Translations under genes and position numbers: made by a program
Origin: Candidatus Levyibacteriota bacterium
GTDB taxonomy: Bacteria; Patescibacteriota; Microgenomatia; Levybacterales; GWA1-39-11
NCBI GenBank assembly: GCA_039738415.1
Contig: JBCLLY010000001.1
Location: 53,621 to 117,620 of the forward strand
DNA: 64,000 bases
Reading direction: 5' to 3'
Notes under the pieces: generated by a model
Database searches by the model: none
Told to the model about the DNA's origin: nothing
What the model saw: only the letters and a program-made list of their open reading frames with translations
Shown here: piece after piece, positions 1-64,000 of the stretch
Position numbering within the stretch: position 1 is the stretch's first letter
How the letters are laid out: every line of letters starts with the position of its first letter

Positions 1-32
1 CTCTCTCAGAAAGAGTAAACAGCAATAGAAAA

Positions 33-590
33 TTGGTTTCAAAAAACCAAACCTATCCACTAGAAAAAGCTGTTACTCTACTAACTCAATTTAAGACCGG
101 TAAATTTGATGAAAGTGTTGAGCTCCACGTAAGTACACGCGAACAAGGCGTTTCAGGTGTACTAAATCTTCCCCACGGAAGCGGTAAAACTTTGAGAATA
201 AAAATAGCAGATGATGCAATTCTCGCATCAATTGAGGCTGGAAAAATTGACTTTGACGTACTGGTCGCAACTCCTGACATGATGCCAAAGCTAGCTAAAG
301 TTGCCCGAATCCTAGGACCACGCGGCCTTATGCCAAATCCTAAAAACGGAACAGTAACTCCAAAACCAGAGGATGCTGTAAAAAAACTTTCAGGAGGAGA
401 AATACGATTTAAAACTGAGCCAAAAGCACCTATAATTCATTTGATAATCGGAAAAATGTCCTTTGGAGAAAAGAAAATTCTTGAAAACGCAAAATCAGCG
501 ATTGATGCAATAGGTGAAAATAAAATAAAGTCCGCAACGCTCACCTCAACTATGTCTCCGGGAATAAAACTCCAAGTTTCATCTATTTAA
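33..590 (+). CDS. rplA: 50S ribosomal protein L1 (reading frame open to window start; N-terminus may be truncated by window edge; TTG start at 33)
   Basis: Translation matches the L1 family (e.g. ...PLEKAVTLL..., GVLNLPHGSGKTLRI, GPRGLMPNPKNGTV). No in-frame stop upstream to position 3. Confidence 0.8.
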   Translation: MVSKNQTYPLEKAVTLLTQFKTGKFDESVELHVSTREQGVSGVLNLPHGSGKTLRIKIADDAILASIEAGKIDFDVLVATPDMMPKLAKVARILGPRGLMPNPKNGTVTPKPEDAVKKLSGGEIRFKTEPKAPIIHLIIGKMSFGEKKILENAKSAIDAIGENKIKSATLTSTMSPGIKLQVSSI

Positions 591-597
591 AAATCTT

Positions 598-1062
598 ATG
601 GAAACTCTCGCACCATCTTCTATTGAAAATTCTGTTGTAGGAAGGCCTTTCTTTTTATCAGGGAGTGTTCCTTTTCCTGAAGCAGAGCTTTCGGATAGAG
701 GAAATGTTGCTCTTCGTGATGAGCTTGAGGCTGTCTGGCCACAGGCAGAAGAGGATTTCGTAACCTTTTATCAAAGTACCCATGGTAATCCTATCCAGGA
801 AGCACTTGCACAAAGAGTTGATTATGAAAGCGTAACGCTTGAAGAGATAGGCAGTCTGGTAGACGTAAGCAGTCCCAATGCCTTACGAAAGGTAAGAGCT
901 GCACTACAAGTTGGAGAGCTTATTTATAAAGCAGATGTAGGTCTATGGAATTTTACAAAAATCGAAACGGTACAACTAATGGTAGGTCTTATTGGGAAAA
1001 AGTACAGAAATATTTATGTTAGAAATCTCTGCAATTCTCAGGATCTCAACCCGAATTCTTGA
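598..1062 (+). CDS. hypothetical protein; weak resemblance to a sigma-factor region-4 type HTH (TLEEIGSLVDVSSPNALRKVRAAL)
   Basis: ORF of 154 aa immediately after rplA; the motif resemblance is by eye only. Confidence 0.3.
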   Translation: METLAPSSIENSVVGRPFFLSGSVPFPEAELSDRGNVALRDELEAVWPQAEEDFVTFYQSTHGNPIQEALAQRVDYESVTLEEIGSLVDVSSPNALRKVRAALQVGELIYKADVGLWNFTKIETVQLMVGLIGKKYRNIYVRNLCNSQDLNPNS

Positions 1063-1092
1063 CCACTTTGAAAAAATTAGTATAATGCTTAT

Positions 1093-1464
1093 ATGAGACC
1101 TGAAGACTGGGACCATACCAAAAGAAACTATCTACAAGTTTTATATGATACAGAAAGCCAAGCAGAAATAGGCGAAGCAATGGGATTAAGTCCCGATAGG
1201 TCTACTCTAAAATCAAGTGAATCTCATCATCCTCAACATAAAGGACATAATTTACGACATTTAGGGCTTCTGCCAGAAGATATACTAGTTACTTCAATTG
1301 AAAATGGGGAACCAGAAATAAGAATTATTTCAGAAAGAGAAAATATAGCCACGCCAGAAGATATTGCAAAAAGAATGCATGAGCAAGATATTCGTATCGC
1401 AAAAATTCCATATGCAAAGCGAAGTCCAGTAGAGAGAAAATATCTAAAACACAGACAACAATAG
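1093..1464 (+). CDS. hypothetical protein (possible HTH, ...TESQAEIGEAMGLSPDRSTLKS...)
   Basis: 123-aa ORF with an extended -10 like TATAAT just upstream (tagtataatgc at 1079-1088). Confidence 0.3.
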   Translation: MRPEDWDHTKRNYLQVLYDTESQAEIGEAMGLSPDRSTLKSSESHHPQHKGHNLRHLGLLPEDILVTSIENGEPEIRIISERENIATPEDIAKRMHEQDIRIAKIPYAKRSPVERKYLKHRQQ

Positions 1465-1500
1465 ATTACCCTGAAAGAATTATTTGATTAATTCGTCTAA

Positions 1501-2160
1501 ATGAAACCGCTTGTAGCAATTTTTGCTCATCCTGACGACGAGGCTTTTGGACCCTCAGGAACCATTGCAAAATTTTCAAAAACCCACGATATTTACCTTA
1601 TTTGTGCAACCGGAGGCGAGGTCGGAAAGAATAGCTTGCCTCAAACCGAAAAAGCACTTTCACAAGTCCGCAAACAAGAACTGCTAGCATCTTCAAAAAT
1701 TTTAGGTGTCAAAAAAGTTTACTTCTTGGGATTTGAAGACGGAATGCTGTCAAACAATTTGTACCACAAATTAGCCTCGAAAATTGAGAGAAAACTTAAA
1801 GAATTAAAACCCGAAATAGTGATAACCTTTGAACCCCGCGGGGTCTCGGGACATATTGACCACATCACTGTTTCTTTCGTAACAACTTTTGTAGTCAAAA
1901 AACTAAACTTTGTAAAAAAACTTTTGTACTATTGCATAACGGACACTGAAAGGACCAAATACAAAAGAGACTATTTTATTTATTTTCCCGACGGGTACAA
2001 ACATAATGAAATTGATTGGAAAAATGATATCTCCTCTGTATGGGATACGAAAGTTAAAGCAATGAAGGCTCATAAGTCACAAAAACACGATTGTGATGTA
2101 ATACTGAAAGTTCTTGAAAAATTGCCCAGGAAAGAGAATTTTTTATTGCTCAAACCGTAG
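1501..2160 (+). CDS. PIG-L/LmbE family N-acetylglucosaminyl deacetylase
   Basis: N-terminal AHPDDE motif (VAIFAHPDDEAFGPSGT) and a later HxxH (GHIDHITV) typical of the PIG-L family. Confidence 0.7.
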   Translation: MKPLVAIFAHPDDEAFGPSGTIAKFSKTHDIYLICATGGEVGKNSLPQTEKALSQVRKQELLASSKILGVKKVYFLGFEDGMLSNNLYHKLASKIERKLKELKPEIVITFEPRGVSGHIDHITVSFVTTFVVKKLNFVKKLLYYCITDTERTKYKRDYFIYFPDGYKHNEIDWKNDISSVWDTKVKAMKAHKSQKHDCDVILKVLEKLPRKENFLLLKP

Positions 2161-2200
2161 TTATTTCTTTAACGCTTCAATGCCGGGAAGCGTTCCAGTC
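2161..2200 (-). pseudogene. duplicated 3' fragment of pgk (encodes MLLTGTLPGIEALKK*); a roughly 30-bp direct repeat of the true pgk 3' end at 2678-2707
   Basis: ctttaaCgcttcaatgccgggaagcgttcc at 2167-2196 vs ctttaaTgcttcaatgccgggaagcgttcc at 2678-2707. The minus-strand translation reproduces the pgk C-terminus. Confidence 0.6.
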
Positions 2201-2278
2201 AGCAACATCTATCTTTTCACTTAACAACTCAATAAAAGCTATTGTAATAATCAAAGTTTAAATTTATAATTCATTTTT

Positions 2279-2668
2279 ATGACAGCGGAGAACCCTAATT
2301 TTTCATCACCAGAAGAGTTTTACCAATTTGGCACTGAACTTGGTTTAGAATTTACTGAACCAGCAATAGAATCCGCTGAAGTAGCTCTCGCTCCTGAACC
2401 AGCAAATTCTGGAACAAATACAGATAAAACTGTTACGGGCTGGAGTGCAATACAAAAAGAAAGAAGAGAAAGGCAACATAAAGTAAATAAAGAACCTCCT
2501 CCAAACAATAGCCATGCTCATCGTTGGAGAATTGAAGAGGCTAAAGGACCGACTTCAGAAGGGCATTGCACAAATTGTGGTACTATAGAGATCTTTAGAA
2601 ATTGGTATGAAAATGATTATTCAGGGCTTAAAAAAACAAATAAACCAATAGATTTGTACGATTTATAG
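2279..2668 (+). CDS. hypothetical protein with C-terminal Cys pair (HCTNCG); lies between the two pgk-3'-end repeats
   Basis: 129-aa ORF; no family recognised. Confidence 0.35.
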   Translation: MTAENPNFSSPEEFYQFGTELGLEFTEPAIESAEVALAPEPANSGTNTDKTVTGWSAIQKERRERQHKVNKEPPPNNSHAHRWRIEEAKGPTSEGHCTNCGTIEIFRNWYENDYSGLKKTNKPIDLYDL

Positions 2669-2670
2669 TC

Positions 2671-3867
2671 TTATCTCTTTAATGCTTCAATGCCGGGAAG
2701 CGTTCCGTTTTCGATATACTCAAGCATCGCACCTCCACCGGTTGAAATGTGGGTAATATTATCAAGATATTCCTTTTTTGAAATCGCCGCAATAGTATCT
2801 CCACCACCGACAACTGAAATCGCATCATTATTGCGAGCTATTGAATAATATAGAAAATCCGTTCCACGCTTAAACTGCTCGTTTTCAATATATCCTACCG
2901 GACCATTCCAGATAATAGTCCTTGCACCCATTATTATCCTCCCATACTGTGCCATAGTTTCAGGCCCTACATCGAGAATTACATCATCACTTTTTACATT
3001 TTCAACTTTTCTAATACCTCCACCATTCTCATTATTTTTTTTATCTCCCACAGCAACGTCCTCCGGTAAAACTATTTGAGTTCCGTGCCGTTTTGCCTCA
3101 TCTATAATCTTTCTTACTTCTTTTTCCATATTCTTCTCACAAAGACTCTTTCCCACAGGAAATCCTTTTGCCGCAAGAAAAGTATTTGCAATTCCCCCGC
3201 CAAGAATTAATACGTCTGTTATTTTTGTTAATTTATGAAGTAAATGAAATTTTGTAGAAACTTTCGCTCCACCGATGATAGCAACAATCGGGTGCTTAGG
3301 ATTTTTTAAAAGCCCTTCTATAACCTCTATCTCACGCTTCAAAAGAAGTCCTCCATATGAGGGCAAAAGCCCGGCCACACCCACAACTGAAGAACTTTTC
3401 CTGTGACAAACACCAAAAGCATCATTGACATAAATGTCGGAAATGTCTGCAAGTTGCCTAGTAAGTTCTTGTCCCGAGGCGCTCGTTGGATCTTCCTCGC
3501 CTTTATAAAATCTGATATTTTCCAAAAATAAAATCTCCCCGTTTTTCTGATTTTCAAGCTGTTTTTTTCCTTTCTCAGCCAGAAAATCCTCAACTAAAGT
3601 AATTTTTACACCCGGCAGATATTCGCGAAGTCTTTTTACCACAACCCCCAGAGTGTGTTTTTTATCACGCTTTTTCGGTCTATCCAAATGTGCTACCAGA
3701 ATAAGCTTATTGTGTTTGAATAGTTTTTCAATAGTAGGAACGCCCTGTCGTATACGTTCATCGTCAGCAATTTTAAATTTTGGAGTTAAGGTTACATTAA
3801 AATCCACACGCAAAAGAATTTTTTTATTCTTAATCTTCTCGTTATCTATAAATTTAATACTTTCCAT
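2671..3867 (-). CDS. pgk: phosphoglycerate kinase
   Basis: 398 aa with canonical PGK motifs (RVDFNVP-like N-terminus, GGGASLE-like GGGAMLEY, C-terminal hinge). Length typical. Confidence 0.9.
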   Translation of the reverse strand: MESIKFIDNEKIKNKKILLRVDFNVTLTPKFKIADDERIRQGVPTIEKLFKHNKLILVAHLDRPKKRDKKHTLGVVVKRLREYLPGVKITLVEDFLAEKGKKQLENQKNGEILFLENIRFYKGEEDPTSASGQELTRQLADISDIYVNDAFGVCHRKSSSVVGVAGLLPSYGGLLLKREIEVIEGLLKNPKHPIVAIIGGAKVSTKFHLLHKLTKITDVLILGGGIANTFLAAKGFPVGKSLCEKNMEKEVRKIIDEAKRHGTQIVLPEDVAVGDKKNNENGGGIRKVENVKSDDVILDVGPETMAQYGRIIMGARTIIWNGPVGYIENEQFKRGTDFLYYSIARNNDAISVVGGGDTIAAISKKEYLDNITHISTGGGAMLEYIENGTLPGIEALKR

Positions 3868-3870
3868 AAT

Positions 3871-4857
3871 CTATTTAAAAAACTTTAAATATCTGCCAAT
3901 TTCAAGTTTGCTACCCATGGCAATAGGACGTCTTTCCGAAATTTGACTAGGCTGATATTTTAATGGATTTACCCCTTTACTATCAACCGCTTTTCCTCCC
4001 GCCTGCTCAATTATATACGACATCGGATTTACTTCATACATTAGTCTCAATTTCCCATTTATATCTTTCGTATTTGCCGGGTACATAAATATTCCACCTG
4101 AAATCATAATCCTGTGAACGTCTGCGACCATGCAGGCAATATATCTGGTTTTATACTCATCCTTTTTTATATCTTTAAGATATTTTTTGTGCCCATTATC
4201 AAGTAAATCATACAAGCCTTCATTAATTGAATATATTTTTCCCTCGGTTGGAACTCTCATATCCGGATGGGAAAGAAGAAAACTTCCTATCGAGGGGTCA
4301 AGAGTAAAGCCATTGACTCCTTGTCCTGCAGTATACACAAACATAATACTGGACCCATATAAAGCGTATCCTGCGGCAAGTTGCTTGCTTCCCTTTTGCA
4401 ATAATTCCTTTTCGTCGTGAGTGTCTTTTGACCTAATATTAAGAGGAGGCGCTTTATAAATTGAAAAAATAGTACCCATCGGGGCGTTGGTTGCGATATT
4501 ACTCGAACCATCCAGAGGATCAAAAAAGACTACGTATTCACCTCTCAAATTATCAGAAAAAATCGGTTTTTCCAGCTCCTCAGAGCCTACTGCATAGACA
4601 AGGCCTGAATTGATAAGAGTATCTATTAAAAGCTTGTTTGCGTACTCGTCCAGCTTTTGCACTTTTTCACCATATGTATTTATACTGCCGGCAGCACCCA
4701 AAATATCAACCAGACCTGTTTTTTTAATATGAGAGCCGATTATTCTAACGCTGTTTTCCAAAATAGTGAGAAGAAGCGTAAATGAACCGGTTGCATCCTC
4801 AATTTTTTTTTCTTCATTGAGTATAAACTCCGTAAGTGTCGTTACCTTATGGTACAT
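3871..4857 (-). CDS. fbp: fructose-1,6-bisphosphatase class 1
   Basis: FBPase-I signature FFDPLDGSSNIATNAPMGTIFSIY and a metal-binding region; 328 aa. Confidence 0.75.
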   Translation of the reverse strand: MYHKVTTLTEFILNEEKKIEDATGSFTLLLTILENSVRIIGSHIKKTGLVDILGAAGSINTYGEKVQKLDEYANKLLIDTLINSGLVYAVGSEELEKPIFSDNLRGEYVVFFDPLDGSSNIATNAPMGTIFSIYKAPPLNIRSKDTHDEKELLQKGSKQLAAGYALYGSSIMFVYTAGQGVNGFTLDPSIGSFLLSHPDMRVPTEGKIYSINEGLYDLLDNGHKKYLKDIKKDEYKTRYIACMVADVHRIMISGGIFMYPANTKDINGKLRLMYEVNPMSYIIEQAGGKAVDSKGVNPLKYQPSQISERRPIAMGSKLEIGRYLKFFK

Positions 4858-4858
4858 A

Positions 4859-6199
4859 TTATGCGATATACTTGCGGACAGTATGAGCAGTGCCTGCTAT
4901 ATTAAAACTTTCAAACAGAAATGCCAACTTCCTTCCTAAAGCCTCTCTTATTTTCTCTCTATCATTTTCAGATAAACTCCAGCAATCTTTTTTGAATGGA
5001 CCAACTGATTTTTTACGCATTTTATAAACAAACTGAGTATCATTCCAACCATCTTCGCGCTCGTCTGTACAGTTTTCCATAGTCCACTGATGCATTTTTT
5101 CCCGTAGAGAGCTAGGCAAATTATCAATCATAATATTCATAAATTCTGTCGCGAGGTGAACTTCTACCGTATCGTTTTGTACAAATTGTGTGAACATTTT
5201 TTCAGGTAAGGTTGACGCACCATGTTGAACCGAACCCGCAATTTTATATTTTTCCCGAGCAACACGACTTATATCTTTTAGAACGTTAAAGTCTATCGGC
5301 ACTTCGATTACTTTTCCGTTTTCATCAGGAATTCCTCCATGTGAAGTACCCGTCTGGACGCTTACTTTTGTAATCCCCGAAGTATCTCTGCCGATTATGT
5401 CTAAGTACCCTTCCATAAATGCCTCGAAATCCTCAACTGAACTATTTTTACCTCCTATATGTCCAATTTCCCCACCTATTGCGACAGTTACTCCGGGAGG
5501 CTGAATACCTCTAATATATTTGGTCAACTCGGCAGTCATTTCAAAATTTACTTTTTGCTGCTGTAAAAGTTCTTCTTTTTCTAAATCAACCAGCGTCGAT
5601 GCATCTATATCGATATTATAAAATTTCGCCATTAAAGAATCTTTTATCAAAAGCTTTATACTGTCAATTTCTTCCTGCGGATTAGTTTTAAATTTATCTT
5701 CTTTAAATTGGAAATGGTCTCCTTGGATAAAAACAGGACCGTTAAATCCTGCTTTTATCGCACCTGCCAAAACTGAAGCTGAAAACTCGTCAGGGTTTTG
5801 GTCACAATATTTCATTTCAGACCGGGCAATTTCAAAAATAAATGCGCCCGCCTCTATTTTTTGAGCCTGCTCAAATATGACTCTTGAAAAATCGTAATTC
5901 ATCATTCTAATATTCATAGCTGGAACGCTAAAACCATTAACTTCCCCATCACCAATCGCTTTATATAAAGGGTATATTGAAGCGGAAGCAATACCAACCG
6001 CAGAGGCAATTTTACGTATAAAAATTTGTGCCTCATGTCTTAACGATGAGTCCTGAGAAAGCGCTGATGTGTAGGCAAGTCTATCAATTCCATCAGCGCG
6101 TAACTTTTGCTCATCACAAACTTTAACAGAATTGTCCTGCTGCAGTGTCAAAAAGGTTGATATAAAAGAAGAGAGCTCCTGACTGCTATTTAGTACCAT
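4859..6199 (-). CDS. fba: class II (metal-dependent) ketose-bisphosphate aldolase family, likely fructose-bisphosphate aldolase (long form)
   Basis: Pattern GGEIGHIGG ... SHGG ... QHGAST parallels the class-II FBA ELGCTGGEEDG / VHGVY / FHGGSG blocks. Contiguous with pgk and fbp. Confidence 0.55.
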   Translation of the reverse strand: MVLNSSQELSSFISTFLTLQQDNSVKVCDEQKLRADGIDRLAYTSALSQDSSLRHEAQIFIRKIASAVGIASASIYPLYKAIGDGEVNGFSVPAMNIRMMNYDFSRVIFEQAQKIEAGAFIFEIARSEMKYCDQNPDEFSASVLAGAIKAGFNGPVFIQGDHFQFKEDKFKTNPQEEIDSIKLLIKDSLMAKFYNIDIDASTLVDLEKEELLQQQKVNFEMTAELTKYIRGIQPPGVTVAIGGEIGHIGGKNSSVEDFEAFMEGYLDIIGRDTSGITKVSVQTGTSHGGIPDENGKVIEVPIDFNVLKDISRVAREKYKIAGSVQHGASTLPEKMFTQFVQNDTVEVHLATEFMNIMIDNLPSSLREKMHQWTMENCTDEREDGWNDTQFVYKMRKKSVGPFKKDCWSLSENDREKIREALGRKLAFLFESFNIAGTAHTVRKYIA

Positions 6200-6279
6200 T
6201 AAATCAACATTAATGTATTTTGGTAAGTTTTGTCAATTCTCTTTTTATGAGTTTTTCTGATATCATAGACTAAATTTGT

Positions 6280-6624
6280 ATGAAAAATAATATATTTGGA
6301 GGTGCAATTTGGACCGACCATGCGCTTTCGCGTATGAAAGAACGAGGAATTCCAGATGATTATGCAATTTCTACATTCAAAAATCCCGATACTTCAAAAC
6401 GCAATGAAGGTGGGCTAAAACTCTCAAAACAAATAGATGATAAAACGGTCATATTGGTTATAAAGAAGAATGAAGAGAGCGAATGGCTGGTAGTATCAGC
6501 TTGGATGGATCCACCCATGGAAGGGACAAAAGATTTTAAGAAAAAACAAAGATACAATGAGTACAGAAAAGGATCCTTGGGGAAGAAAATCTGGCTAACA
6601 ATTCTCAAGCAGTTAGGTTTATAG
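6280..6624 (+). CDS. DUF4258-like small protein
   Basis: N-terminal HALSRMKERGI...NPD motif characteristic of DUF4258. Confidence 0.4.
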   Translation: MKNNIFGGAIWTDHALSRMKERGIPDDYAISTFKNPDTSKRNEGGLKLSKQIDDKTVILVIKKNEESEWLVVSAWMDPPMEGTKDFKKKQRYNEYRKGSLGKKIWLTILKQLGL

Positions 6625-6641
6625 AGGCTAGAAGCTAGAGG

Positions 6642-7367
6642 CTAGTAACTTACAAGTTTTACAATATCAGCGTCTTTTCTTAATTTCTCTATCCATGTTG
6701 TATATTGAGTTTGAAGTTTTTGCTGTTTTAACTGCTCTCTGAGCTGATTTCTTGTTTCCTCTTCGTTTTCAGCATTTGCCAAAAGGTCAGGATTTGCGCT
6801 AACAAATTCGTTAAATTCCTCGTCACTTACTTTCGTATTTTCGCTAAGCATTTTTTCAACTACAATCTGAATTCTTAGCTCTTGCGTAAATTCCTCTGAA
6901 GTTAATCCTTGAGCTTCTAATATCTGCTGGAAATTCTCTTCATTTCCACTACTTACCTGCTTAATAATTTCTTTTCTCTTAGTATCAACTTCTTCCTGTG
7001 TTGCGCTCAAGTTTTGCTTTCGTGCTTCCTGAAGAATTAATTTGCGGTCAACTAATCTAGTTATAACCTCTGCGCCGTGCTGTTTTTCTAATTCTCCAAT
7101 AATCGCAATCCTAGATACAGGCTCTCCATTTACAAGTGCTGCTATAAATAATCCTCTATTTATAAATAGAACAATTCCCAGTAATACCACACAAACTATT
7201 CCAATTAGAATATATCTTGTCTTTTTGGGAAGTACTTCTAATTTAAAAGGATTTAACCGAAACTTATCTCCTGCTTTAGAGAGGATTGGTACTAAAGACT
7301 TTGCTGCTGTTTTTATAACAGTGCTTGTTTTTTTTGCAGAACCTGTCGTTTTCTTTGCTGTAGCCAT
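6642..7367 (-). CDS. membrane-anchored SurA-N-like chaperone/PPIase-family protein
   Basis: N-terminal TM helix followed by coiled-coil-rich SurA_N-like region; 241 aa. Confidence 0.35.
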   Translation of the reverse strand: MATAKKTTGSAKKTSTVIKTAAKSLVPILSKAGDKFRLNPFKLEVLPKKTRYILIGIVCVVLLGIVLFINRGLFIAALVNGEPVSRIAIIGELEKQHGAEVITRLVDRKLILQEARKQNLSATQEEVDTKRKEIIKQVSSGNEENFQQILEAQGLTSEEFTQELRIQIVVEKMLSENTKVSDEEFNEFVSANPDLLANAENEEETRNQLREQLKQQKLQTQYTTWIEKLRKDADIVKLVSY

Positions 7368-7438
7368 GAGAACTAGTATAGATAAAATAAATCAAAAAAA
7401 CAATAGTGAATTATTACATTCAAACTTATACCTAGTAA

Positions 7439-8122
7439 CTATTCGCATTCGCTTACAATAGTATTTCCTAAAAACTTAATTTCATAAGTTGCTTTTTTAA
7501 TTGCGATTATTTGATAAGGATTTGTAAGCGCCTCAGTTACGATACAGCTATCACCAGGAATAGTCTCATTCACCATAAATTCTATTCTATCCTCAGTAAC
7601 TTCTATTTGCTTTAAGCCAACTGAATAACCCCCCGATGGCTTTTGCCCCATAATAACAGCAATAACCGTTTTCTCATTAAAATCAACGTCAGGGACAATT
7701 CCGCTTTCACCAAAAAGCACGTCCCATTCTTCCGGTGAATTTATAATGTAATTTCCTCGAGGAAACTGCAGGTTTATCTCGTTCGTCCCCTTTTTTATCT
7801 GTATTATCTCCAGGGGAGGAGTTTTGGTACTTTCAACAAAAGTCTTTTCTTTTACCTCGCACTGTCTGGGATAACTTTCCATAACAGCCCCTCCGACAGA
7901 AATACATTCTTCAAAGGAGGTTATCGAATTTCTTTTTATATTGTTAAACCCAAGATATAAAATGAATAGTGTAACTAAAAACACTCCAGATATGGCACCG
8001 TAACCTACGTGTCTTCTTCTTGAAACTTTTCTTGTAATTTTTTTTGGAGCTTTTGAAGCTCTCTTCTTGGGCATTAAGTAAAGTGTATCACAGGAAATGG
8101 TGGATGGTAAATAGCCAGCCAC
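7439..8122 (-). CDS. membrane-anchored protein, possible PrcB_C domain
   Basis: N-terminal TM segment; C-terminal ...TVIAVIMGQKPSGGYSVGL... resembles PrcB C-terminal domain. Confidence 0.3.
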   Translation of the reverse strand: MAGYLPSTISCDTLYLMPKKRASKAPKKITRKVSRRRHVGYGAISGVFLVTLFILYLGFNNIKRNSITSFEECISVGGAVMESYPRQCEVKEKTFVESTKTPPLEIIQIKKGTNEINLQFPRGNYIINSPEEWDVLFGESGIVPDVDFNEKTVIAVIMGQKPSGGYSVGLKQIEVTEDRIEFMVNETIPGDSCIVTEALTNPYQIIAIKKATYEIKFLGNTIVSECE

Positions 8123-8198
8123 ACATCGCTACGTTAGGACTTTAGCGGGCGGGTGAATTGTGAATAGGTTTCGAACTCAAACTAAAAGGGTTCAATAT

Positions 8199-8225
8199 TG
8201 TATAATATACTTGTGAGCGAGGGAG
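8199..8225 (+). promoter_or_regulatory. extended -10 (TGTATAAT, 8199-8206) and Shine-Dalgarno GAGGGAG (8219-8225) for the downstream CDS
   Basis: Read directly from the sequence. Confidence 0.4.
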
Positions 8226-8233
8226 ATGTTGAT

Positions 8234-9049
8234 ATGGGAATAGAAGCTTCTGGGGAATTTGCGGGTTTTTCTAGAGAAGATCTTGAATTAAAGCCCCAAT
8301 ACCCGGTTATTGTTCCGGCCGGCTTAAGAGATAGTGAATTAATGAAGCAAAGACCAGATGGCCCCATAATATTTGTAGATTCGCGTGATCCAAATACAGC
8401 AACTGTAATTAATCAAGACACCTGGGGTCCAAAACTAAAAAGAGATGGAAGAGCCGAAACTATCGCAATATCAAGCATTGCACTAAGACGCTTTGCAGCT
8501 ATTATTCTGCACACCTCTCCCAGAACTCCTGAAGATTCGCACGATAAAACTATTGAAATTCTTTCTGGCCTATTAAAAAAACCCAACGATGCTATCGCAA
8601 ATCAACACCTTGGGGTTATTGCAGTTGTTGAAGACCAAGGTAGTGACACGAGAACCGGCTGGCGAGAAGATGGGCTAAGAAAACATGGTATCATTATAGA
8701 CAGAAGGGGTGGTAAACAAGCGGTTTTTCAAAGCGGAGACTACACCATAAGCATGGGAAGGGTTGCTAAAAAAACTATTCTCCCAGAGCATCTTAAAGCA
8801 GATCCGCAGTCAAAAGATGTTAAGGAAAAAAGAGAACCAGGCGATGTTATTGAACTACCTACTACTTGCGGAGATTGCGGGCAACACCTTAAAGAAAAAT
8901 ATTACGAAAAATCCGGCAGACACGCAGTGCTATTAATACGTCAGGTTGAATGCGATAATAAAGCACATAGACGGGGGCCGAATGTAATTAGTAATATTTT
9001 TATCAGGACCTTGAGACCATTGGATAAAAATCCGAATCCAAAACCTTAA
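8234..9049 (+). CDS. hypothetical protein with C-terminal Cys-rich zinc-ribbon-like segment (CGDCGQH...CDNKAH)
   Basis: The ORF track start (TTG 8198) precedes the promoter-like element. ATG at 8234 has a good SD 8 nt upstream. Confidence 0.4.
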   Translation: MGIEASGEFAGFSREDLELKPQYPVIVPAGLRDSELMKQRPDGPIIFVDSRDPNTATVINQDTWGPKLKRDGRAETIAISSIALRRFAAIILHTSPRTPEDSHDKTIEILSGLLKKPNDAIANQHLGVIAVVEDQGSDTRTGWREDGLRKHGIIIDRRGGKQAVFQSGDYTISMGRVAKKTILPEHLKADPQSKDVKEKREPGDVIELPTTCGDCGQHLKEKYYEKSGRHAVLLIRQVECDNKAHRRGPNVISNIFIRTLRPLDKNPNPKP

Positions 9050-9906
9050 TCATCCTCCACAGTCAAATCCAGATAAATCCTGCGGTTTGTTGCTATCTCT
9101 AGTTCTCGTCTGCTCATAGAACCTATTTCTTTAATCTTACTCCCACCTTCACCAATAATCATTTTCTTATATTTTTTAGGGGCCAGAATTCTTGCCTTTA
9201 TATAAGTTAAATCCTTTTTCTTTCTGTTTTTTATCTCATCGACTACAACTCGAATTACATATGGCAGTTCGCGTCTGAGCCTCAGAAATGCTTTTTCCCG
9301 GATAAGCTCCTCGATAAATAAATTAGAGCTTATATTTAAAGCTTTATTGGGCATTTTTTCCAGATCAAATAATTTTCCCCCCTCAGGTAGCTTTTCAAAA
9401 ATCCAATCGATTATTTGATTTATATTTTCACCTTTTAGGGCTGAAACATAAACGATATCCTCAAATTCGTCTTCCAAAAATTTATATTGCTCTGAATAAT
9501 TTTTTTCTCTCTTATCAGTCTTGTTAAATACCAAAAGTTTTGGGATAGCAATTTTTCTCAACACTCCCAGGACTCTATTTTCTTCAAGTCCGCGCGCGCG
9601 AGTTGGGTCTATTACATAAACAACAGCATTTACTTCATCAGTTAGTGCGTGTTCTGCCGTAAGATTTATTTCCTTAAGTTTCGGATCATTTGTTTTTGCA
9701 AAAATTCCCGGTGTGTCTAAAAATAAAATTTGTCCTCGCCCCGGCTTACTCTTTGTCGCAGGATCTTCATACGCTGCCTGAATTAAAAATTGCGTAGTCT
9801 GGGGCCTGGGAGAAGTTATTGCAACTTTTTGCCCGATAATTCTATTTACAAGAGTTGATTTGCCTGCATTTGGCCGTCCGATAAGAGCTACTGTTCCCGA
9901 TTTCAT
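9046..9906 (-). CDS. era: GTPase Era
   Basis: G1 GRPNAGKST, G-domain motifs and C-terminal KH domain. Start chosen at internal Met (MKSGTVALIG) to avoid overlapping the upstream ORF; the track ORF extends to 9963. Confidence 0.85.
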   Translation of the reverse strand: MKSGTVALIGRPNAGKSTLVNRIIGQKVAITSPRPQTTQFLIQAAYEDPATKSKPGRGQILFLDTPGIFAKTNDPKLKEINLTAEHALTDEVNAVVYVIDPTRARGLEENRVLGVLRKIAIPKLLVFNKTDKREKNYSEQYKFLEDEFEDIVYVSALKGENINQIIDWIFEKLPEGGKLFDLEKMPNKALNISSNLFIEELIREKAFLRLRRELPYVIRVVVDEIKNRKKKDLTYIKARILAPKKYKKMIIGEGGSKIKEIGSMSRRELEIATNRRIYLDLTVEDD

Positions 9907-9907
9907 T

Positions 9908-10639
9908 TTAAACCCCAACCTCCTCTCTATATGTTTTTCCGATTTCAAAATATAAATTAACAAATGTGCGCACGCGCGCCTCAGTCACAGAACCGTTTTG
10001 AATTATTTCACCTAATCTTCTGTGCATTTCTGCCAAAGGAATTGCTCTTAATTTGAGGCTTGCGGTAACAAAATAATTGTGCCTATAAGGCAAAACTGAA
10101 GGGAAAAAATCTTCTGCTTCAATTGGCACTTCTATCCTTTTATAATGAAAATCTGAGAAATCTGTTCTACTTATTTCATGCTCCCATTCACCATTTTTAT
10201 CAAAATAATGTATCTTTTCTGAACCAATGACTACCCCTCCATTATTAGGTAGTTTAACTTTAATATCTCTGTCTCTTCCAATCTCTATTGCTGGCAAATT
10301 ACTGACAAGCTTCTCAGTAATTTCAACCTTACTTATTCCATGAGGGGTCGACAATACTGCTTCCTGAAGAAATTCTGCCGTTTGTGGGCTTATTTGAGGA
10401 CGGATATTGCATTGCCAATCAAAAACTTCACCTTTATTATCTACACATCTTGAAAGAGAAAATGAATTCCCCCTCGATGTTCTACCATTTCTAATAATTT
10501 CACCCAAATCAGCTGAGCCTCTTTGTTCAACAATCCAATCTTCACCTAAAATCCTAGCATCTGGAAATCTGGAATCATAGGACACAACAACCATTCCCAC
10601 TTCCCTTGCTCTATTAAAATCTGAAAATTCTGGAGTCAT
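9908..10639 (-). CDS. hypothetical protein
   Basis: 243-aa ORF between uppS and era; no family recognised. Confidence 0.35.
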   Translation of the reverse strand: MTPEFSDFNRAREVGMVVVSYDSRFPDARILGEDWIVEQRGSADLGEIIRNGRTSRGNSFSLSRCVDNKGEVFDWQCNIRPQISPQTAEFLQEAVLSTPHGISKVEITEKLVSNLPAIEIGRDRDIKVKLPNNGGVVIGSEKIHYFDKNGEWEHEISRTDFSDFHYKRIEVPIEAEDFFPSVLPYRHNYFVTASLKLRAIPLAEMHRRLGEIIQNGSVTEARVRTFVNLYFEIGKTYREEVGV

Positions 10640-10684
10640 AATAACAATTATACCTTATTATAGGATATTATTCAACTTATGCAC

Positions 10685-11479
10685 TTATAAAGTAGCTACT
10701 TTTGGTCTTTCCGCGTTCGTGCGAGGTTCGCCCCCTGGTCTGCCACCAAGTCGTCTTTCTCTTTTTGAAAAATCAATTATCGCCTCAACTATATCTTTTG
10801 AACCTGAGTTTGGCAAAAGCTTTTCTATAAAATATAACTCGGAGTTGGTGCAAAGCCATCCCAAATCCGAAGTTCTTTTCTCACCCGAAGTTCTAACTAC
10901 CAAATCCGCCGGAGGTATTTCTCCTCCCCCGTCTCTGTATTTAATTAAAATTTCAGGTGTTATTTCCTTTACTTTATCCGCAAGCATTTTTTTATAAATC
11001 CTAAGCTCCTGATCTGCCCCTGAATAATCAACTGCAAGGGAGAATACTGTGCCCGTATTTTTTGCGGTCATTTTTTCAGCTTTTTCAAACCGCTCTCTTA
11101 AATACTCAGGAATTCTATCCTTTCTGCCGATATGAACTATCCTGCCGTTTTTTTCCATCGCATCCGGAATCATTTCCTTTAACGTACTATCAATTACCTT
11201 CATTATTCCATCTGCTTCCTCGCGCGTTCTGGACCAGTTATCAGCCGAAAATCCCCAAATGGTAACGTATTTTATAGGAAGCTGCCATAAATCGTTATAA
11301 ATACGCTTTATTGCCTCAGCACCGGCTCTATGCCCGGCTGTAATACTTTTTTGAGCAAGCTTTGCCCAACGCCCATTTCCATCAGGAATTAAAAGAAAAT
11401 GCTTTGGAAATTTTTCAGTAGGAACTTTTTTTAGTTCTGGAAATTTTTCCCAGACCGTTTTTTCAGTTTTTGAGAACAT
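10685..11479 (-). CDS. uppS: isoprenyl transferase (undecaprenyl diphosphate synthase)
   Basis: LIPDGNGRWA motif and the cis-prenyltransferase fold signature. Confidence 0.85.
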   Translation of the reverse strand: MFSKTEKTVWEKFPELKKVPTEKFPKHFLLIPDGNGRWAKLAQKSITAGHRAGAEAIKRIYNDLWQLPIKYVTIWGFSADNWSRTREEADGIMKVIDSTLKEMIPDAMEKNGRIVHIGRKDRIPEYLRERFEKAEKMTAKNTGTVFSLAVDYSGADQELRIYKKMLADKVKEITPEILIKYRDGGGEIPPADLVVRTSGEKRTSDLGWLCTNSELYFIEKLLPNSGSKDIVEAIIDFSKRERRLGGRPGGEPRTNAERPKVATL

Positions 11480-11542
11480 AAAAATTTGTTACAGGTTTAT
11501 ATTTTACTAAATGTGAAAATAAAGTACAAATCCTATTACATT

Positions 11543-12202
11543 TTAAATATAACGTGCGATAAATTGCGTTCTGTGAGAAAAACTGGGACCAAATTCCTTA
11601 AGCGCATTCCGATGATTTAAGGTTCCATAACCTTTATGCGCTTCAAATCCGTATTCTGGATATTTGGCAGATAAATCAGTCATCACTTTATCACGCTCAA
11701 CTTTTGCGATAATTGAGGCAGCGGCAATTGAAATACTGCGGCTATCCCCTCTTATTATCCCTTTTTGCTTGCCCGCCATAGCCTTGGCGGCGGCGGGAGA
11801 AAACATTTTATCTGGAATTTGGAACGCATCAATAAGAAGGTATGGATTTTGTATTTTTCGAAACAATTCTTCAGCCACCTCTCTCATACCTTCATATGTT
11901 GCCTTACCAATTCCGATTTTATTTATTGTTGAAACAGGGATTAAACTTATGTGCCAACATTGAGCTAATTTTTTTATGACCAAACTCAACTCTTCGCGCC
12001 TTTTCTTAGAAAGCTTTTTTGAATCATTGATGCCAATGGAAAGTAAATATTCCTTTTCTTTTTGTTTTAAATTTGAAGAAAAAACTACTCCTCCAACCCC
12101 AACCGGTCCGGCAAAAGCACCTCTGCCTACCTCATCAATACCTATTACTGAAAAACCCTGATCCCACAATGGAGTCTCGTAAGACAAATCGGGAAGTATC
12201 AT
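11543..12202 (-). CDS. rnhB: ribonuclease HII
   Basis: GIDEVGRGAFAGPV N-terminal catalytic motif; 219 aa. Confidence 0.85.
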   Translation of the reverse strand: MILPDLSYETPLWDQGFSVIGIDEVGRGAFAGPVGVGGVVFSSNLKQKEKEYLLSIGINDSKKLSKKRREELSLVIKKLAQCWHISLIPVSTINKIGIGKATYEGMREVAEELFRKIQNPYLLIDAFQIPDKMFSPAAAKAMAGKQKGIIRGDSRSISIAAASIIAKVERDKVMTDLSAKYPEYGFEAHKGYGTLNHRNALKEFGPSFSHRTQFIARYI

Positions 12203-12448
12203 AAATTTAGTATATCAAAAGGAAATATCCATTTTGTCCCATGTATCGATTATCCTATCACAACAATCCACCCCTTCAGTTAAGCACCGCAAGCGACGAT
12301 AAGAAATACCTAGTCCCCTTGTGGGGCAATAGTTAGTACCAATGGGGTATATAGTCCTTAATCAGAACCGAAATTGAAAATAGTTAAAGTGGGTGGAATT
12401 GGGAGGCGTCCCGAGTTTTACCTCGGGACGCCGGATCTGTTGAAAGTG

Positions 12449-13225
12449 TTAGTTGATAGTGACAACCCCTTCCCGAAAGAAAAGTGTGTGGTTGGCCTCA
12501 AGGTGGGCAAGGAGCCGTAGGAGGCCGCTGTGGATGAATTGATCACCCTCTGAAGCTAGCCCTTTGAGGCTGAACGGCACGAAAACGCACCGTTTGATGC
12601 CCTCGTAAGCATCAATCATGCCTGCCTCTGCGATCACGTAGTTGTCTCCTTCCGCAGGCTCGAGAGCATCGAAAGGAACACGGTTGGCCATCATGGCAAT
12701 GCCATCAGGCTGGTTTTCTTCGTGATTGTAGGTCAAAAAGAAAGTAGAATTCGGGTTGATCCCGTCCCCACTCAACGCGAAAAACGTGTTTTCATCCGAC
12801 GAGTACCCCGTTTCCTCGAGACCTTCCCGTTGGGCGGTCTGAAGAACGGTTTCGTAGCGGTCGCGCATTCCTCGAGGCAGTTCTGTGACAGTGTTTCCTT
12901 CACGCGGATCGCGGAAAGGCCGTCGTACCTCAACGGTACCTATGTACACCCTACCATCCGGATGGATAGCAAGGGGTACGATGACAACACCGCCGCCGTG
13001 AACCTCACGATATACGGGCTGCGACCACTTGCCGTCGGGGTGACTACCCCAATCCAACTGATGCCCTTGCGACTCATTGATTAGAGTCAAATGGCTCAGA
13101 TGGATTTCCACCCCGTCAGAAAAGATCCTCCACCGCTGGTTGTAACCTGCAGGTAGAGGGTTCGGAACGGAATGAAGCAATGGTATCGGAACTTGGGAAC
13201 TGTTGGACACAATGGTCCTCCTCAA
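12449..13225 (-). CDS. NUDIX hydrolase (GC-rich, likely horizontally acquired)
   Basis: Nudix box ELPRGMRDRYETVLQTAQREGLEETG. Local GC roughly 55% vs about 35% in flanking DNA. Confidence 0.6.
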   Translation of the reverse strand: MRRTIVSNSSQVPIPLLHSVPNPLPAGYNQRWRIFSDGVEIHLSHLTLINESQGHQLDWGSHPDGKWSQPVYREVHGGGVVIVPLAIHPDGRVYIGTVEVRRPFRDPREGNTVTELPRGMRDRYETVLQTAQREGLEETGYSSDENTFFALSGDGINPNSTFFLTYNHEENQPDGIAMMANRVPFDALEPAEGDNYVIAEAGMIDAYEGIKRCVFVPFSLKGLASEGDQFIHSGLLRLLAHLEANHTLFFREGVVTIN

Positions 13226-13531
13226 ATAATTTCTCCTTAACGGAGAATTCGTCCACTAAATATAATGGAAAAATTCCCCGCAAGGAGTTTGCTTTCAACA
13301 GATTTTTAATGTGCCTTTGTACAATAAAAACCGGAGCTGTTCCAGCTTCTTATACAAAACAAGATATTCTACCTGAAAATCAGCTAAATGTCAATATTAT
13401 AGGATTCAATATTATGGGTTTTGAGCCTAAATCAGTGAGTGTATTAAAAAAGCTTTCTATCTATTATTGAACAAATATTTAAGAAGATTCGAAAGATTGA
13501 GTAATATCATCCTTGAGACTATAATCTCATT

Positions 13532-14206
13532 ATGAGCGCAGAATTTTTTTTCCAACACCACCCCCCTGTCCCTGAACTAAAACTCGCTATTGAGTCAAAC
13601 ATAAGAGAACAAGGCTCTAAAGACGAACCGGTAATTTATCTCGCGAAAAAACTTGCAGAATTTGCCGAAGAAGGATTACATACAGTAAATAATAGATTAG
13701 CTAATCAATATAAATATCTCCATCCCCATAAATTTAGAGATACCCTTTTTGCAATAACAAAGCTAGATAATGCTTATATTATTTTTTCAAATACAATTGT
13801 ATCGTTAGATGATGCTTTTAAGACGGGTAAATTTAATAATGCAGAATTTGAAAGAAGGATAAGAAAAGCATATGCAGGAACACCTTTTCGTTTTGAGGAT
13901 ATTGGTCTGCCACCTGTTGAGGAAATAAGTTCTGAATTTCTTGATACACAAAAATTAATGAGGGAAAAGGATCCAACATTCACCACATTCTTGCAAAATC
14001 CCCGCTGGCTTCCTGCTGGTCATCGACAAAGGCTTGAGGATATGGGAATATTGGATTTTTTCGCAAGACAAGGAATAATAGAGAGATGGAACAGCACTGC
14101 TATGAGTGCAGTCAATCTTTGCTCCGTACTACCTGAAAATGAATCTCTTGGGTTAGACTATAAACCAGATGAAGAATATATAGTGCAATTACTTAGAAAT
14201 TTTTAA
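13532..14206 (+). CDS. hypothetical protein
   Basis: 224-aa ORF; no family recognised. Confidence 0.35.
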   Translation: MSAEFFFQHHPPVPELKLAIESNIREQGSKDEPVIYLAKKLAEFAEEGLHTVNNRLANQYKYLHPHKFRDTLFAITKLDNAYIIFSNTIVSLDDAFKTGKFNNAEFERRIRKAYAGTPFRFEDIGLPPVEEISSEFLDTQKLMREKDPTFTTFLQNPRWLPAGHRQRLEDMGILDFFARQGIIERWNSTAMSAVNLCSVLPENESLGLDYKPDEEYIVQLLRNF

Positions 14207-14452
14207 AACACCTAACACCCTCTTATACAAATACACCAGTAGTAAAATTATCAGAATTCCAAATATAGTATAAAAGTATGACAGATAATTATCCTTTAAC
14301 CTCCATAAGCTTGAAGAAACGAATAATTTTGCAAACTTATCAAAATAGAAAAATACGATAGGATGAAGCGCAAAAAGAGCCAGGCCGGTTCATCAGGAAA
14401 ATTAACAGTTTTTACAGTTGTTCTTGTGGATGTTAATGTAATTACAGTCAGA

Positions 14453-15184
14453 TTATATCGCTTTTCCAGTAAATTTTACTTTTTTCGCAAATTTAAAGCT
14501 TCTTTCAATCCCCTCAAGGATGGCTTGTTTTTGCTCAGTAGAATAATCTGTATTTTTATTCACTCTTTCTGAAAGTCCTTGAGAATACTCTTCAAATCCA
14601 TCCTCACCGTTATTCAGGTAATACGCAAAACTTAATCGGGCTAGAGGATGAAAGTGTAGCACAATGCCAGCGTCAGTCCACGTAACTCCCTTACCCTCCA
14701 ACCATTCTTTTATTTCAGTGTTCAATGCTGTTTTTTGAGTGGGCGAAATTTCTGGCTCGGCTGGAAGTAACTCAAAATCCCCTCTTCTTGTTTTTGCAAG
14801 GGCAAAAGCAAAGCCAATTTTATATCCGTCTTGATAATGATTCAACGGACTTTTACCGAGATGTTTGTACTCGTCACTTTTAGGAACATTTAACCTCATG
14901 CCATCGGAAAGTCCTTCGATGCCGGAAGTGCCTTCAACTTTTGGATCTTGCACTACTATATGCATAAAACTTTCGTGAATACCAATCTGGTCAGGTTGGG
15001 TAATTCCAATTTCAGCAAGTCTCTTTACAACCGAATTCATGTAGCCCATGATGTATGCCGTTGCTATTTCCGGTGATGTTATTCCTCTTACTGCATCAAC
15101 CACAATCGGTTTACCCGCCTCTGCTCGGTGCACACCTTGTTCATATCTATGAAGCATTTTTCCAGCAAAATTACCTCTTTCCAT
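14453..15184 (-). CDS. hypothetical protein
   Basis: 243-aa ORF; no family recognised. GC-rich structured element lies in its 5' leader region. Confidence 0.35.
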   Translation of the reverse strand: MERGNFAGKMLHRYEQGVHRAEAGKPIVVDAVRGITSPEIATAYIMGYMNSVVKRLAEIGITQPDQIGIHESFMHIVVQDPKVEGTSGIEGLSDGMRLNVPKSDEYKHLGKSPLNHYQDGYKIGFAFALAKTRRGDFELLPAEPEISPTQKTALNTEIKEWLEGKGVTWTDAGIVLHFHPLARLSFAYYLNNGEDGFEEYSQGLSERVNKNTDYSTEQKQAILEGIERSFKFAKKVKFTGKAI

Positions 15185-15235
15185 GACGGTATTATATAAT
15201 AATTATCAGCTAAAGCATACATTATGTAAATAAAC

Positions 15236-15540
15236 ATTTTTATATGTCATGAGCGGCTGGATGGCTCTGCTGCGCCCGCTCATTCGAGTCTGAGCCTGAG
15301 GGCTTCGGCCGTGAGCTCAGCCGAATCGGCTCTTCCCTCAGAGTCGAAGATCTGCGGAGGGAGTCTGTCGAAGGGTTAGGACTTATTATTTAACGGAACA
15401 AGCGATAACTTTTAAGTAAACCAAGTCGTTTCCAACAGCGCTGTCATCGCGAGGCTACGAAGTAGACGGGGCGGTCTCATGAGATTGCTTTGTTACACTC
15501 CCTCCAAAGGCGGGCACAGCAGGGTAAACTTCTCATCCAT
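15236..15540. ncRNA. GC-rich highly structured element of unknown identity (candidate ncRNA, leader or REP cluster)
   Basis: Nested perfect stems: ATGAGCGG...CCGCTCAT; CTGAG-GGCUUCGGCC-GUGAG-CTCAG with a UUCG tetraloop; AGCCGAAUCGGCU; GAGTCTGAG...CTCAGAGTC. No ORF. RNase P P4 (AGGAAAGUCCGGGC) and the tmRNA tRNA-like end are not found. Confidence 0.3.
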
Positions 15541-15554
15541 TCAGCTTTATATTT

Positions 15555-15585
15555 AAAAAAACCAGACAAAAGTCTGGCTTTTTTA
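15555..15585. terminator. bidirectional intrinsic terminator (ACCAGAC-aaaa-GTCTGGC flanked by A6/T6 runs)
   Basis: aaaaaaaccagacaaaagtctggctttttt. Confidence 0.55.
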
Positions 15586-15589
15586 AATG

Positions 15590-15660
15590 CAGGGCCGGAT
15601 GGAATCGAACCATCTTCAAAAGTTTTGGAGACTTCTATTCTACCGGTAAACTACGGCCCT
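15590..15660 (-). tRNA. tRNA-Trp (anticodon CCA)
   Basis: Minus-strand fold: acceptor AGGGCCG/CGGCCCT, anticodon stem GAAGT/ACTTT with loop CUCCAAA, T-arm GATGG-TTCGATT-CCATC. D-stem is AU/GU-rich. Confidence 0.7.
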
Positions 15661-15791
15661 AAGGTTTTAAAGTACTGCTATACATTATATTTCATCTCTT
15701 ACCTCAAGTAAATCAAAAGTCCATACAATAACACCCGGCAGTTCTACATATCCTACAGAGACCCTACATACCCTATCATTTTTAATCTTGT

Positions 15792-15815
15792 GTATCATAT
15801 ATTAATATATAATAC
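15792..15815. promoter_or_regulatory. 24-bp palindrome GTATCATATATTAATATATAATAC (1 mismatch copy of the recurring operator-like palindrome)
   Basis: Seen at 4 sites (15792, 16254, 60106, 62456). Confidence 0.4.
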
Positions 15816-15855
15816 AATACCCTCAAATACCAAACAACATTCACTAAGCAGTAAA

Positions 15856-16248
15856 TTACGGCTTCATTCTACCCGAGGCAGCGCTAAGAGAATATGAGGC
15901 AAAGTCAACAAGAACTTTTTTTAACTCCTGCATTATTTTATCTTCATTTATTTTATTACGAGCAATTTCAAAACCCCTAGGTCGTAGGTTTAAAAATAGC
16001 TGCATCCTGTTTATGGTTATCTTTGTAACTCCTAGTGCTTCTGAAATCGCAGCATCATCAATCCCTTCTTGCAAGAGTGTTATAATCGCCAAACGCTTGG
16101 CAAGCATTATGCGTTCAGTTTCTGATAGTATTGAAAAGAGAAATTCTTTAGTTTCATTATTATTTAACTTCCCCAGAACCATTGCAAATACTTGTAAAAT
16201 TTCCTTCTTCGTCCTGGGGTCAAGTTCTCGTGGTGATAAATGCGGCAT
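15856..16248 (-). CDS. TrpR-like (YerC/YecD family) DNA-binding protein
   Basis: Helix-turn-helix region ...AKRLAIITLLQEGIDDAAISEALGVTKITINRMQ... typical of the TrpR-related family. Start placed at ATG (MPHLSP...) because the TTG at 16284 would translate the palindrome. Confidence 0.55.
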   Translation of the reverse strand: MPHLSPRELDPRTKKEILQVFAMVLGKLNNNETKEFLFSILSETERIMLAKRLAIITLLQEGIDDAAISEALGVTKITINRMQLFLNLRPRGFEIARNKINEDKIMQELKKVLVDFASYSLSAASGRMKP

Positions 16249-16253
16249 ATTTC

Positions 16254-16275
16254 TATCATATATTAATATATGATA
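16254..16275. promoter_or_regulatory. perfect palindrome TATCATATATTAATATATGATA immediately upstream of the TrpR-like gene start (candidate operator)
   Basis: Perfect 22-bp inverted repeat 6 bp from the ATG. Confidence 0.45.
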
Positions 16276-16737
16276 TATCGTCAAGCTACTTTAAGTAAAC
16301 AATTATGGAAGAATAGCAATGTACTTAAATGTACTTAAATGTGCTTATAAGAGAATCTCTCCTTGTCTTCCATAAGCCATATATAGAACAAGGTCTTTAA
16401 CTTTCTAAAAATTCGCGTTTTAATATTAAAGACGAGGCGAAAACCAAAATAAAAATTAAGCAGTTTATGATTAAATCTACCCCAACCTTTCTATTGGAAA
16501 ATCTTCAACTACTCGTTTGTGAATTATATATCGATATATAATTCACTGATATAAAAGGCTAATTTGAATATTGACACTCTGGTTGAACACTATTTAAAAG
16601 CTAAAAATCTGCTCTACCACCGGCAGCTTTTATGGAATATGAGGCTAATCTCACTAACATGTTTTTTATTTCTCTCATTGCCTGATCCTGATTTATTTTA
16701 GACATAGGCAGTTCAATTTTGCTATGATATAACCTAA

Positions 16738-17406
16738 GTGGAAAAAGTAAAAAAGCATATCAAGGAAAAACAGCTCACTGTCTCAAGGCACTGGAAATCC
16801 CTCCTGATTTTTGGTGTTGTATTTTTCACTATATTTATAATTTTTACCTTCATGGTTAGAGCAAATATGCTAACTGCTTTTGACTTTGATGCAACAGTAA
16901 GACTTCAAGACGATATTCCACTAAGATTTGACTCCTTCTTTTCAACGATTTCCATTCTCGGACGGTTTGAGTACACTTTTGGGGCATTTGTATTTGCTTT
17001 ACTATTTAGAAGACGAATTTTAGGCATAATCCCCTTCTTCTTATTTGGATTCGCGCACGTAATTGAGTTAATCGGAAAAACTATTTTAGAACATCCGGGA
17101 CCACCCCGTATGTTTTTACGCTCTCAATTCGGCGATTTCCCTGGACTTTATGTGTTTACAAATGGGTCTTATCCATCGGGTCATTCTCTACGGATAGTAT
17201 TTCTATCAATCGTATTTACTTACTTTATATTTAATTTTAAAAGACTTCCAAAACATATTAGGTTTGCGCTTTTTGCGCTTATCTTCGCGGTATTTTTTAT
17301 AATGCTCATATCCCGTGTAAGCTTGGGCGAACACTGGACAACCGATGTTATAGGGGGGTCACTTCTGGGTGCTTCTTTTGCCTTCTTAGCGCTAATTTTT
17401 CTTTAA
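16738..17406 (+). CDS. PAP2 family membrane phosphatase
   Basis: Multiple TM helices plus PAP2 motif SYPSGHS and a later SRxxxxxHxxxD-like block. Confidence 0.6.
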   Translation: MEKVKKHIKEKQLTVSRHWKSLLIFGVVFFTIFIIFTFMVRANMLTAFDFDATVRLQDDIPLRFDSFFSTISILGRFEYTFGAFVFALLFRRRILGIIPFFLFGFAHVIELIGKTILEHPGPPRMFLRSQFGDFPGLYVFTNGSYPSGHSLRIVFLSIVFTYFIFNFKRLPKHIRFALFALIFAVFFIMLISRVSLGEHWTTDVIGGSLLGASFAFLALIFL

Positions 17407-17415
17407 AATAGAGGG

Positions 17416-17589
17416 TTACTTCAGCTTATCTTCTTCCTTGTGCGCCGTCTTTTTTTTGCAAGTACGACAGTACTTTACCAATTGAAGCTTTTCAGGTGTA
17501 TTTATCTTATTTCTACTAGTAATGTAATTGCGTCGTTTACAAACTTTACAATCAAGCCCTAATTTTAGTCTTGTACCTTTTTTTGCCAT
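17416..17589 (-). CDS. rpmG: 50S ribosomal protein L33
   Basis: 57-aa translation MAKKGTRLKLGLDCKVCKRRNYITSRNKINTPEKLQLVKYCRTCKKKTAHKEEDKLK with two CxxC pairs. Not in the ORF track because it is under 60 aa. Confidence 0.8.
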   Translation of the reverse strand: MAKKGTRLKLGLDCKVCKRRNYITSRNKINTPEKLQLVKYCRTCKKKTAHKEEDKLK

Positions 17590-17671
17590 GAGGGTAATTA
17601 TAAATTATAAACTTTAAATTAGCAATATATTTGAAGGTATTTAATGTCAGTTAATCCGAGATAATCTTGAA

Positions 17672-17760
17672 TCCTAAATCTTAGGTCTTAAGTCTTAGGT
17701 CTCAAGTCTTAGGTCTTAAGTCTTAGGTCTCAAGTCTCAGGTCTTAAGTCTTAGGTCTTG
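17672..17760. repeat. tandem repeat of about 14-bp unit (AGTCTTAGGTCTYA)
   Basis: cttaggtcttaagtcttaggtctcaagtcttaggtcttaag... Related copy at 43600-43625 in reverse orientation. Confidence 0.8.
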
Positions 17761-17783
17761 AGCATTACACTATTTGAGCCTTC

Positions 17784-17804
17784 GGTCCCGCTTAGCGGGA
17801 CGAC
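17784..17804. repeat. recurrent hairpin GGTCCCGCTTAGCGGGACGAC (copy 1 of at least 7)
   Basis: Other copies at 21897, 29627, 38578 (TTT-loop variant), 38804, 38861 and 56952. Confidence 0.7.
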
Positions 17805-17844
17805 CTAGTTCTTATCCCAGTCGTTTCTTGTCGCGCAAAAAATG

Positions 17845-17916
17845 AGCCCAAAGGGGGAATCGGACCCCCGACCTAGTTCTTACCAAGAACTCGCTCTACC
17901 ACTGAGCCATTTGGGC
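17845..17916 (-). tRNA. tRNA-Thr (anticodon GGT)
   Basis: Cloverleaf: acceptor GCCCAAA, D-arm GCTC-AGTGGTA-GAGC, anticodon stem AGTTC/GAACT with loop UUGGUAA, T-arm GGGGG-TCCGATT-CCCCC. Confidence 0.75.
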
Positions 17917-17924
17917 ATACGCGC

Positions 17925-18045
17925 GACTTAGAACGACGGGATCCCGTACATCTAAGCCAATTCTATCAAATTGGCAAGATGGTACTGGGGCCAAGAACTC
18001 GCTCGGACCCTGTCCGCCTCTGGCGGAACTGAGCCATGCCGGCAA
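17925..18045 (-). pseudogene. degenerate tRNA-Thr-like fragment carrying a CCGCCAGAGGCGG hairpin insertion
   Basis: GCCGGCATGGCTCAGTT + CCGCCAGAGGCGG + ...GAGCGAGTTCTTGG shares D-arm/anticodon-stem sequence with the adjacent tRNA-Thr(GGT) but cannot fold as a tRNA. Confidence 0.4.
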
Positions 18046-18161
18046 CACTAGGCTATTTTATCAATAAGAATTACTAAAAACTAGACCTTGAATATATACT
18101 TTACGGATAGATTGGCTTGAAGGTAAACATATATTCAGGTAAAATATAGTTTGTGCTGCGA

Positions 18162-18231
18162 TGGCGGATCACCGCCCTAGCGGGACAAGGTGGTCAATCG
18201 CATCCCGACGTTACGTCGGGGCGCCCGTTTG
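18162..18231 (+). pseudogene. 5' portion of a degenerate tRNA-Tyr-like gene (acceptor and D-arm intact, anticodon arm replaced by TCCCGACGTTACGTCGGGG); ends in 42-bp direct repeat DR1 (18190-18231)
   Basis: GCTGCGATGGCGGA...GTGGTCAATCGCA...CGCCCGTTTG matches tRNA-Tyr(GTA) at 18485 in acceptor, D-loop and variable-arm segments. Confidence 0.45.
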
Positions 18232-18235
18232 CAAT

Positions 18236-18478
18236 ATGTATTATATTTATATATTAGTAAACTCAAGTGAAAAATATTACGTTGGAAGCACATCGCAGAT
18301 TGGAAAGAGACTAAAAAAACATAACGATGGCGGAGCTATTTGGACAAAAAAATACAGACCTTGGAAATTAATATACAGTGAGGAATTTGAACTAAAATCT
18401 GAAGCTGTAAAAAGAGAAAAACAAATAAAAGCTTATAAAGGCGGAAATGCATTTAAAAAACTTGTAAATAAAAAATAA
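18236..18478 (+). CDS. GIY-YIG nuclease family protein (small, YhbQ-like)
   Basis: MYYIYILVNSSEKYYVGSTSQIGKRLKKHN... has GIY-YIG motifs (YIYIL ... YVGST ... R ... H). Confidence 0.75.
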   Translation: MYYIYILVNSSEKYYVGSTSQIGKRLKKHNDGGAIWTKKYRPWKLIYSEEFELKSEAVKREKQIKAYKGGNAFKKLVNKK

Positions 18479-18484
18479 TCTAGT

Positions 18485-18569
18485 GCTGCGATGGCGGAGT
18501 GGTCAATCGCAACAGACTGTAAATCTGTCGCCCGTTTGGGCTACGTAGGTTCAAATCCTACTCGCAGCA
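18485..18569 (+). tRNA. tRNA-Tyr (anticodon GTA), long variable arm
   Basis: Acceptor GCTGCGA/TCGCAGC, anticodon stem ACAGA/TCTGT with loop CUGUAAA, variable arm CGCCCGTTTGGGCTAC, T-arm GTAGG-TTCAAAT-CCTAC. Confidence 0.85.
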
Positions 18570-18589
18570 CAAATAGTTAAGATTGCTCA

Positions 18590-18660
18590 GTGGTCAATCG
18601 CATCCCGACGTTACGTCGGGGCGCCCGTTTGGGCTACGTTCCGCCAAGGCGGAACTCGCA
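18590..18660 (+). pseudogene. 3' portion of degenerate tRNA-Tyr-like gene (DR2 18590-18631; T-arm replaced by TTCCGCCAAGGCGGAA; acceptor 3' strand CTCGCAGCAC intact)
   Basis: 42-bp near-identical direct repeat of 18190-18231, followed by tRNA-Tyr 3' end. Confidence 0.45.
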
Positions 18661-18841
18661 GCACACATTCAGTATTCGGTATTAAAGCATTAGTATATTA
18701 AAAGATTAAAAAACTTCCCCTCTACCACTTTTTAGAAAGTGACGAACATAAATCCCATAATGATTTCCTAAGCACTGGCAAGAAATCTTTATACTTAGAC
18801 TACAGGATGTTTATAACCTGTGGACAAATTTAACTATGAGT

Positions 18842-19075
18842 TTATTCTCTATCTATAGGATAGTTTGGGGGATTATTGAGGTAATCTCTGGTCTGAAGAA
18901 TCCTTTTTGCAGCCTTTTTGGGGTCATCTACCTGTATTCCGTGTCCACCCTTAATCATTAAAACTACATCTATGGGCGGTGGGGATTGATTCGTAGGTTC
19001 ATATACATTAATTGTTTCGTCAGCAAGGGGACGCCTTGCAAATGGCATAAGGACGGGCTGTTTGGAAATCCTCAA
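18842..19075 (-). CDS. hypothetical small protein
   Basis: 77-aa ORF only. Confidence 0.2.
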   Translation of the reverse strand: MRISKQPVLMPFARRPLADETINVYEPTNQSPPPIDVVLMIKGGHGIQVDDPKKAAKRILQTRDYLNNPPNYPIDRE

Positions 19076-19847
19076 AAAACCTGAAGCTATAGTATCGTCA
19101 ATATCTACTGCAATAAATTGGCAGCACTTCTGTCCTCTGTCAGTATTTGCCTAACAAATTCAGGCCTTGCGATAGTTCATGAGAAATAAGGTGAGGGTTG
19201 GATTTTTTTGAAGTGAAATCGATTTTCTATTTTTTTATGCCTGATTTGACACTACTTCTCATGAGACGCAAGCTTTTGGCTCAAATACTATCTTGCGTAA
19301 CTTGCTAAGAAAAAGTACACGAATTGTCTTCCTCTCCATCTCAATTTCCTAATAACTGCTGTCATACCCCATCACCCCCTCTCTATTAATATGCAAATAG
19401 CCCAATATGCAAATTTCAAATGGGTCATTTGAATTAATTAACTTGTTAATTTTTATTGATTTCATAATTAATGCTTTAACCTTCTAATCTTTTAATTTTT
19501 AAATCTTTTAATACTGTTCCTCTCCCCTGATCTCTTGATTTACATCCGGTGTTGCAAAACTCTGCTCCATCTCAACCACAAAAAATGAAATCATTAGAAC
19601 GGACACGATAAAGAAAAAAAATATTCTTTTCGGATGCGTGAAAAATTGGCTGTTCTGTTTAAAAGATATTAAAATTCTCATGGATATATCCATTGAATAG
19701 CTTCATTTGAACCTAGTCAAATCGGCTTTCATTTTGCATAATATTGCATATAATTACATAGTATTGTATACTGAAAATTAGAATAATTTTCAGATAGATA
19801 TAATAGTAGAAATACAGTAGATATAAATTGATATTGATATTAAACAA

Positions 19848-20258
19848 ATGGATACGAATAGCAACAACATAAAGGGTAAATATATTCCTTTAGATAAGCT
19901 CGAGATTTATCAGCTTTCACGAGAATTATCGTCTCTCGGATGGAAAGTCTATCAAGTACTTGGAGCGAGAGAAAGAAATATCATGGGTGATCAATTCATT
20001 CGTTCAACTGACTCAGTAGGCGCAAATATTGCTGAGGGTTACAGCAGATTTCACTACTTAGACAGAATAAAATTCTGCTATACCTCGCGTGCGTCGCTTA
20101 TGGAAGCCTCAAATCATTGGCTAGAACTCTTAAAGGAAAGGGGATTAGTTTTAAAAGCAGACTATGATTCTTATATCCTGAATTCGAGACTGTTATCCAT
20201 AAAACTAAATAATTATATAAGCTCTCTTTATAAAACAAGGTCCAAGAATTCACCATGA
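19848..20258 (+). CDS. four-helix-bundle protein (23S rRNA intervening-sequence protein family) copy 1
   Basis: GANIAEGYSRFHYLDRIKFCYTSRASLMEASNHWL signature. Confidence 0.75.
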   Translation: MDTNSNNIKGKYIPLDKLEIYQLSRELSSLGWKVYQVLGARERNIMGDQFIRSTDSVGANIAEGYSRFHYLDRIKFCYTSRASLMEASNHWLELLKERGLVLKADYDSYILNSRLLSIKLNNYISSLYKTRSKNSP

Positions 20259-20302
20259 ATATCTATGTATCAATGAATTTCAATAGTATATCTTAATTTA
20301 TC

Positions 20303-20578
20303 ATGGATAATTTTTACAACGTAAATCAGGCAGCCTATATCATGAAGGTCCACCCTCTAACTATCAGGAGGTATATCCGGGAGGGCAAGCTAAAGGCTGT
20401 AAAGCTGGGAGGAAATGTAAGAATAAAAGAACGTGATCTTCAATCATTTATGAAAGATTTTGAGCCGAGACAACAGGCAGACACCTTATCATTTAGAAGA
20501 ATTATTCAGCAGAAAGAATTTACAACCGCAGACCCATTCCTCCGACTTAAGGGGCGTGCGGCTACTGTGGAACTTTAA
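20303..20578 (+). CDS. excisionase-family helix-turn-helix DNA-binding protein
   Basis: VNQAAYIMKVHPLTIRRYIREGKLKAVKLGGNVRIKERDL matches the MerR/Xis-type HTH_17 pattern. Confidence 0.6.
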   Translation: MDNFYNVNQAAYIMKVHPLTIRRYIREGKLKAVKLGGNVRIKERDLQSFMKDFEPRQQADTLSFRRIIQQKEFTTADPFLRLKGRAATVEL

Positions 20579-20579
20579 C

Positions 20580-20667
20580 CATGAATTATGAATAATGAAG
20601 TAAGAAGCATGAAGTAGGAATTATGAAGCATGAAGCAGGAAGCATGAAGTATGAATAATGAAGCAGG
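20580..20667. repeat. heptanucleotide tandem array (CATGAAG/TATGAAT units)
   Basis: It fills the whole intergenic spacer and runs into the first codons of the next gene. Confidence 0.8.
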
Positions 20668-21040
20668 GAAGATAAAAAATTTTACCGATCTAAATGCATG
20701 GAAATATAGCCATAGTTTGGTTTTAGAAATTTATGAAATTACCAAGATTTTTCCTAAAGAAGAGCAATTTGGACTCACCAATCAAATAAGAAGAGCAGTC
20801 GTATCAATAAGTTCAAATATTGCTGAGGGATTTAGCAGAACTTCCTATAAAGATAAGTCTCATTTCTATTCAATGGCGTTAGGTTCTTTAACAGAGGTTC
20901 AAAACCAACTTATGATTGCGCGTGATTTAGGATACTTTTCAGTAGAAAAGTTCAATGAGTTAATAAAGGTCAGCATTACGGTAAGTAAACTTTTAAATGG
21001 ACTGCTTAAAAAATCAAAAACCATGATTCGTGACTCATGA
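20651..21040 (+). CDS. four-helix-bundle protein copy 2
   Basis: NIAEGFSRTSYKDKSHFYSMALGSLTEVQNQL signature. Confidence 0.75.
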   Translation: MNNEAGKIKNFTDLNAWKYSHSLVLEIYEITKIFPKEEQFGLTNQIRRAVVSISSNIAEGFSRTSYKDKSHFYSMALGSLTEVQNQLMIARDLGYFSVEKFNELIKVSITVSKLLNGLLKKSKTMIRDS

Positions 21041-21078
21041 TTCATGATTCGAGTTTAGGATTTAGAATTTAATTAATT

Positions 21079-21501
21079 ATGGCACTATCTAAAAAAGTAA
21101 TACTTGCCCCCGACTCTATCTATGCGTACATAGACCGTGTGTCTGAAAAACACCAGCAGGCGGTAGCATTTTTCCGATATTTTTCACAAGAGCATTACCG
21201 GCTCTTCATTGATTGCGTAAGTCTAAACAAGGTGTACGAGGACATATATCTTAAAATGAGCCAGGATTTGGCAAAGGATTTCATAAAGATTATAAGTGTC
21301 TCAGATATTAATATAGTCTACCCTGATGAAGGAGAAACAAAGGCAGCAATAAAGGCTTTGATTAATTACCGTACGCTTGATTTAACTTTCTCCCAAGCCA
21401 TTCTTTCAGTTGTAGCAAATAGAAGAAGCATTAATCAGGTGGTTACATTCTCTTATTTGCCTCCATTATTTGGTCTGCAAACGTTCTATTTACCGATATA
21501 G
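21079..21501 (+). CDS. hypothetical protein
   Basis: 140-aa ORF flanked by heptamer arrays on both sides. Confidence 0.3.
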   Translation: MALSKKVILAPDSIYAYIDRVSEKHQQAVAFFRYFSQEHYRLFIDCVSLNKVYEDIYLKMSQDLAKDFIKIISVSDINIVYPDEGETKAAIKALINYRTLDLTFSQAILSVVANRRSINQVVTFSYLPPLFGLQTFYLPI

Positions 21502-21507
21502 AAAGAA

Positions 21508-21633
21508 GAATGCTTCATTCTTCATACTTCATACTTCCTGATTCATGCTTCATTCTTCATACTTCATACTTCCTGATTCATGCTTCATACTTCATGCTTC
21601 CTGCTTCCTGATTCATACTTCATGCTATATATC
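21508..21633. repeat. heptanucleotide tandem array (ATGCTTC/ATACTTC/CTGATTC units; reverse complement of the 20580 array)
   Basis: About 18 units. Confidence 0.85.
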
Positions 21634-21809
21634 AAAAGGTTAATTAAGATATCAATATGTATCGTAATAATGCTAGTTTTGTCAGCAACCCCCGCACCCA
21701 CGGGACTTATCGATCGGGGAATTGGGTGCGGGGCAAAAAAACCACAACTAATTATCTAATTCAATTAGAGGATTTTGAAATGCTATTTATTTTGCTATAA
21801 TTACTTATC

Positions 21810-21881
21810 GCCGTCTTAGCTCAGTGGTAGAGCAGCTGTTTTGTAAACAGCAGGTCTAGGGTTCGAATCCCTAAGACGGCT
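21810..21881 (+). tRNA. tRNA-Thr (anticodon TGT)
   Basis: Acceptor GCCGTCT, D-arm GCTC-AGTGGTA-GAGC, anticodon stem GCTGT/ACAGC with loop UUUGUAA, T-arm TAGGG-TTCGAAT-CCCTA. Confidence 0.85.
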
Positions 21882-21888
21882 CAACAAT

Positions 21889-21944
21889 GTAGAGCATCCC
21901 GCTAAGCGGGACGGGTCGCGAGTTCGAATCTCGCCTCAGGCTCA
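21889..21944 (+). pseudogene. tRNA-like 3' fragment (D-stem 3' half, CCCGCTAAGCGGG hairpin as anticodon arm with TAA triplet, T-arm GCGAG-TTCGAAT-CTCGC, acceptor 3' strand, no 5' half)
   Basis: Read directly; lacks a 5' acceptor partner. Confidence 0.4.
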
Positions 21945-22082
21945 AATTTTGGCAAGCACGACTTGTACTGGGATAAACAGTCCTTCGACAAGCTCAGGAT
22001 TAGAAACAGGTCTAGGGCTTGCCCCGTATAGCCGCCACCGTGAGGCAAAGACGTAGACTTTGCGAACGGGAAGGTTTATGCG

Positions 22083-22107
22083 GGGTTCGAATCCCTAAGA
22101 CGGCTCA
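22083..22107 (+). repeat. 25-bp direct repeat of the tRNA-Thr(TGT) 3' end (GGGTTCGAATCCCTAAGACGGCTCA), about 200 bp downstream of the gene
   Basis: Identical to 21859-21883. Confidence 0.8.
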
Positions 22108-22141
22108 TAAAATTTTCTGCTAAATGGTACTGAAATTCAAA

Positions 22142-22267
22142 ATGAGATGGGGATATTTTTTAACATCTATCCTTGTTGCTGTTATTGTTGGTGTAGTATC
22201 TGGAATTATTGTTGATGGAGAAGATTGGAGAATATACTTACTTGCCGGAGGAGTTTACCCTGAGTAA
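22142..22267 (+). CDS. possible 41-aa small membrane protein (MRWGYFLTSILVAVIVGVVSGIIVDGEDWRIYLLAGGVYPE)
   Basis: Short ORF with one hydrophobic helix. It is below the track threshold and so speculative. Confidence 0.2.
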   Translation: MRWGYFLTSILVAVIVGVVSGIIVDGEDWRIYLLAGGVYPE

Positions 22268-22374
22268 AACCGAAGGGCTGGGACTGATTTTCTGGAAAAT
22301 CTTTATAAATTAAGGCTTGCTCAATTCTTTAAGATATCTTGACGCTTAAACGGCATTAACTGACTAAGAAGTCC

Positions 22375-22405
22375 TTGACATGAGGTGGGGGGGGGAGTGT
22401 TTAAT
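22375..22405 (+). promoter_or_regulatory. sigma70-like promoter TTGACA-19bp-TTTAAT with a G9 homopolymer (22387-22395) in the spacer
   Basis: The paralogous promoter at 23641 has G5 and a 17-bp spacer. Confidence 0.5.
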
Positions 22406-22414
22406 ATATATTAT

Positions 22415-23527
22415 ATGAGAGTTTTTCTGCCTAAAAGATCAAAGAAATCAATTTCGGTCATAGGGTTGATCGTAGTATTAATAAACCTTATGGTATTACC
22501 TCTTTTTGTAAGTCAAGTTGATGCCGGAACTTTTACCAGCCGTACAGTAACCATCTCTGACTCACGGGCAGGAAACACCGGCACAACGTATGATTTTGCC
22601 TTTACCGTTGTCGCAACCACAGCAATCAAGCAGTGGAACATTAAGTTTTGTACTGTTACAGGAGCCTACGATGACGCTTGCACAACACCAACCGGAATTG
22701 TAACAACCGGCGCAGCCATCGGATCAGACAACGTAACCGGCTCCGGCAGAACTAACACGTTTGGAGGAAACGGTGTTTTACAAACAGTTGTTACCACTCC
22801 TTCTACCCAAAGCCCGACAGGGGTTACTGTTTCTTACACCGGAATCACAAACCCAACAACAGCCGATACCACCTTCTTTGCCCGTATCATTACATATTCA
22901 GATCCGGGAACAACAGAGATTGACAGTGGGACAGTTGCCGCTGCCATTTTAACCTCCACCTCAATTGCCGTAACTGCCGCCATTGACTCAGCGCTTACTT
23001 TTACTGTGGCAGCTGTCAATAGCGGAGGAACCGTCAATGGAGCAACCACCAATATTACCACCACTGCTATCCTCATTCCTTTTGGGACGCTTTCTTCCGG
23101 TTCAACCAAAATTGCCGCTCATGACTTGACAGTGGAAACAAATGCTTCTGGCGGATACACGACCACTGTCAAGGCAACCGCTACTCCACCTTTAGTTAAT
23201 GGCTCAAATAATATTGATGTCTTTACCGGTGCTAATTCAAATCCAACAATTTGGAGTTCACCGGGTGGTACTGCCAACTCTGTTAATACCGGATTCTTTG
23301 GGTATACCACCAATGATGCGACTCTAGGCACAGGCACAGCCGACAGATTTACAGATACGGGTAATGAGTGGGCCGGAACTACCACCTCTCCTTTAGAGGT
23401 TGCCTTTTCCGCAACCGGTGCTTCTTCAGAGACAACAAGGGTAGGCTGGCAAGCTGAGGTTAACAGCATCCAAGCCGCAGGATCATATACCGGAACTGTT
23501 ATTTTAACGACTACGCCAACGTATTAA
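22415..23527 (+). CDS. Thr/Gly-rich secreted surface protein, tandem paralog A (signal peptide; C-terminal ...GSYTGTVILTTTPTY)
   Basis: Start set at ATG MRVFLPKRSKK. The track start GTG 22385 would translate the G tract. About 95% identical to paralog B. Confidence 0.6.
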   Translation: MRVFLPKRSKKSISVIGLIVVLINLMVLPLFVSQVDAGTFTSRTVTISDSRAGNTGTTYDFAFTVVATTAIKQWNIKFCTVTGAYDDACTTPTGIVTTGAAIGSDNVTGSGRTNTFGGNGVLQTVVTTPSTQSPTGVTVSYTGITNPTTADTTFFARIITYSDPGTTEIDSGTVAAAILTSTSIAVTAAIDSALTFTVAAVNSGGTVNGATTNITTTAILIPFGTLSSGSTKIAAHDLTVETNASGGYTTTVKATATPPLVNGSNNIDVFTGANSNPTIWSSPGGTANSVNTGFFGYTTNDATLGTGTADRFTDTGNEWAGTTTSPLEVAFSATGASSETTRVGWQAEVNSIQAAGSYTGTVILTTTPTY

Positions 23528-23640
23528 CTACGCGTACTATCAGAAAGATCACCAAGCAATTCTAGAACCTTATCCCTGAAGAAACCATAATCATAGCGGA
23601 GAAACTGTATACTATGTGTTGGACACCGTACAAGAAGTCC

Positions 23641-23669
23641 TTGACATGGAGTGAGGGGGAGTGTTTAAT
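23641..23669 (+). promoter_or_regulatory. sigma70-like promoter TTGACA-17bp-TTTAAT with a G5 tract
   Basis: Duplicated with gene B; the same architecture is seen at 49382-49410. Confidence 0.5.
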
Positions 23670-23678
23670 ATATACTAT

Positions 23679-24791
23679 ATGAGAGTTTTTCTGCCTAAAA
23701 GATCAAAGAAATCAATTTTGGCCATAGGGTTGATGGTAGTATTAATAAACCTTATGGTATTACCTCTTTTTGTAGGTAAAGCCAATGCCGACACCCTCAC
23801 AACCCGCAATCTAACCATCTCTGACTCACGGGCAGGAAACACCGGCACAACGTATGATTTTGCCTTTACCGTTGTCGCAACCACAGGAATCAAGCAGTGG
23901 AATATTAAGTTCTGTACTGCTGCGGGAGCCTACGCTGACGCTTGCACAACACCAACCGGAATTGTAACAACCGGCGCAGCCATCGGATCAGACAACGTAA
24001 CCGGCTCCGGCAGAACTAACACGTTTGGAGGAAACGGTGTTTTACAAACAGTTGTTACCACTCCTTCTACCCAAAGCCCGACAGAGGTTACTGTTTCTTA
24101 CACCGGAATCACAAACCCAACAACAACGGATACCACCTTCTTTGCCCGTATCATTACATATTCAGATCCGGGAACAACAGAGATTGACAGTGGGACAGTT
24201 GCCGCTGCCATTCTCACCACCACCTCAATAGCCGTAACTGCCGCCGTTGACCCAGCGCTTACCTTTACTGTAGCTGCTGTCAATTCCGGAACCGTCAATG
24301 GAGCAACCATCAATGTGACGACTTCAACTGCCGTCCTTATTCCTTTTGGGACGCTTTCTTCCGGTTCAACCAAAATTGCCGCTCATGACTTGACAGTGGA
24401 AACAAATGCTTCTGGCGGATACACGACTACTGTCAAGGCAACCGCTACTCCACCTTTAGTTGATGGCTCAAATAATATTGATGTCTTTACCGGTGCTAAT
24501 TCAAATCCAACAATTTGGAGTTCACCGGGTGGTACTGCCAACTCTGTTAATACCGGATTCTTTGGGTATACCACCAATGATGCGACTCTAGGCACAGGCA
24601 CAGCCGACAGATTTACAGATACGGGTAATGAGTGGGCCGGAACTACCACCTCTCCTTTAGAGGTTGCCTTTTCCGCAACCGGTGTTTCTTCAGAGATAAC
24701 AAGGGTAGGCTGGCAGGCTGAGGTCAACAGCATCCAAGCCCCAGGATCATATACCGGAACTGTTATTTTAACGACTACGCCAACATATTAA
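23679..24791 (+). CDS. Thr/Gly-rich secreted surface protein, tandem paralog B
   Basis: 370 aa; tandem duplication unit about 1266 bp. Confidence 0.6.
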   Translation: MRVFLPKRSKKSILAIGLMVVLINLMVLPLFVGKANADTLTTRNLTISDSRAGNTGTTYDFAFTVVATTGIKQWNIKFCTAAGAYADACTTPTGIVTTGAAIGSDNVTGSGRTNTFGGNGVLQTVVTTPSTQSPTEVTVSYTGITNPTTTDTTFFARIITYSDPGTTEIDSGTVAAAILTTTSIAVTAAVDPALTFTVAAVNSGTVNGATINVTTSTAVLIPFGTLSSGSTKIAAHDLTVETNASGGYTTTVKATATPPLVDGSNNIDVFTGANSNPTIWSSPGGTANSVNTGFFGYTTNDATLGTGTADRFTDTGNEWAGTTTSPLEVAFSATGVSSEITRVGWQAEVNSIQAPGSYTGTVILTTTPTY

Positions 24792-24808
24792 GCTAAAAAA
24801 AATTAAAA

Positions 24809-25762
24809 ATGAAAAATTCAAAGTTCAAAATGTTTAGCAAAACTCTTAATCAGAATAAACTGGTAGTAATTGCCTCTTTAGTCGCATCAACTTTGTTCTT
24901 ATCTGTTTTTCTAGGCTTCACGCTCGCTCAAAATACTGTTTCCAGCCAGTCTCTTGAGGTTTCTCCTCCATCACAAGAACTAAGAGCAGATCCCGGGCAG
25001 ACTATTACTGCAAAAGCAAAGGTGAGAAACAAGAGCGCGGAGAGCATAAACATTAAGGTTAGAATTGAAGATTTTACAGCAATTGGTGAGGAAGGACAGG
25101 TGGCTTTAATAGAGAAAGGCCCACAATCTTTAACTTCCTGGACTGTTGTTGAATCGGACACTTTTCCTTTAAAGCCCGGTGAGGCGAAAGAGGTTATCGC
25201 CAAAATTAGCGTACCCAAAGAAGCAGCCGGTGGCAAATATGGTTCTTTTGTCTTTTCAATCGGCGGGGAGGAGGCAGCTCCAGGTACTGCTGCCATTGCT
25301 CAAGAACTGGCCTCTCTTTTTTTAATCAGGATTTCCGGGCCAGTCAGCGAACAATTAACCATAGCCGAGTTTAAAGCACCTGCCTTTTTGGAGTTTGGGC
25401 CCGTCCCCTTTACCCTAAAGTTTCAAAACTCCGGTAATGTCCATGTCAAACCATTTGGGCTTATTAATATCACGGATGTTTTCGGCCGCGTGGTTAAAGA
25501 TGTAGTCGTAAGAGGTGAGACCAATATATTTCCAGGGGCATCAAGAATAGTGACAGTAAGCTACGATGAAAAACTGCTCCTTGGACCATACAAAGCCCAG
25601 GCAGTCTTAAATTTTGGCAGCAAGAATGAATCGATAACTGCCACCACCACTTTCTTTGTTTTTCCGGTTAGAATAGCTGCTGCTGTTCTTCTGGTTCTGT
25701 TCGTCCTTTACATTTCCAGGAAAAGGTTGGTTAAATCTATCAAAGCCTTGTCTGGAAAATGA
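24809..25762 (+). CDS. DUF916/CscA-like cell-surface protein (signal peptide, Ig-like body, C-terminal TM anchor plus KR tail)
   Basis: Architecture: N-terminal signal, ...LTSWTVV..., C-terminal AAAVLLVLFVLYISRKRL. Adjacent to Thr-rich secreted proteins, as in Gram-positive csc/WxL loci. Confidence 0.45.
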   Translation: MKNSKFKMFSKTLNQNKLVVIASLVASTLFLSVFLGFTLAQNTVSSQSLEVSPPSQELRADPGQTITAKAKVRNKSAESINIKVRIEDFTAIGEEGQVALIEKGPQSLTSWTVVESDTFPLKPGEAKEVIAKISVPKEAAGGKYGSFVFSIGGEEAAPGTAAIAQELASLFLIRISGPVSEQLTIAEFKAPAFLEFGPVPFTLKFQNSGNVHVKPFGLINITDVFGRVVKDVVVRGETNIFPGASRIVTVSYDEKLLLGPYKAQAVLNFGSKNESITATTTFFVFPVRIAAAVLLVLFVLYISRKRLVKSIKALSGK

Positions 25763-25786
25763 TACAATCGCGAATTTCGCAGTTGT

Positions 25787-25897
25787 CATTCTGGGGACTC
25801 AGAGCGAAGCGTGGAGGACTCCAGAATCTAATCAGATACGGATTCTGGACACCTGCCCGCAGATGCTGCGCATCAAGCGTTGCAGGCGGGAGCCAGA
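25787..25897. repeat. REP-like palindromic element (GTCATTCTGG...CCAGAATGAC outer inverted repeat with internal CCTGCCCGCA...GCGTTGCAGGCGGG hairpins)
   Basis: Read directly; related copies are dispersed across the window. Confidence 0.7.
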
Positions 25898-25935
25898 ATG
25901 ACGGGGAAGTGCGAAACTTGTAACAATGTTAATTA

Positions 25936-26343
25936 ATGAAACGCTCAAAATTACTATTTCTTATTATCCTCGCGGCAAGCGCAGGATTTGCACTACGCTG
26001 GCTGATTACAAATTTACAAACCAAGCCTGATATAAGTTTAATCCTGCAACAAAATGTAACGGGAGAACAGACCACTGCCGATCAGTTTATCACCTATATA
26101 GACTATGATGGCACTGAGTTTAAACCGGCAGCAGTCACTGTTAAAAAAGGCAACTATATTGCCATTACCAATCAGAGTAAAGATAAGCAGATGTGGCTGG
26201 TGTCTGATAATGCGGATTTAAATACAAAAAGGGGTTATGGGGAAGGTGAGAGGTTGCAACTTACTCTACTCAAAGAGGGTCGTTACATTGTAACCAACAG
26301 GCTTGATACAAAAGCCTCCATAGAAATTGTTGTTGAGCCTTAA
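25936..26343 (+). CDS. small secreted protein
   Basis: Signal-peptide-like N-terminus; 135 aa. Confidence 0.4.
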   Translation: MKRSKLLFLIILAASAGFALRWLITNLQTKPDISLILQQNVTGEQTTADQFITYIDYDGTEFKPAAVTVKKGNYIAITNQSKDKQMWLVSDNADLNTKRGYGEGERLQLTLLKEGRYIVTNRLDTKASIEIVVEP

Positions 26344-26378
26344 CTTTTCCTGTATAATACCCAAACCTATCCTAAAAT

Positions 26379-26900
26379 ATGGCCCAGAGATTAGTTTTAA
26401 CCCTAGTATTTATTACCTTACTCCTCATTCTTACTACAAGCCTGGTGGAGGCACAAGTATTAAGCGTCACTGCTACAGTACCTGTATCTGATGTTTGGGC
26501 AGAGGCTATTGTTAAAAATTCCAAGGTTCTTTCTGTTTGGGACGGACAAGAACTGTCTTATTTTGTTAGAGTCATAGGTCTAGATTATGAAATACTGGAC
26601 AATCATAAAGTCCAACTCCAGGTCTTTTTAGATGATCAACTGGTTACAGCCTTAACCCAAGAGTCTAAAGATTTTACTAAGTTTTCATTTATCCCCAAAG
26701 AAGAAGGTCGATACCACCTTATTTTCACCGATATCACTTGGGATCGTCACATAGAGCTGAAAGAATTAGAATTTGATCAGCCTCGTATTAAGATTTTCAA
26801 TGCTTTAGATACCTTTTTTCTATTGAGTAGTATGTATATTGATGAGAGCGTTCCTAATATTATCAGAACAGCCTTCGTAACAGGAAAACCAACAAAATGA
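26379..26900 (+). CDS. secreted protein
   Basis: Signal-peptide-like N-terminus; 173 aa. Convergently overlaps the next gene by about 120 bp. Confidence 0.4.
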   Translation: MAQRLVLTLVFITLLLILTTSLVEAQVLSVTATVPVSDVWAEAIVKNSKVLSVWDGQELSYFVRVIGLDYEILDNHKVQLQVFLDDQLVTALTQESKDFTKFSFIPKEEGRYHLIFTDITWDRHIELKELEFDQPRIKIFNALDTFFLLSSMYIDESVPNIIRTAFVTGKPTK

Positions 26901-27784
26901 GTTGTGGAATAGATGTAGTCGCCGTTTTCCAGTGAAACTGCAAGCGTAGCTGTATAGATTCCGCCGTAAAGATTGGGAATATCAAAAGCTCTTTGCCAGC
27001 GCCTGATCTTGCCTGGCAAAATAGTTTTTTCCTCCAGTTCAAAGGTTTGTTCTTCTCCGAATAATGGTTTAATAGTTAGAGCTGGTTTGGCACTGAAATA
27101 GTTAAGAGAAGTATTTTTGATCCTGATAGTTGCTCCGATAGGACCCCTTTCATAAATCTTATGGTCAAAATCAAAGGTGACAATTTCAGCCTTATTTTTT
27201 TGATCTTGTACTCCAATATTCGCCAAAGCCAACACCCCTATTTTAGAGCTAACCGGTACGCCTGGGAAGATAGGGGTAAAAAAGATCATGGCATAATAAC
27301 CGCCTAGTGGTACCTTATCAGGCACAGTAATTTGGATAGTAAAATCCTTTGCGGTTTTAGCTGGCAAGATGGCATCTTGGTCGCTGAGGGAAATCCAATC
27401 CATCAGTGGGGAAGCAATGTTTTCTTCAGATATTGTAATACCGTATTCCTCATCAGAGGCGTCAAAGCCTTCAACCGAGGCTCTTAGCGGTAAGGGAGCA
27501 TCAAGCAGGTTTTCTATTTTAACTTGATAATTTTGTTTTGTTCCCGGATCTAACTTCACTTTCAGGATAACCGGAGAAACACGAATCATTTGCTTAACAT
27601 GGGGCTGAACTTTTTCTAAAGCTATCGCTCTATTACTTAATATACTAAAACATATAGCAATAGTTAAAAGTGCACCTGCCCGCAATGCTAGCGCAAGCGT
27701 TGCCCGCCGGCATGCCTTTGGCAATGCCAATGGCGGCCAGGCAGGCGGGAGGTTAAAAGTTAGATACTTCTTCATAATTTTCAA
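26777..27784 (-). CDS. DUF916/CscA-like cell-surface protein (paralog); N-terminal region includes a translated GC-rich palindromic element
   Basis: ...LMDWISLS...GGYYAMIFF..., C-terminal TM plus NRKKVSK. N-terminal PPAWPPLALPKACRRATLALALRAGA is encoded by a REP-like palindrome (about 27655-27745). Confidence 0.45.
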   Translation of the reverse strand: MKIMKKYLTFNLPPAWPPLALPKACRRATLALALRAGALLTIAICFSILSNRAIALEKVQPHVKQMIRVSPVILKVKLDPGTKQNYQVKIENLLDAPLPLRASVEGFDASDEEYGITISEENIASPLMDWISLSDQDAILPAKTAKDFTIQITVPDKVPLGGYYAMIFFTPIFPGVPVSSKIGVLALANIGVQDQKNKAEIVTFDFDHKIYERGPIGATIRIKNTSLNYFSAKPALTIKPLFGEEQTFELEEKTILPGKIRRWQRAFDIPNLYGGIYTATLAVSLENGDYIYSTTHFVGFPVTKAVLIILGTLSSIYILLNRKKVSKALKILIRG

Positions 27785-27799
27785 TTTTTAATTTCTAAT

Positions 27800-27960
27800 G
27801 AGATTGCCACGCTCCATTTCATTCCGCTCGCAATGACAGTAAGTGCGAAAGTTGCCTTTCATAGTCGTCATTGCGATCCGCCAGCTGGCGGATCCTCGCA
27901 ATGACGGGTAAACTCATGATCGCAATGACGAGAGAAGGGAATTGTTTTTTAAAGTCTTGA
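27800..27960. repeat. REP-like cluster (GTCATTGCGA-TCCGCCAGCTGGCGGA-TCCTCGCAATGAC; CGCAATGAC four times)
   Basis: Long perfect inverted repeats. Confidence 0.7.
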
Positions 27961-28049
27961 TTGTTCATAATTTTGCACTTTGAATTCAAACTTTTAACTT
28001 TTAACTTTTAACTTTTTCAGCCAGAGGCTGATCCGCCTTTGGCGGAAAC

Positions 28050-29105
28050 TTAATACACCGGTACTACTACATAGACAACAGTATTAGTATAACTTCCTGC
28101 TCTGGTAGCAGAATCTCCTGTAACACGGTAAGTTATTGTAAATTGCTCGTTTGTTACAGTTGGATCCTCAATAACAGCCGTATGATCTGCTATCGGATCT
28201 CCAGGCGCTGATGTAGTAAATCCTGCATGTTTTGGCCCTCCAGTGGTAAACCTGTCTGCTGTGCCTCCCGCCAGATTATTATCATCAGTTGTATAACCAA
28301 AACCGGTTCCCGACCAGACAGCAGGGGCGGAATTAGGACTTGCAAAAGCTGGGATAGTATTTGATCCAGAGGTTAAAAGTCCTGTATTTCGACCATATAT
28401 AGTATAACCGTTATAGGCATTAGTCGAGGTGGTTAAAACTGTTGTTTTGGCACTGTCGGTAAAAGAGTTTCCGGAATTGAGGTTGGCAAAGGTGAGAGTT
28501 GCCGAGGATATGCCAAAAGTAAGCGAGGGGTTAGAAGTGGCAATGGCAGCAGATTCAGGTCCATACCCGCTTTCAGTAAAATTGCCCCTTTTGGCCTTCC
28601 CTTTTATCTCATAAGTAGTGTTGGCGTTCAGGGTTCTGACAAATTCACCCGTTGCCCCACCCCAGTCAGTATAGGTTTGCCAATCCTCTGTTCCTAAAAC
28701 TGTACCAACAGTATTATCATTTTGAACGTATTTAGTAGTAACAAAATCATCATCAGAGATAGCAATAGCAAATAAGGCGTCCGTGGGGTTACTCCCATTA
28801 TCGATAACGAACTTAAGCCTGTCATAATTGGTGGCCGGATTGGACAAAGTTGGCACTGGCGGAACATTGGCCTGCATAGTAAAGATTAACCCTGTACCAG
28901 CCTTAAAGCTTGTCGAACTTAATTGTCCAAACTCCAATTCCCCTGCTACCCCGAATAAGGAAAAATTAGTCGAATTAAAACCATCCGTTCCCCCACTGCC
29001 AAAAGTATAGTCTTTTAATTCGTAGTTAGTGCTGGTCGGCCCGGCAAAAACAGATAGAGGAAAGATTAATACAATTATAAAGAGTAAGATCAGTAGTTTA
29101 GCCAT
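28050..29105 (-). CDS. Thr/Gly-rich secreted surface protein (same family as 22415/23679; C-terminal ...GSYTNTVVYVVVPVY)
   Basis: Signal peptide and shared C-terminal block W..GFGYTT.D..L.GGTADRFT... Confidence 0.5.
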   Translation of the reverse strand: MAKLLILLFIIVLIFPLSVFAGPTSTNYELKDYTFGSGGTDGFNSTNFSLFGVAGELEFGQLSSTSFKAGTGLIFTMQANVPPVPTLSNPATNYDRLKFVIDNGSNPTDALFAIAISDDDFVTTKYVQNDNTVGTVLGTEDWQTYTDWGGATGEFVRTLNANTTYEIKGKAKRGNFTESGYGPESAAIATSNPSLTFGISSATLTFANLNSGNSFTDSAKTTVLTTSTNAYNGYTIYGRNTGLLTSGSNTIPAFASPNSAPAVWSGTGFGYTTDDNNLAGGTADRFTTGGPKHAGFTTSAPGDPIADHTAVIEDPTVTNEQFTITYRVTGDSATRAGSYTNTVVYVVVPVY

Positions 29106-29162
29106 AAATCAAAGATTAAAAATCAAATCTCAAAAATAAAAATCAAAAATCAAAAACTATCA

Positions 29163-29537
29163 TCATCTGTTTTTCTTCATAGTGATGATACTTGCCGCTA
29201 AAATATTGGCTAACTGTTCTACTTCATCAATTAAAGGGTTGATTTTTTCTGATGGAACCCTTTTTGTTTCTTTTAACAAAGTCAGCCAGTATTTTGCTTC
29301 ATTGGCACTTTTTAATGCATGAGTGTAAAAATTAATATAATCTCTTTTACTTGAGGCTGACTTTGCTTCGGTGATATTTGCCCCAATTGAAGTTGCACTT
29401 CTTATCAACTGATCTGCTATTACCCAACAAGAACGCACACTCGGCAAACTATCTGTTAATTCTATTACCTGAATTGAAAATTTAAAAGCTCTATCTAAAA
29501 AATTTTCTTTCTCTTTTTTTTGGTCTTTTATGTCCAT
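29163..29537 (-). CDS. four-helix-bundle protein copy 3
   Basis: IGANITEAKSASSKRDYINFYTHALKSANEAKYWL. Confidence 0.7.
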   Translation of the reverse strand: MDIKDQKKEKENFLDRAFKFSIQVIELTDSLPSVRSCWVIADQLIRSATSIGANITEAKSASSKRDYINFYTHALKSANEAKYWLTLLKETKRVPSEKINPLIDEVEQLANILAASIITMKKNR

Positions 29538-29570
29538 TTTTGAGATTTAATTTTTGATTTTTTATTTTCT

Positions 29571-30506
29571 TTATACCTTAGTATAGTATATTGACCGTCC
29601 TTTACCATAAGCAAAAAGAAGTCCCAATCCCGCTAAGCGGGATAAATCCCTTGAAGCAGTAACCTGGGCGACCTTAAACATTGTTTGGACTTGATGGTTG
29701 GTTATCTTGACCTCCGGAGATTCAAGGTAGCGTAATATCTCTCTTTGTCTTTCATTAAGCTGTAGGAGTTTAGTCGGCAGGGAAGAAGAAAACCGCCGTC
29801 TGACAATTTTATCCTCCATCTTGACTAAATGAGTCAAAACTACTTGGGTAAAATCTTCTAAAAAGGGGGTTAAAGCAGACTCGCTCTGCAAAAGTAAGCT
29901 TTCACTGTGGGCGAATAAGTCTTCCAATACTAAGAAACCTCTCATATCATAACCATGCTTGTATAAAAATAGATAAGAGGTGAGAATAGCAACACGTTCG
30001 TTACCTTGGCGGAATACCGGATCTTTGAGGAGTTTGATAAAGGCTAAACCGGATTGAATTACTGGTATTTCTTGACCAGCTTGGAGGTATTTGAGAAATT
30101 CTTCCAACTGTACAATAAAGTTTTCAAAATTGAGAACCCTTCCCAGAGTTGGTGCACAGGCTATATTGTAAAGCGCTAGTATCTCCTCAGATGTCACCTT
30201 CGACTTTGAAGCAATCCAGGTATGATGCAGAAAATCCAGGGCTTTTTTATAATTTATTAGTTCCTGCTCCTTAGTAGTGGTTTTTTTGGGATTATAAGTG
30301 GAAAGCAGATTAGCAATCTCTGTTTTGGTGATTGGCTCCTGTGTGGTTGTTGGTAATGAGTGAAGTCTATCTATCATTGTTTCCCATCTAAAGACAAGCT
30401 CGTCTTTTGGTGAGATAGGAGTTACAAGTAACTTCGTTCTCAGTAGGTCAATATCATCAATGGTTTTTTTTAACCTTGGTGAGAAACTATAACTTAAATT
30501 TAACAT
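29571..30506 (-). CDS. Fic-like protein with degenerate active-site motif (DPVFRQGNER instead of HPFx[DE]GNGR) and C-terminal winged-helix
   Basis: By-eye motif alignment. C-terminal ...VTASRDLSRLAGLGLLFAYGKGRSIYY is wHTH-like. Contains a CCCGCTAAGCGGG hairpin in frame. Confidence 0.3.
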   Translation of the reverse strand: MLNLSYSFSPRLKKTIDDIDLLRTKLLVTPISPKDELVFRWETMIDRLHSLPTTTQEPITKTEIANLLSTYNPKKTTTKEQELINYKKALDFLHHTWIASKSKVTSEEILALYNIACAPTLGRVLNFENFIVQLEEFLKYLQAGQEIPVIQSGLAFIKLLKDPVFRQGNERVAILTSYLFLYKHGYDMRGFLVLEDLFAHSESLLLQSESALTPFLEDFTQVVLTHLVKMEDKIVRRRFSSSLPTKLLQLNERQREILRYLESPEVKITNHQVQTMFKVAQVTASRDLSRLAGLGLLFAYGKGRSIYYTKV

Positions 30507-30759
30507 AAAATTCTCTTTCTTTAAAAATCATACTTTAATGTCAAAAAGAAAGCAATAGGGTATCTTATCACTTTCTTATCATCCATATACTAAGCATAAC
30601 AAGAATTGTTAGTACAGTCTAAACCTAATTTATTGATAAGAATAAGATAAGTTAAAAATTACGTAATTATATCTTGACAGACCACTAATAATCATTAGAT
30701 ACTTAAAATAAGGTAATTTACATAGGTAATTACATAGGTATTGTGAGTAACATCGAACC

Positions 30760-33700
30760 ATGAACAGAGATCAAAAAATAATTGTGATAAGTAAGGCGGC
30801 CAAATTTTTGGGAGTATCTATTGATACGGTGCGCCGCTATGACAAACTGGGCATTCTGCACTCTACCCGCCCCGGCGGTAAAATTCGTTACTTTGATATT
30901 CAAGAATTAAAAGCAGTTAAGTCCTCAAAACCTTTTATCGCTAAATCCCACATGGAAGGAGTCCCGCTTCGCCGCGAGGCGAGCCGGAGGGACTCCTTCC
31001 ATGTGAGAAGAAGGAAAATGGACAGCCAAGTTATTAACGCCATGAATACCTGCGTCACAACTGTCATTCCAGACTTTCTTACCATGAGCCTGTTGAATGA
31101 GATCCGGCATCTACATAAATATTTATGGATTCCCACTTTCGGGGTAATAATAGCACTTTTGCTACTCCTCCTCTTTTCTACACAAGCTCAGCCAGCTACA
31201 GGAACTAACAAACAGATCAATTTTCAGGGAAAAGTTGTTAACATTAATGGTACCAATGTTACCAATGGCAATTATTCATTTGTGTTCAGCTTATATACGG
31301 TTTCCTCCGGCGGATCCGACATCTGGACAGAAACAAAAACACTCACCGTAACAGATGGCATTTTCCGTACAGCTTTAGGATCAACCACTGCTTTTCCCGG
31401 ATCGGTTGACTTTAACACCGATAATATTTACTTGGGGATTAACTTCAACAGTGACGGCGAGATGACTCCAAGAGTCCAGTTCACCGCCGTGCCTCAAGCG
31501 TTTAATGCGTTAAAGGTTGCAGGGCTGACTGTGACTGATACCACCGGCACTTTTACGCTGGCTGATGCCAAAACCTTAACTGTCAGCAACACTTTAACTT
31601 TTGCAGGTACAGACGCCACCTCTTTTACCTTCCCTAGTACTACTGGTGGGACGGTCATAACCAGCAATGCGCCAACCCAATCCATTACCTCAACCCAAAC
31701 ATCAGGTACTGTATTGAGTGTTTCTAACTCCACTGGACTAGAAGCAGCTATTAAAGGTCAAGTCATTACCCTCTCCGGTGCTAACGCTTTTGACCAAACA
31801 GGTCTAGAATTTAACTTATCAGGGGCAACCGGCGCTAACTTAAATGACATTGTGGGTTCTGGCTCCACTTGGAAAGTATCAAAAGCCGGAGTTATAACCG
31901 TTGCATCTTGTACCGGTTGCAGCGGCGGAACTACTTGGAACAACATTACCAACCCAACTGGTACTCAGTCACTCACCTTCGACGATGGAGAACTAACTGC
32001 CTGGACAGTAAACTCAAATACCGAAACTTTCCAGACTATTACCGCAAACTCCCTAACCACAGGTACCGGCCTGTATATCGCTTCATCATCACTCTCATCG
32101 GGTACTCTCATTAACCTTGTTATCACTGGTACAGCTGGACTTACTAACCAAAAAGGTATTAATGTTTCACTCTCTGGCGCTAATGGTGCTGGAGCTCAAA
32201 CTACTTACGGTGGTTACTTTAGCAATACTCACACTGGAACTTCTACCAATGTCGGCCTGTACGCCACAGCCACTGGCGGAACAAACAACTACGCCGCAAT
32301 ATTTGCAGGCGGCAATGTAGGCATCGGCACCACTACTCCGACTGAAAAACTCTCCCTTGCCGGGGGTAACTTCTTACACACTGCCTCAGGTAATCCGACC
32401 TTAAAAGGGACATATGATACGACCGGGAATGCGTATGGAGTATATGTAAGCGGAAAATATGCATATGTTGCAGATGATCTCTCAGGTCTTCAGGTCATTG
32501 ATATAAGTACTCCTTCTAGCCCCACGCTTGTCGGGACATATAATACCAGCGGGAATGCGTATGGAGTATATGTAAGCGGAAAATATGCGTATGTTGCAGA
32601 TGATGGCTCAGGTCTTCAGGTGATTGATATAAGTACTCCTTCTAACCCCACGCTTGTTGGGACATATGATACGAGTGGGCTTGCGCGGGAAGTATATGTA
32701 AGCGGAAAATATGCGTATGTTGCAGATTATGACTCAGGGCTTCAGGTGATTGATATAAGTACTCCATCTGCCCCCACGCTTGTTGGGACATACGATACGA
32801 GCGGGGAGGCGTATGGAGTATATGTAAGCGGAAAATATGCATATGTTGCAGATGTTGCCTCAGGTCTTCAGGTGATTGATATAAGCGTACCATCTAGCCC
32901 CACGCTTGTCGGGACATATAATACGAGTGGGCTTGCGCGGGGAGTATATGTAAGCGGAAAATATGCGTATGTTGCAGATCAGACCTCAGGTCTTCAGGTA
33001 ATTGATATAAGTACTCCTTCTAGCCCTACGCTTGTCGGGACATATAATACGAGCGGGGATGCGTACGGAGTATATGTAAGCGGAAAATATGCGTATGTTG
33101 CAGATATTGGGCCAGGTCTTCAGGTGATTGATATAAGTACTCCTTCTAGCCCCACGCTTGTTGGGACATATAATACGAGCGATCTTGCGTGGGGAGTATA
33201 TGTAAGCGGAAAATATGCGTATGTTGCAGATGGTGCCTCAGGTCTTCAGGTGATTGATATAAATGGCATCGAAACACCTTCACTTTATGCAGGAAATATA
33301 GCCACAAATGACCTTACAGTTACAGAAAATGCCGATATCGCCAACAACTTGTCTATCGGAAATGGCCTCAATGTCGGGTCTGGCGGAATATTCTCAGCAG
33401 GAACCATCGCCCTTGTCTCAACAGATGTTAGCAATTCCCTGATCATTACAGCAAACTCGGTGACTACAGCAACGAGTATCAAAGTTAATACTACCGGACT
33501 TACTACTGGCAATGCTTTGGAAATTCTGGGCCCCTCCTCAACCAACCTTCTGACTATCGGAAGAACAAATCAGGGCTTTCTTGATTTTGCCAGAGTATCC
33601 ATTGGAACCTCTCAACAGCGCGATCAACTTCATGTTCAAGGCCGCATCAATACCACATGGGATTGGATAGATGAAAGTTTCCTTGGCTCAATTGCAGGAG

Positions 33701-36144
33701 GTGGTGCGGCCACTGCAGTAACAGCTGATACTCTCGTACGTAGTTTTGTAATGGATGAGATAACCGAATGTGGTTGGCGTTTACAGCAGTCAACGGGTTT
33801 TTCTGCCATTCAAGCTCGTGCCGGAGATGCCGCCGCCACCGCCAATGATGGTTGTCGCACAGGCTCTGGAGGTCTTGTTGGTCTTCGCAAGAATGAAAAC
33901 CCGGTAATGGAAACCAAGGTTACGATGGACAGCACCGCCGAACATATTGTCAGAATCGGCTTTACCAGTGATGCGGCCGGCGCGGCTATTCAAACCGAGC
34001 CGGTTGACGGTGTCTTCTTCCGCAAAACAGCAGCGCAAACCAACTGGTTCTGCGTTACCCGGGCCACCAACACCGAAACTGCTGTTGATTCTGCCACCGC
34101 GATTTCCGCTAGCGGAACTTTCCAAACTCTTAGGATTGAGATTGAAAATACCGCCGACGACGGAGCAAGATTCTTCATTAATGGCACCTCAGTCTGCAGC
34201 AGTCCGATCTTGACTAACATTCCGACCGCCAATCTTGGTTGGGGTAACGCAAATGCTGAAACCAATATAACTGTCAAAAACCTATCTACCGATTACATAA
34301 AAGTCTGGCAAGACGCGCCACCAGAAGGAGCCGGAGCCTCCGCGCAAGCAACTGAGGCAGCGCCACAGGCTGCAGATATGATTGAGAGTGCCGATGTAGC
34401 GGAGTTTTATCTTGGTGACCCGACAATTCTTGTGCCAGGAACAGTCGTCAGTCTAAAAGATCCAACTAATTCTAATGAAACACGACCTAGTGTTGAAAAA
34501 TCACAAAGGGCGTACGATCCTAGAGCGTTAGGTGTAGTCTCAACCTCCCCCGGATTGACTTTGGGTAATCCCGGAGATGAAAAGGCTGTTGAGGTTGCTT
34601 TGGCGGGAAGAGTACCAGTTAAGGTATCAACTGAAAATGGACCGATTAGGGCGGGAGATTTATTAACTTCTTCTTCCCAGCTAGGAGTGGCGATGAAAGC
34701 CACCAAAGCCGGTCGGATTATTGGGCAGGCCTTGACTTCATATGCAGGAGAAGAGATCGGCACCGTACTGATGTTTATTCATAATTCGTATTCACAGGGA
34801 TCAAAATTAGCGGATATTTTGCCGGGGTTAACTTCCACCTCCGAGGAGTCAGAGCCCACCTCGGAGGTGTCTCTGGGCAAGCTTGCGCTGGCCCAGTTTG
34901 TTGCCGAGAGAGAGCAGTTGGCGCAAGCGGTGGATTTATCAGAAATAGTTACCGATAGAGTAAGCGCTGGACTTGAGGTGATTACGCTAAAACTTATCGC
35001 TTCGGAAGTTAATCTTGACAGTATTTCAGCGGCAACAGGAGAAGATATTGCCCTTAATCTAACAAGCAATGGTAAGTTTATAATCAAAGATGAAGAGGGA
35101 CAGACTGCCATAAGTTTTGATAGCCAAGGAAATGCATTCTTTAAAGGAACTGTATCAGCAGACAAAGTTAAAGCAAACCAGATAGAAGGGTTGGAGATAT
35201 TTACCAATAAATTGGCAAGCTTGAGTCAGCAAGTGGTCCAACTTCGCCAAGGCTTCGATGGACAAGCAGGAATTGCAACATCATCTGCTGTCATTCTGGG
35301 GACGAGTGAAACGAGGACACCAGAATCAGGATTCTTGACAAGCCAGAATGACCCCTCGACTACGCTCGGGGCAGGCAATATAGTTACCCTTGGTAACATC
35401 ATATTTAAGAGTGGAAAAGTTACCCTCGACCTCACAGTTTTGGGCAGACTTGAAACACAGGGATGGCTAGTAGTGGGTGGCCCAGCTGAGTTTAAAGCTC
35501 CTACCCTATTTGAAGCACTGGTTACATTTGTTCAAAATGTGATTTTTAGAGGTGATGTCAGTTTCCTTGGGAACGTAAAATATCTTTCAGATATAACGTT
35601 CCAAGGTCGACCAACCTTTAACAAAGACACCGCAGGCTTTGCCGTTATTTACAAAGACGCCGACACAGTAGAAGTTGTGTTTGAAAAAGAGTACGCCCAG
35701 ATCCCCCTGGTTAATATAAGTATTACTTTAGATGACTTATGTCATCCTGAACTTGATTCAGGATCTCAAGATTCTTTGGCTACGCCTCAAAATGACAATG
35801 AATGTAAAACCAAACAAGAGACACTTGAGCAAGCCATATTGAGTGGAGATATCCGATATATTGTTACAAAACGAACAACAAAAGGATTCATTATAAAAAT
35901 TAATAAAGTTGCACCAGATGATGTAAAGTTTTCCTGGAGTGCCTTATCTGTAAAAGATGCAAAGACGTTTCAGTCTGTCATTCTGGGGACGAGTGAAATG
36001 AGGACGCCAGAATCTGATTCTGGACAAGCCGGAATGACGGCGTCAAACCCTACGCCTACACCTACTTCTACACCGGAAGCTTCCCCTTCAGCTACTTTAT
36101 CAGATACTCCATCAGCTATCCCAACAAGCACAGCAACTCCTTGA
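30760..36144 (+). CDS. giant cell-surface protein with eight LVIVD repeats (beta-propeller) and Thr-rich regions; N-terminal excisionase-type HTH is probably fused
   Basis: Eight units of ...GNAYGVYVSGKYAYVADD.SGLQVIDISTPSSPTLVGTY... (LVIVD repeat). Signal-anchor IPTFGVIIALLLLLLFSTQA lies after residue about 125. It carries at least four in-frame palindromic-element insertions. Real start may be about 31018. Confidence 0.6.
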   Translation: MNRDQKIIVISKAAKFLGVSIDTVRRYDKLGILHSTRPGGKIRYFDIQELKAVKSSKPFIAKSHMEGVPLRREASRRDSFHVRRRKMDSQVINAMNTCVTTVIPDFLTMSLLNEIRHLHKYLWIPTFGVIIALLLLLLFSTQAQPATGTNKQINFQGKVVNINGTNVTNGNYSFVFSLYTVSSGGSDIWTETKTLTVTDGIFRTALGSTTAFPGSVDFNTDNIYLGINFNSDGEMTPRVQFTAVPQAFNALKVAGLTVTDTTGTFTLADAKTLTVSNTLTFAGTDATSFTFPSTTGGTVITSNAPTQSITSTQTSGTVLSVSNSTGLEAAIKGQVITLSGANAFDQTGLEFNLSGATGANLNDIVGSGSTWKVSKAGVITVASCTGCSGGTTWNNITNPTGTQSLTFDDGELTAWTVNSNTETFQTITANSLTTGTGLYIASSSLSSGTLINLVITGTAGLTNQKGINVSLSGANGAGAQTTYGGYFSNTHTGTSTNVGLYATATGGTNNYAAIFAGGNVGIGTTTPTEKLSLAGGNFLHTASGNPTLKGTYDTTGNAYGVYVSGKYAYVADDLSGLQVIDISTPSSPTLVGTYNTSGNAYGVYVSGKYAYVADDGSGLQVIDISTPSNPTLVGTYDTSGLAREVYVSGKYAYVADYDSGLQVIDISTPSAPTLVGTYDTSGEAYGVYVSGKYAYVADVASGLQVIDISVPSSPTLVGTYNTSGLARGVYVSGKYAYVADQTSGLQVIDISTPSSPTLVGTYNTSGDAYGVYVSGKYAYVADIGPGLQVIDISTPSSPTLVGTYNTSDLAWGVYVSGKYAYVADGASGLQVIDINGIETPSLYAGNIATNDLTVTENADIANNLSIGNGLNVGSGGIFSAGTIALVSTDVSNSLIITANSVTTATSIKVNTTGLTTGNALEILGPSSTNLLTIGRTNQGFLDFARVSIGTSQQRDQLHVQGRINTTWDWIDESFLGSIAGGGAATAVTADTLVRSFVMDEITECGWRLQQSTGFSAIQARAGDAAATANDGCRTGSGGLVGLRKNENPVMETKVTMDSTAEHIVRIGFTSDAAGAAIQTEPVDGVFFRKTAAQTNWFCVTRATNTETAVDSATAISASGTFQTLRIEIENTADDGARFFINGTSVCSSPILTNIPTANLGWGNANAETNITVKNLSTDYIKVWQDAPPEGAGASAQATEAAPQAADMIESADVAEFYLGDPTILVPGTVVSLKDPTNSNETRPSVEKSQRAYDPRALGVVSTSPGLTLGNPGDEKAVEVALAGRVPVKVSTENGPIRAGDLLTSSSQLGVAMKATKAGRIIGQALTSYAGEEIGTVLMFIHNSYSQGSKLADILPGLTSTSEESEPTSEVSLGKLALAQFVAEREQLAQAVDLSEIVTDRVSAGLEVITLKLIASEVNLDSISAATGEDIALNLTSNGKFIIKDEEGQTAISFDSQGNAFFKGTVSADKVKANQIEGLEIFTNKLASLSQQVVQLRQGFDGQAGIATSSAVILGTSETRTPESGFLTSQNDPSTTLGAGNIVTLGNIIFKSGKVTLDLTVLGRLETQGWLVVGGPAEFKAPTLFEALVTFVQNVIFRGDVSFLGNVKYLSDITFQGRPTFNKDTAGFAVIYKDADTVEVVFEKEYAQIPLVNISITLDDLCHPELDSGSQDSLATPQNDNECKTKQETLEQAILSGDIRYIVTKRTTKGFIIKINKVAPDDVKFSWSALSVKDAKTFQSVILGTSEMRTPESDSGQAGMTASNPTPTPTSTPEASPSATLSDTPSAIPTSTATP
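30949..31005. repeat. 57-bp palindromic element translated in frame (CACATGGAAGGAGTCCC...GGGACTCCTTCCATGTG)
   Basis: Perfect 17-bp inverted repeat arms; 57 nt is 19 codons. Confidence 0.7.
35290..35352. repeat. 63-bp REP-like element (GTCATTCTGG...CCAGAATGAC) translated in frame (VILGTSETRTPESGFLTSQND)
   Basis: Same element family as 25787, 49232 and 56805. Confidence 0.75.
35741..35765. repeat. GTCATCCTGAA-CTTGA-TTCAGGATC hairpin inside the giant ORF
   Basis: Identical half-element to the start of the 42913 element. Confidence 0.6.
35977..36038. repeat. second REP-like element translated in frame (VILGTSEMRTPESDSGQAGMT)
   Basis: Near-identical to 35290-35352. Confidence 0.75.
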
Positions 36145-36177
36145 CAAAGGTTCAAAAATACCCTACTCTAAATTAAG

Positions 36178-36876
36178 ATGAGAGTTAAATTTCCCTTAAA
36201 AAGGGTAGTATTTGCTTTAACAGCTGTTTTGATTATTACAGCGGCAAGCGCTCCTGCTTATTACTTTTATTATCAAAACCAAAAATCGCAGGAGCTTTTG
36301 AAAAATCCCACAGAGGCAGCCCGCGAGGAAGTAAGGGCTCTGATGGCAAAAGTTGGTCAGCTTTTAGAGCTACCGCAGGGGGAAGAACCCACTGTTGCTA
36401 CAGTTTCTGATAAAGAGAAGCTAAAAGACCAGTCCTTTTTCGCCAAAGCAGAAAATGGAGACAAGGTCTTAATTTACACCAATGCAAAAAAAGCCGTCCT
36501 TTATAGACCATCTACCAATAAAGTTATTGATATGGCGCCGGTTAATATTGGTGCTTCGACAACCACAGGATCGGGACAAGCTGCGCTCTCACAAACACAG
36601 CTACTCAGAGTTGCTCTCTACAACGGTACAACAACCACAGGTTTGACCAGAACAGCTGAGGCGGATATAAAAAGTAAGCTGACCAATATTGAGGTGGTTT
36701 TAAAGGAAAATGCTAAGAAAAATGATTATACTAAAACTTTGGTAATTGACATCTCTGGTATTAAAAAAGAGGTAGCTGTGCAGGTGGCAAAAATCCTGGG
36801 AGGCGAGGTGGCAGAGTTGCCCGATGGTGAAACAAGGCCGGATGCGGATATAATGGTAATTATTGGTCAGGACTGA
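36178..36876 (+). CDS. LytR_C domain-containing membrane-anchored protein
   Basis: C-terminal LRVALYNGTTTTGLTRTAEADIKSKL...KNDYTKTLVI matches the LytR C-terminal domain pattern. Confidence 0.45.
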   Translation: MRVKFPLKRVVFALTAVLIITAASAPAYYFYYQNQKSQELLKNPTEAAREEVRALMAKVGQLLELPQGEEPTVATVSDKEKLKDQSFFAKAENGDKVLIYTNAKKAVLYRPSTNKVIDMAPVNIGASTTTGSGQAALSQTQLLRVALYNGTTTTGLTRTAEADIKSKLTNIEVVLKENAKKNDYTKTLVIDISGIKKEVAVQVAKILGGEVAELPDGETRPDADIMVIIGQD

Positions 36877-37209
36877 ATTTAATTTTCCTCCTTGTAATAA
36901 TCTTCTTTCCCAACGGACGCGGCCGCTACCGTCTTTTACACCAAAATCTAACCCCTGCCTAACCCATTCATGATTAATACCCTCTCAAGTTCCGTAAACC
37001 CCGCACCCACAACCTCACCACTCGCCTCGCTGAAGCTGGGGCGAAGCCAAGTCAGACTTGGCTTCGCCTAAGCGAAAAGTCAATCCCATAGAGTGAATCG
37101 AGAAGAATTAGTCCCTGAGAAATTGGCAAGGAAATTGGCAAGGACGGTCCTTGACATACCCATATGTTGCGGGGGGAAGAATTGAAAATTTCAAATTAAA
37201 AATTAATGC

Positions 37210-37845
37210 TTAATTTCCTTCCCGCAGCCATTTGGCACCGGCATAGACTAAAGGACTACTACTCATCCCCCAGATAATTTTAAAAATAAGATATGGAATT
37301 ATCATTTGTATAATAAAGCCAAATGTAAACATAGGTGTCAGCATATAAAAAGCTAAAAACATAAATACGAAAGTATCAATTGTCATAGACATAAAAGTCG
37401 ACAGATTTGTTCTGAGCCAAAGCATCTTTCCCTTGGTCTGAACTTTCCAAAAATTAAATGACCAGACATCGTGAAACTGAGAAAGAAGAAATGCTGTAAT
37501 TGAGGCAAAAACAATGCGTGCTGAAGTTCCAAATATAGTCTTGTATTCTTCATTATGGGCAAAACGGCTAGCAGGAGGCAATACGACAAATAGTATTATA
37601 AAAAATAAAAATACGATAAGAGTTATTACTCCCGCGATAATAAAATCGTGCGCTTTTTTCTTTCCATAAACTTCTTCAACGATGTCTGTAATTAGAAACG
37701 AAAGCGGAACTATTAAAAAGGCAACGGACACCTGGAACGGTCCGAACGGAACAATTTTTCCGCCCAAAACGTTCATGGCGATAAGAAACCCGATAAACAA
37801 ACCGAAAATTATATAAAGTCTTAATTCTTTTGAGATTGCAAACAT
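37210..37845 (-). CDS. YhhQ/DUF165-family membrane protein (queuosine-precursor transporter family)
   Basis: Multi-TM protein with ...FLITDIVEEVYGKK... conserved block. Confidence 0.45.
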   Translation of the reverse strand: MFAISKELRLYIIFGLFIGFLIAMNVLGGKIVPFGPFQVSVAFLIVPLSFLITDIVEEVYGKKKAHDFIIAGVITLIVFLFFIILFVVLPPASRFAHNEEYKTIFGTSARIVFASITAFLLSQFHDVWSFNFWKVQTKGKMLWLRTNLSTFMSMTIDTFVFMFLAFYMLTPMFTFGFIIQMIIPYLIFKIIWGMSSSPLVYAGAKWLREGN

Positions 37846-37869
37846 GAATGCAATTCTAGCAAAAAATTA

Positions 37870-38640
37870 AGCTAATAACAATTGGATTGGAAAATTTGAA
37901 TTGCTGAATGTGAATGAGTGCCGTGTCCCGAATTGATATCGGGACACGGCACAGAACTTGCGAGCGATGGAAGGATGTGAGCCCTCCTGTTGAACTTCCG
38001 CTTGAATTGGCGTCTCCGGTTTTGGATCAGATCTGTGAGCTGTTCGAACTCGTCTTGCCGACGAGGCAGATCTGGCAAGGCAGATCAGGCACAGTATCTG
38101 TCGGGCTAGGCTCAGGCACACATGGTATGAATGGTGGCTGACGTGGTCGTGAATCATCAGGGCATTGCGTTGATTGGTACGGTTGTGCGCTATCAGAACA
38201 CACAACCACTAGAAAAAGCACAAATAGTGCCGGGATGAAATACCGCATGATTGTCCTACCTTACAAGGATTGCAAGCGCCGTATCGTAGATTTCGCGCGA
38301 CGTGAATCGCGTGATGTGGGTCCTTCCGGGAACAACATGTACCCAAACGGCCACTTCGAGATTGCTCTCAAAAGGCACGCTAAGTCTGCTCCCCTTCGTA
38401 CCAGGCAAGATGTTTCCATCTTTGATGACGATTCCCCGGCGCATGCGCCTGAAAACCTTGAGTCATTCCCGCGAAAGCGGGAATCTATGTCCTGGATCCC
38501 GTATCCCATTCGACAGGTTCGACAAGCTCACTGCAGGCAAGCTCAGGGCAGGCAAGTACGGGATGACAAAACCTCTCGTCCCGCTTTGCGGGACTTTTGT
38601 CCGATACATATCGGACCTCGCAAGTTATTAAAGAACTAAT
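37870..38640. repeat. GC-rich non-coding block packed with palindromic elements (GTCATTCCCGCGAAAGCGGGAATC, GTCCTGGATCCCGTA...TACGGGATGAC, GTCCCGCTTTGCGGGAC)
   Basis: Many short overlapping ORFs on both strands with no coherent frame. Strong inverted repeats throughout. Confidence 0.5.
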
Positions 38641-38803
38641 TCCACCCCCCTAAGCACAGCAAATGCACTTATTCGAGTGAATTTATGGAAATATTCTACC
38701 ACAAAAGAGGCAAATAGTCAGATATACCTCCGAAGTGTATCAGGTAGGACACATCGGGATAAATTGAAATTGTAAAATTAAATTGAGCCAAAAGGTCCCG
38801 CTA

Positions 38804-38881
38804 AGCGGGACGACTTACTCTTTATCCCAGTACAAATCGTGCTTACCCATGTGAGCCAACGGTCCCGCTAAGCGGGACGAC
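38804..38881. repeat. two tandem copies of GGTCCCGCTAAGCGGGACGACTT(A/G)CTCTTTA
   Basis: 38804-38824 and 38861-38881. Confidence 0.7.
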
Positions 38882-38909
38882 TTGCTCTTTACCTGCCCGC
38901 CAATGCTTG

Positions 38910-38982
38910 AGCCGACTATCAGATTCGAACTGATGACCTACGCTTTACGAAAGCGCCGCTCTACCAGCTGAGCTAAGTCGGC
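38910..38982 (-). tRNA. tRNA-Thr (anticodon CGT)
   Basis: Acceptor GCCGACT, D-arm GCTC-AGCTGGTA-GAGC, anticodon stem GCGCT/AGCGT with loop UUCGUAA, T-arm ATCAG-TTCGAAT-CTGAT. Confidence 0.85.
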
Positions 38983-39182
38983 ATAGGCGAATGCAGGCAG
39001 GCGAAAGCGTTACCCCGCCTGCAACGCCCTGCTTGCAGTGGCGGGCAGGTCTACCAGCTGTCCGATGAGTGATTAATATCGCTATCGGACTCCGATCTCG
39101 CGCATCGGAGAGCTACATCGGCACAGACTAAATTATAGCAAAGAAAATTGCTTTTTATATGTAGTTTAAGATAACTTTAGAT

Positions 39183-40769
39183 ATGACCGGTTTTAAAAAA
39201 ATCATAAAAAAACGAATAAGAATTTTTCTTCTTCTTTTCTTTATTCTAATAACGCTTATCATACTCTCGATAACATTGATTTTGGTTCAAACTCAGAAAG
39301 ATACCCGTAGTCGCGCCGCGTCGGGGACTTGCACCGTAGATAGTCCAATTATAGTTGATCTGGTAGAACAGGAGTTTTTACAAATCCTAAATGACAAAAG
39401 AGAAGGGATGGGAAGAGGCAAACTTAGACCCTCACAAACCCTGACAAAAGCCGCACAATGGCAAGCAGAAGACCTAAAGCAGCACAACTCATTTTCTCAT
39501 TATGACTCTCTGGGAAGGATTACGCAGGAAAGATTTTTAGCCTGCGGAATATCCGCAACCACCGCTGGCGGAGAAAATATAGCAATGGCCACCAACGCCC
39601 AAAATGCATTCAATGCTTGGCAGAATTCCCCTAGACATAAGACAACTATGGAAAATGGAAGCTTTTCCCAAACGGGAATTGCCAGGGTTCAGCAAGGAAA
39701 CACGTGGCTTTGGGTACAAACTTTTAGCAGTGGCAATGACGGAACCTCTCCGGAGCTCGAGGGATCAAACACTCCCACCGCAACTCCTACTTCTACACCT
39801 TCACTGACGCCAACACCGACAACGGTTCAGGGGGAAGAATATGCTCATTCATTAAGTATTTGGTTTTCCAAAGCAAGCTATCAATACGGAGAAAATATGA
39901 ACATTGGTTGGCAATTAAGTCCAGCTCTTCAGCTTTTTTACGTTAATGGAATACTTGTATGTAATGGAACTAGAATTAGAACCTGGCGAATCGAACAATC
40001 CGGTGGCTCCGGTAAATATCAATGGCTTATCATTGGAAGCTACAGTCCCACAAGCCCTACCACGTGTACCGTAACGCTTACTGCAGATACGGGTACAGCT
40101 ACTGCTGTAATCGCAAGAAATAACGCTTTAATAAGTTTTGGTACCTTGTCACCCACCGCAACTCCTACTTCTACTCCTTCACTGACGCCAACACCGACTA
40201 ATGTTCCTGTATTAACAGCGACTCCAATTCTAATCTCTCAAGCGCCCTCTTCAACTCCAACATCAATTCCGACCACGACACCTCCACCAAATACAACGAC
40301 AATTAAATTTTCATTTAAGCTCGTAGGAATTGGCGCAAATACCTCTCTAGGACAAAATCCCAACCCCAAAAGACCTCAAAGAAGCCTTCCTGTTTTGATC
40401 TCGAAAACTATTAGCACCGTCACAATTGCTCAATACAATCCTATTACTTCACTTTTTGAGGGGACACTTTATCTTCCTAACGAATACCTTAAGCCTGAAA
40501 ACAACATAACTTTTATACTTAAAAGCATGCTGGAACATAAAGTCTTTTTATCCTCCCTCCTAACCGGCAATACCATTCCGCAATTTACATTTAGAAGCGG
40601 CGACATTACCTCAAGTGGCACTATTGACTTGAATGACTACATAGATATGATTGCCTGCATAAAAGAAATACGCTGTACACCGGACAAATCTAGCATAGAT
40701 CTTAATGACGACTCACTCGTAGATATCCTTGATTTGAATATTTTGTTCAGAAGTTTCTTGAAAAATTAG
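39183..40769 (+). CDS. secreted CAP (SCP/PR-1-like, YkwD-type) domain protein with Thr/Pro linkers and a C-terminal dockerin-like repeat
   Basis: N-terminal TM/signal; CAP block ...HYDSLGRITQERFLACGISATTAGGENIAMA...WQNSPRHKTTM...; C-terminal IDLNDDSLVDILDLNILF. Confidence 0.55.
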   Translation: MTGFKKIIKKRIRIFLLLFFILITLIILSITLILVQTQKDTRSRAASGTCTVDSPIIVDLVEQEFLQILNDKREGMGRGKLRPSQTLTKAAQWQAEDLKQHNSFSHYDSLGRITQERFLACGISATTAGGENIAMATNAQNAFNAWQNSPRHKTTMENGSFSQTGIARVQQGNTWLWVQTFSSGNDGTSPELEGSNTPTATPTSTPSLTPTPTTVQGEEYAHSLSIWFSKASYQYGENMNIGWQLSPALQLFYVNGILVCNGTRIRTWRIEQSGGSGKYQWLIIGSYSPTSPTTCTVTLTADTGTATAVIARNNALISFGTLSPTATPTSTPSLTPTPTNVPVLTATPILISQAPSSTPTSIPTTTPPPNTTTIKFSFKLVGIGANTSLGQNPNPKRPQRSLPVLISKTISTVTIAQYNPITSLFEGTLYLPNEYLKPENNITFILKSMLEHKVFLSSLLTGNTIPQFTFRSGDITSSGTIDLNDYIDMIACIKEIRCTPDKSSIDLNDDSLVDILDLNILFRSFLKN

Positions 40770-41246
40770 CCTAGAAAAATATAATTAGCGGAAAAAGGCT
40801 CAGCCTCAGGATTTAGTGTTCAAAAGCGGTCAAACATAGTCATTTAACTACCTAAATATATCAACTCTTTGTGGTAATTTTTTAATCAATTATTTCGAGG
40901 GTAAGTTTGCAGGCTTACTAGCTTCTAGCTACTAGCTCTTGTGTCTAATTTCCAATAATTTCGGCTCGAAAGTCTTTGGAACGCACCGATTTCCCTAATA
41001 TCTAAGTGAGTAAGACTCATTCATCCCGCAAAGCGGAACAAATATATGTCTCGTACCCTCAAATACATGATCGAGAATACTCGTATTGATTAGTGTAGAG
41101 AAAAACAATTGTGCGTTTTAAAGAGCTTTAGAGCCATTCTTAGAATATCCTAGTTTTATACTCTTGTCAAGAAATTTGACCAGCTCCTACTCCTACTCCC
41201 GACAACTATTTCCAAAGGTATAGAAGTATGATTTAAAGTATAGCAG

Positions 41247-41296
41247 TATACTAGATACTAGATACTAGATACTAGATACTAGATACTAGATACCCT
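41247..41296. repeat. (ATACTAG)n heptamer array immediately upstream of uppP
   Basis: Seven perfect units ending 2 bp before the ATG. Confidence 0.85.
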
Positions 41297-41297
41297 T

Positions 41298-42080
41298 ATG
41301 GAATTATTTCACGTCATTATTCTCTCTTTTATCGAAGGTGTCACCGAATTTTTGCCTATATCCTCTACAGGACATCTGATTATTGCCTCAAGACTCTTAG
41401 CTATACCCAATACGGAATTTCTGAAAACTTTTGAAATAGCTATCCAGTCAGGCGCGGTACTTGCTGTAGTTAATCTGTATTGGACTAAATTAATAAAGGA
41501 TAAAAAACTTATTTTAAAATCATTTGTTGGACTCTTTCCTACAGTAATTTTTGGAATAGTTCTCTATCCCTTCCTGAAAAATGTATTATTTGAAAGTACT
41601 CAAACTATATCAATCTCTCTAATAGTTGGAGGCTTGGCGATACTTTTCATAGAGAATAGGCTCAAGGCTCGTGGAAATAATAATGGAAAAGATAATAGTG
41701 AATTATCGGATATTACCTATAGACAAGCCTTTTTGACGGGTTTAACCCAGAGTATCGCAATTATCCCGGGAGTAAGCAGAGCAGGCGCCAGCATATTCGG
41801 AGGAATGCTATTTGGCATGAGTAGAAAAACAGCCACGGAATTTTCATTTATACTCGCGCTTCCCACGATAGTCGCCGCAACAGGATTTGATTTAGTCCAA
41901 ACTGGACCAAGTTTTTCTCAAACCGAAATTATTTACCTAATTGTTGGAATTGGGCTTTCATTTGTAATCGCTCTACTTGCTATTAAATGGCTTCTAAAAT
42001 ACGTCTCAACACACAGCTTCACAAAATTTGCCTGGTACAGGATAGTAATAGGAATAATATTCTTACTTTTGTTTTTGTAG
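41298..42080 (+). CDS. uppP: undecaprenyl-diphosphatase
   Basis: Multi-TM protein; ...IIPGVSRAGASIFGGMLFG... BacA/UppP signature. Confidence 0.85.
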   Translation: MELFHVIILSFIEGVTEFLPISSTGHLIIASRLLAIPNTEFLKTFEIAIQSGAVLAVVNLYWTKLIKDKKLILKSFVGLFPTVIFGIVLYPFLKNVLFESTQTISISLIVGGLAILFIENRLKARGNNNGKDNSELSDITYRQAFLTGLTQSIAIIPGVSRAGASIFGGMLFGMSRKTATEFSFILALPTIVAATGFDLVQTGPSFSQTEIIYLIVGIGLSFVIALLAIKWLLKYVSTHSFTKFAWYRIVIGIIFLLLFL

Positions 42081-42158
42081 GTTAGATAAACAAACCAAAT
42101 CCTTAATTCATGATTCTTTATTCTTAATTCTTTCTTTGTTGTGTTATAATCGCCTCAA

Positions 42159-42806
42159 ATGCCGTCACGTTACGTTTTAAGAGATTTCAAACAAAACGAA
42201 TACTATCACGTCCTAAACTACGGCGTGGACAAACGCAACATCTTCGGGGACGAGGAAGACTTCCGGACTTTTCTCTACTATCTCAAAGTCTACCTTTTAC
42301 CCAAAAGTACAATTGAGGAGAAAATGCCAAATCTGCCCAAAAGAATGCTTTCTAAAAATAGAAATAGTGAAGTTGAGATAATCGCATATACTTTAATGCC
42401 AAATCATTTTCATTTGCTTTTACGTGAAAAAGAGCTGGGAGGAATTTCACTTTTTATGAAACAACTATCCAATGCCTACACTAAGTACTTCAATGAACGT
42501 CATACCCGGTCAGGAAGCCTCTTCGAGGGTCCTTTTAAGGCAGCAAACGTAAAAAGTGAGGATATAACTCAAGTAGTACGATACATTCACCTAAATTCTT
42601 TTCTGGCAGGCATTGTAGACGATCCTGAAAAATACCGCTGGTCGGATTTCCCGACTTATACTAATTCAAAGGAAGTAAATATTTCAAATACAAAGGTCGT
42701 AATCTCACGCTTCAACACTCCGGCAGATTACAAGCATTTCGTGCACAACTACATGGATTATGCTGAAAAGGTGAAAACTCTCGACCACATTCTGATAGAT
42801 AACTAA
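42159..42806 (+). CDS. IS200/IS605-like Y1 (HUH) transposase, RAYT-like (REP-associated tyrosine transposase)
   Basis: HUH motif MPNHFHLLL and catalytic-Tyr block VVRYIHLNSFLAGIV. Its 215-aa length fits RAYTs better than minimal IS200 TnpA. TATAAT at 42147. Confidence 0.7.
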   Translation: MPSRYVLRDFKQNEYYHVLNYGVDKRNIFGDEEDFRTFLYYLKVYLLPKSTIEEKMPNLPKRMLSKNRNSEVEIIAYTLMPNHFHLLLREKELGGISLFMKQLSNAYTKYFNERHTRSGSLFEGPFKAANVKSEDITQVVRYIHLNSFLAGIVDDPEKYRWSDFPTYTNSKEVNISNTKVVISRFNTPADYKHFVHNYMDYAEKVKTLDHILIDN

Positions 42807-42854
42807 TTAGTTGGCAGGAATAGAATTTAGGAGATAGTTCCAATGTGAGGTGGA

Positions 42855-43020
42855 TTTAAACACGAGTTTCGCACTTCATTAAAAGATAGGCATACTTTAT
42901 CAAACACCTTTGTCATCCTGAACTTGATTCAGGATCCAAAATAGATTCCGGATCAAGCTCGCCTCGCTGAGGCTTCGTCGAAGCGGGTCCGGAATGACAA
43001 GTGAGAAACTCGTGTTAAAA
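42855..43020. mobile_element. MITE-like non-autonomous element with 16-bp terminal inverted repeats (TTTAAACACGAGTTTC / GAAACTCGTGTTAAAA) enclosing a GTCATCCTGAA...CCGGAATGACAAG REP unit; flanked by 16-bp direct repeats TAGTTGGCAGGAATAG (42808 and 43082)
   Basis: Read directly; lies immediately downstream of the RAYT stop. Confidence 0.55.
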
Positions 43021-43198
43021 AGACTTTTTGGGAAAAACTGTTTATCTCAACTACTCCTACTCCTAATAACTATTAACTAGCTAGTTGGCAGGAATAGGAG
43101 CTGGAAGATAGTTTACGAAATGAATTATTGTTAACAAATGGTTTTTGGGGTTACGCTCAAACTACTCCTACTCCTACTCCTAACAACTAAATCCTAAG

Positions 43199-43411
43199 CT
43201 ATATTTCCGTTTTCATCTGAATTCCTAGAAGATAATAAATCGCTTCTTTTTTATATCGTCTGTCACCTCTGGAGTTTATACGTATTGCAGGCAACTTTCC
43301 TCTTTTGCCCCATCTTTTTATAGTTAGGGGAGAAACTCTAAGCAACTCGGCAACCTCCCGTACTGTAAGAAGATCTGGTAAATCTGCTATTGATATCTTT
43401 TGATTACTCAT
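43199..43411 (-). CDS. excisionase-family helix-turn-helix DNA-binding protein
   Basis: LLTVREVAELLRVSPLTIKRWGKRGKLPAIRI matches the Xis/MerR-type HTH. Confidence 0.55.
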   Translation of the reverse strand: MSNQKISIADLPDLLTVREVAELLRVSPLTIKRWGKRGKLPAIRINSRGDRRYKKEAIYYLLGIQMKTEI

Positions 43412-43489
43412 TTTCTAAGTCTTATACTAACCTACTATATCTAATGTAGTAGAACACATACATAGTTGTCAAGTGGCAAATTAGTCAAA

Positions 43490-43680
43490 ATTGACACGCA
43501 GGCCCTGAGTCCGCCAGCTGGCGGATCGAATGGGTCAAGACCCAAAATGAGTCGCAGACCTTGAGCGAGACTGAAGACTGATGACTGAAGACCCTTAAGA
43601 CTTAAGACTGAATACCTAAGACCCTGAGCGAAGCCAAGTCAGACTTGGGCAAGACTGAAGGATGATAGCTTTTACATTAC
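43490..43680. repeat. repeat cluster (GAGTCCGCCAGCTGGCGGATCG hairpin; GCGAAGCCAAGTCAGACTTGGGC hairpin; AAGACTTAAGACTGAAT units related to the 17672 tandem repeat)
   Basis: Read directly. Confidence 0.6.
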
Positions 43681-43903
43681 TTTGATATTAATTGTTATAT
43701 GTTAAGCACAAAGCACTATCAAAATATAACAAAAGATAACAATCAAATACTAGAAACTGGTTGCTAGAAGCTAGTTTCTAGTTACTAGACTGTGCCTTCC
43801 CCGTTGATCCGGTACTTTTACCTGCCCCGCCTGCCAGCCTTTAGAGGAAGCATGCGCAAGGGTAAAAAGTACAAAGATGAACCTGAGGTTATTTCTCTTC
43901 TTG

Positions 43904-44683
43904 TTACCCAAAAAGGCGCTCTCTTATTACATAGTAGCCAAAAATAGGCAGTGAGAGCTGTCTTTTTAATCTCCAAGGCTCCATTATTAGTCTGAAGAGC
44001 CATTCAAACCCAGCTTTCCTCAAAAATCTAGGCGCACGAATAACTTTTCCACTAATAAAATCAAAAGATCCGCCTACTCCCATAGCACAAGTTACAGGAA
44101 TACTTTCCAAATTTTCCGCTATCCACTCCTCCTGCCTGGGAAATCCTAGAGCTACAAACAGAATGTCAATGACATTTGTAGATGGTAGATGGTAGGTGGC
44201 AGATGGTAGATTTTTGTTACTAACTTGATACTTTTGCGCGGTAGTAAAACCTTCCTCATTCCAACTCTCGCCAACGTAGTTAACCACAAGACCTGGGAAC
44301 TTTTTTATTAAGCAGTCGGCAGTTTTGTCTGCTACACCTGACTCCCCACCAAAAAATCCCACCGTTAAGCCCTCTTTTGCACATTGCTCAACTAGTGAAA
44401 GCATCATATCGATACCCGAAATCCTCTCCTCAACCCCCTTTTTTAACAATCTTGATGCCATGAGCACACCTATACCATCCGGAATTGACACTTGAGCCCC
44501 ATTCAATACCTTCTGATAGGACCTATCACTCAAAGCGTGCATCATGATTTCGGGATTTGGTGTTACTATATAGAACTTTTCACTACCCCCTTTTAGTCTT
44601 TTAATAATATATTTAAGGACGTAGTCGCTATTTTGCGTGGAAACATTTGTTCCGAGAATTTTTGTTGTAGTAAGAGTGTTCAT
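43904..44683 (-). CDS. WecB/TagA/CpsF family glycosyltransferase
   Basis: 259 aa with the family-typical central region and C-terminal FEWLFRLIMEPWRL-type block. Confidence 0.65.
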   Translation of the reverse strand: MNTLTTTKILGTNVSTQNSDYVLKYIIKRLKGGSEKFYIVTPNPEIMMHALSDRSYQKVLNGAQVSIPDGIGVLMASRLLKKGVEERISGIDMMLSLVEQCAKEGLTVGFFGGESGVADKTADCLIKKFPGLVVNYVGESWNEEGFTTAQKYQVSNKNLPSATYHLPSTNVIDILFVALGFPRQEEWIAENLESIPVTCAMGVGGSFDFISGKVIRAPRFLRKAGFEWLFRLIMEPWRLKRQLSLPIFGYYVIRERLFG

Positions 44684-44973
44684 AATACTAAAGGCTACAT
44701 ATTATAAATGATTATCTCTTTATTTTCAGCTCTTCGTTCACTTTTTTTACTCTCTAATTTATACTTTAAATTCAATAATAACTATCTATCTAAATAAAAA
44801 TGTTACCTAAATAAATAGATCAGTATAATTATTTATATAAGTTACTGCTATTTTACTGTTTCTTGGTCTATCCGTGAAAACTTTTTTCATTTTTTTTGTT
44901 ATTTCGCAATTTTAATAAATTTATCTAAAAAAATTGGTTGTATATAATAATTTTATATAAGATATCTTTTAAA

Positions 44974-45981
44974 TCAGCTATTATTTATGCTTCTTTTATA
45001 GAGTTCCAGATTTTCTATAGCGACTCCCGTTCCCCTTACTACACAATATAAAGGATCTTCAGCAACATATGCCGGAACTCCAGTTTCACGTGTAACGTAT
45101 TTGTCAAAGTTGCGTAGCAACACGGTCCCACCGGTAAGAACTATACCTTTCTCTATAATATCTGACGATAACTCGGGAGGTGTCATTTCAAATACATTTC
45201 GTATGGTAGAAATTATTTTTTTTAAAATAGGCTCAATTGCTTCAAATACCTGCTCCTCAGTAATTTCCTCCTGGCGCGGCAAACCGGTAACACTATCCCG
45301 TCCGCGGATTTCCATTTTCTTGTCAGAGTTTTTTGAAGGAATAGCATTGCCTATTTTTATTTTTATTTCCTCAGATGAGCGCTCTCCTATAATAATTCCG
45401 AACTTTTTTCTAATATAATTGGCAATCGTATCCTGAAGCGCATCTCCACCAATCCTCGCCGAAGCATGATTTACAATTCCTCCGAGTGAAATAACAGCCA
45501 CGTCTGTCGTCCCTCCACCGCTGTCTAGAATCATGTGCCCGGAGGCTGCAGCAATCGGAATTTTTGCGCCAATTGCAGCCGCAAGCGGCTCTTCTATCAA
45601 ATAAACGGCACGTGCTCCTGCAGAATGGGTTGCGTCTATAACTGCACGCTTTTCCACCTGAGTCACGCCTGACGGAATACACACCATAACCTCTGGCTTA
45701 ATTAGTCTGCTTTTGCCTGAAACTTTTTGTATAAAATATTCAAGCATCGCCTCGGTAATCTGATAGTCAGCAATTACTCCATCTTTTAAAGGTCGCGAGG
45801 CTACAATATTTCCCGGAGTTCTACCAAGCATTTCTTTTGCCTCAGCTCCAACTGCTACAACTTTATTTGTGTCAGCTCTCACCGCAACAACAGTTGGCTC
45901 GTTCAAAACCACGCCCTGACCAGCAACATATACAAGAGTATTTGCGGTACCTAAATCTATTCCAATTCTTTTTCCAAACAT
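44974..45981 (-). CDS. mreB: rod shape-determining protein MreB
   Basis: Actin-fold motifs IGIDLGTANTLVYV, DSGGGTTDVAV; 335 aa. Confidence 0.9.
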   Translation of the reverse strand: MFGKRIGIDLGTANTLVYVAGQGVVLNEPTVVAVRADTNKVVAVGAEAKEMLGRTPGNIVASRPLKDGVIADYQITEAMLEYFIQKVSGKSRLIKPEVMVCIPSGVTQVEKRAVIDATHSAGARAVYLIEEPLAAAIGAKIPIAAASGHMILDSGGGTTDVAVISLGGIVNHASARIGGDALQDTIANYIRKKFGIIIGERSSEEIKIKIGNAIPSKNSDKKMEIRGRDSVTGLPRQEEITEEQVFEAIEPILKKIISTIRNVFEMTPPELSSDIIEKGIVLTGGTVLLRNFDKYVTRETGVPAYVAEDPLYCVVRGTGVAIENLELYKRSINNS

Positions 45982-46051
45982 ATATTATTAGTTATTTCGA
46001 CCAGAGGTCAATCGGCCTCTGGTCGAAGTTATTAGGAGTAGGAGTTAGTTT

Positions 46052-46408
46052 TTAAACAGTCCTTCTACTCATTACATTTAACATTTTACAAATTTCCTCT
46101 AACAGTAATTCTGCTGGAGTATATTTTTTAGATTCAGAATAACCCAAGTTTTTTGCAATTAAAATCTGAGTATCAAGCTCTAAAGCAGAACCATACGAAA
46201 TTTTGTAAAATCTTTTATAATCGTTTTCACTTTTTCGTCCATATCCTTCAGCAATATTTGATGGTATGCTGACAACTGCTCTTCTTATTTGAGATGTAAG
46301 TCCATACATTTCTTCCTTTGGAAAATCGTTCGTTAATTTATATACAGCCTCAACCAATAAAATCGCTTTTTGCCAAACAACTAACTCTTTATAAGACTTA
46401 ATTTTCAT
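46052..46408 (-). CDS. four-helix-bundle protein copy 4
   Basis: NIAEGYGRKSENDYKRFYKISYGSALELDTQILIA. Confidence 0.7.
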   Translation of the reverse strand: MKIKSYKELVVWQKAILLVEAVYKLTNDFPKEEMYGLTSQIRRAVVSIPSNIAEGYGRKSENDYKRFYKISYGSALELDTQILIAKNLGYSESKKYTPAELLLEEICKMLNVMSRRTV

Positions 46409-46410
46409 AA

Positions 46411-46468
46411 CTACTCCTACTCCTACTCCTACTCCTACTCCTACTCCTACTCCTACTCCTACTCCTAA
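46411..46468. repeat. (TACTCC)n hexamer array abutting the start codon of the minus-strand gene at 46408
   Basis: About 9.5 units. Confidence 0.85.
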
Positions 46469-46570
46469 TTAACTATATCCCAATACTACTTTTATGTATC
46501 ATTTTTAGCTTGTTTATATTCACTATATCACTTCGATTGCATGATGGCAATCGATGATGGTATATGTCAA

Positions 46571-46703
46571 ATGATGAAGACTGAATGATGAATCATGAAT
46601 AATGGATCATGAATCATGAATACTGAATGATGAATCATGAATAATGAATCATGAATACTGAATAATGGATACTCTATACTGAATACTGGATACTGAAATG
46701 AAA
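46571..46703. repeat. heptamer tandem array (TGAATCA/TGAATAA/TGAATAC units)
   Basis: Same family as the arrays at 20580, 21508, 48974, 52066 and 58255. Confidence 0.8.
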
Positions 46704-46819
46704 TGCCGGAAGTTAGATTTTTGAAGTGAGAGATGAAAAGTGTGATATAATAAATATATACTTGAAACTTCTCTAGAAAGCACTTGATTCCTGAAATTAT
46801 TTCCTAGATACTAATTAAT

Positions 46820-48031
46820 ATGGTTAAACATATAAAAAACCCTATCTTCAGTACACTTTTAGTGATTGCACTGATTACTGCTGTTGCTTTGGGCGCAATC
46901 GCATATGGAAGAGGATATCGGGTAACCCGCGATGAGAACGGACGAAATATTGTGGCGGGAACAGGGCTTTTGGTTGTGACATCAGTACCTGATGGCGCCC
47001 GCGCATTTGTAGACGGTAAGCTAACTACGGCAACAGATAATACGATAAATCTCAAGCCGGGCAAATATAGCGTTAAAATCGAAAAGGACGGTTATTTTCC
47101 CTGGGAAAAGCAAATAGAAATAACAAATGAACGTGTAACCGAAACAAACGCTCTCCTATTTCCCAAAGCACCTCAACTTACAAATCTTACCACGACAGGC
47201 GTAAAAAATCCCGTTACAGACAAGGACAGACGCATTATCGCCTACACTGTTGCTTCCGCTTCTTCTGAGCTAAATGGTATATATACTTTGAATTTAAATC
47301 GCGGCATAATTCCTATCGGAAGTGCGAGACGGCAGCTCGCAAATAATCTTATCGATAATTTTTCTGAAGCAAAATTAGAGGTTTCACCCGATGGGCTAAG
47401 AATTCTTGCAACAATTAAATCAGAATTAACAGGCTCTGACAGAACTTATATTTTAAACACTAATGAATTTAACTCCTCTCCTTTACTTATCACTGCAACT
47501 GCACAAAATTTAAGAGATGAATGGAGACTGGAGGAGGAAAAAATTTACAGCGGTAAGATTAGATCTCTACCTAGAAAAACACAAGAAATATTTAACGCTT
47601 ATATTACATTTCCTCTTTTTTCACCCGAAGAAGATAAGGTTCTTTACATAGCGTCCATTAGCGGTAACCTATTACCAACGGTTAATCCGCCAATCCCAAG
47701 CACAAATTCAACCCCCGAAACAAGAAGCTTAGTTGAAGGAAATGTATATATTTACGACATAAAAGATGACAAAAACTATTTATTAAAGGAAAAAGGCGAT
47801 AATCCTTTTCCTAAATTTATTTGGCATCCCGGAAATAGACACTTATATTACATAGAAGGAAATCGTATAAACTCTATTGAATACGACAGATCAAATATCA
47901 CAACTATTTACGCAGGACCATTTCTAAATAACTTCATAACTCCTTGGGCGGATGGAACAGGACTTGTAATCTTAACCAGCTTTAATGACCCGAGTATCCC
48001 ACCAAATCTCTACAGGCTGATTTTTAGATAA
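46820..48031 (+). CDS. PEGA domain-containing membrane-anchored protein
   Basis: N-terminal TM; LLVVTSVPDGARAFVDGKLTTATDNTINLKPGKYSVKIEKDGYFPWEKQIEI is a PEGA domain. Confidence 0.55.
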   Translation: MVKHIKNPIFSTLLVIALITAVALGAIAYGRGYRVTRDENGRNIVAGTGLLVVTSVPDGARAFVDGKLTTATDNTINLKPGKYSVKIEKDGYFPWEKQIEITNERVTETNALLFPKAPQLTNLTTTGVKNPVTDKDRRIIAYTVASASSELNGIYTLNLNRGIIPIGSARRQLANNLIDNFSEAKLEVSPDGLRILATIKSELTGSDRTYILNTNEFNSSPLLITATAQNLRDEWRLEEEKIYSGKIRSLPRKTQEIFNAYITFPLFSPEEDKVLYIASISGNLLPTVNPPIPSTNSTPETRSLVEGNVYIYDIKDDKNYLLKEKGDNPFPKFIWHPGNRHLYYIEGNRINSIEYDRSNITTIYAGPFLNNFITPWADGTGLVILTSFNDPSIPPNLYRLIFR

Positions 48032-48091
48032 TTCGGTTTAAGAGGGCACTCCCCGCTTGCTACTTTTGTAAAAATGCGGAATACTTAATAT

Positions 48092-48946
48092 ATGAAAAAA
48101 ATCCTGTTTTATATATTTTCTGTGGCTTTGGTTTTTACGAATAATACTTCTTTTGCCCAAACACTTCTCCCCGAACACGCGCAGTCCGAACCGGTCATAG
48201 TCAAAGCAACAATTGGAGAATTCTATCTCAATATAACGGCCTACCAGTCTCCTAACGCATCTATCGTAATAGAAACTGTAAGTAGCATATTTCTCGCCTC
48301 CACAACCGCAGATGGAAACGGATACTTCGGATTTTCCAACATCTTAATTACGCAGGATTTTCCGGGATTTTGTTTTAGAGCAATAGATTTTAGAAGAATT
48401 GGAGAATCCGAATCATGCGTAGAAATTAAGGAGATAATAACCGAGGATAAGAAGTACTCAGATATATTTCTTCCTCCTACGATAGGGCTGTCGAAAAAAT
48501 TAATCCTTGCCGGAGAGAACGCTCAGATATTTGGATATTCGATGCCCTATGCAGCAGTTGCTATAAATTTTGAAAAAGAAACCATAACTCTTCAGGCAGA
48601 TGAAACAGGATACTATGAATACATTTTTGAAAATGCACCGGCGGGAGTTTATGCTTTTTCGTCTAGGGCAAAACTGCAAGAAGTTGACTCGCTTGAACCC
48701 AAAAACAAAGCAATACTTGAGGTAATAACCCCTCAGGAGCAGATAAGACAAGACATCACGGGATTTTTGGAAGATGTAGAGAAAAAATTTCCGGGAGCGC
48801 TTATTTTTGCTGCTCTTCTAATTATTTTGCTAGCGCTTCTTATAGCACTTATTTGGAAAACAAAGCCTAGATTTATTTACGCATTCTTTGACAAATTCAA
48901 GAAAAAATACCCAATGCACCACGACTACTTTTTGTTCAAACAATAG
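48092..48946 (+). CDS. secreted protein with C-terminal TM anchor (hypothetical)
   Basis: Signal peptide and C-terminal hydrophobic segment ALIFAALLIILLALLIALIW. Confidence 0.4.
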   Translation: MKKILFYIFSVALVFTNNTSFAQTLLPEHAQSEPVIVKATIGEFYLNITAYQSPNASIVIETVSSIFLASTTADGNGYFGFSNILITQDFPGFCFRAIDFRRIGESESCVEIKEIITEDKKYSDIFLPPTIGLSKKLILAGENAQIFGYSMPYAAVAINFEKETITLQADETGYYEYIFENAPAGVYAFSSRAKLQEVDSLEPKNKAILEVITPQEQIRQDITGFLEDVEKKFPGALIFAALLIILLALLIALIWKTKPRFIYAFFDKFKKKYPMHHDYFLFKQ

Positions 48947-48973
48947 GTTGGTAGAAAGTAGCATGTAGTATGG

Positions 48974-49165
48974 AGTATTCAGTATTCAGTATTCAGTATT
49001 CAGTATTCAGTATTTAGTATTCAGTATCCATGATTCATTATTCATGATTCATTATTCATTATTCAGTCTTCAGTATTCATGATTCATTATTCATGATTCA
49101 TGATTCATTATTCAGTATTCATGATTCATTATTCATGATTCAGTCTTCACCATCCACCATCTACA
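48974..49165. repeat. heptamer tandem array (ATTCAGT/ATTCATG/ATTCATT), about 27 units
   Basis: Read directly. Confidence 0.85.
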
Positions 49166-49231
49166 AGTCTCTCTTCCCTCCGCCAGCTGGCGGATTGTAG
49201 CTAGTATCAGTTATAAGTTAATTTCACCGTT

Positions 49232-49310
49232 GTCATTCTGGAGGAAACGCAGTGACCGATAGAATCTAAAGATTCTGTAGAGATCCTGAAATAAATTCAG
49301 GATGACGAGG
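49232..49310. repeat. REP-like element (GTCATTCTGG...TTCAGGATGAC); the reverse complement of the copy at 52522-52600
   Basis: Near-identical inverted copies sit upstream of the paralogous genes 49422 and 52684. Confidence 0.75.
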
Positions 49311-49381
49311 GGGGTTTTTAGGATGACTACATCAATTATCTATCTTCCCTCTTCCCTCTTCCCTAATACCCAATAATGTGC

Positions 49382-49410
49382 TTGACATTTATAGAATAAG
49401 TGTCTTTAAT
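49382..49410 (+). promoter_or_regulatory. sigma70-like promoter TTGACA-17bp-TTTAAT
   Basis: Same architecture as the promoters of the 22415/23679 paralogs. Confidence 0.45.
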
Positions 49411-49421
49411 AATAACTAGGT

Positions 49422-50978
49422 ATGATTATTGGAAATTATTCCGTTTATAAAGCTTCTCTTATTTTTAGCTTAACAGCTGGATTTCTTTTGTTTCTTTACC
49501 TAATTACGCCCAAAGCCTACGCCGCGAATCTTCTTAATTCCAGCAATACCATTACAACCTCACGTCCTTCAGCCTCATCTCCGTTTTTCGTGAATGCCGC
49601 AACAGGTGACACACTTGCATCAATTTATAATAACGGCTCGTTTTATCTTGCTTCAGACTCCGCAAAGACTATTAAAAGCTTTACAGGAAGCTATACTGAC
49701 GTAGGAACAATTGTCGCTTCACAGTCTGCAGCTCTTACTACGGTATATTTTGGCGAGACACTCGGCGTCGCCGCATTTAAAGATGCTGACGTTCTAGTTG
49801 TACCTATATCCGCAAGACATAAAATTCAATTTACCATTCCTACTACAATTCCAAATACCGGAGATATAATAATAACTTTCCCATCGCTTGCAACTGGCGA
49901 TGCAAATAACGAAGCATCCCCTTCTGCAAGCACTTTCCAGTTCAATAATATGGATGCAAATGATGGAACGCTTATTAAAATTCTCGATGATAATACTGAC
50001 ATCACTGCAAATACAACTATCTCTGCGACTAATCCTTCAGGGGTTGGAGATGGTCCTGATATAAATATTACGATAGATACTGGAACTATCGCAGCAGGAA
50101 GCTTAGTTGAAATATTTATAGGGTGCACGACTGTTGCGGCCGGTGACTGCACAGTATCAACACCCACTCTAATAAATCCTACAAAATCTGCAGTTGCAGG
50201 AACCGCTGATGTTTGGAAAATAAATGTTCAAACAAGAGATGATAGTGATATTAACCTAGACAATGCTACGATAGCTATCGGTACGATAGACTCAGTCGCA
50301 GTTAGAGCGACTGTCGACCCCACTCTTTCATTTACCATAGTAGGACTTGCAAATGGCGACCAGGTAAATTTAGGAAATACAGATGGATGTCTGCAGGCCG
50401 AAACAACAAATACAGGGATACCCGCTACTGCTACTGAGGTAAATTTAGGTCTTCTTTTAGATCCTCCCGGAACCGATGTAAAAATAAGAAGTATCGCAGC
50501 ACAAAGGATAAATATCAGCACAAATGGTGCTGGAGGATATGCTCTAACTGCGACCAGCTCAGGCACACTGATAAATCCTTCTACCGGATTTTTCCTAGAA
50601 TCATCCACCACACCAACAGCTTTCCCTGCGGCAACTGATTGGTTCGGAATTCATGCCTGTGGACTAGACACGTATGGAGGGGGTATTTCAACCACTTTTT
50701 GGAATACTACAGCAACAAACACCGAATGTGGGACCTGCGTTACGGGCTCAGGTTCTTGTCCTGACGCAGCAGGCCCGGGTACAAATATATGTAAATATGG
50801 ATGGCCTACCCAGGCCTCAGCATTAACTCTCGCATCTGATACTACTGGGCCTATTGGAAATACCGTAGCTCTAGGAAACGGCATAATTTCTGTTGCATAC
50901 GCCGGCACTGTTGATGCTCTTATTCCTCCAGGTGAATACAGAACAGTTATTACTTATGTCGCGACACCGACGTTTTGA
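49422..50978 (+). CDS. Thr-rich secreted surface protein (family member; C-terminal ...PGEYRTVITYVATPTF)
   Basis: Signal peptide; shares sequence blocks with 52684..54177. Confidence 0.55.
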   Translation: MIIGNYSVYKASLIFSLTAGFLLFLYLITPKAYAANLLNSSNTITTSRPSASSPFFVNAATGDTLASIYNNGSFYLASDSAKTIKSFTGSYTDVGTIVASQSAALTTVYFGETLGVAAFKDADVLVVPISARHKIQFTIPTTIPNTGDIIITFPSLATGDANNEASPSASTFQFNNMDANDGTLIKILDDNTDITANTTISATNPSGVGDGPDINITIDTGTIAAGSLVEIFIGCTTVAAGDCTVSTPTLINPTKSAVAGTADVWKINVQTRDDSDINLDNATIAIGTIDSVAVRATVDPTLSFTIVGLANGDQVNLGNTDGCLQAETTNTGIPATATEVNLGLLLDPPGTDVKIRSIAAQRINISTNGAGGYALTATSSGTLINPSTGFFLESSTTPTAFPAATDWFGIHACGLDTYGGGISTTFWNTTATNTECGTCVTGSGSCPDAAGPGTNICKYGWPTQASALTLASDTTGPIGNTVALGNGIISVAYAGTVDALIPPGEYRTVITYVATPTF

Positions 50979-51081
50979 GTTAGTGATTAGTGATTGATAA
51001 ATTTAATAAGTAAGTAGTATATTTAGATATACAGCACAATATAACAATAAAACAATTTAACAATATAGCAATTTAATTAAT

Positions 51082-52062
51082 ATGAAAAGGTCTGTCCAAA
51101 CGAAACACTTTCTAAAAATCAGCCTACCGGCTATTCTTATTTCTTTTTTTCTAGTCGCAATAGCACAGATTGCTCTCGCTCAAACCACTCCAACCAGAAG
51201 CATCGTAATCTCCCCGCCTACAATTGAGCATACTCTAAATCCTGGAGAAAGAGCTGAGGGGATTTTGAAGGTCACAAACAGCGGAAATACAGATCTTGCT
51301 TTCGGAGCAAATATACACGATTTTATAGTTGAGGATAAAAACGGAACACCTGTCATTCTTACTACAGATAAATTATCTGAAAAATATTCCGGCGCATCGT
51401 GGATAGCTGTTACTCCAAAAACATTTACTGTTCCCGCCGGAACAACAAAAGAGATCAACTATTATCTTCAAGTTCCCCTCGATGCTGCTCCCGGAGGACG
51501 TTATGCTGCCGCAATTTATGAACCAATTGACATAATTAGAGTCGAGGGTACCGGCGCCGGAGTTAATACACAATTAGGGTCACTTTTTTACATAACTGTC
51601 GCAGGACCGGTGACGGAAAGCGCGCAAGTCGAGCTTTTTTCAGCTCCTCCATTCTCGGAATATCCACCGGTAAAGATTTTTACAGAAATAAGCAATAACA
51701 GCGATGTGCATATAAAACCAAGTGGCAATATCGTAATTAAAAATATGTTTGGTCAGGAAATTGCCAGACAAACTTTTTCCGGAGGAAATATATTTCCAGA
51801 GGCAAATCTAAGATATACAAATGAATTCTTTTCAGACTCAAATTTTAAAATAGGCCGCTATACTGCTGAGCTTTCCGCGATATACGGACAGGATAACAAT
51901 CTACCTCTTTTTGCAACACTTAGCTTCATAATTTTCCCCTGGAAAGTCGCACTGGTACTAGTACTAATCGCGTCAATCTCAGTAGTCGCATTCTTACTAT
52001 TCAAAAGGAAGAAGAACAAAAAAGACACAAAACCATCTGAAACCCCAACGCCACGGGGATAG
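51082..52062 (+). CDS. DUF916/CscA-like cell-surface protein (paralog)
   Basis: ...ASWIAVTP...GGRYAAAIY..., C-terminal TM plus KRKKNKK tail. Confidence 0.45.
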   Translation: MKRSVQTKHFLKISLPAILISFFLVAIAQIALAQTTPTRSIVISPPTIEHTLNPGERAEGILKVTNSGNTDLAFGANIHDFIVEDKNGTPVILTTDKLSEKYSGASWIAVTPKTFTVPAGTTKEINYYLQVPLDAAPGGRYAAAIYEPIDIIRVEGTGAGVNTQLGSLFYITVAGPVTESAQVELFSAPPFSEYPPVKIFTEISNNSDVHIKPSGNIVIKNMFGQEIARQTFSGGNIFPEANLRYTNEFFSDSNFKIGRYTAELSAIYGQDNNLPLFATLSFIIFPWKVALVLVLIASISVVAFLLFKRKKNKKDTKPSETPTPRG

Positions 52063-52065
52063 GTA

Positions 52066-52318
52066 AGTATTCAGTATTCAGTATTCAGTATTCAGTATTC
52101 ATGATTCAGTATTCATGATTCATTATTCAGTCTTAAGTATTCAGTATTCAGTATTCAGTCATCAGTCTTCAGTCTTCAGTATTCATGATTCATGATTCAT
52201 GATTCAGTCTTCAGTATTCATGATTCATGATTCATGATTCAGTCTTCAGTATTCATGATTCATTATTCATGATTCATTATTCATTATTCATGATTCATTA
52301 TTCAGTATTGAGTCTTAA
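52066..52318. repeat. heptamer tandem array, about 36 units
   Basis: Read directly. Confidence 0.85.
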
Positions 52319-52444
52319 GGGTATTCAGAAGTTAAGCAAACAATTTTCAATTTGAAATTTAAAATTTTAAATCAATTTAAAATGCTTAAAAATTAAAATA
52401 AAACTGTCATTGTGAGTGTTTCCCTTGTCATGCTAGAACTATTT

Positions 52445-52600
52445 ATAAGTCATCCTGAACCCCCCCCGTCATCCTGAAAACTCCTCTCGTCATCCTGAAC
52501 CCCCCCCGTCATCCTGAATTTATTTCAGGATCTCTACAGAATTTTTAGATTCTATCGGCTCTTCGAGCCTCCAGAATGACAACGGTGAAGTCGTCAGCTA
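52445..52600. repeat. REP-like cluster: four tandem CGTCATCCTGAA units followed by a full GTCATCCTGAA...CCAGAATGAC element
   Basis: Read directly. The spacing is too short and the units too small for a CRISPR array. Confidence 0.7.
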
Positions 52601-52683
52601 AAAATTATTTGACAATGTTCACTATTTATGCGCAAAATAAGTCAGGCCTTCCGCCAACTGGCGGATTTAGGTTTTATTTTTAT

Positions 52684-54177
52684 ATGCACCAAAAGATCTT
52701 ATTTAAATTTTTTCTAAGCTTATCAGGCTTTATAGCTTTATTTTTGGCAAATAACGAGGTCTACGCCGCGGATTTGGTAAATGCCAGCAATACCATCACA
52801 ACCTCACGTCCTTCAGCCTCATCTCCGTTCTTAGCAGACGCTGCCTCCGGTGATACACTTGCGTCAATATTTAATAACGGCTCTTTTTATCTTGCTTCAG
52901 ACTCCGCTCAAACCCGTCAAGGAGGTACTGGTACGCTTATGGATACTGGCACCATAATCTCTTCCCAGTCTGCAGCACTCACTACAGTGTATTTTGGGGA
53001 ACAGCTAGGCGTCGCAGCGGGCGCAAATGCAGATGTCCTAATCGTACCAATTACGGCAATGCATAGAATCCGATTTACTATTCCTACCGAAATTCCAGCT
53101 AACGGAGATATTGTTATTACTTTCCCATCGCTTGCCACGGGCGATGCAAATAACGAAGCATCCCCTTCTGCAAGCACTTTCCAGTTCAATAATATGGATG
53201 CAAATGATGGAACCCTAATACAAATCGTTGATGATGGAACAAATATAGATGCCTCGACAACACCTACCGCAACTAACTCTACAGGGGATGGAGATGGTCC
53301 TGATATACATATTGCAACTACATCAATTATTGCGGCAGGGAGCGTTGTTGATATATATATCGGATGCTCAGCTGCAATTACTTCCTGCTCTGCGCAAGTC
53401 CCCACTCTAATAAATCCTACAAAAACAGCAGTCGCGGGAACCGCTAATGTTTGGAAAATAAATGTTCAAACAAGAGATGCTACCGACGTTAACCTAGATA
53501 ATGCAACAATAGCTGTCGGTACGATAGACTCAGTCGCAGTTAGAGCGACTGTCGACCCCACTCTTTCATTTACAATTACCGGAGTAAATAACGGACTGGC
53601 GGTAAATACCGGAAATACAACAGGATGTTTGCAAACAGAAACAACAAACGCGGGCGCGGCTTCCACTTCAACCGAGGTAAATCTGGGGCTTCTTGCCAAC
53701 GCTCCATCCGGAACAGATGTCAAGGTAGGAAATATAGCAACACAAAGGATAAATATCAGCACAAATGGAGCTGGAGGATATGTTCTAACTGCAACTTCTT
53801 CCGGTCAGCTTATAAATCCTGCAACCGGATTTTTCCTAGCTTCAGCAACAACTCCTACTGCTTTTCCTGCAAGCGGAGCTGATTGGTTTGGAATTCACGC
53901 ATGCGGATTGGACGTGACAACCGCTACGTGGAACTCTACTGCAAGCACTGCATGCAATACTTATATTTCAGGCTCAACAGATCCTATTTGCCTTTATGGT
54001 TGGCCTACCCAAACAACCGCAGTTACGCTTGCTTCAGACGCCACAGGACCGGTGGGAAATTCTCTCACTGCCGGAAATGGAGTTGTCTCTGTTGCTTACG
54101 CAGCTGCAACTGACGCTGGCGTACCCCCTGGAGAATACAGGACTGTTATAACTTACGTTGCAACGCCGGCATTCTAG
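52684..54177 (+). CDS. Thr-rich secreted surface protein (paralog of 49422)
   Basis: Start placed at ATG before the signal peptide (MHQKILFKFFLSLSGFIALFLA). The track ORF begins at 52576 inside the REP element. Confidence 0.5.
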   Translation: MHQKILFKFFLSLSGFIALFLANNEVYAADLVNASNTITTSRPSASSPFLADAASGDTLASIFNNGSFYLASDSAQTRQGGTGTLMDTGTIISSQSAALTTVYFGEQLGVAAGANADVLIVPITAMHRIRFTIPTEIPANGDIVITFPSLATGDANNEASPSASTFQFNNMDANDGTLIQIVDDGTNIDASTTPTATNSTGDGDGPDIHIATTSIIAAGSVVDIYIGCSAAITSCSAQVPTLINPTKTAVAGTANVWKINVQTRDATDVNLDNATIAVGTIDSVAVRATVDPTLSFTITGVNNGLAVNTGNTTGCLQTETTNAGAASTSTEVNLGLLANAPSGTDVKVGNIATQRINISTNGAGGYVLTATSSGQLINPATGFFLASATTPTAFPASGADWFGIHACGLDVTTATWNSTASTACNTYISGSTDPICLYGWPTQTTAVTLASDATGPVGNSLTAGNGVVSVAYAAATDAGVPPGEYRTVITYVATPAF

Positions 54178-54265
54178 AAGAGTTCAAAATTCAAAATGAA
54201 AAGTTCAAAATTGCAACTCAAAATTTAAAATTAACTTTTGACTTTGCACTTTTAACTTTGAACTT

Positions 54266-55987
54266 TTAATTGAGGTAATCTCGACTATTCATGCTATTTT
54301 CCGCTTGAATATCCTGCTTTTCCCGCACTCCTATCATAGGAATTTCAAATGTAACCTTTGTCCCGCGCCCCTGTTCTGATTCAAGGCTGATTTTACCACC
54401 GTGCGCCTCAACTATCGCCTTCGAGATATACAAACCTAACCCCGTTCCGCCCCCTCTATACTCAGAGCTTGTTTGATAAAATTTGGTAAATAATTTATCT
54501 TGAAGCGGTTTGGAAATTCCAACGCCATTATCCTCAACACAAACCCGGACGTTTTTACCCTCAACTAGGGTTGAAACTTTAATATTTCCGCCGTCATGAT
54601 TATATTTAATAGCATTTGACAGCAAATTATTCAAAACTTGCCCCATTCTAAGCGAATCTAAGGAAAAGACGGGCACATCCCCATCTTTTTCAAAAACCAA
54701 GCTTATATGGCGCTTTTCTGACAGAATTTTAAACATTTTAACGCGTTCCTCGATGATACTTATGATATCCGAAGGTTTCATTTCCGTTTGAAAACTCCCA
54801 CTCTGAATTCTGGCAGCATCAAGCAGCTGATTTACATCATTTAGCATACGCTCGGATGAAACCAGAATCGTCTCCATCATTTTTACTCTGTCCTCATTGT
54901 CAAGCTTATTTGAGCGCAGCAGTTCTGCACTTCCCCTAATTGAACTCAAAGGGGCTCTAAGCTCATGAACGACCATATTTGTGAAATTCTCCCTGAGGCG
55001 TTCTGCCTCATACTCCATCGTCACGTCTTGAATGGTGACTGCTACCCCAATTACGTTCAGAGTTGCGTTATCAAAAACAGGGTTAATGTATAGGTTAAAC
55101 CTCTTTTCGTATAACTCAATACCCCTAAACAGCTTCATTTGCTTCTTCTCCATTACGGCTCTTACCTCAGCAACCATATTACCCTCAAACTTAAATTGTG
55201 AAAGCACTATTTGAGCGTCCAGCGGACCATCCAGATGCAAAAAGGCTCTTGCCGCGTTATTTAGAGTTACTAACTTCAAATCTCCCTCTTTTTCTCTCAT
55301 AAAAAGTAAGGCTCCTGAAGAGAGAGAGAAAATAAGCGACTGAATTTTTCCCTTTTCGGTTTCTATAACATTTTCAAGCCGTCCTATCGCAAGTTGGCTC
55401 TGATTTACAATTTTATAAAGCAAACTCATATCTTTGTCCTGATAGACTTTTTCTTTTGGTGAGGTGATGGAAATAATTCCGACGAATTTGTTATTTAAAA
55501 CTAAAGGAATATTAAAATATGACTTGGGGACTATATCAGAAGATATATCATTATCAACCTCTGCATCTTTTTCTTCGAAAATTTGAGGTGGAATTTGGGT
55601 AATACTAAAGTGTTTTAGGCTGTCATCCAGCGCATACATAGAGTTAAGAACGATATTTTTTACCTCCTGCTGATATTTTTCAGATGCTACGCCGTAAATG
55701 AAGCTCTCAAATATCACTTGCGCGTCCTCTACTACAGCGTATGAAGCAGTCTTAAGTGGAAAAAGGCGCTTGGCGGTAAGTGCTATTGTCTTTGCAATAT
55801 CGCGGGTCTTAAGACTATATCCGATTTTATCATTTACCTCACGCAGTATATTTAACTCATAAAGCTGGCGCCCTAACTCTGCCTGCGTTTCTTTAAGTTT
55901 TTTGCGGTTTACCTCCCAGAGGAAAGAAAAAACTATAGCAAGTGAACCAAATAGAATAAGCGAAAGAAATAATAAAAGAATAAGCAT
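54266..55987 (-). CDS. sensor histidine kinase (TM, GAF/PAS-like, HisKA, HATPase_c)
   Basis: H-box HELRAPLSSIRG; N, G1 and G2 boxes (NLLSNAIKYN, DNGVGI, GGTGLGL). Confidence 0.8.
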   Translation of the reverse strand: MLILLLFLSLILFGSLAIVFSFLWEVNRKKLKETQAELGRQLYELNILREVNDKIGYSLKTRDIAKTIALTAKRLFPLKTASYAVVEDAQVIFESFIYGVASEKYQQEVKNIVLNSMYALDDSLKHFSITQIPPQIFEEKDAEVDNDISSDIVPKSYFNIPLVLNNKFVGIISITSPKEKVYQDKDMSLLYKIVNQSQLAIGRLENVIETEKGKIQSLIFSLSSGALLFMREKEGDLKLVTLNNAARAFLHLDGPLDAQIVLSQFKFEGNMVAEVRAVMEKKQMKLFRGIELYEKRFNLYINPVFDNATLNVIGVAVTIQDVTMEYEAERLRENFTNMVVHELRAPLSSIRGSAELLRSNKLDNEDRVKMMETILVSSERMLNDVNQLLDAARIQSGSFQTEMKPSDIISIIEERVKMFKILSEKRHISLVFEKDGDVPVFSLDSLRMGQVLNNLLSNAIKYNHDGGNIKVSTLVEGKNVRVCVEDNGVGISKPLQDKLFTKFYQTSSEYRGGGTGLGLYISKAIVEAHGGKISLESEQGRGTKVTFEIPMIGVREKQDIQAENSMNSRDYLN

Positions 55988-56100
55988 ACATTAGGTTAGC
56001 ACCTAATAGTATTTAGTATCAAGTATGGGGATATGGAGCCGCTTTGATAAGACTTTATACTACTTGATTTATTTCAATACATTGATACAATTGTATTGTA

Positions 56101-56336
56101 TGAGTAACTATGTAGTAACCAATATTAGACTTGCCGAAGAGGACTATTTGAGACTAAAGGAGGAAGCGGCAAGAGGAAGAAAAAGTTTTTCAGCTGTTAT
56201 CAGAGAGAAAATATCGATTAGAAAAGCCGATGATAACTATGCAGCAAAACTGTTGTCTGTAAGTGGTAATTGGTTTGATAAGTCTGAATATGATGCAAAT
56301 AGAACAGAACTTGATAAAAGGCTATCCTTTTCATGA
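56101..56336 (+). CDS. vapB: VapB-type antitoxin (ribbon-helix-helix-like)
   Basis: Small ORF overlapping vapC by 4 bp (ATGA). The perfect 12-bp palindrome ATACAATTGTAT sits at the start, a candidate operator. Start set at ATG MSNYVV. Confidence 0.45.
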
Positions 56337-56725
56337 AAAAAATACTGCTCGATACTTCAATCATCATAGATTTTCTCAGAAGAAAAGATAAAGAACATAG
56401 TCTTTTTTATGCTTTTGCAAAAATTAACACTCAATTTTATACTTCAATTATTACTCATTCAGAACTATATGCAGGTAAAAGTGTATGGACTGATACACAA
56501 GCACCAAAAGATCTTGAGTCTATATTTTCAGGGATTGAGCTGCTCCCTTTGCAGGAAAAAGTTTCAAAAAAAGCAGGTGAAATAAAAGCTACCACTGGTC
56601 TTGATCTCATTGATTCAATTATTGCAGCTACTGCAATAACAGCAAGTCTTCCTCTTCTTACCCTAAACATTAAGGATTTTAGAAAGGTTAAAGAACTTAT
56701 ACTTGAACTTCACCCAACTCTGTAA
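56333..56725 (+). CDS. vapC: PIN-domain toxin VapC
   Basis: MKKILLDTSIIIDFL... with PIN acidic residues; 130 aa. Confidence 0.7.
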   Translation: MKKILLDTSIIIDFLRRKDKEHSLFYAFAKINTQFYTSIITHSELYAGKSVWTDTQAPKDLESIFSGIELLPLQEKVSKKAGEIKATTGLDLIDSIIAATAITASLPLLTLNIKDFRKVKELILELHPTL

Positions 56726-57026
56726 TCATAAAACCAAAAAAACTCATGGCAAACGGAGTCGAAGAAATCTTCATTTTTCGAGGAAAGTCCGATAACTATT
56801 TCATAATGTCATTCTGGCGTAGACCAGAATCTATTTCCAAAACTGAACTCTATTCCCTTTTACTTATTCTCTATTACCTATCTGGGGTGTGGTGCCCCCG
56901 CCTTGTCCTTTCGGACGCGGCGGGGACGGATTTGAAAACGTGCCCTCCTTCGTCCCGCTAAGCGGGACTATGGCGGGCTAAGCAGGTCATGCGGCATTTG
57001 CCCCGCTTTCCGAGGCGTGCTTGGCT

Positions 57027-57242
57027 CTATAACGAGCCGGATGCTTTGGATCCGAACTGCTCAACCTGAACTTTTCCATACTCGCGAAGGTGTCTTGGCT
57101 TGAGTTTGCCTTTTTCAAGCAATATAGCAAGCTTTTTCAAGTCCCTTCTGAGCTGAAACGGACAAGTTCCGGATGCCCGCGTAGGGAGTTCACCAGGGCG
57201 GACTTCCAACGATTGAACCACAGAAGTTTTCTGGGCGTTCAT
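57027..57242 (-). CDS. hypothetical small protein in GC-rich islet
   Basis: 71-aa ORF; flanked by the repeat GCCCCGCTTTCCGRGGCGTGCTTG. Confidence 0.25.
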   Translation of the reverse strand: MNAQKTSVVQSLEVRPGELPTRASGTCPFQLRRDLKKLAILLEKGKLKPRHLREYGKVQVEQFGSKASGSL

Positions 57243-57361
57243 GGTATTTCCTCCTTCTAGCCTTTCCAGGCACTTGTACCCTTCGGCGAGCCTCAGGGTT
57301 TGGGTGTGAATCTAGGCTTTTTAGGGGTTCAACCCATAATAGGGGTTGAACCCCTATATTG

Positions 57362-57661
57362 TCACCGCTGATCTAGTGGGGCAGCGTAACCTCTCAAGTC
57401 GGCACCATCTATAAAGATGCTTTCAAGATTAAGCCTTGCTTTTAAAAGCCGCTCACGGACTTCATCGGAATTATCCTTTTCGGAGGCAGCAAGCGCAGCC
57501 AAATACCCGATAATGGCCTTCTGAAGCTTGCGCTTCTCTGCTTTTGCTTTCACTGCTTGATACAACCGAAAATTCGGCAAAACCTCACCAAGATCGATAC
57601 GCGCTAGGAGTTGTCGGCGAATCTCCTCACGATATTCTTCAGATGACTTACTGGTTGCCAT
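57362..57661 (-). CDS. hypothetical small protein in GC-rich islet
   Basis: 99-aa ORF; same flanking repeat upstream (57680-57702). Confidence 0.3.
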   Translation of the reverse strand: MATSKSSEEYREEIRRQLLARIDLGEVLPNFRLYQAVKAKAEKRKLQKAIIGYLAALAASEKDNSDEVRERLLKARLNLESIFIDGADLRGYAAPLDQR

Positions 57662-58254
57662 TGGATCTCCCTTTCTTGCCCCGCTTTCCGGGGCGTGCTT
57701 GTATCCTTCATTGAGCTCAGGATTTGGGCGTGAACTTCGAAAGTGTTGGCAGGGTTCAACCCTGTCACTTATGGAGTGGGTTCGCTCTTTTGAAGCTTTT
57801 GCTTGATGTTATCGATAACCATGCTTCCCACTATGGGAATACACGCTATGAAAACGGTAAGGACTGCTCCGAGAAAAAGGAAAGCTCCCCCTACCTTGCG
57901 AACGATTTGCACCTACGCCTCCTCATGTGTGATTGCGGTTTTACCCGAAATTGTGAAGTTAAAAATTACTAGTTACTAGAATCCAGTTACTAGTCTGACC
58001 TGCGTATTTTCAAGGAGCTTCACTTCTTTCGAAGTGACGCAGACCCGTCAAAATCGCTCTTTAAGGCGTGTATGAATAATACCTGAAGCCTTCAAGTAAG
58101 ATATGTCGGGTCAATGTGCTGCCTAGCGCAGCCAACAGAAACGCAAGCAATCCGCCGATGAGGCGGAGCGAAGTTGACCGCCTAAGCGATTACGCAAATT
58201 ATACTCCCGGAAAGCAATAAATTCAAACTATGGGTTAAGTTTATGCTAGAGGCT

Positions 58255-58380
58255 AGATACTGAATACTGGATACTGAATAATGAATAATGAATAATGAAT
58301 AATGGATACTGAATAATGAATAATGAATACTGAATACTGAATACTGAATACTCTATACTGAATAATGAATACTAGATACT
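58255..58380. repeat. heptamer tandem array (ATACTGA/ATAATGA units)
   Basis: Read directly. Confidence 0.85.
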
Positions 58381-58732
58381 ACTTTGTGAGGTTTTCGAGT
58401 CTGTCAGCGGTTCTTTTACTTCCAATTACGATTATATATGTTCCTATCACAAAACAGCTTCCTTTTATCAAAAATACGCCAACTGAAGCTAAATCTGTGT
58501 AGGAAATCTGAAGATAAGTGTTAACTGCGTCTATTATTATGCCTAATGCGAGGAATAATACTCCCGTTCCGATTGTTTTAAATCCATGCGCGAGTATCCC
58601 GCTTCCGAATTTTTTCGTTACCTGATACATGATAACTGAGGCTGTAACTGCGGCAAACGCAGCGATAAATGACACTCCCTGAACGAGAATTGTTAAAAAT
58701 TGAAGATTTTGTAATATTTCCATGGGCAGCAT
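58379..58732 (-). CDS. small multi-TM membrane protein (hypothetical)
   Basis: 117 aa with 3-4 hydrophobic helices. Confidence 0.4.
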   Translation of the reverse strand: MLPMEILQNLQFLTILVQGVSFIAAFAAVTASVIMYQVTKKFGSGILAHGFKTIGTGVLFLALGIIIDAVNTYLQISYTDLASVGVFLIKGSCFVIGTYIIVIGSKRTADRLENLTK

Positions 58733-58737
58733 AAATT

Positions 58738-59325
58738 TTAATTACTATTTGATTGTTGCATATTATCTGTTTTGTTTTCAAGTGGAGTCTGTGGTTGCGA
58801 TGCTATTGGATTATTATTTAATTCTGATAATGCTTTATTTATACTATCCATTTCTTCTTTCGGAAATTGTCCTGCTCCAGTATTTGACTGAGGGGAATTT
58901 GCTGAAGATATTACCTCTGGAGTAGCTACGGCTACATCTGAAAATGGATTTGCTCCCATAACAGCTGGCTCAGGATTTTGGGTTTTAACTTGTGGATCCT
59001 GAATAGAAGATGCTGAAACCGGAGGAAAAACAGAACCTGAAATAGCGCTTGTTTCTATTACTGCAATACCGGGATAAGTGGCAAGAATTGACTCCATGGT
59101 TTTTTTCACAATCAAGCCAGAGAGTTCTACAAATTCATTTATGAGAAGCTGTAATGTTCTTTGCGCGTCTCCCTGAATACTTATTACTTCACCCTGCTCG
59201 CTCATCTCAATTCCCTGCACATTTTTAACCTTCGCAAGAGTAATATCCGGACCAAGAACAATAATCTGCTTTTTTATAAGCTCGGTAAATATTTTTTTAT
59301 AGTCGGAATCGCTTTGCGGCTGCAT
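58738..59325 (-). CDS. hypothetical protein
   Basis: 195-aa ORF with a Q/N/P-rich C-terminal tail. Confidence 0.4.
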   Translation of the reverse strand: MQPQSDSDYKKIFTELIKKQIIVLGPDITLAKVKNVQGIEMSEQGEVISIQGDAQRTLQLLINEFVELSGLIVKKTMESILATYPGIAVIETSAISGSVFPPVSASSIQDPQVKTQNPEPAVMGANPFSDVAVATPEVISSANSPQSNTGAGQFPKEEMDSINKALSELNNNPIASQPQTPLENKTDNMQQSNSN

Positions 59326-59434
59326 AATTTTTTAATTTTTAATTTACAATGAAATCTAAATTATTAAATATTTTATTTTTTAAACATTTTAAATTGATTA
59401 AAAATTTAAAATTTCGAATTTCAAATTTGGCTTC

Positions 59435-59806
59435 CTATTCTCCAATCATTTCTTTTACTTTAGTAACTAAATCTTCAGGTGAAACCTGATATTTGAGTAT
59501 GTATCCTATTGCACCCAAATTCAAAGCCTCTTTTACCATGTCGTCGTGTCCGAAATTTGTGAGCATGGATACTTTCATACTTGCAGTATTTGGATTTGCT
59601 TTAATATTTTTTAAAGTCTCGTTTCCGCTCATCTCAGGCATCATCTGATCAAGTAAAATTAGGTCAAATTGCTGAGTTTGGAGCAGGTCTAGAACTTCTT
59701 TTCCATTTGATGAAACTGCTACGTCAAATCCACCGCTTTTTAAGGCTGTTTGAAAGACGTTTCTCGTCTCCTCCTCATCATCAACTAAAAGAATTCTTTT
59801 TGCCAT
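59435..59806 (-). CDS. response regulator receiver domain protein (CheY-like, single domain)
   Basis: RILLVDDEEETR...DLILLDQMMP...K receiver motifs. Confidence 0.8.
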   Translation of the reverse strand: MAKRILLVDDEEETRNVFQTALKSGGFDVAVSSNGKEVLDLLQTQQFDLILLDQMMPEMSGNETLKNIKANPNTASMKVSMLTNFGHDDMVKEALNLGAIGYILKYQVSPEDLVTKVKEMIGE

Positions 59807-60105
59807 AATGGTTAAGGTAATAGTTATTAAAAATTAGGTAATAGTTAAAACTTCAAACTTGTATCTATTTTCTATTACCTACTACCTATTGCCTCTCTTC
59901 TACCGTATCACCTATACAAATAAAAATCAAGCTGTCGCTTAATTAAAGTTAAATATCGGCTGTGTCAAGAAAATTATTTTGCAATTTTGATATAACAAGG
60001 TCTCGTTAGGGAAAGAGGTTAAGCTCCCCTTCAAAACTATTACACCACTTACTATCATCATGCCTTTTTAATTTTTATAAATTTTTAAACCTAAAGTTTT
60101 CCTCC

Positions 60106-60129
60106 ATCTCCATGTGTATCATATATTAA
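60106..60129. promoter_or_regulatory. perfect 24-bp palindrome GTATCATATATTAATATATGATAC (operator-like), 58 bp upstream of the next CDS
   Basis: Identical copy at 62456-62479. Confidence 0.45.
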
Positions 60130-60187
60130 TATATGATACAGAATAACTAACAACTACTGCTTAGCCAATTTGTTATAATAAATTATT

Positions 60188-61471
60188 GTGAGCGAGCAAG
60201 GTGAAATAAGACCATTTGAGATTAATGAAACAATAGATGTCAAAAAGCCCCTTTTTGATGCTGGTGCATTTACTATAACCCACGCATCAACAAGCGGATT
60301 TGAGCTTAAAATAGACCATCCTCTACGAAGAAGAACACCTGACCAGCCCCTTCCTTTAAATACTACAGAAAAAGAACTACTAAGAGATAACTTAAAAGGA
60401 AATCCTGAAAAAGGAATTGGGAGTGAAATTGATTTTGTGAAAAATCAAGCCAAAAAAACGGCTGGAAAAGAAGACCGTGAACCATCCACGCAAGACTATA
60501 CAGATAAATTTGCTCCAAATGTGGGCATTAGAAATATTTACGAAGAAAAGGTCGCTGGAAGAGACGTCCTTCATGTTGACACAAAACCTGTTACATTCAA
60601 ATTATACAGTGAATTAATTACACGTGAGCAAGCCGGCAGAGAAGACTTGATGGGATTGGGCGAATCTACAGGTACAGCTGCCGCAATTTTTACAAAAGAC
60701 GGAAAGCTGATTCTGCAATATAGGGGGAAAGGAAATAGAGCCTATGGCAATATACCTGGAGCAAGCGCAGCTGGAATGCTTAAAGGAAAATTTAATAGAG
60801 AGCAAGAAACTGATGAAAACGGAAAAGTTCGTAATGTAAATAGAGGAATTTTAACTGATGTTAATCCTCTTGCAAATATAAATACAGAAATATCCGAAGA
60901 GCTTCAAGTTGACCCAAAAGATGCTGATATAATACTCGTTGGAATAGCTCATGACGAGATAAAACCCCACAGTGAATTTATGTATATAGCAACTCTTGAT
61001 AAAACCTCCGATGAGTTAGCTGAAAAAGGACTTATACCTGACGATATGGAAGGACATGACTTCAAGGAGAGATATTTTACAATTGATGGCACACCTGAAG
61101 CTATAAGAACTCTTTTAACCAAAGTTAAATGCCCTCTACCCTCAACTCATTCTGCTGCATTTTTTATGGCAGGATATATGAAGGTGGGTGAACAGGATGG
61201 AGATAAAGCAGCCGAAGAATGGGCAAGACAAGTTGCGCTTGAAATAAAGTCTAACGCTGAAGAAATCGACCGCTTTGTAATTGAAAACCACGATAATTTC
61301 CCTTCACAAGCTCCTGGTAAACCAGAAAGAAGCAAAATAGGATACGACCCACTCTATCTTCCGGAAGAACAAGGTCTTCCATCACTATTAGATGAGCTTG
61401 TCAGAACTCAACTCGTCTCTGAAGCTATGTATTGGAAGCTAAAAAGCAAATATGATCCTCAGAATGAATAA
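60188..61471 (+). CDS. hypothetical protein (427 aa)
   Basis: No family recognised. GTG start in the track. Confidence 0.4.
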   Translation: MSEQGEIRPFEINETIDVKKPLFDAGAFTITHASTSGFELKIDHPLRRRTPDQPLPLNTTEKELLRDNLKGNPEKGIGSEIDFVKNQAKKTAGKEDREPSTQDYTDKFAPNVGIRNIYEEKVAGRDVLHVDTKPVTFKLYSELITREQAGREDLMGLGESTGTAAAIFTKDGKLILQYRGKGNRAYGNIPGASAAGMLKGKFNREQETDENGKVRNVNRGILTDVNPLANINTEISEELQVDPKDADIILVGIAHDEIKPHSEFMYIATLDKTSDELAEKGLIPDDMEGHDFKERYFTIDGTPEAIRTLLTKVKCPLPSTHSAAFFMAGYMKVGEQDGDKAAEEWARQVALEIKSNAEEIDRFVIENHDNFPSQAPGKPERSKIGYDPLYLPEEQGLPSLLDELVRTQLVSEAMYWKLKSKYDPQNE

Positions 61472-62369
61472 CAAGACTGGCTTAAATCCTGAAATGAAAA
61501 ATCCAGTTCAAGCTGCTTTTATTTTTGATGTAGACGGGGTAATTACTAACCCGAGAGAAAAAAGGGTTACGAAAGTAGAACTGCTTGAAAGACTGGCAAC
61601 AGAGCTTGAATTAAATACTCCAGTAATACTTAACACCGGCCGTTCAAATGAATGGATGATTGAGCGCGTAATACTACCTCTAAAAGACAAGCTTAACGAT
61701 AAAACCGCCCTATCTAACTTTTTTGCAGTTGGGGAGAAAGGCTTAACGTGGGTATCATTCGATGAGGATGCAAATATCAAACAAGGAGTATTTAATAGAA
61801 ATGGAGCTCTGGTTGAGGGATTTGACCTGTCTGTGTTTTTGGATAATCAAACCGTTGAACATTTCCAAACGCTGGAACGTGAAACAAAACAACTAATTGA
61901 CTCCAAATATTCTCACTCTACTTTTTTTGACGCAACTAAAAAAGCTATGATTTCAACCGAAATGCACGACGGATATGACCAACCAAAATATGCACTTGAG
62001 CAAATCCAATTTACCGCTGACCTTCATGAACTCCTGAAACGAGAAGGTCTTGAGGGTAAATTTAAAGTCGACCCGACGACCATTGCAACAGATATTCAAA
62101 TTCCTGAAGCTGGAAAACATCTTGGCGCAAAACATATTCTTGACTGGCTTAAATCGGCAAATATTAATCCAAAGCATTTTATAACCTTTGGCGATAGTGC
62201 CTCAGACCTTGAGATGGCGGATTATCTGAATGAGCAAAACCTATCTGTTGATTTCATATTTGTGGGTGGAAAAGAAAATCTCAGCATTACTCGCCCCTAC
62301 CGTATTCATTACACAACCAAATCCTTTGATGAAGGGACACTGGAATATCTTTCTGGTCTTGCTTCTTAA
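61452..62369 (+). CDS. HAD-superfamily hydrolase
   Basis: Motif I FIFDVDGVITNP, plus later HAD motifs (GRSN..., GDSASD). Confidence 0.6.
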   Translation: MILRMNNKTGLNPEMKNPVQAAFIFDVDGVITNPREKRVTKVELLERLATELELNTPVILNTGRSNEWMIERVILPLKDKLNDKTALSNFFAVGEKGLTWVSFDEDANIKQGVFNRNGALVEGFDLSVFLDNQTVEHFQTLERETKQLIDSKYSHSTFFDATKKAMISTEMHDGYDQPKYALEQIQFTADLHELLKREGLEGKFKVDPTTIATDIQIPEAGKHLGAKHILDWLKSANINPKHFITFGDSASDLEMADYLNEQNLSVDFIFVGGKENLSITRPYRIHYTTKSFDEGTLEYLSGLAS

Positions 62370-62455
62370 ACGTAATTTAGTCAGTACGTACTTATATAAG
62401 ATATAACGGAACCCCTTTTACTTTTACTACCTAAAGACTTAACAAATCTTACCCC

Positions 62456-62479
62456 GTATCATATATTAATATATGATAC
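62456..62479. promoter_or_regulatory. perfect 24-bp palindrome GTATCATATATTAATATATGATAC between convergent genes
   Basis: Identical to the copy at 60106-60129. Confidence 0.4.
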
Positions 62480-62496
62480 ACGGTAATCCAAACGGA

Positions 62497-63333
62497 CTAT
62501 TGTGGTAATAATTTGAAGCCACTACCATCTGAGGTGATCACGATATCTCCATTAACCGTAGAAAGATATTTGAGTTTAAATTTATCTAATGCTGAAATTA
62601 CTTCTTTGTGCGGGTGACCGTAGCGGTTATTACGACCAGCAGAAATCATAGACAGTTCTGGTCGGAAGGAACTAAAAGTATCATCATTAGTTCCGGTATA
62701 AGACCCGTGATGCGCAAGCTTAAATATTTCAATTTGATTTAAATCATTTAATAATAAATTAAGATACTCTTTGTCCAAATCTCCGGTTAATATAGCCTCA
62801 AAATCCACATAATCTAGTAAAAATACCAAAGAGCTGTTATTTCTGTCTTCGTCAATGTCTGTAAATTCCTTAGGCGGCCACAAAACGTCAATTTTAAGTT
62901 CATCATTAATCTTTATACTCTCACCCTGCTCGAGGCGGCGAACCGATATGTTCATCTTCTCAAGCTTATTTAAAAGCGCCTGATAACCCAGAACATCACT
63001 ATCTCCATCACTTGTAGCAAAGTTACTAACCGAATAGCTATCCAGAACGTCTAAAAATCCTGCATAGTGGTCGGAATCTGCGTGAGTTACCACCATAAGC
63101 TCAATATTATGGTCATACATGGGCATAAAACGCCCTAAGCATTCCACGATTTTTGCGTCGGGACCTCCATCAATTACGATATCCTGTGAAAAGGCGCGGA
63201 TATAAATACCATCTCCCTGCCCTACATCACAAAACACCATTTTAAAGGAAATATTACTGGAAGCTCTAAATTGAGCTATCAAAACGATAATAATTATTAT
63301 AAATGAGCCTAATATGGGTAATATTAACTTCAT
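62497..63333 (-). CDS. comEC: ComEC/Rec2 C-terminal metallo-beta-lactamase domain protein
   Basis: HxHxDH-type motif VTHADSDHYAGF. Overlaps the upstream competence-domain ORF by 4 bp. Confidence 0.65.
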   Translation of the reverse strand: MKLILPILGSFIIIIIVLIAQFRASSNISFKMVFCDVGQGDGIYIRAFSQDIVIDGGPDAKIVECLGRFMPMYDHNIELMVVTHADSDHYAGFLDVLDSYSVSNFATSDGDSDVLGYQALLNKLEKMNISVRRLEQGESIKINDELKIDVLWPPKEFTDIDEDRNNSSLVFLLDYVDFEAILTGDLDKEYLNLLLNDLNQIEIFKLAHHGSYTGTNDDTFSSFRPELSMISAGRNNRYGHPHKEVISALDKFKLKYLSTVNGDIVITSDGSGFKLLPQ

Positions 63334-63986
63334 GTCTTGCTTCTCTTTCTAAGTAGAAAATAAACTATAACTAGATAATAAAGTATAACAATTGGCAAAG
63401 TAAAACTCGTAAGTGACAAAGGCACATAGAAAATTGAGGTTAACTCCACTACTTTTGAAAAGATTAATAAAAATGGATAGGCCAAAAGTAAAAGCGGCAG
63501 CGATAAAATAGGCGCAACCAAACTTAATACGCCGGAAATTAAACCCAAAATCATAATTATAGGCACGGTCCAAAGAAGCAGAACATTAATAAAAATTGAG
63601 AGCAAGTTTACCTGCCCAAAAGCTATCAGAAGAAACGGCAGTGCGCCAATTTGAGCTGAAAAAGTTGTCGCAAAGTCCTCTTTAACTAAATTTGGAATTA
63701 TTTTAAAAACAACACTTACCACTTTTTGAAATAAGATTATACCTAAAGTAGCAGAAAATGAGAGCTGAAATCCTATATCTGAAATTAGATTTGGAGCAAC
63801 CAAAAGCATTAGCCAGCCTGAAAAAAACAGCGACATCAATGCGGTCCTCTGTCTGCCAAATAACATGGCAACGAATGCAAATGTCGCCATAATACTCGCT
63901 CTGACTATCGGAGGGTCAAAACCGGTTAAAAGTGCGTAGAAAAAGATACCGATAACCGTGAAAATAATTGCGTACTTCTTTTTCAC
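63330..63986 (-). CDS. comEC: ComEC/Rec2 membrane competence domain protein (separate ORF from the MBL domain; may extend beyond window end)
   Basis: Multi-TM protein with the competence-domain pattern immediately upstream of the MBL-domain ORF. Confidence 0.55.
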   Translation of the reverse strand: MKKKYAIIFTVIGIFFYALLTGFDPPIVRASIMATFAFVAMLFGRQRTALMSLFFSGWLMLLVAPNLISDIGFQLSFSATLGIILFQKVVSVVFKIIPNLVKEDFATTFSAQIGALPFLLIAFGQVNLLSIFINVLLLWTVPIIMILGLISGVLSLVAPILSLPLLLLAYPFLLIFSKVVELTSIFYVPLSLTSFTLPIVILYYLVIVYFLLRKRSKT

Positions 63987-64000
63987 AACTCCATTTATGA

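Follow-up and report, generated by a model that had tools for sequence, protein, structure and literature searches.

Among the extragenic mosaics described in bacteria are the bacterial interspersed mosaic elements (BIMEs) of enterobacteria, which are made of REP units, and the Rhizobium-specific intergenic mosaic elements (RIMEs). REP units are 35 nt in length and, as a rule, specific to one species in sequence. Palindromic elements of the MITE type, which can insert into other sequences, include the Correia elements of Neisseria and the Rickettsia palindromic elements, and the classical REP/BIME and MITE families are multi-copy. To our knowledge, mosaics of the BIME, RIME or MITE kind have not been described in the lineage considered here, in which a structured, GC-rich element of ~300 nt without an ORF occupies positions 15249-15546 (plus strand) of the 64-kb stretch of DNA that was analysed (the window).

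The element resembles BIMEs and RIMEs in being extragenic, ORF-free, up to a few hundred nt in length and variable between strains, in consisting of nested palindromic modules, which are found in both orientations in a sister strain (contig JBCLLZ010000021.1; locus L018, in full L042), and in lying next to a terminator between transcription units that converge or diverge. Unlike them, it is present as a single copy in the window, its modules are longer than REP units, no RAYT gene was detected among the 36 ORFs scanned, and the hairpin that it shares with other sequences spans many taxa. With the Correia and Rickettsia elements it shares inverted arms at its ends and RNA hairpins that are predicted to be strong, together with nested or intragenic insertion, a 36-nt hairpin that is present in one strain and absent from the other, and a possible 7-bp flanking repeat (TTTATAT). 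In contrast to MITEs, no family of near-identical full-length copies was found and no autonomous parent element is known. An alignable empty site was not found. The interpretation that we favour, and to which we give about an even chance of being correct, is that the element is a strain-variable, nested mosaic of palindromic modules similar to BIMEs, RIMEs and MITEs.

Judging from gene content, the genome is likely to be small, AT-rich and of the CPR type; the window encodes glycolytic enzymes, Era, UppS, RNase HII and numerous surface proteins that match no Pfam family. The GC content of the element is 0.49-0.51 when measured over 200 nt and reaches 0.64 over 120 nt, compared with a mean of 0.40 for the whole window and ~0.33 for the flanks of the element. 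It contains no ORF; the longest stop-free frames (~49 codons) lack a usable start, and in none of its frames does a start codon yield more than 22 codons, so that a gene caller would record nothing. A tRNA-Trp(cca) gene (15589-15660, minus strand; detected by Rfam and ARAGORN) converges on the element, and between the two is a bidirectional intrinsic terminator (15553-15585) composed of an A-run, a stem (15562-77) with an AAAA loop and a T-run, which ends tRNA-Trp as well as any plus-strand transcript of the element. On its other side the element is located upstream of a minus-strand ORF (14453-15184) encoding a 243-aa protein in which no Pfam domain was detected, and two sigma-70-like promoter matches for this ORF (15250..15221 and 15230..15202, minus strand) are situated between ORF and element, while no sigma-70-type consensus promoter was found upstream of the element on the plus strand. 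Copies of TTTATAT flank the element at 15239-45 and 15546-52, the left copy being 10 nt from the 5′ arm; this potential direct repeat is AT-only and may be due to chance. An earlier note on this DNA, made from the sequence alone, had reported a local GC content far above average, the lack of an ORF and a strong bidirectional terminator following on the plus strand, and all of these are borne out by composition, by the frame scan and by the stem with its A-run and T-run.

Other GC-rich hairpins are present in the window. One family, GGTCCCGCTAAGCGGGAC, has four copies, each directly downstream of a tRNA-Thr gene, and a second is of the form CCCGCC...GGCGGGCAGG; duplicated tRNA fragments with insertions are also found beside tRNA genes. 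Transposase, integrase, RAYT, TnpB and IscB genes were absent from the 36 ORFs that were scanned with Pfam.

On the plus strand, the region 15240-15590 has a predicted minimum free energy (MFE) of -137.6 kcal/mol (z = -6.1), which was equalled by none of 100 dinucleotide shuffles, and on the minus strand one of -126.7 kcal/mol (z = -5.4). In the predicted plus-strand fold, the outermost helices are P1 (10 bp; 15255-64/15537-46), P2 (8 bp; 15265-72/15517-24) and P2b (6 bp; 15274-79/15510-15). Their 5′ strands form the outer palindrome arm (15255-15279) and their 3′ strands, interrupted by the 12-nt bulge UAAACUUCUCAU (15525-15536), the opposite arm (15510-15546), giving a pair of inverted terminal arms with 24 bp, one mismatch and the bulge. 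Enclosed by these arms is a 70-nt hairpin domain (15280-15350), which includes a GGC-UUCG-GCC hairpin (15301-15310) and competing helices, e.g., CUGAGGG/CCCUCAG; at the position of the tetraloop hairpin the MFE structure prefers the competing pairing. Helix H4, a perfect 9 bp, is formed by GGAGGGAGU (15356-15364) and ACUCCCUCC (15497-15505), and its 5′ strand overlaps a junction motif, GGGAGTCTGTCGAAGGGTTAGGACTTATTAT (15359-15389), that is a diverged copy of the dispersed hairpin CTGAGYCTGTCGAAG(GGTTAGAAC) described below. Between this motif and the 3′ strand of H4 is the core module M3 (107 nt; 15390-15496), the hairpins of which are AU-rich (15380-15427) or rich in G-U pairs (15465-15494). 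The nested helices and the long-range stems of 8-9 bp that had been noted previously are recovered in the predicted fold, and the UUCG hairpin is present in the sequence. For the 300-nt core, the plus-strand MFE structure contains 15 G-U pairs against two C-A 1x1 mismatches, and the structure is worth -121.0 kcal/mol, compared with -96.7 kcal/mol for its mirror image on the minus strand. Taken together with the 3′ terminator, this predicted loss of 24 kcal/mol favours the plus strand if the structure matters as RNA.

Comparison with the sister strain separates the modules. Its contig was assembled from a metagenome and may in part be a chimera. Identity is 98.8% over window 14026-15387 and 95% over window 15642-18168, yet the parts of the element are separated by 3.26 kb, which contain a truncated MFS transporter gene (for the first 98 residues), a ferredoxin fragment, a BrnT/CopG-like toxin-antitoxin pair and three ORFs that match no Pfam family. 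The 5′ half of the element (6864-7004 of the contig) remains on the side of the 243-aa gene. Adjoining that gene, window 15185-15350, and with it the outer 5′ arm, is 100% identical in the sister strain, an identity that is not significant against the local divergence of 1.2%, and similarity stops after GGGTTAGAAC. The 3′ strands and the terminator (contig 3518-3602, corresponding to window 15509-15593) adjoin tRNA-Trp as in the window, and the interior to which they connect differs from that of the window. The loop of the terminator is inverted from one strain to the other, being AAAA in the window and TTTT in the sister strain. The core (window 15356-15516) is found as a separate, inverted copy with 97.5% identity (contig 5320-5480), and its closing helix is CCUGCC/GGCAGG instead of CUGCUG/CAGCAG. 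Pairing has been kept here through a change of U-A to C-G, and this substitution pattern suggests selection for pairing.

Further differences between the two alleles concern the palindrome to which H4 belongs. In the sister strain a 36-nt hairpin, CCCGCCAACAACGCTTTGCGTAGCAATGCGGGCTGG (CCCGCC...GCGGGCTGG), which is absent from the window, is present between GCCCGCC and TTTGGAGGGAG, and CUCCCUCC from the 3′ strand of H4 is kept at the syntenic place, adjoining this insertion. The 5′ strand has the allele GGC-UGAGU, and the difference between AGG in the window and -CT in the sister strain is what creates the perfect H4 helix. On the opposite strand of the contig, positions 3641-3662 carry an inverted arm, GGAGGGAG-CGCA-GTCGAAGGG, from which it follows that the 5′ strand of H4 and the GUCGAAGGG after it constitute one arm of a longer palindrome; the other arm survives in the sister strain and is only partial in the window. 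The modularity of the element and its polymorphism between strains are shown by this comparison. As to the possibility of a chimeric contig, its junctions share just 4-9 nt, too short for a k-mer misjoin, and one of them is within a few bases of the break of an independent contig (L020). The tRNA-Trp gene of the sister strain and that of a relative (L015) are each interrupted by a cassette with a second tRNA-Trp, the cassette of the latter also carrying a GIY-YIG gene.

Beyond the sister strain, 28 loci were compared, found via homologues of the 243-aa protein (relatives with at most 55% identity) and of a TrpR-like gene located across tRNA-Trp (relatives with 56-75% identity). For the 243-aa protein itself, no exact record and no relative in the genome_contigs set were detected. 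Among the 28 loci, the intact element is present only in loci of the same population. An identical copy was detected at 3142-3443 of L019 (GCA_039731645.1), and in contig L020 the sequence runs out within the element, near window 15513. At nine loci of 243-aa homologues in other genomes there is neither an nhmmer match to the element nor space for it; these loci retain PAP2, tRNA-Trp and often RNase HII nearby. It is likewise absent from the longer TrpR-like loci L015 and L016, and five short contigs of relatives stop 68-177 nt past the TrpR-like gene, which suggests that the region downstream of this gene is hard to assemble. Scanning GTDB species representatives for the motif yielded nothing beyond chance matches (in Prochlorococcus and Tepidibacter), and BLAST of the element against phages and plasmids gave nothing. 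The only other copies being either identical or rearranged, they provide no basis for covariation analysis of the element, which, as far as the searched data reach, appears confined to one population.

It is proposed that a mosaic would have accumulated in the intergenic gap beside tRNA-Trp, with an outer inverted-repeat pair (P1, P2, P2b) surrounding all other modules. Inside this pair would be the 70-nt hairpin domain and also a second palindrome, with the arms GGAGGGAG-N3-GUCGAAGGG and its complement, the loop of which, directly after GUCGAAGGG-UUAG, would act as a hot spot for insertion or rearrangement. Two alleles of this hot spot may be represented, one filled by the 107-nt M3 in the window strain and the other by 3.26 kb of foreign DNA in the sister strain. 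The long-range helices would then be palindrome arms parted by later insertions and not a fold selected as a unit. Were the plus strand transcribed, the product would end at the bidirectional terminator and be very stable, and a function of its own would not be required. The order of these events would be as set out here, with mobility or recombination at the DNA level as their probable cause, and we infer that there is no essential RNA function.

Such a mosaic accounts for the long-range helices, the restriction to one population, the contig breaks, the inverted core copy and the 36-nt insertion. Counted in its favour are that the element is not conserved as a unit, that its pieces are apart in the sister strain, one of them beside the inserted 36-nt hairpin, that H4 is half of a longer palindrome, that the motif of the element repeats in the sister strain, nearly matches copies in unrelated metagenome contigs and is dispersed between genes in many taxa, that assemblies break at or near the element, that other GC-rich hairpin families and tRNA fragments exist beside tRNA genes in the window and that a plus-strand promoter was not found. 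Counted against it are the single copy in the 64-kb window, the 3′ terminator, the plus-strand bias, the kept closing helix, the lack of a transposase, integrase or RAYT among the 36 ORFs and the possibility that the sister-strain contig is chimeric; the plus-strand fold bias and the neat terminator are left unexplained. Three options had been considered in the earlier note: the element might be a new ncRNA, act as a cis-regulatory leader or be a stack of REP elements resembling a BIME, the last to be preferred if homologous loci showed no conservation or covariation. Conservation as a unit was not seen, relatives lacking the element and its modules being separate in the sister strain, and by that yardstick the palindrome stack is favoured, although as a single-copy element it matches the classical REP/BIME families inexactly; of the other two options, the leader is the least supported and the ncRNA is retained below as a possibility of lower standing.

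The point at which similarity between strains and between paralogues begins or ends is the junction motif (15359-15389). It carries a hairpin, (CCC)TGAGCYTGTCGAAG(GGG), that recurs in numerous unrelated sequences from metagenomes, viruses and plasmids. The 24-nt stretch TGTCGAAGGGTTAGGACTTATTAT has a single copy in the 64-kb window, and the dispersed hairpin has a canonical copy (UCC-CUGAGCUUGUCGAAG-GGA) at 21982-21998 (minus strand), beside tRNA-Thr and tRNA fragments. Within 1.6 kb of the sister-strain contig there are three full variants of the motif in both orientations (5330+, 6150-, 6893-), which together with the half-motif at 3641-3662 span ~3.3 kb. One of the copies (copy C) is identical at 29 of 30 positions to three unrelated metagenome copies, indicating that the locus once held a canonical copy of the motif. 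A scan of JGI metagenomes with TGTCGAWGGGTTAGRACNTAT detected eight loci, six of which have the unforced extension CCCTGAGCCTGTCGAAGGGTTAGAAC in common. The motif is found in intergenic DNA, downstream of rpoD, katG, monooxygenase and TonB-dependent receptor genes. Most of the matching Sphingobium megaplasmids have 5-8 copies each and a few have 1-2; the motif is also present in plasmids of Moraxella, Microbacterium and Comamonas and in IMG/VR contigs, and it sometimes forms an inverted pair, as in Moraxella. E. coli genomes contained no copy.

An IMG/VR scan with the 15-nt core CTGAGCYTGTCGAAG gave more than 120 loci among the matches listed. The 136 distinct instances among the matches listed are on contigs of 32-71% GC. 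Base pairing at the three positions on either side of the core is possible in 116, 107 and 87 of these listed instances and involves many types of pair; 69 of the 136 have three or more pairs in a row, compared with 22.4 +/- 3.5 (maximum 33) when the flanks are re-dealt, and G-U-type combinations are commoner in these stems than A-C-type ones. These sequence patterns identify the motif as a small hairpin, read on one strand, whose stem covaries while its loop stays constant. No Rfam family was found for the copies in the window and focal region, and none of the papers covered by the literature search contains the motif sequences or their spurious peptide translations. Similarity between the 5′ domain in the window and the sequences upstream of the motif elsewhere is not significant, the motif alone being held in common. 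The dispersed hairpin is the main by-product of interest of this analysis and more intriguing than the mosaic itself.

The alternative that survives best, although we regard it as doubtful, is that the element is a lineage-restricted gene for a structured small RNA, transcribed on the plus strand from a start in the AT-rich spacer (15185-15248) to an end at 15562-15585. Its hairpin modules would be functional domains, and the arrangement in the sister strain would be a disrupted or paralogous version. A very strong predicted fold (z = -6.1), its plus-strand asymmetry (15 G-U pairs against two C-A mismatches; -121 against -96.7 kcal/mol), an intrinsic terminator directly at the 3′ end and a GC island within an AT-rich genome are all consistent with such a gene, as are the identical copy in a second MAG (L019), the retention of the closing helix of the separate core copy by a compensatory change, and a dispersed hairpin that itself has strand-specific covariation. 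The 100% identity of the 5′ 165 nt in the sister strain has also been counted here, but with a local divergence of 1.2% such identity is not significant. A plus-strand promoter match is absent, no homologue was found beyond one population and hence no support from covariation, and a strain from within the same species-level group has the unit interrupted by 3.26 kb.

A bolder version, which we consider unlikely, combines this RNA with the dispersed motif. The element would be a real, species-restricted plus-strand RNA and its junction hairpin a member of an undescribed, strand-specific motif family of many unrelated taxa, in which a loop of 11 nt (GAGCYUGUCGA) and a C-G/U-A base are constant and a stem of 3-5 bp covaries. 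The hairpin would be recognised by a conserved factor and would mark a preferred site of DNA insertion or rearrangement.

It is improbable that integrative DNA targeting the region of tRNA-Trp has left the element behind as a scar or recombination site, i.e., as the att-like remnant of repeated insertion and excision. What points in this direction is that the half-motif in the sister strain is fused to an exact 19-nt copy of the 3′ end of tRNA-Trp (GGATTCCATCCGGCCCTGC, 3661-3680), 240 nt downstream of the tRNA, that tRNA-Trp is interrupted by cassettes with a second tRNA-Trp in both this strain and L015, and that contig breaks cluster at the locus. However, no integrase was found in the window or the sister-strain contig, neither strand of the element resembles tRNA-Trp significantly, and the motif possesses neither the dyad symmetry of a recombinase core nor an integron-type RYYYAAC partner.

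In the earlier note the element was assigned to the 5′ leader of the minus-strand gene 14453-15184 (the 243-aa gene). The upstream position of the element is correct and the minus strand folds well too (z = -5.4), but promoter-like sites intervene between element and gene, the terminator separates the element from tRNA-Trp, the predicted structure is weaker on the minus strand and in other genomes the region upstream of nine 243-aa homologues is without such an element, so that a cis-regulatory leader is very unlikely.

Known RNA classes were searched with Rfam 15 at the gathering score (64-kb window) and at E <= 10 with relaxed filters (551 nt covering the element). At the gathering score only five tRNAs were detected in the window, with no family assigned to the element on either strand; the permissive scan of the 551 nt returned only chance-level miRNA and sRNA matches to the terminator. 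Even at E <= 10 there was no match of the element to RNase P RNA (RF00010/RF00011), tmRNA, SRP RNA or 6S RNA, and no riboswitch family was matched. Permissive Rfam scans of a GC-rich element of the relative L001 and of window 56650-57450, which contains GAGGAAAGTCCG, were also without an informative family. ARAGORN found no tmRNA in the window, and a tRNA-like acceptor/T-arm with a tag frame was not seen. In RNase P RNA, the P4 pseudoknot is formed by pairing of CR-I with CR-V between the 3′ strands of P2 and P1. The conserved nucleotides GAGGAAAGUCC (CR-I) and ACAGAA..GGCUUA (CR-V) are both absent from 15249-15546, the pseudoknot order P2′/P4′/P1′ was not seen, all predicted helices of the element being nested, and ~120 nt are left for everything between the would-be P4 strands, specificity domain included. 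The element is not a member of any described RNA family, in line with the earlier note, which had been unable to match it to RNase P RNA, tmRNA, SRP RNA or common riboswitches and had proposed the Rfam/Infernal scan.

The RNase P RNAs of some CPR bacteria fall below Rfam thresholds (Lui et al., 2021; PMC8172020), and the element is like them in being ~300 nt long, GC-rich in an AT-rich small genome and without a match at Rfam gathering thresholds; in contrast to them, it lacks CR-I, CR-V, the P4 pseudoknot topology and a specificity domain and is not conserved within the species group. Although size, GC content and a place beside a tRNA would fit, and such RNAs are often below Rfam thresholds (PMC8172020), a very divergent RNase P RNA, tmRNA, SRP RNA or 6S RNA missed by Rfam is the least credible of the alternatives, given the lack of matches at E <= 10 with relaxed filters and of an ARAGORN tmRNA, the missing GAGGAAAGUCC and ACAGAA..GGCUUA, the nested helices with only ~120 nt in place of the specificity domain, and the consideration that a sister strain would not carry an essential RNA in separate pieces.

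Other candidates were tried and rejected. The sequence GTTAGGA is present, as might be expected of an integron attC site, but its last base is not Y, an RYYYAAC partner is lacking upstream and no integrase was found. A tRNA-Trp 3′ half with a giant T-loop insertion was rejected because local alignment to tRNA-Trp was no better than for shuffles on both strands, and a TIGR-Tas stem-loop array because neither a regular array nor a Nop-domain protein is present at the element.

The element is a caution for genome annotation: in small, AT-rich genomes, an island that is rich in GC, has no ORF, folds impressively and ends at a terminator need not be an RNA gene. Palindromic repeats nested in one another look no different, and the two are told apart only by comparing sister strains. 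If the small-RNA interpretation is true, the locus would encode a previously undescribed structured RNA of ~300 nt in a lineage about which little is known. Whichever interpretation of the element holds, the dispersed hairpin CTGAGCYTGTCGAAG is a concrete lead and could represent a widespread RNA or single-stranded-DNA signal.

A small hairpin of the form NNN-CTGAGCYTGTCGAAG-N'N'N', present on the minus strand of the window at positions 21982-21998, recurs at loci L029-L041 and L043-L124. Its 11-nt loop region is constant and its 3-5 bp stem covaries. Copies are intergenic, lie on contigs spanning 32-71% GC and derive from metagenomes, IMG/VR and plasmids of Sphingobium, Moraxella, Microbacterium and Comamonas. 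The hairpin is often preceded by CCGTTCG and is sometimes seen in inverted pairs. A scan of the window, which includes a copy, matched it to no Rfam family, and a literature search for the hairpin likewise gave no match.

A second hairpin, GGTCCCGCTAAGCGGGAC, has four copies (17781-17814, 21892-21925, 38791-38824, and 38858-38891) that are each located immediately downstream of a tRNA-Thr gene, which suggests that it serves as a processing or termination signal; it is also detected at 56950-56970. Downstream of tRNA-Thr(tgt), the interval 21883-22110 contains a 3′-end fragment of another tRNA, the tRNA-Thr 3′ half being present as a second copy whose T-loop holds a 67-nt insertion. Adjoining tRNA-Thr(cgt), at 38984-39060, the tRNA piece TCTACCAGCTG is duplicated, and a CCCCGCCTGCAACG...GGCGGGCAGG hairpin lies between the two copies.

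Around the TrpR-like gene, and elsewhere in the window, is a repeated 28-nt palindrome, TGTGTATCATATATTAATATATGATACA (15789-15816, 16250-16277, 16518-16545, 60113-60140, and 62453-62480), which probably represents the operator of the TrpR-like regulator family. Degenerate 7-nt tandem repeats (example units ATGAATC and TCTTAGG), with periodicities of 14 and 21 nt, occupy many intergenic tracts, at 17651-17767, 20549-20700, 21476-21645, 46520-46740, 48890-49230, 51990-52400, and 58208-58400. A 1.65-kb stretch at 56725-58379 lacks ORFs of at least 100 aa, reaches a GC content of 0.65 and seemingly contains small ORFs on the minus strand; at 56781-56792 it carries GAGGAAAGTCCG, which is similar to the RNase P CR-I motif, and an Rfam scan of 56650-57450 matched neither RNase P nor any other family at E ≤ 10. 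At 22385-23527 and 23661-24791 lie paralogous ORFs in tandem, of 380 aa and 376 aa respectively, which share blocks of 90-98% DNA identity; a Pfam scan of the first, 22385-23527, gave no match.

In the relative locus L001, a GC-rich hairpin cluster of ∼220 nt (800-1010) is found between PAP2 and tRNA-Trp. It has a plus-strand fold z of -2.95, matches no Rfam family and differs from the window element, to which it shows no similarity. In other relatives the window-type tRNA-Trp gene is itself broken by an insert, at 4740-5260 in L015, a locus lacking the window element, and at 3158-3421 in L042, the sister-strain contig. The insert contains a second tRNA-Trp different from the host gene. The L015 insert, bordered by a ∼44-nt direct repeat, also holds a gene for a GIY-YIG protein of 81 aa. 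Additional hairpins are inserted in the anticodon loop and T-loop of these interrupted genes, the one in the L015 T-loop belonging to the CCCCGCCTGCAACG...GGCGGGCAGG family. The insert looks like a mobile cassette that supplies its own replacement tRNA.

Follow-up and report, generated by a model that had tools for sequence, protein, structure and literature searches.

What does a short palindrome do when one copy of it abuts the gene for a TrpR-like regulator and others lie elsewhere on the same contig? The window analyzed here, a 64-kb stretch of DNA from a Candidatus Levyibacteriota bacterium, contains exactly four sequences that match GTATCATATATTAATATATGATAC with no more than 3 mismatches, against none predicted by chance, as 0/100 dinucleotide-preserving shuffles contained any match, and the recurrence first noticed in the sequence is thus borne out. 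Perfect palindromes with arms of at least 9 bp are rare, at nine loci in the 64 kb, and three of these are copies of GTATCATATATTAATATATGATAC. The full form of the palindrome is TG-TATCATA-N8-TATGATA-CA, and nothing beyond 24-26 bp is common to all four copies. The positions are collected in Table 1, which corrects two details of the original prediction: the third 24-bp match starts at 60116 (60106 was a typing error), and the 22-bp core of copy 2 lies 5 nt, not 6 bp, from the ATG of the minus-strand trpR-like gene.

Table 1. Palindrome copies and neighboring features, in positions of the window
Feature	Position	Strand	Description
tRNA-Trp(CCA)	15589-15660	-	co-directional, downstream of O2
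Copy 1 (O2)	15792-15815	.	1 mismatch; 40 nt past stop codon of trpR-like gene
trpR-like gene	15856-16248	-	130-aa TrpR-fold HTH protein, Patescibacteria-type subfamily; presumed repressor
Copy 2 (O1)	16253-16276	.	2 mismatches (first and last base); inner 22 bp (16254-16275) perfect
-10 hexamer TATGAT	16255-16260	-	right arm of copy 2 palindrome
-35 box TTGACG	16279-16284	-	predicted trpR-like promoter
28-bp perfect palindrome GTGAATTATATATCGATATATAATTCAC	16519-16546	.	by inspection, 18/22 of the inner nucleotides agree with the "CG-centre" operator type
Relic second trpR-like gene	16613-16738	-	42 codons, 48% identity to residues 86-127; tblastn E=2e-7
Copy 3	60115-60140	.	26-bp perfect palindrome TGTATCATATATTAATATATGATACA; 24-bp match (60116-60139) perfect
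Copy 4	62456-62479	.	perfect; between convergent stops of a HAD gene (62369) and an MBL-fold gene (62497)

By sequence and structural model, the regulator belongs to the TrpR superfamily, in a subfamily widespread in Patescibacteria (CPR) that comprises 762 cluster representatives at E<=1e-10 and 554 metagenomic relatives. It matches PF01371 (Trp_repressor) at E=9e-10, its 38.9 bits passing the gathering score of 27. The AF2 model (pLDDT 87.7) and a Foldseek search against the PDB agree on an all-helical TrpR fold with the helix-turn-helix in helices D-E; the top 38 Foldseek matches are all TrpR or TrpR-like, most with a probability of at least 0.9, and the best have TM-scores of 0.58-0.71, normalized to the target. 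The model also contains an extra C-terminal helix (residues 104-125). By sequence, the solved structures nearest to the protein are of the HisR (YerC/YecD) type (3FRW, 3G1C). Two orthology assignments were tried and rejected: TrpR proper (TIGR01321 equivalog), with 19.6 bits against a cutoff of 67.25, and HisR/YerC-YecD (TIGR02531), with 18.8 bits against 42.2 and no his genes at the sites.

Copy 2 fills the spacer and the -10 hexamer of the predicted promoter of this gene, TTGACG-18-TATGAT, which has 10/12 matches, a score equalled but not exceeded in the region. Transcription is predicted to start at the A of the ATG (16248), so that the mRNA would be leaderless, and the 5 nt preceding the ATG contain no visible Shine-Dalgarno sequence. 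From the end of the -35 box to the ATG the distance is 30 nt in the window, with a mode of 31 nt across homologous loci, a leaderless geometry. TTGACA-like boxes are found at the corresponding place in 30/64 homologous loci, and boxes matching at 5/6 positions or better accompany 22/52 upstream copies but only 1/39 downstream copies (p=6e-6). By position, then, the regulator's gene has a core promoter that overlaps the putative operator, in the window and in homologous loci. With copy 2 placed between -35 box and start codon and its right arm serving as the -10 hexamer, a dimer bound there would exclude RNA polymerase and bring about negative autoregulation. The proposal that copy 2 is an autoregulatory operator is strongly supported by this placement, by conservation across 58 loci and by a covariation between recognition helix and operator, both described below.

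The position of copy 2 also bears on whether the palindromes could act as RNA hairpins, either 3'-end stabilizers and terminators or 5' structures, rather than as DNA sites. Perfect copies do fold at -10 kcal/mol (z=-4.2), copy 4 with its flanks reaches -14.6 kcal/mol, and copies 1 and 4 lie just past stop codons. However, the promoter copy, with a -35 box 3 nt upstream, cannot be in the transcript, asymmetric-centre variants fold weakly (-5.6 kcal/mol), and what is conserved is the exact sequence, tracking a recognition-helix residue rather than base-pairing. The stems are AU-only, are not followed by a U-tract and were not called by a terminator scan; they thus lack the G+C-rich stem and the U-tract of an intrinsic terminator. 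No Rfam family matches the palindromes, and a search with the Rfam 15 covariance models returned only tRNA-Trp and noise. We regard hairpins as a highly improbable explanation.

Copy 1 lies past the stop codon, and its relation to the gene appears to be a property of the family. We scanned metagenomes with the protein as seed, which leaves the search unbiased as to the palindrome, kept the best 80 of 554 relatives, and scored a locus as bracketed when a 22-mer taken from the 45 nt upstream of the ATG recurred at 17/22 positions or better within 140 nt past the stop. Two copies of a 22-26-bp (quasi)palindrome bracket the gene in 49 of the 58 non-redundant loci obtained, compared with 0/58 for coding sequence and 3/54 further upstream as controls (Fisher p=1e-23). 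The sequence of the site varies among lineages, yet both copies of one locus co-vary, and most loci have no copies other than the bracketing pair within +/-8 kb. In its exact form, the 22-mer with C/G arms is confined to Patescibacteria-like MAGs, in 2-5 exact copies per MAG, and abuts the TrpR-like gene in five MAGs whose proteins are merely 38-45% identical. Copy 1 is not the promoter site of another gene, given that only 1/39 downstream copies has a -35 box; it would be a conserved second operator just past the stop codon, so that the gene is bracketed by its own sites. Nor is the motif just another dispersed repeat, the counter-reading raised at the outset, since it is specific to the TrpR-like TF and co-evolves with it.

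A gene flanked by matching repeats could, on the other hand, be an excisable or mobile cassette, with the palindromes as recombination or mobility sites, either lox/dif-like cores (7-9-bp inverted arms, 8-bp spacer) or REP-like elements to which the flanked gene is cognate. The anatomy of arms and 8-bp centre fits, asymmetric-centre copies lie in direct orientation, and the two copies evolve in concert, with identity reaching 28 nt at L168. RAYT genes are likewise flanked by REPs; in such "REPtrons" the short palindrome is also found in other intergenic DNA, and the repeat type goes with the gene clade. Moreover, copies 3 and 4 are in the window but not in a relative, and one site in other genomes is a 24-nt in-frame unit within miaB, a segment missing from many homologs. 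However, differences of 1-2 nt between the centres of a pair are frequent (L116, L123, L103, L097, L089) and would block recombination by a tyrosine recombinase; core sites of this type, which need identical centres, were rejected on the differing centres at these five loci and at L127 and L107. The bracket does not enclose the -35 box of the promoter, the flanked protein is purely helix-turn-helix, with no catalytic domain, and no recombinase is found among annotated neighbors. A REP/RAYT system was rejected as well: the protein has a TrpR fold, not that of an HUH/Y1 transposase, the upstream copy is an integral part of the -35/-10 promoter, and 4 copies in 64 kb, or 2-5 exact copies per MAG, contrast with the tens to hundreds of REPs per genome. 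The miaB site keeps one codon position in different lineages while carrying differing operator types, which is more in keeping with an old site that co-evolves with the TF than with repeated insertion. We consider mobility very unlikely.

The reading of the palindrome as an operator draws further support from the recognition helix. The residue equivalent to Arg84 of TrpR is Arg in 26 of the 32 loci with G at half-site position 4, and Lys in 15 of the 16 without it (p=7e-7), with at least five separate switches on a neighbor-joining (NJ) tree. In E. coli TrpR this position also contacts the ligand, so the covariation may partly reflect something other than base readout. Arg84 of TrpR is a DNA-contacting residue (PMC9413887), and its equivalent here, Arg81, would read position 4 of TATGATA. 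From the computed site positions, conservation, covariation and protein fold, we infer actual binding, repression and any ligand: the palindrome is very probably the DNA site of the TrpR-family repressor encoded beside copy 2. The explanation as a whole, in which copy 2 is an autoregulatory operator, copy 1 a second operator, copies 3 and 4 extra sites and Arg81 the reading residue, we hold to be likely on the sequence evidence.

How the non-promoter sites act is a further question, and we infer looping or roadblock. O1 and O2 may loop cooperatively over ~440 bp, or the bound protein may be a roadblock that insulates the unit from neighboring transcription. No helical phasing of the O1-O2 spacing was seen across homologous loci, so that looping receives no positive support from it; at ~440 bp, however, one would expect little phasing anyway. 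Asymmetric-centre operators have both copies in one orientation, and a symmetric dimer alone is insufficient to explain this.

Beyond the gene itself, the sites were originally thought to define a small promoter-proximal regulon, and this is not well supported. Copy 3 does lie upstream of the gene at 60188, its 24-bp core ending 48 nt before the GTG of this gene, which encodes an unknown protein of 427 aa and has a HAD-IIB hydrolase gene after it; no -35 box precedes the copy, and the promoter of the gene resembles an extended -10 (TGTTATAAT at 60172-60180). Copy 4, as also predicted, sits between convergent genes, and copy 1 past a stop codon. The closest syntenic relative has neither copy 3 nor copy 4; the two are probably lineage-specific extra sites, bracketing the two-gene operon as copies 1 and 2 bracket the trpR-like gene. 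The genes adjoining sites in this and other genomes (the 427-aa protein, HAD hydrolase, RRF, UDG, DUF3800, GT4 glycosyltransferase, zincin, FTCD_C, an HD-domain protein and miaB) show no functional theme, and some sites are intragenic. A classical regulon is thus not demonstrated. The recurring external target appears, from sequence comparison, to be the in-frame site inside miaB, where related genomes carry sites of the matching lineage-specific operator types. MiaB makes ms2i6A37 on tRNAs that read UNN codons, tRNA-Trp among them.

This scatter of sites invites a reading as chromosome-organization or anchoring sites with a logic like that of parS, matS or Noc, in which the TrpR-like protein marks a few high-affinity sites and autoregulation is a by-product. 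In line with it are the few copies per genome, nearly invariant in very divergent genomes, the sites between convergent genes and in miaB coding sequence, the neighbors without a theme and the tie of one copy to the binder's own gene, as is often so for parS and parB. However, the fold is that of TrpR and not of ParB, MatP or SlmA, the best-conserved site coincides exactly with the -35/-10 core of the promoter, and most loci have only their two bracketing copies nearby. Origin or terminus markers were not found in the window, and copies 3 and 4 are not kept in a close relative. Anchoring therefore seems to us unlikely.

Among known systems, E. coli TrpR resembles the one proposed here in fold, Pfam family and a palindromic operator with TGTA...TACA ends and an 8-bp centre; some variants (L092) even have the E. 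coli centre, AGTTAACT. In E. coli, the trpR gene has a core promoter overlapped by the operator, and copy 2 matches this here by position. Unlike it, the protein here is not an ortholog, has 130 aa and an extra helix, and comes with a second operator past the stop codon and a predicted leaderless mRNA. No tryptophan biosynthesis or transport genes are found among the neighbors of the sites, nor the placement of TrpR-proper operators upstream of trp, aro or mtr genes. Dual-operator looping offers another parallel: lac O1 is joined by the auxiliary operator O2 at +401, and lambda OR and OL flank cI-rex. As there, a primary operator lies on the promoter with an auxiliary one a few hundred bp downstream and, as in lambda, the repressor gene lies between two operator regions; here, in contrast, the auxiliary site is precisely past the stop of the repressor's own small gene, the spacing shows no helical phasing, and tetramerization or looping would be an extrapolation. 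Published TrpR-family operators are palindromes of ~20 bp that end in TGTA...TACA and have 8 bp between the half-sites (PMC9413887); the palindrome here shares the ends and the centre but measures 26 bp, against 18-20 bp for TrpR and HisR operators. HisR (YerC/YecD), the histidine repressor of Firmicutes, is also of the TrpR family, with lineage-specific 20-bp palindromic motifs and frequent autoregulation (about half of hisR genes; PMC9413887). Besides the TIGR02531 score and the missing his genes, it differs in its operator consensus, cacTTTA-N6-TAAAgtg (Ashniev et al. 2022, PMC9413887), and neither self-bracketing nor intragenic miaB sites, both features of the present system, are described for it. 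The architecture that emerges is unusual: putative operators flank the regulator's own gene, and another lies in frame within miaB.

The neighborhood of the gene adds two elements. The palindrome GTGAATTATATATCGATATATAATTCAC lies 66 nt past the stop codon of the relic trpR-like gene and probably represents what is left of the downstream operator of a second, decayed unit. tRNA-Trp adjoins the trpR-like gene in 6 of 64 non-redundant loci with differing operator types and has its own candidate promoter here (15712-15684); it is a recurrent neighbor and a candidate member of the system. A broader possibility, which we put forward tentatively, is a self-contained Patescibacteria module: a TrpR-fold gene bracketed by its own operators, with its sole recurring external target in miaB and an ancestral place beside tRNA-Trp, forming a circuit that links an amino-acid-type sensor to tRNA-Trp supply or modification via roadblock or looping at non-promoter sites.

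Patescibacteria (CPR) are mostly uncultured and, to our knowledge, almost nothing is known of how they regulate transcription. With this analysis a widespread regulator family gains a defined putative operator, a promoter and a likely specificity-determining residue, and leaderless promoters of the sigma-70 type, as predicted from sequence, are documented in the group. The architecture can be tested in vitro with synthetic DNA and recombinant protein, with no need for culturing. If true, the module would be a previously unrecognized circuit, and its specificity code, in which Arg goes with G and Lys with non-G at the variable position 4 of a half-site resembling a -10 hexamer, would be simple enough for re-engineering.

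A pattern search of the whole 64-kb window with GTATCATATATTAATATATGATAC returned exactly four matches at ≤3 mismatches, and the same pattern gave zero matches in shuffled sequences. The four copies of the original prediction are thus confirmed, with one correction: the start given there for the third, 60106, was a typo for 60116. Perfect palindromes of such length are scarce within the window. A MITE or other longer repeat can be ruled out, as the copies lack mutual similarity outside 24-26 bp, and each is therefore a discrete site rather than a piece of a larger repeat. A phage origin was also rejected, the viral contig collection containing no exact match.

Palindromic sites and associated features (window positions, or positions within retrieved loci, L)
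Feature	Position	Remark
Palindrome copy 1 (proposed operator O2)	15792-15815	1 mismatch
Palindrome copy 2 (proposed operator O1)	16253-16276	inner 22 bp perfect
Palindrome copy 3	60116-60139	within 26-bp perfect palindrome 60115-60140
Palindrome copy 4	62456-62479	perfect
trpR-like gene	15856-16248	minus strand
tRNA-Trp	15589-15660	same strand as trpR-like gene
tRNA Thr-Tyr-Thr cluster	17844-17916, 18485-18570, 21810-21882	
trpR-like remnant	16613-16738	minus strand, 42 codons
28-bp palindrome GTGAATTATATATCGATATATAATTCAC	16519-16546	perfect
PAP2 gene	16738-17406	plus strand
miaB palindrome	L030:937-958	in-frame YHILIYDT
miaB palindrome	L061:5316-5337	in-frame YHILIYDT
miaB palindrome TGTATCATAAGTTAGTATATGATACA	L162:405	
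miaB palindrome TGTATAATAAGTTAGTATATTATACA	L163:3524	
miaB palindrome TATGATATATCGATATATCATA	L164:826	
miaB palindrome TATCATGTAACGTTACATGATA	L165:10580	
miaB palindrome TTTCATGATTTAAATCATGAAA	L166:10565	

Copies 1 and 2 bracket the trpR-like gene, copy 2 lying at its ATG (5 nt from the 22-bp core) and copy 1 40 nt past its stop codon. The 130-aa product passes Pfam PF01371 (Trp_repressor) and scores below cutoff against either NCBIfam model (TrpR, YerC/YecD); a profile search gathered 762 cluster representatives at E<=1e-10. Its AF2 model (pLDDT 87.7) has seven helices, the seventh of which (residues 104-125) lies outside the TrpR core, and all of its best matches in the PDB are TrpR or TrpR-like (HisR-type) structures. 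Published TrpR/HisR operators are palindromes of ~20 bp, with TGTA...TACA at their ends and half-sites 8 bp apart, and autoregulation is seen for about half of the hisR genes (PMC9413887). The site described here shares those ends and that centre length but is 26 bp long. A literature search on the motif and on TrpR-type regulators in Patescibacteria found nothing specific.

Upstream of the gene, a promoter scan predicts TTGACG (16284-16279) and TATGAT (16260-16255) with an 18-nt spacer, at 10/12 the joint best score in the region, and places the transcription start at the first base of the ATG. The palindrome's right arm would thus be the -10 hexamer and the mRNA leaderless. Leaderless or near-leaderless mRNAs seem to be common in this group of organisms. 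Promoters that resemble an extended -10 element and have no -35 box lie at 60172-60190 in the window (TGTTATAAT-N8-GTG) and at L159:5985-6003 (TGGTATAAT-N7-ATG), with the start codon 7-8 nt after the element in both.

A scan for TATYATATATTAATATATRATA, taking one genome per species, gave 77 loci. The C/G version is restricted to Patescibacteria-type MAGs with 2-5 exact copies each, one genome being counted per species (Levyibacteriota, Shapirobacteria, Peribacteria, a "Patescibacteria group" MAG, and some bins labelled Gammaproteobacteria). The all-AT variant TATTATATATTAATATATAATA from Bacteroidales and other taxa was set aside as unrelated AT-rich background, scattered over many phyla. In five of the C/G-version MAGs a TrpR-like homologue, merely 38-45% identical, adjoins the palindrome, and the sole neighbour common to genomes is this gene, together with one syntenic gene pair beside miaB. 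A second scan was blind to the palindrome because it was seeded with the protein alignment; it found 554 metagenomic relatives, of which the best 80 were kept. Of 58 non-redundant loci, 49 have a 22-mer within the 45 nt preceding the ATG that reappears within 140 nt past the stop codon at ≥17/22 identity, compared with 0/58 in coding sequence and 3/54 further upstream (p=1e-23). Within 8 kb on either side, these two bracketing copies are usually the only ones. The operator itself varies by lineage (TATCATA-TATTAATA-TATGATA, TATCATA-TATCGATA-TATGATA, TATAATA-AGTTAGTA-TATTATA, TAAAGTA-TATTAATA-TACTTTA, and TTCAATA-TAATGATA-TATTGAA), and the two copies of one locus co-vary, also among close relatives (70% and 63% identity).

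Some loci show additional arrangements. Peribacteria JAHFJN01 (G+C 0.54-0.57) carries the exact AT-only 22-mer twice (L023:4931-4952, L043:7588-7609), one copy of which may fall within an ORF or at its end; no TrpR-like gene was found in the 8-kb stretches around them. L167, a relative whose regulator is 70% identical, carries two genes of the Trp_repressor family at a distance of 4 kb (348-758, 4702-5094), the second of which (136 aa) has no obvious flanking palindrome. Another palindrome family is represented by GTTTAAATGATTTAAATCATTTAAAC at L022:4051-4076, which adjoins the focal site of Betzabe_MAG191 and whose core is found again in miaB of L166.

The promoter geometry of the window recurs across loci. 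TTGACA-like boxes matching at ≥5/6 positions precede 22 of 52 upstream copies, 12 of them perfect, and 1 of 39 downstream copies (upstream vs downstream p=6e-6). The ATG follows the end of the -35 box after 27-37 nt (mode 31 nt), as expected for a start at the ATG: a 17-18-nt spacer, a 6-nt -10 element, and a 6-7-nt discriminator add up to that distance. This -35/-10/ATG geometry puts the operator in the classical repressor position. The operator arms are held to a -10-like form (TAnnnT), leaving half-site position 4 variable. That the downstream copy might serve as a promoter for the following gene was rejected, as the -35 boxes are absent and in 14 of 41 loci the ORF that follows is convergent.

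It is at position 4 that protein and DNA covary. The recognition helix has the form T-[VI]-x-R/K. In the alignment its R/K residue corresponds to E. coli TrpR Arg84, a DNA-contacting residue according to PMC9413887. Arg is paired with G at position 4 (TATGATA) in 26 of 32 loci; C stands there in three of the six exceptions. Lys is paired with non-G half-sites (TATTATA, TACTATA, TAATATA, TACTTTA, TATTGAA) in 15 of 16 (Fisher p=7e-7). On an NJ tree, indicative only given the short sequences, Lys-type proteins occupy at least five separate positions beside Arg-type sisters (e.g. L138/L149, L089/L079, L097/L083), with operators differing as predicted. This pattern would be hard to explain unless the TrpR-like protein reads these sites.

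A second unit may once have stood next to the first. The remnant shares 48% identity with residues 86-127 of the TrpR-like protein, the PAP2 gene now covers its 5' part, and 66 nt past the remnant's stop codon lies the 28-bp palindrome, whose core matches the "CG-centre" operator type at 18/22. A search of the window for a second intact paralogue found none, just this relic. Remnant and palindrome look like a decayed tandem unit that has kept its downstream operator, which is consistent with the site being integral to the gene unit.

Palindromic sites that follow lineage-specific operator types also occur inside MiaB/RimO-type radical-SAM genes of several CPR lineages. In two MAGs the exact palindrome found there (L030, L061) is identical to the operator of the regulator gene in the same MAG (L026 and L035, respectively). 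MiaB homologues of other lineages carry different palindromes at the same hypervariable position, and TGTATCATAAGTTAGTATATGATACA, TGTATAATAAGTTAGTATATTATACA, and TATGATATATCGATATATCATA are operator types found around trpR-like genes elsewhere. In frame the sites read YHILIYDT, YHKLVYDT, YNKLVYYT, YDISIYH, or something similar, and many MiaB homologues lack the segment entirely. Judged from these sequences, selection at the site is on the DNA, not on the peptide. We rejected an internal promoter, as no consistent -35 box lies upstream, and the miaB sites are therefore not ordinary promoters. Immediately upstream of miaB in L163 lies a more distant 140-aa TrpR-like paralogue, bracketed by its own, different palindrome (CCATGTATTGATACATGG and ATGTATCAATACAT, 2420-2440 / 2910-2930).

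MiaB modifies tRNAs reading UNN codons, tRNA-Trp included. In the window the trpR-like gene sits between the tRNA Thr-Tyr-Thr cluster and, further downstream, tRNA-Trp and an intrinsic terminator. The Thr-Tyr-Thr cluster is upstream in seven loci (including L084, L089, L091, L098, L103, and L106), and tRNA-Trp is downstream in 6 of 64 with different operator types (including L078, L079, L084, L091, and L112), a frequency that rules it out as a universal partner. These observations suggest a possible link of the trpR-like module with tRNA-Trp/MiaB. Among the tRNA cluster (18161-21501) are also genes for a GIY-YIG nuclease, an HTH_17/MerR-like protein, and two 23S-rRNA-intervening-sequence-type four-helix-bundle proteins. 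Two ORFs adjacent to each other, 22385-23527 and 23661-24791 (380 and 376 aa, no Pfam hits), share a matching antisense-ORF pattern in a region of raised G+C and look like a tandem duplication.

The remaining copies bear on whether the sites define a promoter-proximal regulon. Copy 3 stops 48 nt short of the GTG at 60188, the start codon for a 427-aa protein that has no Pfam hits; a HAD-IIB hydrolase gene comes next, and the two genes (60188-62369) overlap by 20 nt. In some homologues the two are fused into single proteins of 665-730 aa (P0008, P0013, P0015), and they are therefore functionally linked. The closest syntenic relative of this operon (74% identity) has the palindrome at neither position, and its intergenic DNA is too diverged to reveal an insertion boundary. 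Copy 4 lies between convergent stop codons at 62369 and 62497. In the stretch 62439-62495 it is enclosed by a longer inverted repeat (TTACC..GGTAA; hairpin -14.6 kcal/mol) and preceded by a promoter-like TTAACA-17-TATATT directed into the convergent MBL-fold gene at its 3' end; CCTAAAG lies ~20 nt upstream of both copies 3 and 4. Genes facing sites elsewhere encode RRF, UDG, DUF3800, a GT4 glycosyltransferase, a zincin, FTCD_C, and an HD-domain protein, and a coherent regulon was rejected because the neighbour genes have no common function. The promoter-proximal regulon proposed originally is only partly supported; against it stand these unrelated neighbours, the convergent setting of copy 4, and the absence of the sites in the syntenic relative.

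The proposed autoregulatory operator at the TrpR-like gene is strongly supported by position, conservation, and covariation. A dimer on O1 would shut out RNA polymerase, and the resulting negative autoregulation is the best-supported mechanism, with binding itself predicted. RNA-hairpin, terminator, recombination-site, REP-like, and parS-like readings are less well supported. The other sites (O2, copies 3 and 4, and the one in miaB) may serve in looping, in transcriptional roadblock/insulation, or in both. Helical phasing of the O1-O2 spacing was rejected, a 10.5-bp periodicity in the first four loci being gone with 38 loci (Rayleigh p ~0.68). The regulators belong to a TrpR-fold subfamily of Patescibacteria whose genes are flanked by their own proposed operators and which has a further site within miaB; the literature searched contained no description of it.

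Follow-up and report, generated by a model that had tools for sequence, protein, structure and literature searches.

Analyses of a 64,000-nucleotide stretch of a Candidatus Levyibacteriota genome (the window) indicated that the locus at 18117-18663 may well be, at a probability we put at roughly 0.55, a member of an extensive family of selfish cassettes residing in bacterial tRNA genes and behaving in a homing-like manner similar to that of phage SegB. This reading draws on the observed anatomy of the locus, its recurrence in other genomes, a polymorphism of presence, absence and decay, and purifying selection on the nuclease. As proposed, the cassette would pair a Slx1/UPF0213-type GIY-YIG nuclease gene of minimal length (about 80 aa) with a functional tRNA gene that directly adjoins it and has the same orientation, and would also include partial copies of this tRNA in which whole arms would have given way to the GC palindrome CCCGCC-N3-5-GGCGGG or close variants of it.

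The locus contains two direct repeats of 42 nt (18190..18231 and 18590..18631, + strand) that are 100% identical (42/42 nt), and at such a length the likelihood of a chance origin is negligible. Between them are an ORF for a domain-only GIY-YIG nuclease of 80 aa (18236..18478, +; PF01541 E=6.5e-18) and an intact tRNA-Tyr(GTA) (18485..18569, +), which was called by ARAGORN at 18485-18570 and by Rfam (RF00005) at 18485-18569 with 64 bits. Only 6 nt separate the stop codon of the ORF from the start of the tRNA. The repeats, the nuclease gene and the canonical tRNA had all been proposed in the original prediction and were borne out, as was its view of the repeats as the D-loop-to-variable-arm part of a second copy resembling tRNA-Tyr.

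Direct reading of this second, outer copy showed that it is divided between two pseudo-tRNA-Tyr fragments. The 5' fragment (18155..18231, +), which was read against the intact tRNA and drew no ARAGORN or Rfam call, runs from the acceptor 5' and D-stem 5' strands (18155-18168, +) through a GC-rich D-loop insert of 21 nt, TCACCGCCCTAGCGGGACAAG (18169..18189, +), the D loop and D-stem 3' strand (18190-18202 and again at 18590-18602, +) and the palindrome TCCCGACGTTACGTCGGGG substituted for the anticodon arm (18203-18221, +, within the first repeat) to the 5' half of the variable arm. A spacer of 20 nt, CAAATAGTTAAGATTGCTCA (18570..18589, +), lies between the tRNA-Tyr and the 3' fragment (18590..18663, +), which was delimited by direct reading and repeat comparison and contains the second repeat, the full variable arm (18622-18639, +), the palindrome TCCGCCAAGGCGGA substituted for the T arm (18640-18653, +), and the acceptor 3' strand with the discriminator (18654-18663, +). 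The four tRNA-Tyr segments held by the outer copy are exact matches, and it is identical to the intact tRNA at every comparable position. Within the window TCCCGACGTTACGTCGGGG occurs at two sites only, both in the direct repeats, versus 0.03 expected. The replacement of the anticodon and T arms, with the acceptor 5' strand upstream and the acceptor 3' strand downstream, had also been predicted correctly.

A putative sigma-70-like promoter, TTGAAG-17-TAAAAT (18117..18145, +; 9/12 in a consensus scan), precedes the 5' fragment. The same TTGAAG..TAAAAT box was found 8-9 nt 5' of tRNA-Tyr at five related loci (L093, L094, L096, L098, and L099), and in empty alleles it would drive the tRNA-Tyr directly. 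The possibility that the locus is an assembly artefact was ruled out by an independent assembly, GCA_039731645.1, which is 100% identical across window positions 15161-18665 and beyond 18665 diverges to a different spacer and the start of a fragment.

Analyses with tRNA models recognized the inner copy as tRNA-Tyr (ARAGORN and Rfam), and the outer copy was not detected. When joined in silico (112 nt) the outer copy folded into a five-arm cloverleaf (-60.1 kcal/mol) with loops of 4-5 nt in which ARAGORN identified 0 tRNA genes, and its halves in place gave no tRNA match in a window-wide Rfam scan at E<=1. A functional second tRNA or suppressor was rejected on the basis of this lack of detection as a tRNA and of the 5-nt loop of the "anticodon" hairpin.

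The preserved cloverleaf is consistent with a system acting at the RNA level, in which the pseudo-tRNAs would be hairpin RNAs on a tRNA scaffold, transcribed together with the ORF, and would serve as RNase P/Z processing signals (tRNA punctuation), as mRNA stabilisers, or as an antidote or decoy like the RNA of type III toxin-antitoxin systems. The tight packing of the parts on one strand behind a tRNA promoter would fit such a system. So would the tandem arrays of leader and hairpin-bearing fragment found 5' of the ORF at L041, L067, and L070 (none in this window), which resemble toxI-type repeats; in type III systems, tandem RNA repeats lie 5' of an endoribonuclease toxin. The present assignment of COG4123 is to tRNA m6A37 methylation. 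The 2006 survey of the superfamily, which noted methyltransferase fusions and not adjacency to tRNA genes, described prokaryotic Slx1-like proteins fused to a TrmH-like tRNA Gm18 methyltransferase and to COG4123 (PMC1564403). Even so, we consider an RNA-level role distinctly unlikely. Most fragments cannot form a tRNA-like scaffold because one acceptor strand is missing or the ORF interrupts them, and acceptor pairing is lost where copies diverge (L029). To our knowledge, GIY-YIG enzymes are DNA nucleases, and it is this fold that the cassette protein has. The region itself matches no Rfam family: scans of the window and 12 loci by gathering threshold and E-value returned tRNAs alone, bar sub-threshold chance matches and an SRP RNA in L002 that is unrelated to the cassette.

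The anatomy also refuted two explanations that we regard as extremely improbable, namely that the fragments are scars (att duplications) of integrase islands in tRNA genes, or that a group I intron with a homing endonuclease gene occupies tRNA-Tyr. Partial 3' copies beside tRNA genes are a residue of island integration, and tRNA-targeting integrative elements, like the disrupted or split tRNA genes of archaea, resemble the cassette in that a tRNA gene is the landing site, is partially duplicated and has a functional copy kept. The cassette differs in having no integrase, in its size of about 0.4 kb (the 400 bp between the repeats hold just the 80-aa ORF and the tRNA), in having 5' as well as 3' fragments, one on each side, and in its palindrome-substituted arms. 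With regard to an intron, there was no match to RF00028 or a related family at E<=1 in the whole window, and the outer "exons" are without an anticodon loop and T loop, so that splicing could not yield a tRNA.

We compared 93 ORFs homologous to the nuclease gene, drawn from about 80 genomes that are mainly of Patescibacteria and Bacteroidota. The arrangement of a GIY-YIG gene with a tRNA gene is found well beyond this locus: an ARAGORN-called tRNA (Ser, Pro, Tyr, Gln, Glu, or others) abuts the ORF in 72 of the 93, on the same strand in all 72, with a gap mostly <15 nt or an overlap. Partial copies of the neighboring tRNA flank most of the ORFs, and in these copies the signature palindrome CCCGCC-N3-5-GGCGGG precisely replaces whole arms, a swap that is a hallmark of the family across phyla and tRNA types. 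The palindrome is present <=200 nt upstream of 51/93 ORFs and <=260 nt downstream of 57/93, with a background of 0.02 per 200 nt. In 31 D-arm swaps the flanking sequence ends at tRNA positions 9-11 and restarts at 24-28, and the anticodon-arm and T-arm swaps are analogous. The nearest protein neighbor has the same tRNA isotype in 52/69 cases versus 24% by chance; cross-phylum nearest neighbors may in part represent mis-binning of metagenome-assembled genomes (L074 and L055 have identical tRNAs). Nucleotide similarity between loci is limited to the 3' end of the ORF and the tRNA, and the paralogues at different tRNAs of one genome are so highly diverged that the ends of the element could not be defined from them. 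The cassette arrays terminate in truncated ORF copies.

Three tRNA-Thr genes in the window carry ORF-less relics with the same kind of arm-for-palindrome swap. The intact tRNA-Thr(GGT) (17844..17916, -; ARAGORN and Rfam) has relic fragments on both sides. Its 5' fragment (17991..18043, -), located by repeat and palindrome scans, has TCCGCCAGAGGCGGA in the D loop and stops after anticodon nt 35, with the intact gene 74 nt downstream; this relic is missing from the orthologous locus L095. In the 3' fragment (17775..17821, -) the T arm has given way to TCCCGCTAAGCGGGA. Directly 3' of tRNA-Thr(TGT) is a relic (21889..21944, +) that consists of the D-stem 3' strand, TCCCGCTAAGCGGGA for the anticodon arm, and then a T arm and acceptor unlike those of the resident tRNA. 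Downstream of tRNA-Thr(CGT) are two tandem 3' fragments (38784..38893, -), each with TCCCGCTTAGCGGGA for the T arm. A search of the window for additional copies of the GIY-YIG gene or remnants of the ORF found none, and the interval between the two tRNA-Thr(GGT) fragments was likewise negative. The outer tRNA-Tyr copy is not the "degenerate" remnant of a disrupted original gene that had been predicted; the segments it retains match the intact tRNA at 100% identity, its differences are precise arm-for-palindrome swaps, and such swaps recur across phyla and tRNA types and at these ORF-less loci.

Examination of orthologous tRNA-Tyr sites from metagenomes revealed uninterrupted genes. Three of these alleles are clean and empty (L093, L094, and L099), and L095, which is syntenic on both sides, is empty with an 18-nt scar. 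Decayed alleles were also found: L096 retains an ORF remnant, and L098 has a truncated ORF together with a D-loop insert as in the locus described here, differing in the loop (TCACCGCCAAAGCGGGACAAG). Such polymorphism of presence and absence is what is expected at sites of a free-standing homing endonuclease. L096, L097, and L098 have diverged 3' partial copies without palindromes, and 5' of these are spacers homologous to CAAATAGTTAAGATTGCTCA.

The palindrome-free partial copies would suit an ordinary history of tandem tRNA duplication and decay beside an unrelated housekeeping UPF0213 gene, with the GC hairpins acting as generic terminators, and such hairpins are also intergenic in this genome. 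We judge this history very unlikely, as it is largely contradicted by the observed pattern. Whole arms are swapped and yet the retained segments are unchanged, which is not a pattern of neutral decay; the same palindrome and the abutment of ORF and tRNA are seen in unrelated phyla; near-identical tRNA-Tyr loci differ in whether they have the ORF; and no T runs follow the hairpins.

Palindromes that stand alone between genes in the window include TCCGCC-N2-6-GGCGGA (8 versus 0.01 expected) and TCCCGC-N3-GCGGGA (7 versus 0 expected). Their presence raises the question of whether the palindromes, rather than the ORF, are the units that spread. In such an element, comparable to REP/RAYT systems, the palindrome (as a cruciform or hairpin) would be recognized and cut by the Slx1-like nuclease and would enter or replace stem-loops such as the arms of tRNA genes, with the ORF as an autonomous or domesticated enzyme. 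In support, the same palindrome accompanies the ORF across phyla and tRNA types, its stems are conserved and its loops variable, the closest structural relatives of the protein are structure-specific nucleases, and the centers of the palindromes are more self-complementary than chance would give (among those of even length, 15 are perfect, 16 have a 2-nt loop and 7 have a 4-nt loop, where the expected ratio is 1:3:12). REP/RAYT systems likewise have short GC-rich palindromes around a nuclease gene as well as dispersed between genes. However, RAYTs are HUH/Y1 enzymes and not GIY-YIG enzymes, and REPs have no link to tRNA genes, nor do they take the place of RNA-gene arms. We know of no GIY-YIG enzyme that transposes DNA. 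Palindromes are also rare outside the cassette at the other 80 loci (22 loose matches in 221 kb of flanks), and the constant presence of a genuine tRNA of matching type, tightly abutted by the ORF, is left unexplained. We consider an element centered on the palindrome unlikely. The stem ends of the palindromes showed a bias of G-U over A-C of 41:19, which is unusable for distinguishing RNA from DNA constraint because conservation of the G10-U25 context in the replaced D arms confounds it.

The GIY-YIG superfamily (PF01541) is distinguished by GIY and YIG motifs, a conserved Arg, a catalytic Glu and a beta-beta-alpha-beta-alpha fold, and the 80-aa protein has the features of this superfamily. 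Residues Y5, Y15, G17, R25, H29, and E61 are invariant across 25 homologues, and an AlphaFold2 model (pLDDT 89.7) has the elements E-E-H-E-H-H. Sequence profiles ranked the UPF0213 structures 1zg2 (BH0048; 1.2e-13) and 1ywl (EF2693; 1.9e-9) first, followed by SLX1 (5e-8 to 6e-5) and I-TevI (2e-3). Foldseek agreed with this ranking, with UPF0213 and Slx1 nearest (TM 0.65-0.71, rmsd 2.2 A). These analyses establish the protein as a domain-only nuclease of the Slx1/UPF0213 type (COG2827), with the same catalytic core, and not a homologue of I-TevI or SegB. Eukaryotic Slx1 differs in having a zinc-finger domain at its C terminus, in partnering with Slx4 and in acting on branched DNA; the cassette protein is the catalytic domain alone, and no DNA-binding domain was identified, as it has no sequence outside that domain. 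Proteins of this family form 8,828 clusters (50% identity) at E<=1e-10, nearly all of 80-130 aa, and dN/dS of 0.07-0.24 in 8 close pairs indicated purifying selection. A defence system was rejected, as the PADLOC matches were no more than weak and partial.

The known nuclease with the most similar setting is SegB of the T4/T6 phages, which in T6 is a free-standing GIY-YIG nuclease of the tRNA cluster that cuts within tRNA genes and drives recombination-dependent tandem amplification of tRNA-Tyr with a truncated segB; according to the authors of that study, truncation of its C-terminal part abolishes toxicity (PMC13096335). The two systems share a GIY-YIG gene placed among tRNA genes, beside which such genes are statistically enriched (PMC2330249; PMC13096335), and, on the reading proposed here, selfish inheritance of the homing type; cutting of tRNA genes by the cassette nuclease, with tandem amplification of the tRNA, would follow by analogy. 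They differ in that SegB is a phage protein and the cassette protein a chromosomal catalytic domain of the Slx1/UPF0213 clade, and palindrome-substituted pseudo-tRNAs are undescribed for SegB. No Seg protein was among the 23 weak matches from tblastn against 50,697 phage records. The I-TevI-type enzymes of group I introns share the catalytic fold and, as we propose for the cassette, the selfish spread into conserved genes, but their similarity is weak (1mk0 E=2e-3; TIGR01453 21 bits versus a cut-off of 56) and the cassette is without their linker, DNA-binding domain, intron and fixed insertion site.

We propose for the homing-like cassette that the tRNA's own promoter would transcribe it and that the nuclease would break DNA in or at tRNA genes. 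Recombinational repair off the cassette-bearing copy, with the conserved tRNA as homology, would then copy the ORF into empty alleles and, as with phage SegB, would also yield partial copies of the tRNA in tandem. The co-transcription, the specificity of cleavage and the repair pathway are what we infer. The essential tRNA would always stay intact next to the ORF. The palindrome-substituted copies, which are unable to act as tRNAs, would probably resist being cut again and would break up homology that could otherwise delete the ORF, the weakest step in the scheme. Decay of the cassette would leave relics without an ORF, of the kind seen at the three tRNA-Thr genes.

Several points weigh against homing. 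Sequence-specific homing is hard to picture because the protein has no DNA-binding domain, and the adjoining intact tRNA would stay a target. The paralogues at different tRNAs within a genome are too highly diverged to give any sign that jumps occurred recently, and there is no fixed homing site, because the junction of 5' fragment and ORF varies by locus. The nuclease family is near-absent from the viral contigs (one weak match in IMG/VR) and phage genomes searched, and the empty alleles could be secondary losses and not naive sites. The predicted homing-type cassette was upheld in part: the empty and decayed alleles and the wide recurrence make a mobile or selfish cassette that retains a working tRNA a fair description, but the enzyme is not of the I-TevI/Seg type.

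The conservation of one palindrome across phyla is not accounted for by immunity or anti-recombination alone. In a possible though less favored reading, which we suggest tentatively, the minimal Slx1-like nuclease would have the conserved palindrome as its functional partner. The palindrome would be either a cruciform or hairpin "address" in the DNA, by which an enzyme of 80 aa could find tRNA genes and rewrite them arm by arm, or an RNA on a tRNA scaffold, able to bind and control the enzyme. If this suggestion is correct, the cassettes would represent a new class of structure-guided mobile elements that remodel tRNA genes in thousands of bacterial lineages.

Mini GIY-YIG genes adjoining tRNA genes and palindrome-substituted pseudo-tRNAs were undescribed in the full-text literature searched, a body that mostly excludes subscription journals. 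If the homing-like reading is correct, it would provide the first biological context for the large, uncharacterised bacterial UPF0213/Slx1-like family and would extend the SegB principle, in which cutting of tRNA genes by a GIY-YIG nuclease leads to tandem amplification, beyond phages to the chromosomes of bacteria, in particular the reduced genomes of Patescibacteria. No mechanism has been described by which a single conserved palindrome precisely takes the place of tRNA arms, and the question is directly testable with a very small protein.

The reading would also explain a class of debris resembling tRNA, along with ORFs whose annotated N termini are spuriously extended through it; each of these may mislead the annotation of tRNAs and genes. 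An exact protein-database look-up of the 80-aa form found no match, the annotated entry there being 105 aa. This annotated form (start 18161) reads through the pseudo-tRNA and its start is probably miscalled; the alignments of the 25 homologues start at the Met of the 80-aa form (18236).

Analyses of the cassette region, by direct reading and with Pfam, ARAGORN and Rfam, recovered every part of the original prediction, which had described a GIY-YIG gene and a tRNA-Tyr gene lying between 42-nt repeats of a tRNA-Tyr-like sequence. The ORF (18236-18478) matched PF01541 (E = 6.5e-18), the intact tRNA-Tyr(GTA) (18485-18569) was called by both ARAGORN and Rfam, and the two direct repeats of 42 nt (18190-18231 and 18590-18631) were identical to each other. 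The pair is flanked by pieces of a second tRNA-Tyr-shaped sequence, here referred to as the outer copy. Its 5' fragment (18155-18231) comprises, in order, the acceptor 5' strand, the D-stem 5' strand, a D-loop insert (21 nt, GC-rich), the remaining D arm, a hairpin (TCCCGACGTTACGTCGGGG) in the place of the anticodon arm and half of the variable arm. The 3' fragment (18590-18663) repeats the D-loop-to-variable-arm stretch and continues with the full variable arm, TCCGCCAAGGCGGA in the place of the T arm, and the acceptor 3' strand. All retained segments were identical to the intact tRNA-Tyr gene. When its halves were joined in silico, the outer copy gave a cloverleaf of five arms (-60.1 kcal/mol); ARAGORN called no tRNA in the joined sequence, and an Rfam scan of the whole window gave no tRNA match over either half.

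The structure is real, as a second public assembly (L001; GCA_039731645.1) was 100% identical over 15161-18665 of the window. This 3.5 kb of identity between assemblies of the same organism ended exactly where the outer 3' fragment ends (18665/18666 in the window, 3505/3506 in L001). Past this point, L001 apparently has a further spacer (AATAGTTAA) and the start of a fragment beginning GTGGTC, after which the contig ends. The divergence is probably array-length heterogeneity and suggests that copy number varies in the population.

The cassette recurs beside other tRNA genes. A homologue search returned mainly proteins of 80-120 aa whose loci had the same design, such as a tRNA-Ser(GGA) 5' fragment with two GC hairpins, the ORF and an intact tRNA-Ser (L002), or a tRNA-Gln(CTG) 5' fragment with a D-loop hairpin, the ORF and an intact tRNA-Gln (L003-L012). 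At L002, an SRP RNA gene (2651-2749, minus strand) was seen just upstream of the cassette. Scanning one genome per species identified >520 relatives, and the 80 loci retained were from Patescibacteria, Bacteroidota, Omnitrophota, Marinimicrobia, Nitrospiraceae, gammaproteobacterial MAGs and others. An ARAGORN-called tRNA directly adjoined 72 of 93 ORF copies, always on the same strand, either starting a few nt past the stop codon (or overlapping it) or ending 2-60 nt ahead of the ATG; Ser and Pro were the most frequent isotypes, followed by Tyr and Gln. Other layouts were tandem arrays of tRNA-Pro, ORF and a tRNA-Pro copy with its D arm replaced in Bacteroidota (L036, L041, L045), the order intact tRNA, ORF, palindrome-bearing 3' fragment (L059, L072, L074, L013), and upstream arrays of leader plus 5' fragment (L041, L067, L070), with a truncated next ORF copy as the typical array end. 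Of 1.84 billion cluster representatives searched with a profile, 8,828 matched at E<=1e-10, nearly all of 80-130 aa.

The ORFs often take their stop codons from the downstream element, e.g., a TAA in the palindrome loop at L070 (~2244-2258) and a TAG from tRNA positions 8-10 at L036 (~2237-2246), which indicates a tight fusion of ORF to tRNA-like sequence. Comparisons across phyla were based on MAGs, some of which may be mis-binned: the tRNA-Ser genes of the 'Lentisphaeria' contig L074 and of Marinimicrobia L055 were identical, which suggests mis-binning and limits claims of cross-phylum transfer.

The palindromes of the family have the form CCCGCC-N3-5-GGCGGG, with stems of 6-8 bp and loops mostly of 3 nt, and were found within 200 nt upstream of 51/93 ORF copies and within 260 nt downstream of 57/93, relative to a background of 0.02 per 200 nt. 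Mapping of their flanks onto the neighboring intact tRNA revealed that they substitute for whole tRNA arms. In the D-arm replacements (n = 31) the flanks end at positions 9-11 and restart at 24-28, and analogous cases involved the anticodon arm, T arm and T loop. The palindrome sequence is conserved and tends toward perfect palindromy, which suggests that the nuclease recognizes it; the recognition could be as a DNA structure or as RNA, two readings that rival the favored one given below.

Three of the four other tRNA genes of the window, all tRNA-Thr, were accompanied by palindrome-bearing partial copies without an ORF; no such copy was present at tRNA-Trp. The tRNA-Thr(GGT) relic has a 5' fragment (18043-17991, minus strand) whose D loop contains TCCGCCAGAGGCGGA, and a 3' fragment (17821-17775, minus strand) in which TCCCGCTAAGCGGGA replaces the T arm. 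There are 3' fragments at tRNA-Thr(TGT), from 21889 (21889-22106, plus strand), and two in tandem at tRNA-Thr(CGT) (38893-38784, minus strand); the arm substitutes throughout were TCCCGCTAAGCGGGA or TCCGCCAGAGGCGGA. All three occurrences of the motif ACTGGGATAA in the window lie 3' of a tRNA-Thr. The relic fragments had local alignment scores of 46-63 among themselves versus 13-28 to the resident tRNAs, and thus represent a repeat family rather than products of local decay.

Solo GC palindromes of the TCCGCCAGCTGGCGGA and TCCCGCTAAGCGGGA types were also present, far above chance, in intergenic DNA of the window (27877, 28032, 43510, 49179, 52650, 58151; 29628, 38579, 56953). Their flanks are not conserved, and AT-rich tandem repeats often lie alongside. 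They form a family of REP-like elements that may be connected with the nuclease. Intergenic tandem repeats included a 14-nt unit, TCTTAGGTCTTAAG, beside tRNA-Thr(GGT) (17651-17767) and 7-nt AT-rich units (TGATTCA/TTATTCA) at ~46574-46697, 48976-49120, 52066-52310 and 58257-58371.

The tRNA-Tyr site is polymorphic. Metagenome contigs searched for an exact 38-mer of the intact tRNA-Tyr yielded seven loci (L093-L099). At L093, L094 and L099 an uninterrupted tRNA-Tyr begins 8-9 nt downstream of a putative promoter box (TTGAAG-N17-TAAAAT), with neither ORF nor fragments, and a downstream motif (ACTACAGGAT...GTGGATAA) is common to L094, L099 and the window (18799-18840). L095 has both window flanks, the upstream tRNA-Thr(GGT) and the downstream motif, and lacks the ORF and the 5' fragments of tRNA-Tyr and tRNA-Thr; all that remains is an 18-nt scar, GTGGGCAATCGCATCCCG. 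L098 retains a 5' fragment carrying the D-loop insert seen in the window, but of the ORF just the C-terminal end; L096 retains ~80 nt of the ORF, and diverged 3' partial copies are present at L096, L097 and L098.

The nuclease is under purifying selection, with invariant catalytic residues among homologues and dN/dS of 0.07-0.24 between close pairs. Profiles matched the UPF0213 proteins BH0048 and EF2693 first, then Slx1 nuclease domains, with I-TevI marginal; the AlphaFold2 model (pLDDT 89.7), a prediction, ranked relatives in the same order by fold. The protein belongs to the GIY-YIG superfamily and the Slx1/UPF0213 clade. A 2006 survey of the superfamily assigned such bacterial proteins to its Slx1 cluster (PMC1564403). 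That survey described a TrmH-like tRNA methyltransferase and COG4123 as fusion partners, and did not note tRNA-gene adjacency (PMC1564403). NCBIfam and PADLOC gave nothing above threshold, and in phage collections relatives were nearly absent and no Seg protein was found. Many annotated N-terminal extensions in the family, including the 105-aa annotation of the window gene, read through the pseudo-tRNA. Database starts are often 20-50 codons too early (window 18161-18478; homologues P0001, P0002, P0007 and others), inflating apparent protein lengths; the true window protein is probably of 80 aa, the 105-aa call having a wrong start.

Among systems understood experimentally, the nearest is phage SegB, a free-standing GIY-YIG nuclease within a tRNA cluster that cleaves inside tRNA genes at a motif matching the T loop, and that through recombination causes tandem amplification of tRNA-Tyr plus truncated segB; segB homologues are enriched beside tRNAs (PMC13096335). 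The bacterial family likewise has nuclease ORFs set against tRNAs, partial tRNA copies in tandem, truncated ORFs at array ends, and polymorphism of gain, loss and decay. Although the cassette would work in the manner of SegB, its nuclease is not of the Seg/I-TevI group: it has no DNA-binding domain, is of a different clade and is chromosomal. Nearest protein neighbors shared a tRNA isotype in 52/69 cases (24% by chance). Based on this sharing and on the outcomes matching SegB, we favor a selfish, homing-like cassette that would be co-transcribed from the tRNA promoter, would break tRNA genes and would, by homology-directed repair with the tRNA as its anchor, be copied or amplified. Its second junction would be variable, which fits the differing junctions of 5' fragment and ORF in L002, L003, L032, L034, L077, L080 and the window. 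Anatomy, recurrence, polymorphism and selection are the parts established here; cleavage, the route of repair and co-transcription are inferred. The palindromes may keep the duplicates from being cut or functioning and may make them recombine poorly. The arrangement was absent from a 2026 survey of Patescibacteria tRNA genes and introns (PMC13011429) and from the full-text literature searched, whose coverage was incomplete.

Elsewhere in the window, two genes for four-helix-bundle proteins of the 23S-rRNA-intervening-sequence type (PF05635), the second with a weak bAvd-like match, lie either side of a small HTH_17 excisionase-like gene (19848-21040), which could be a mobile-element or retroelement-accessory context. 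Two tandem, near-identical genes (22385-23527 and 23661-24791) for Thr/Gly-rich proteins of ~380 aa with signal peptides look like a recent tandem duplication.
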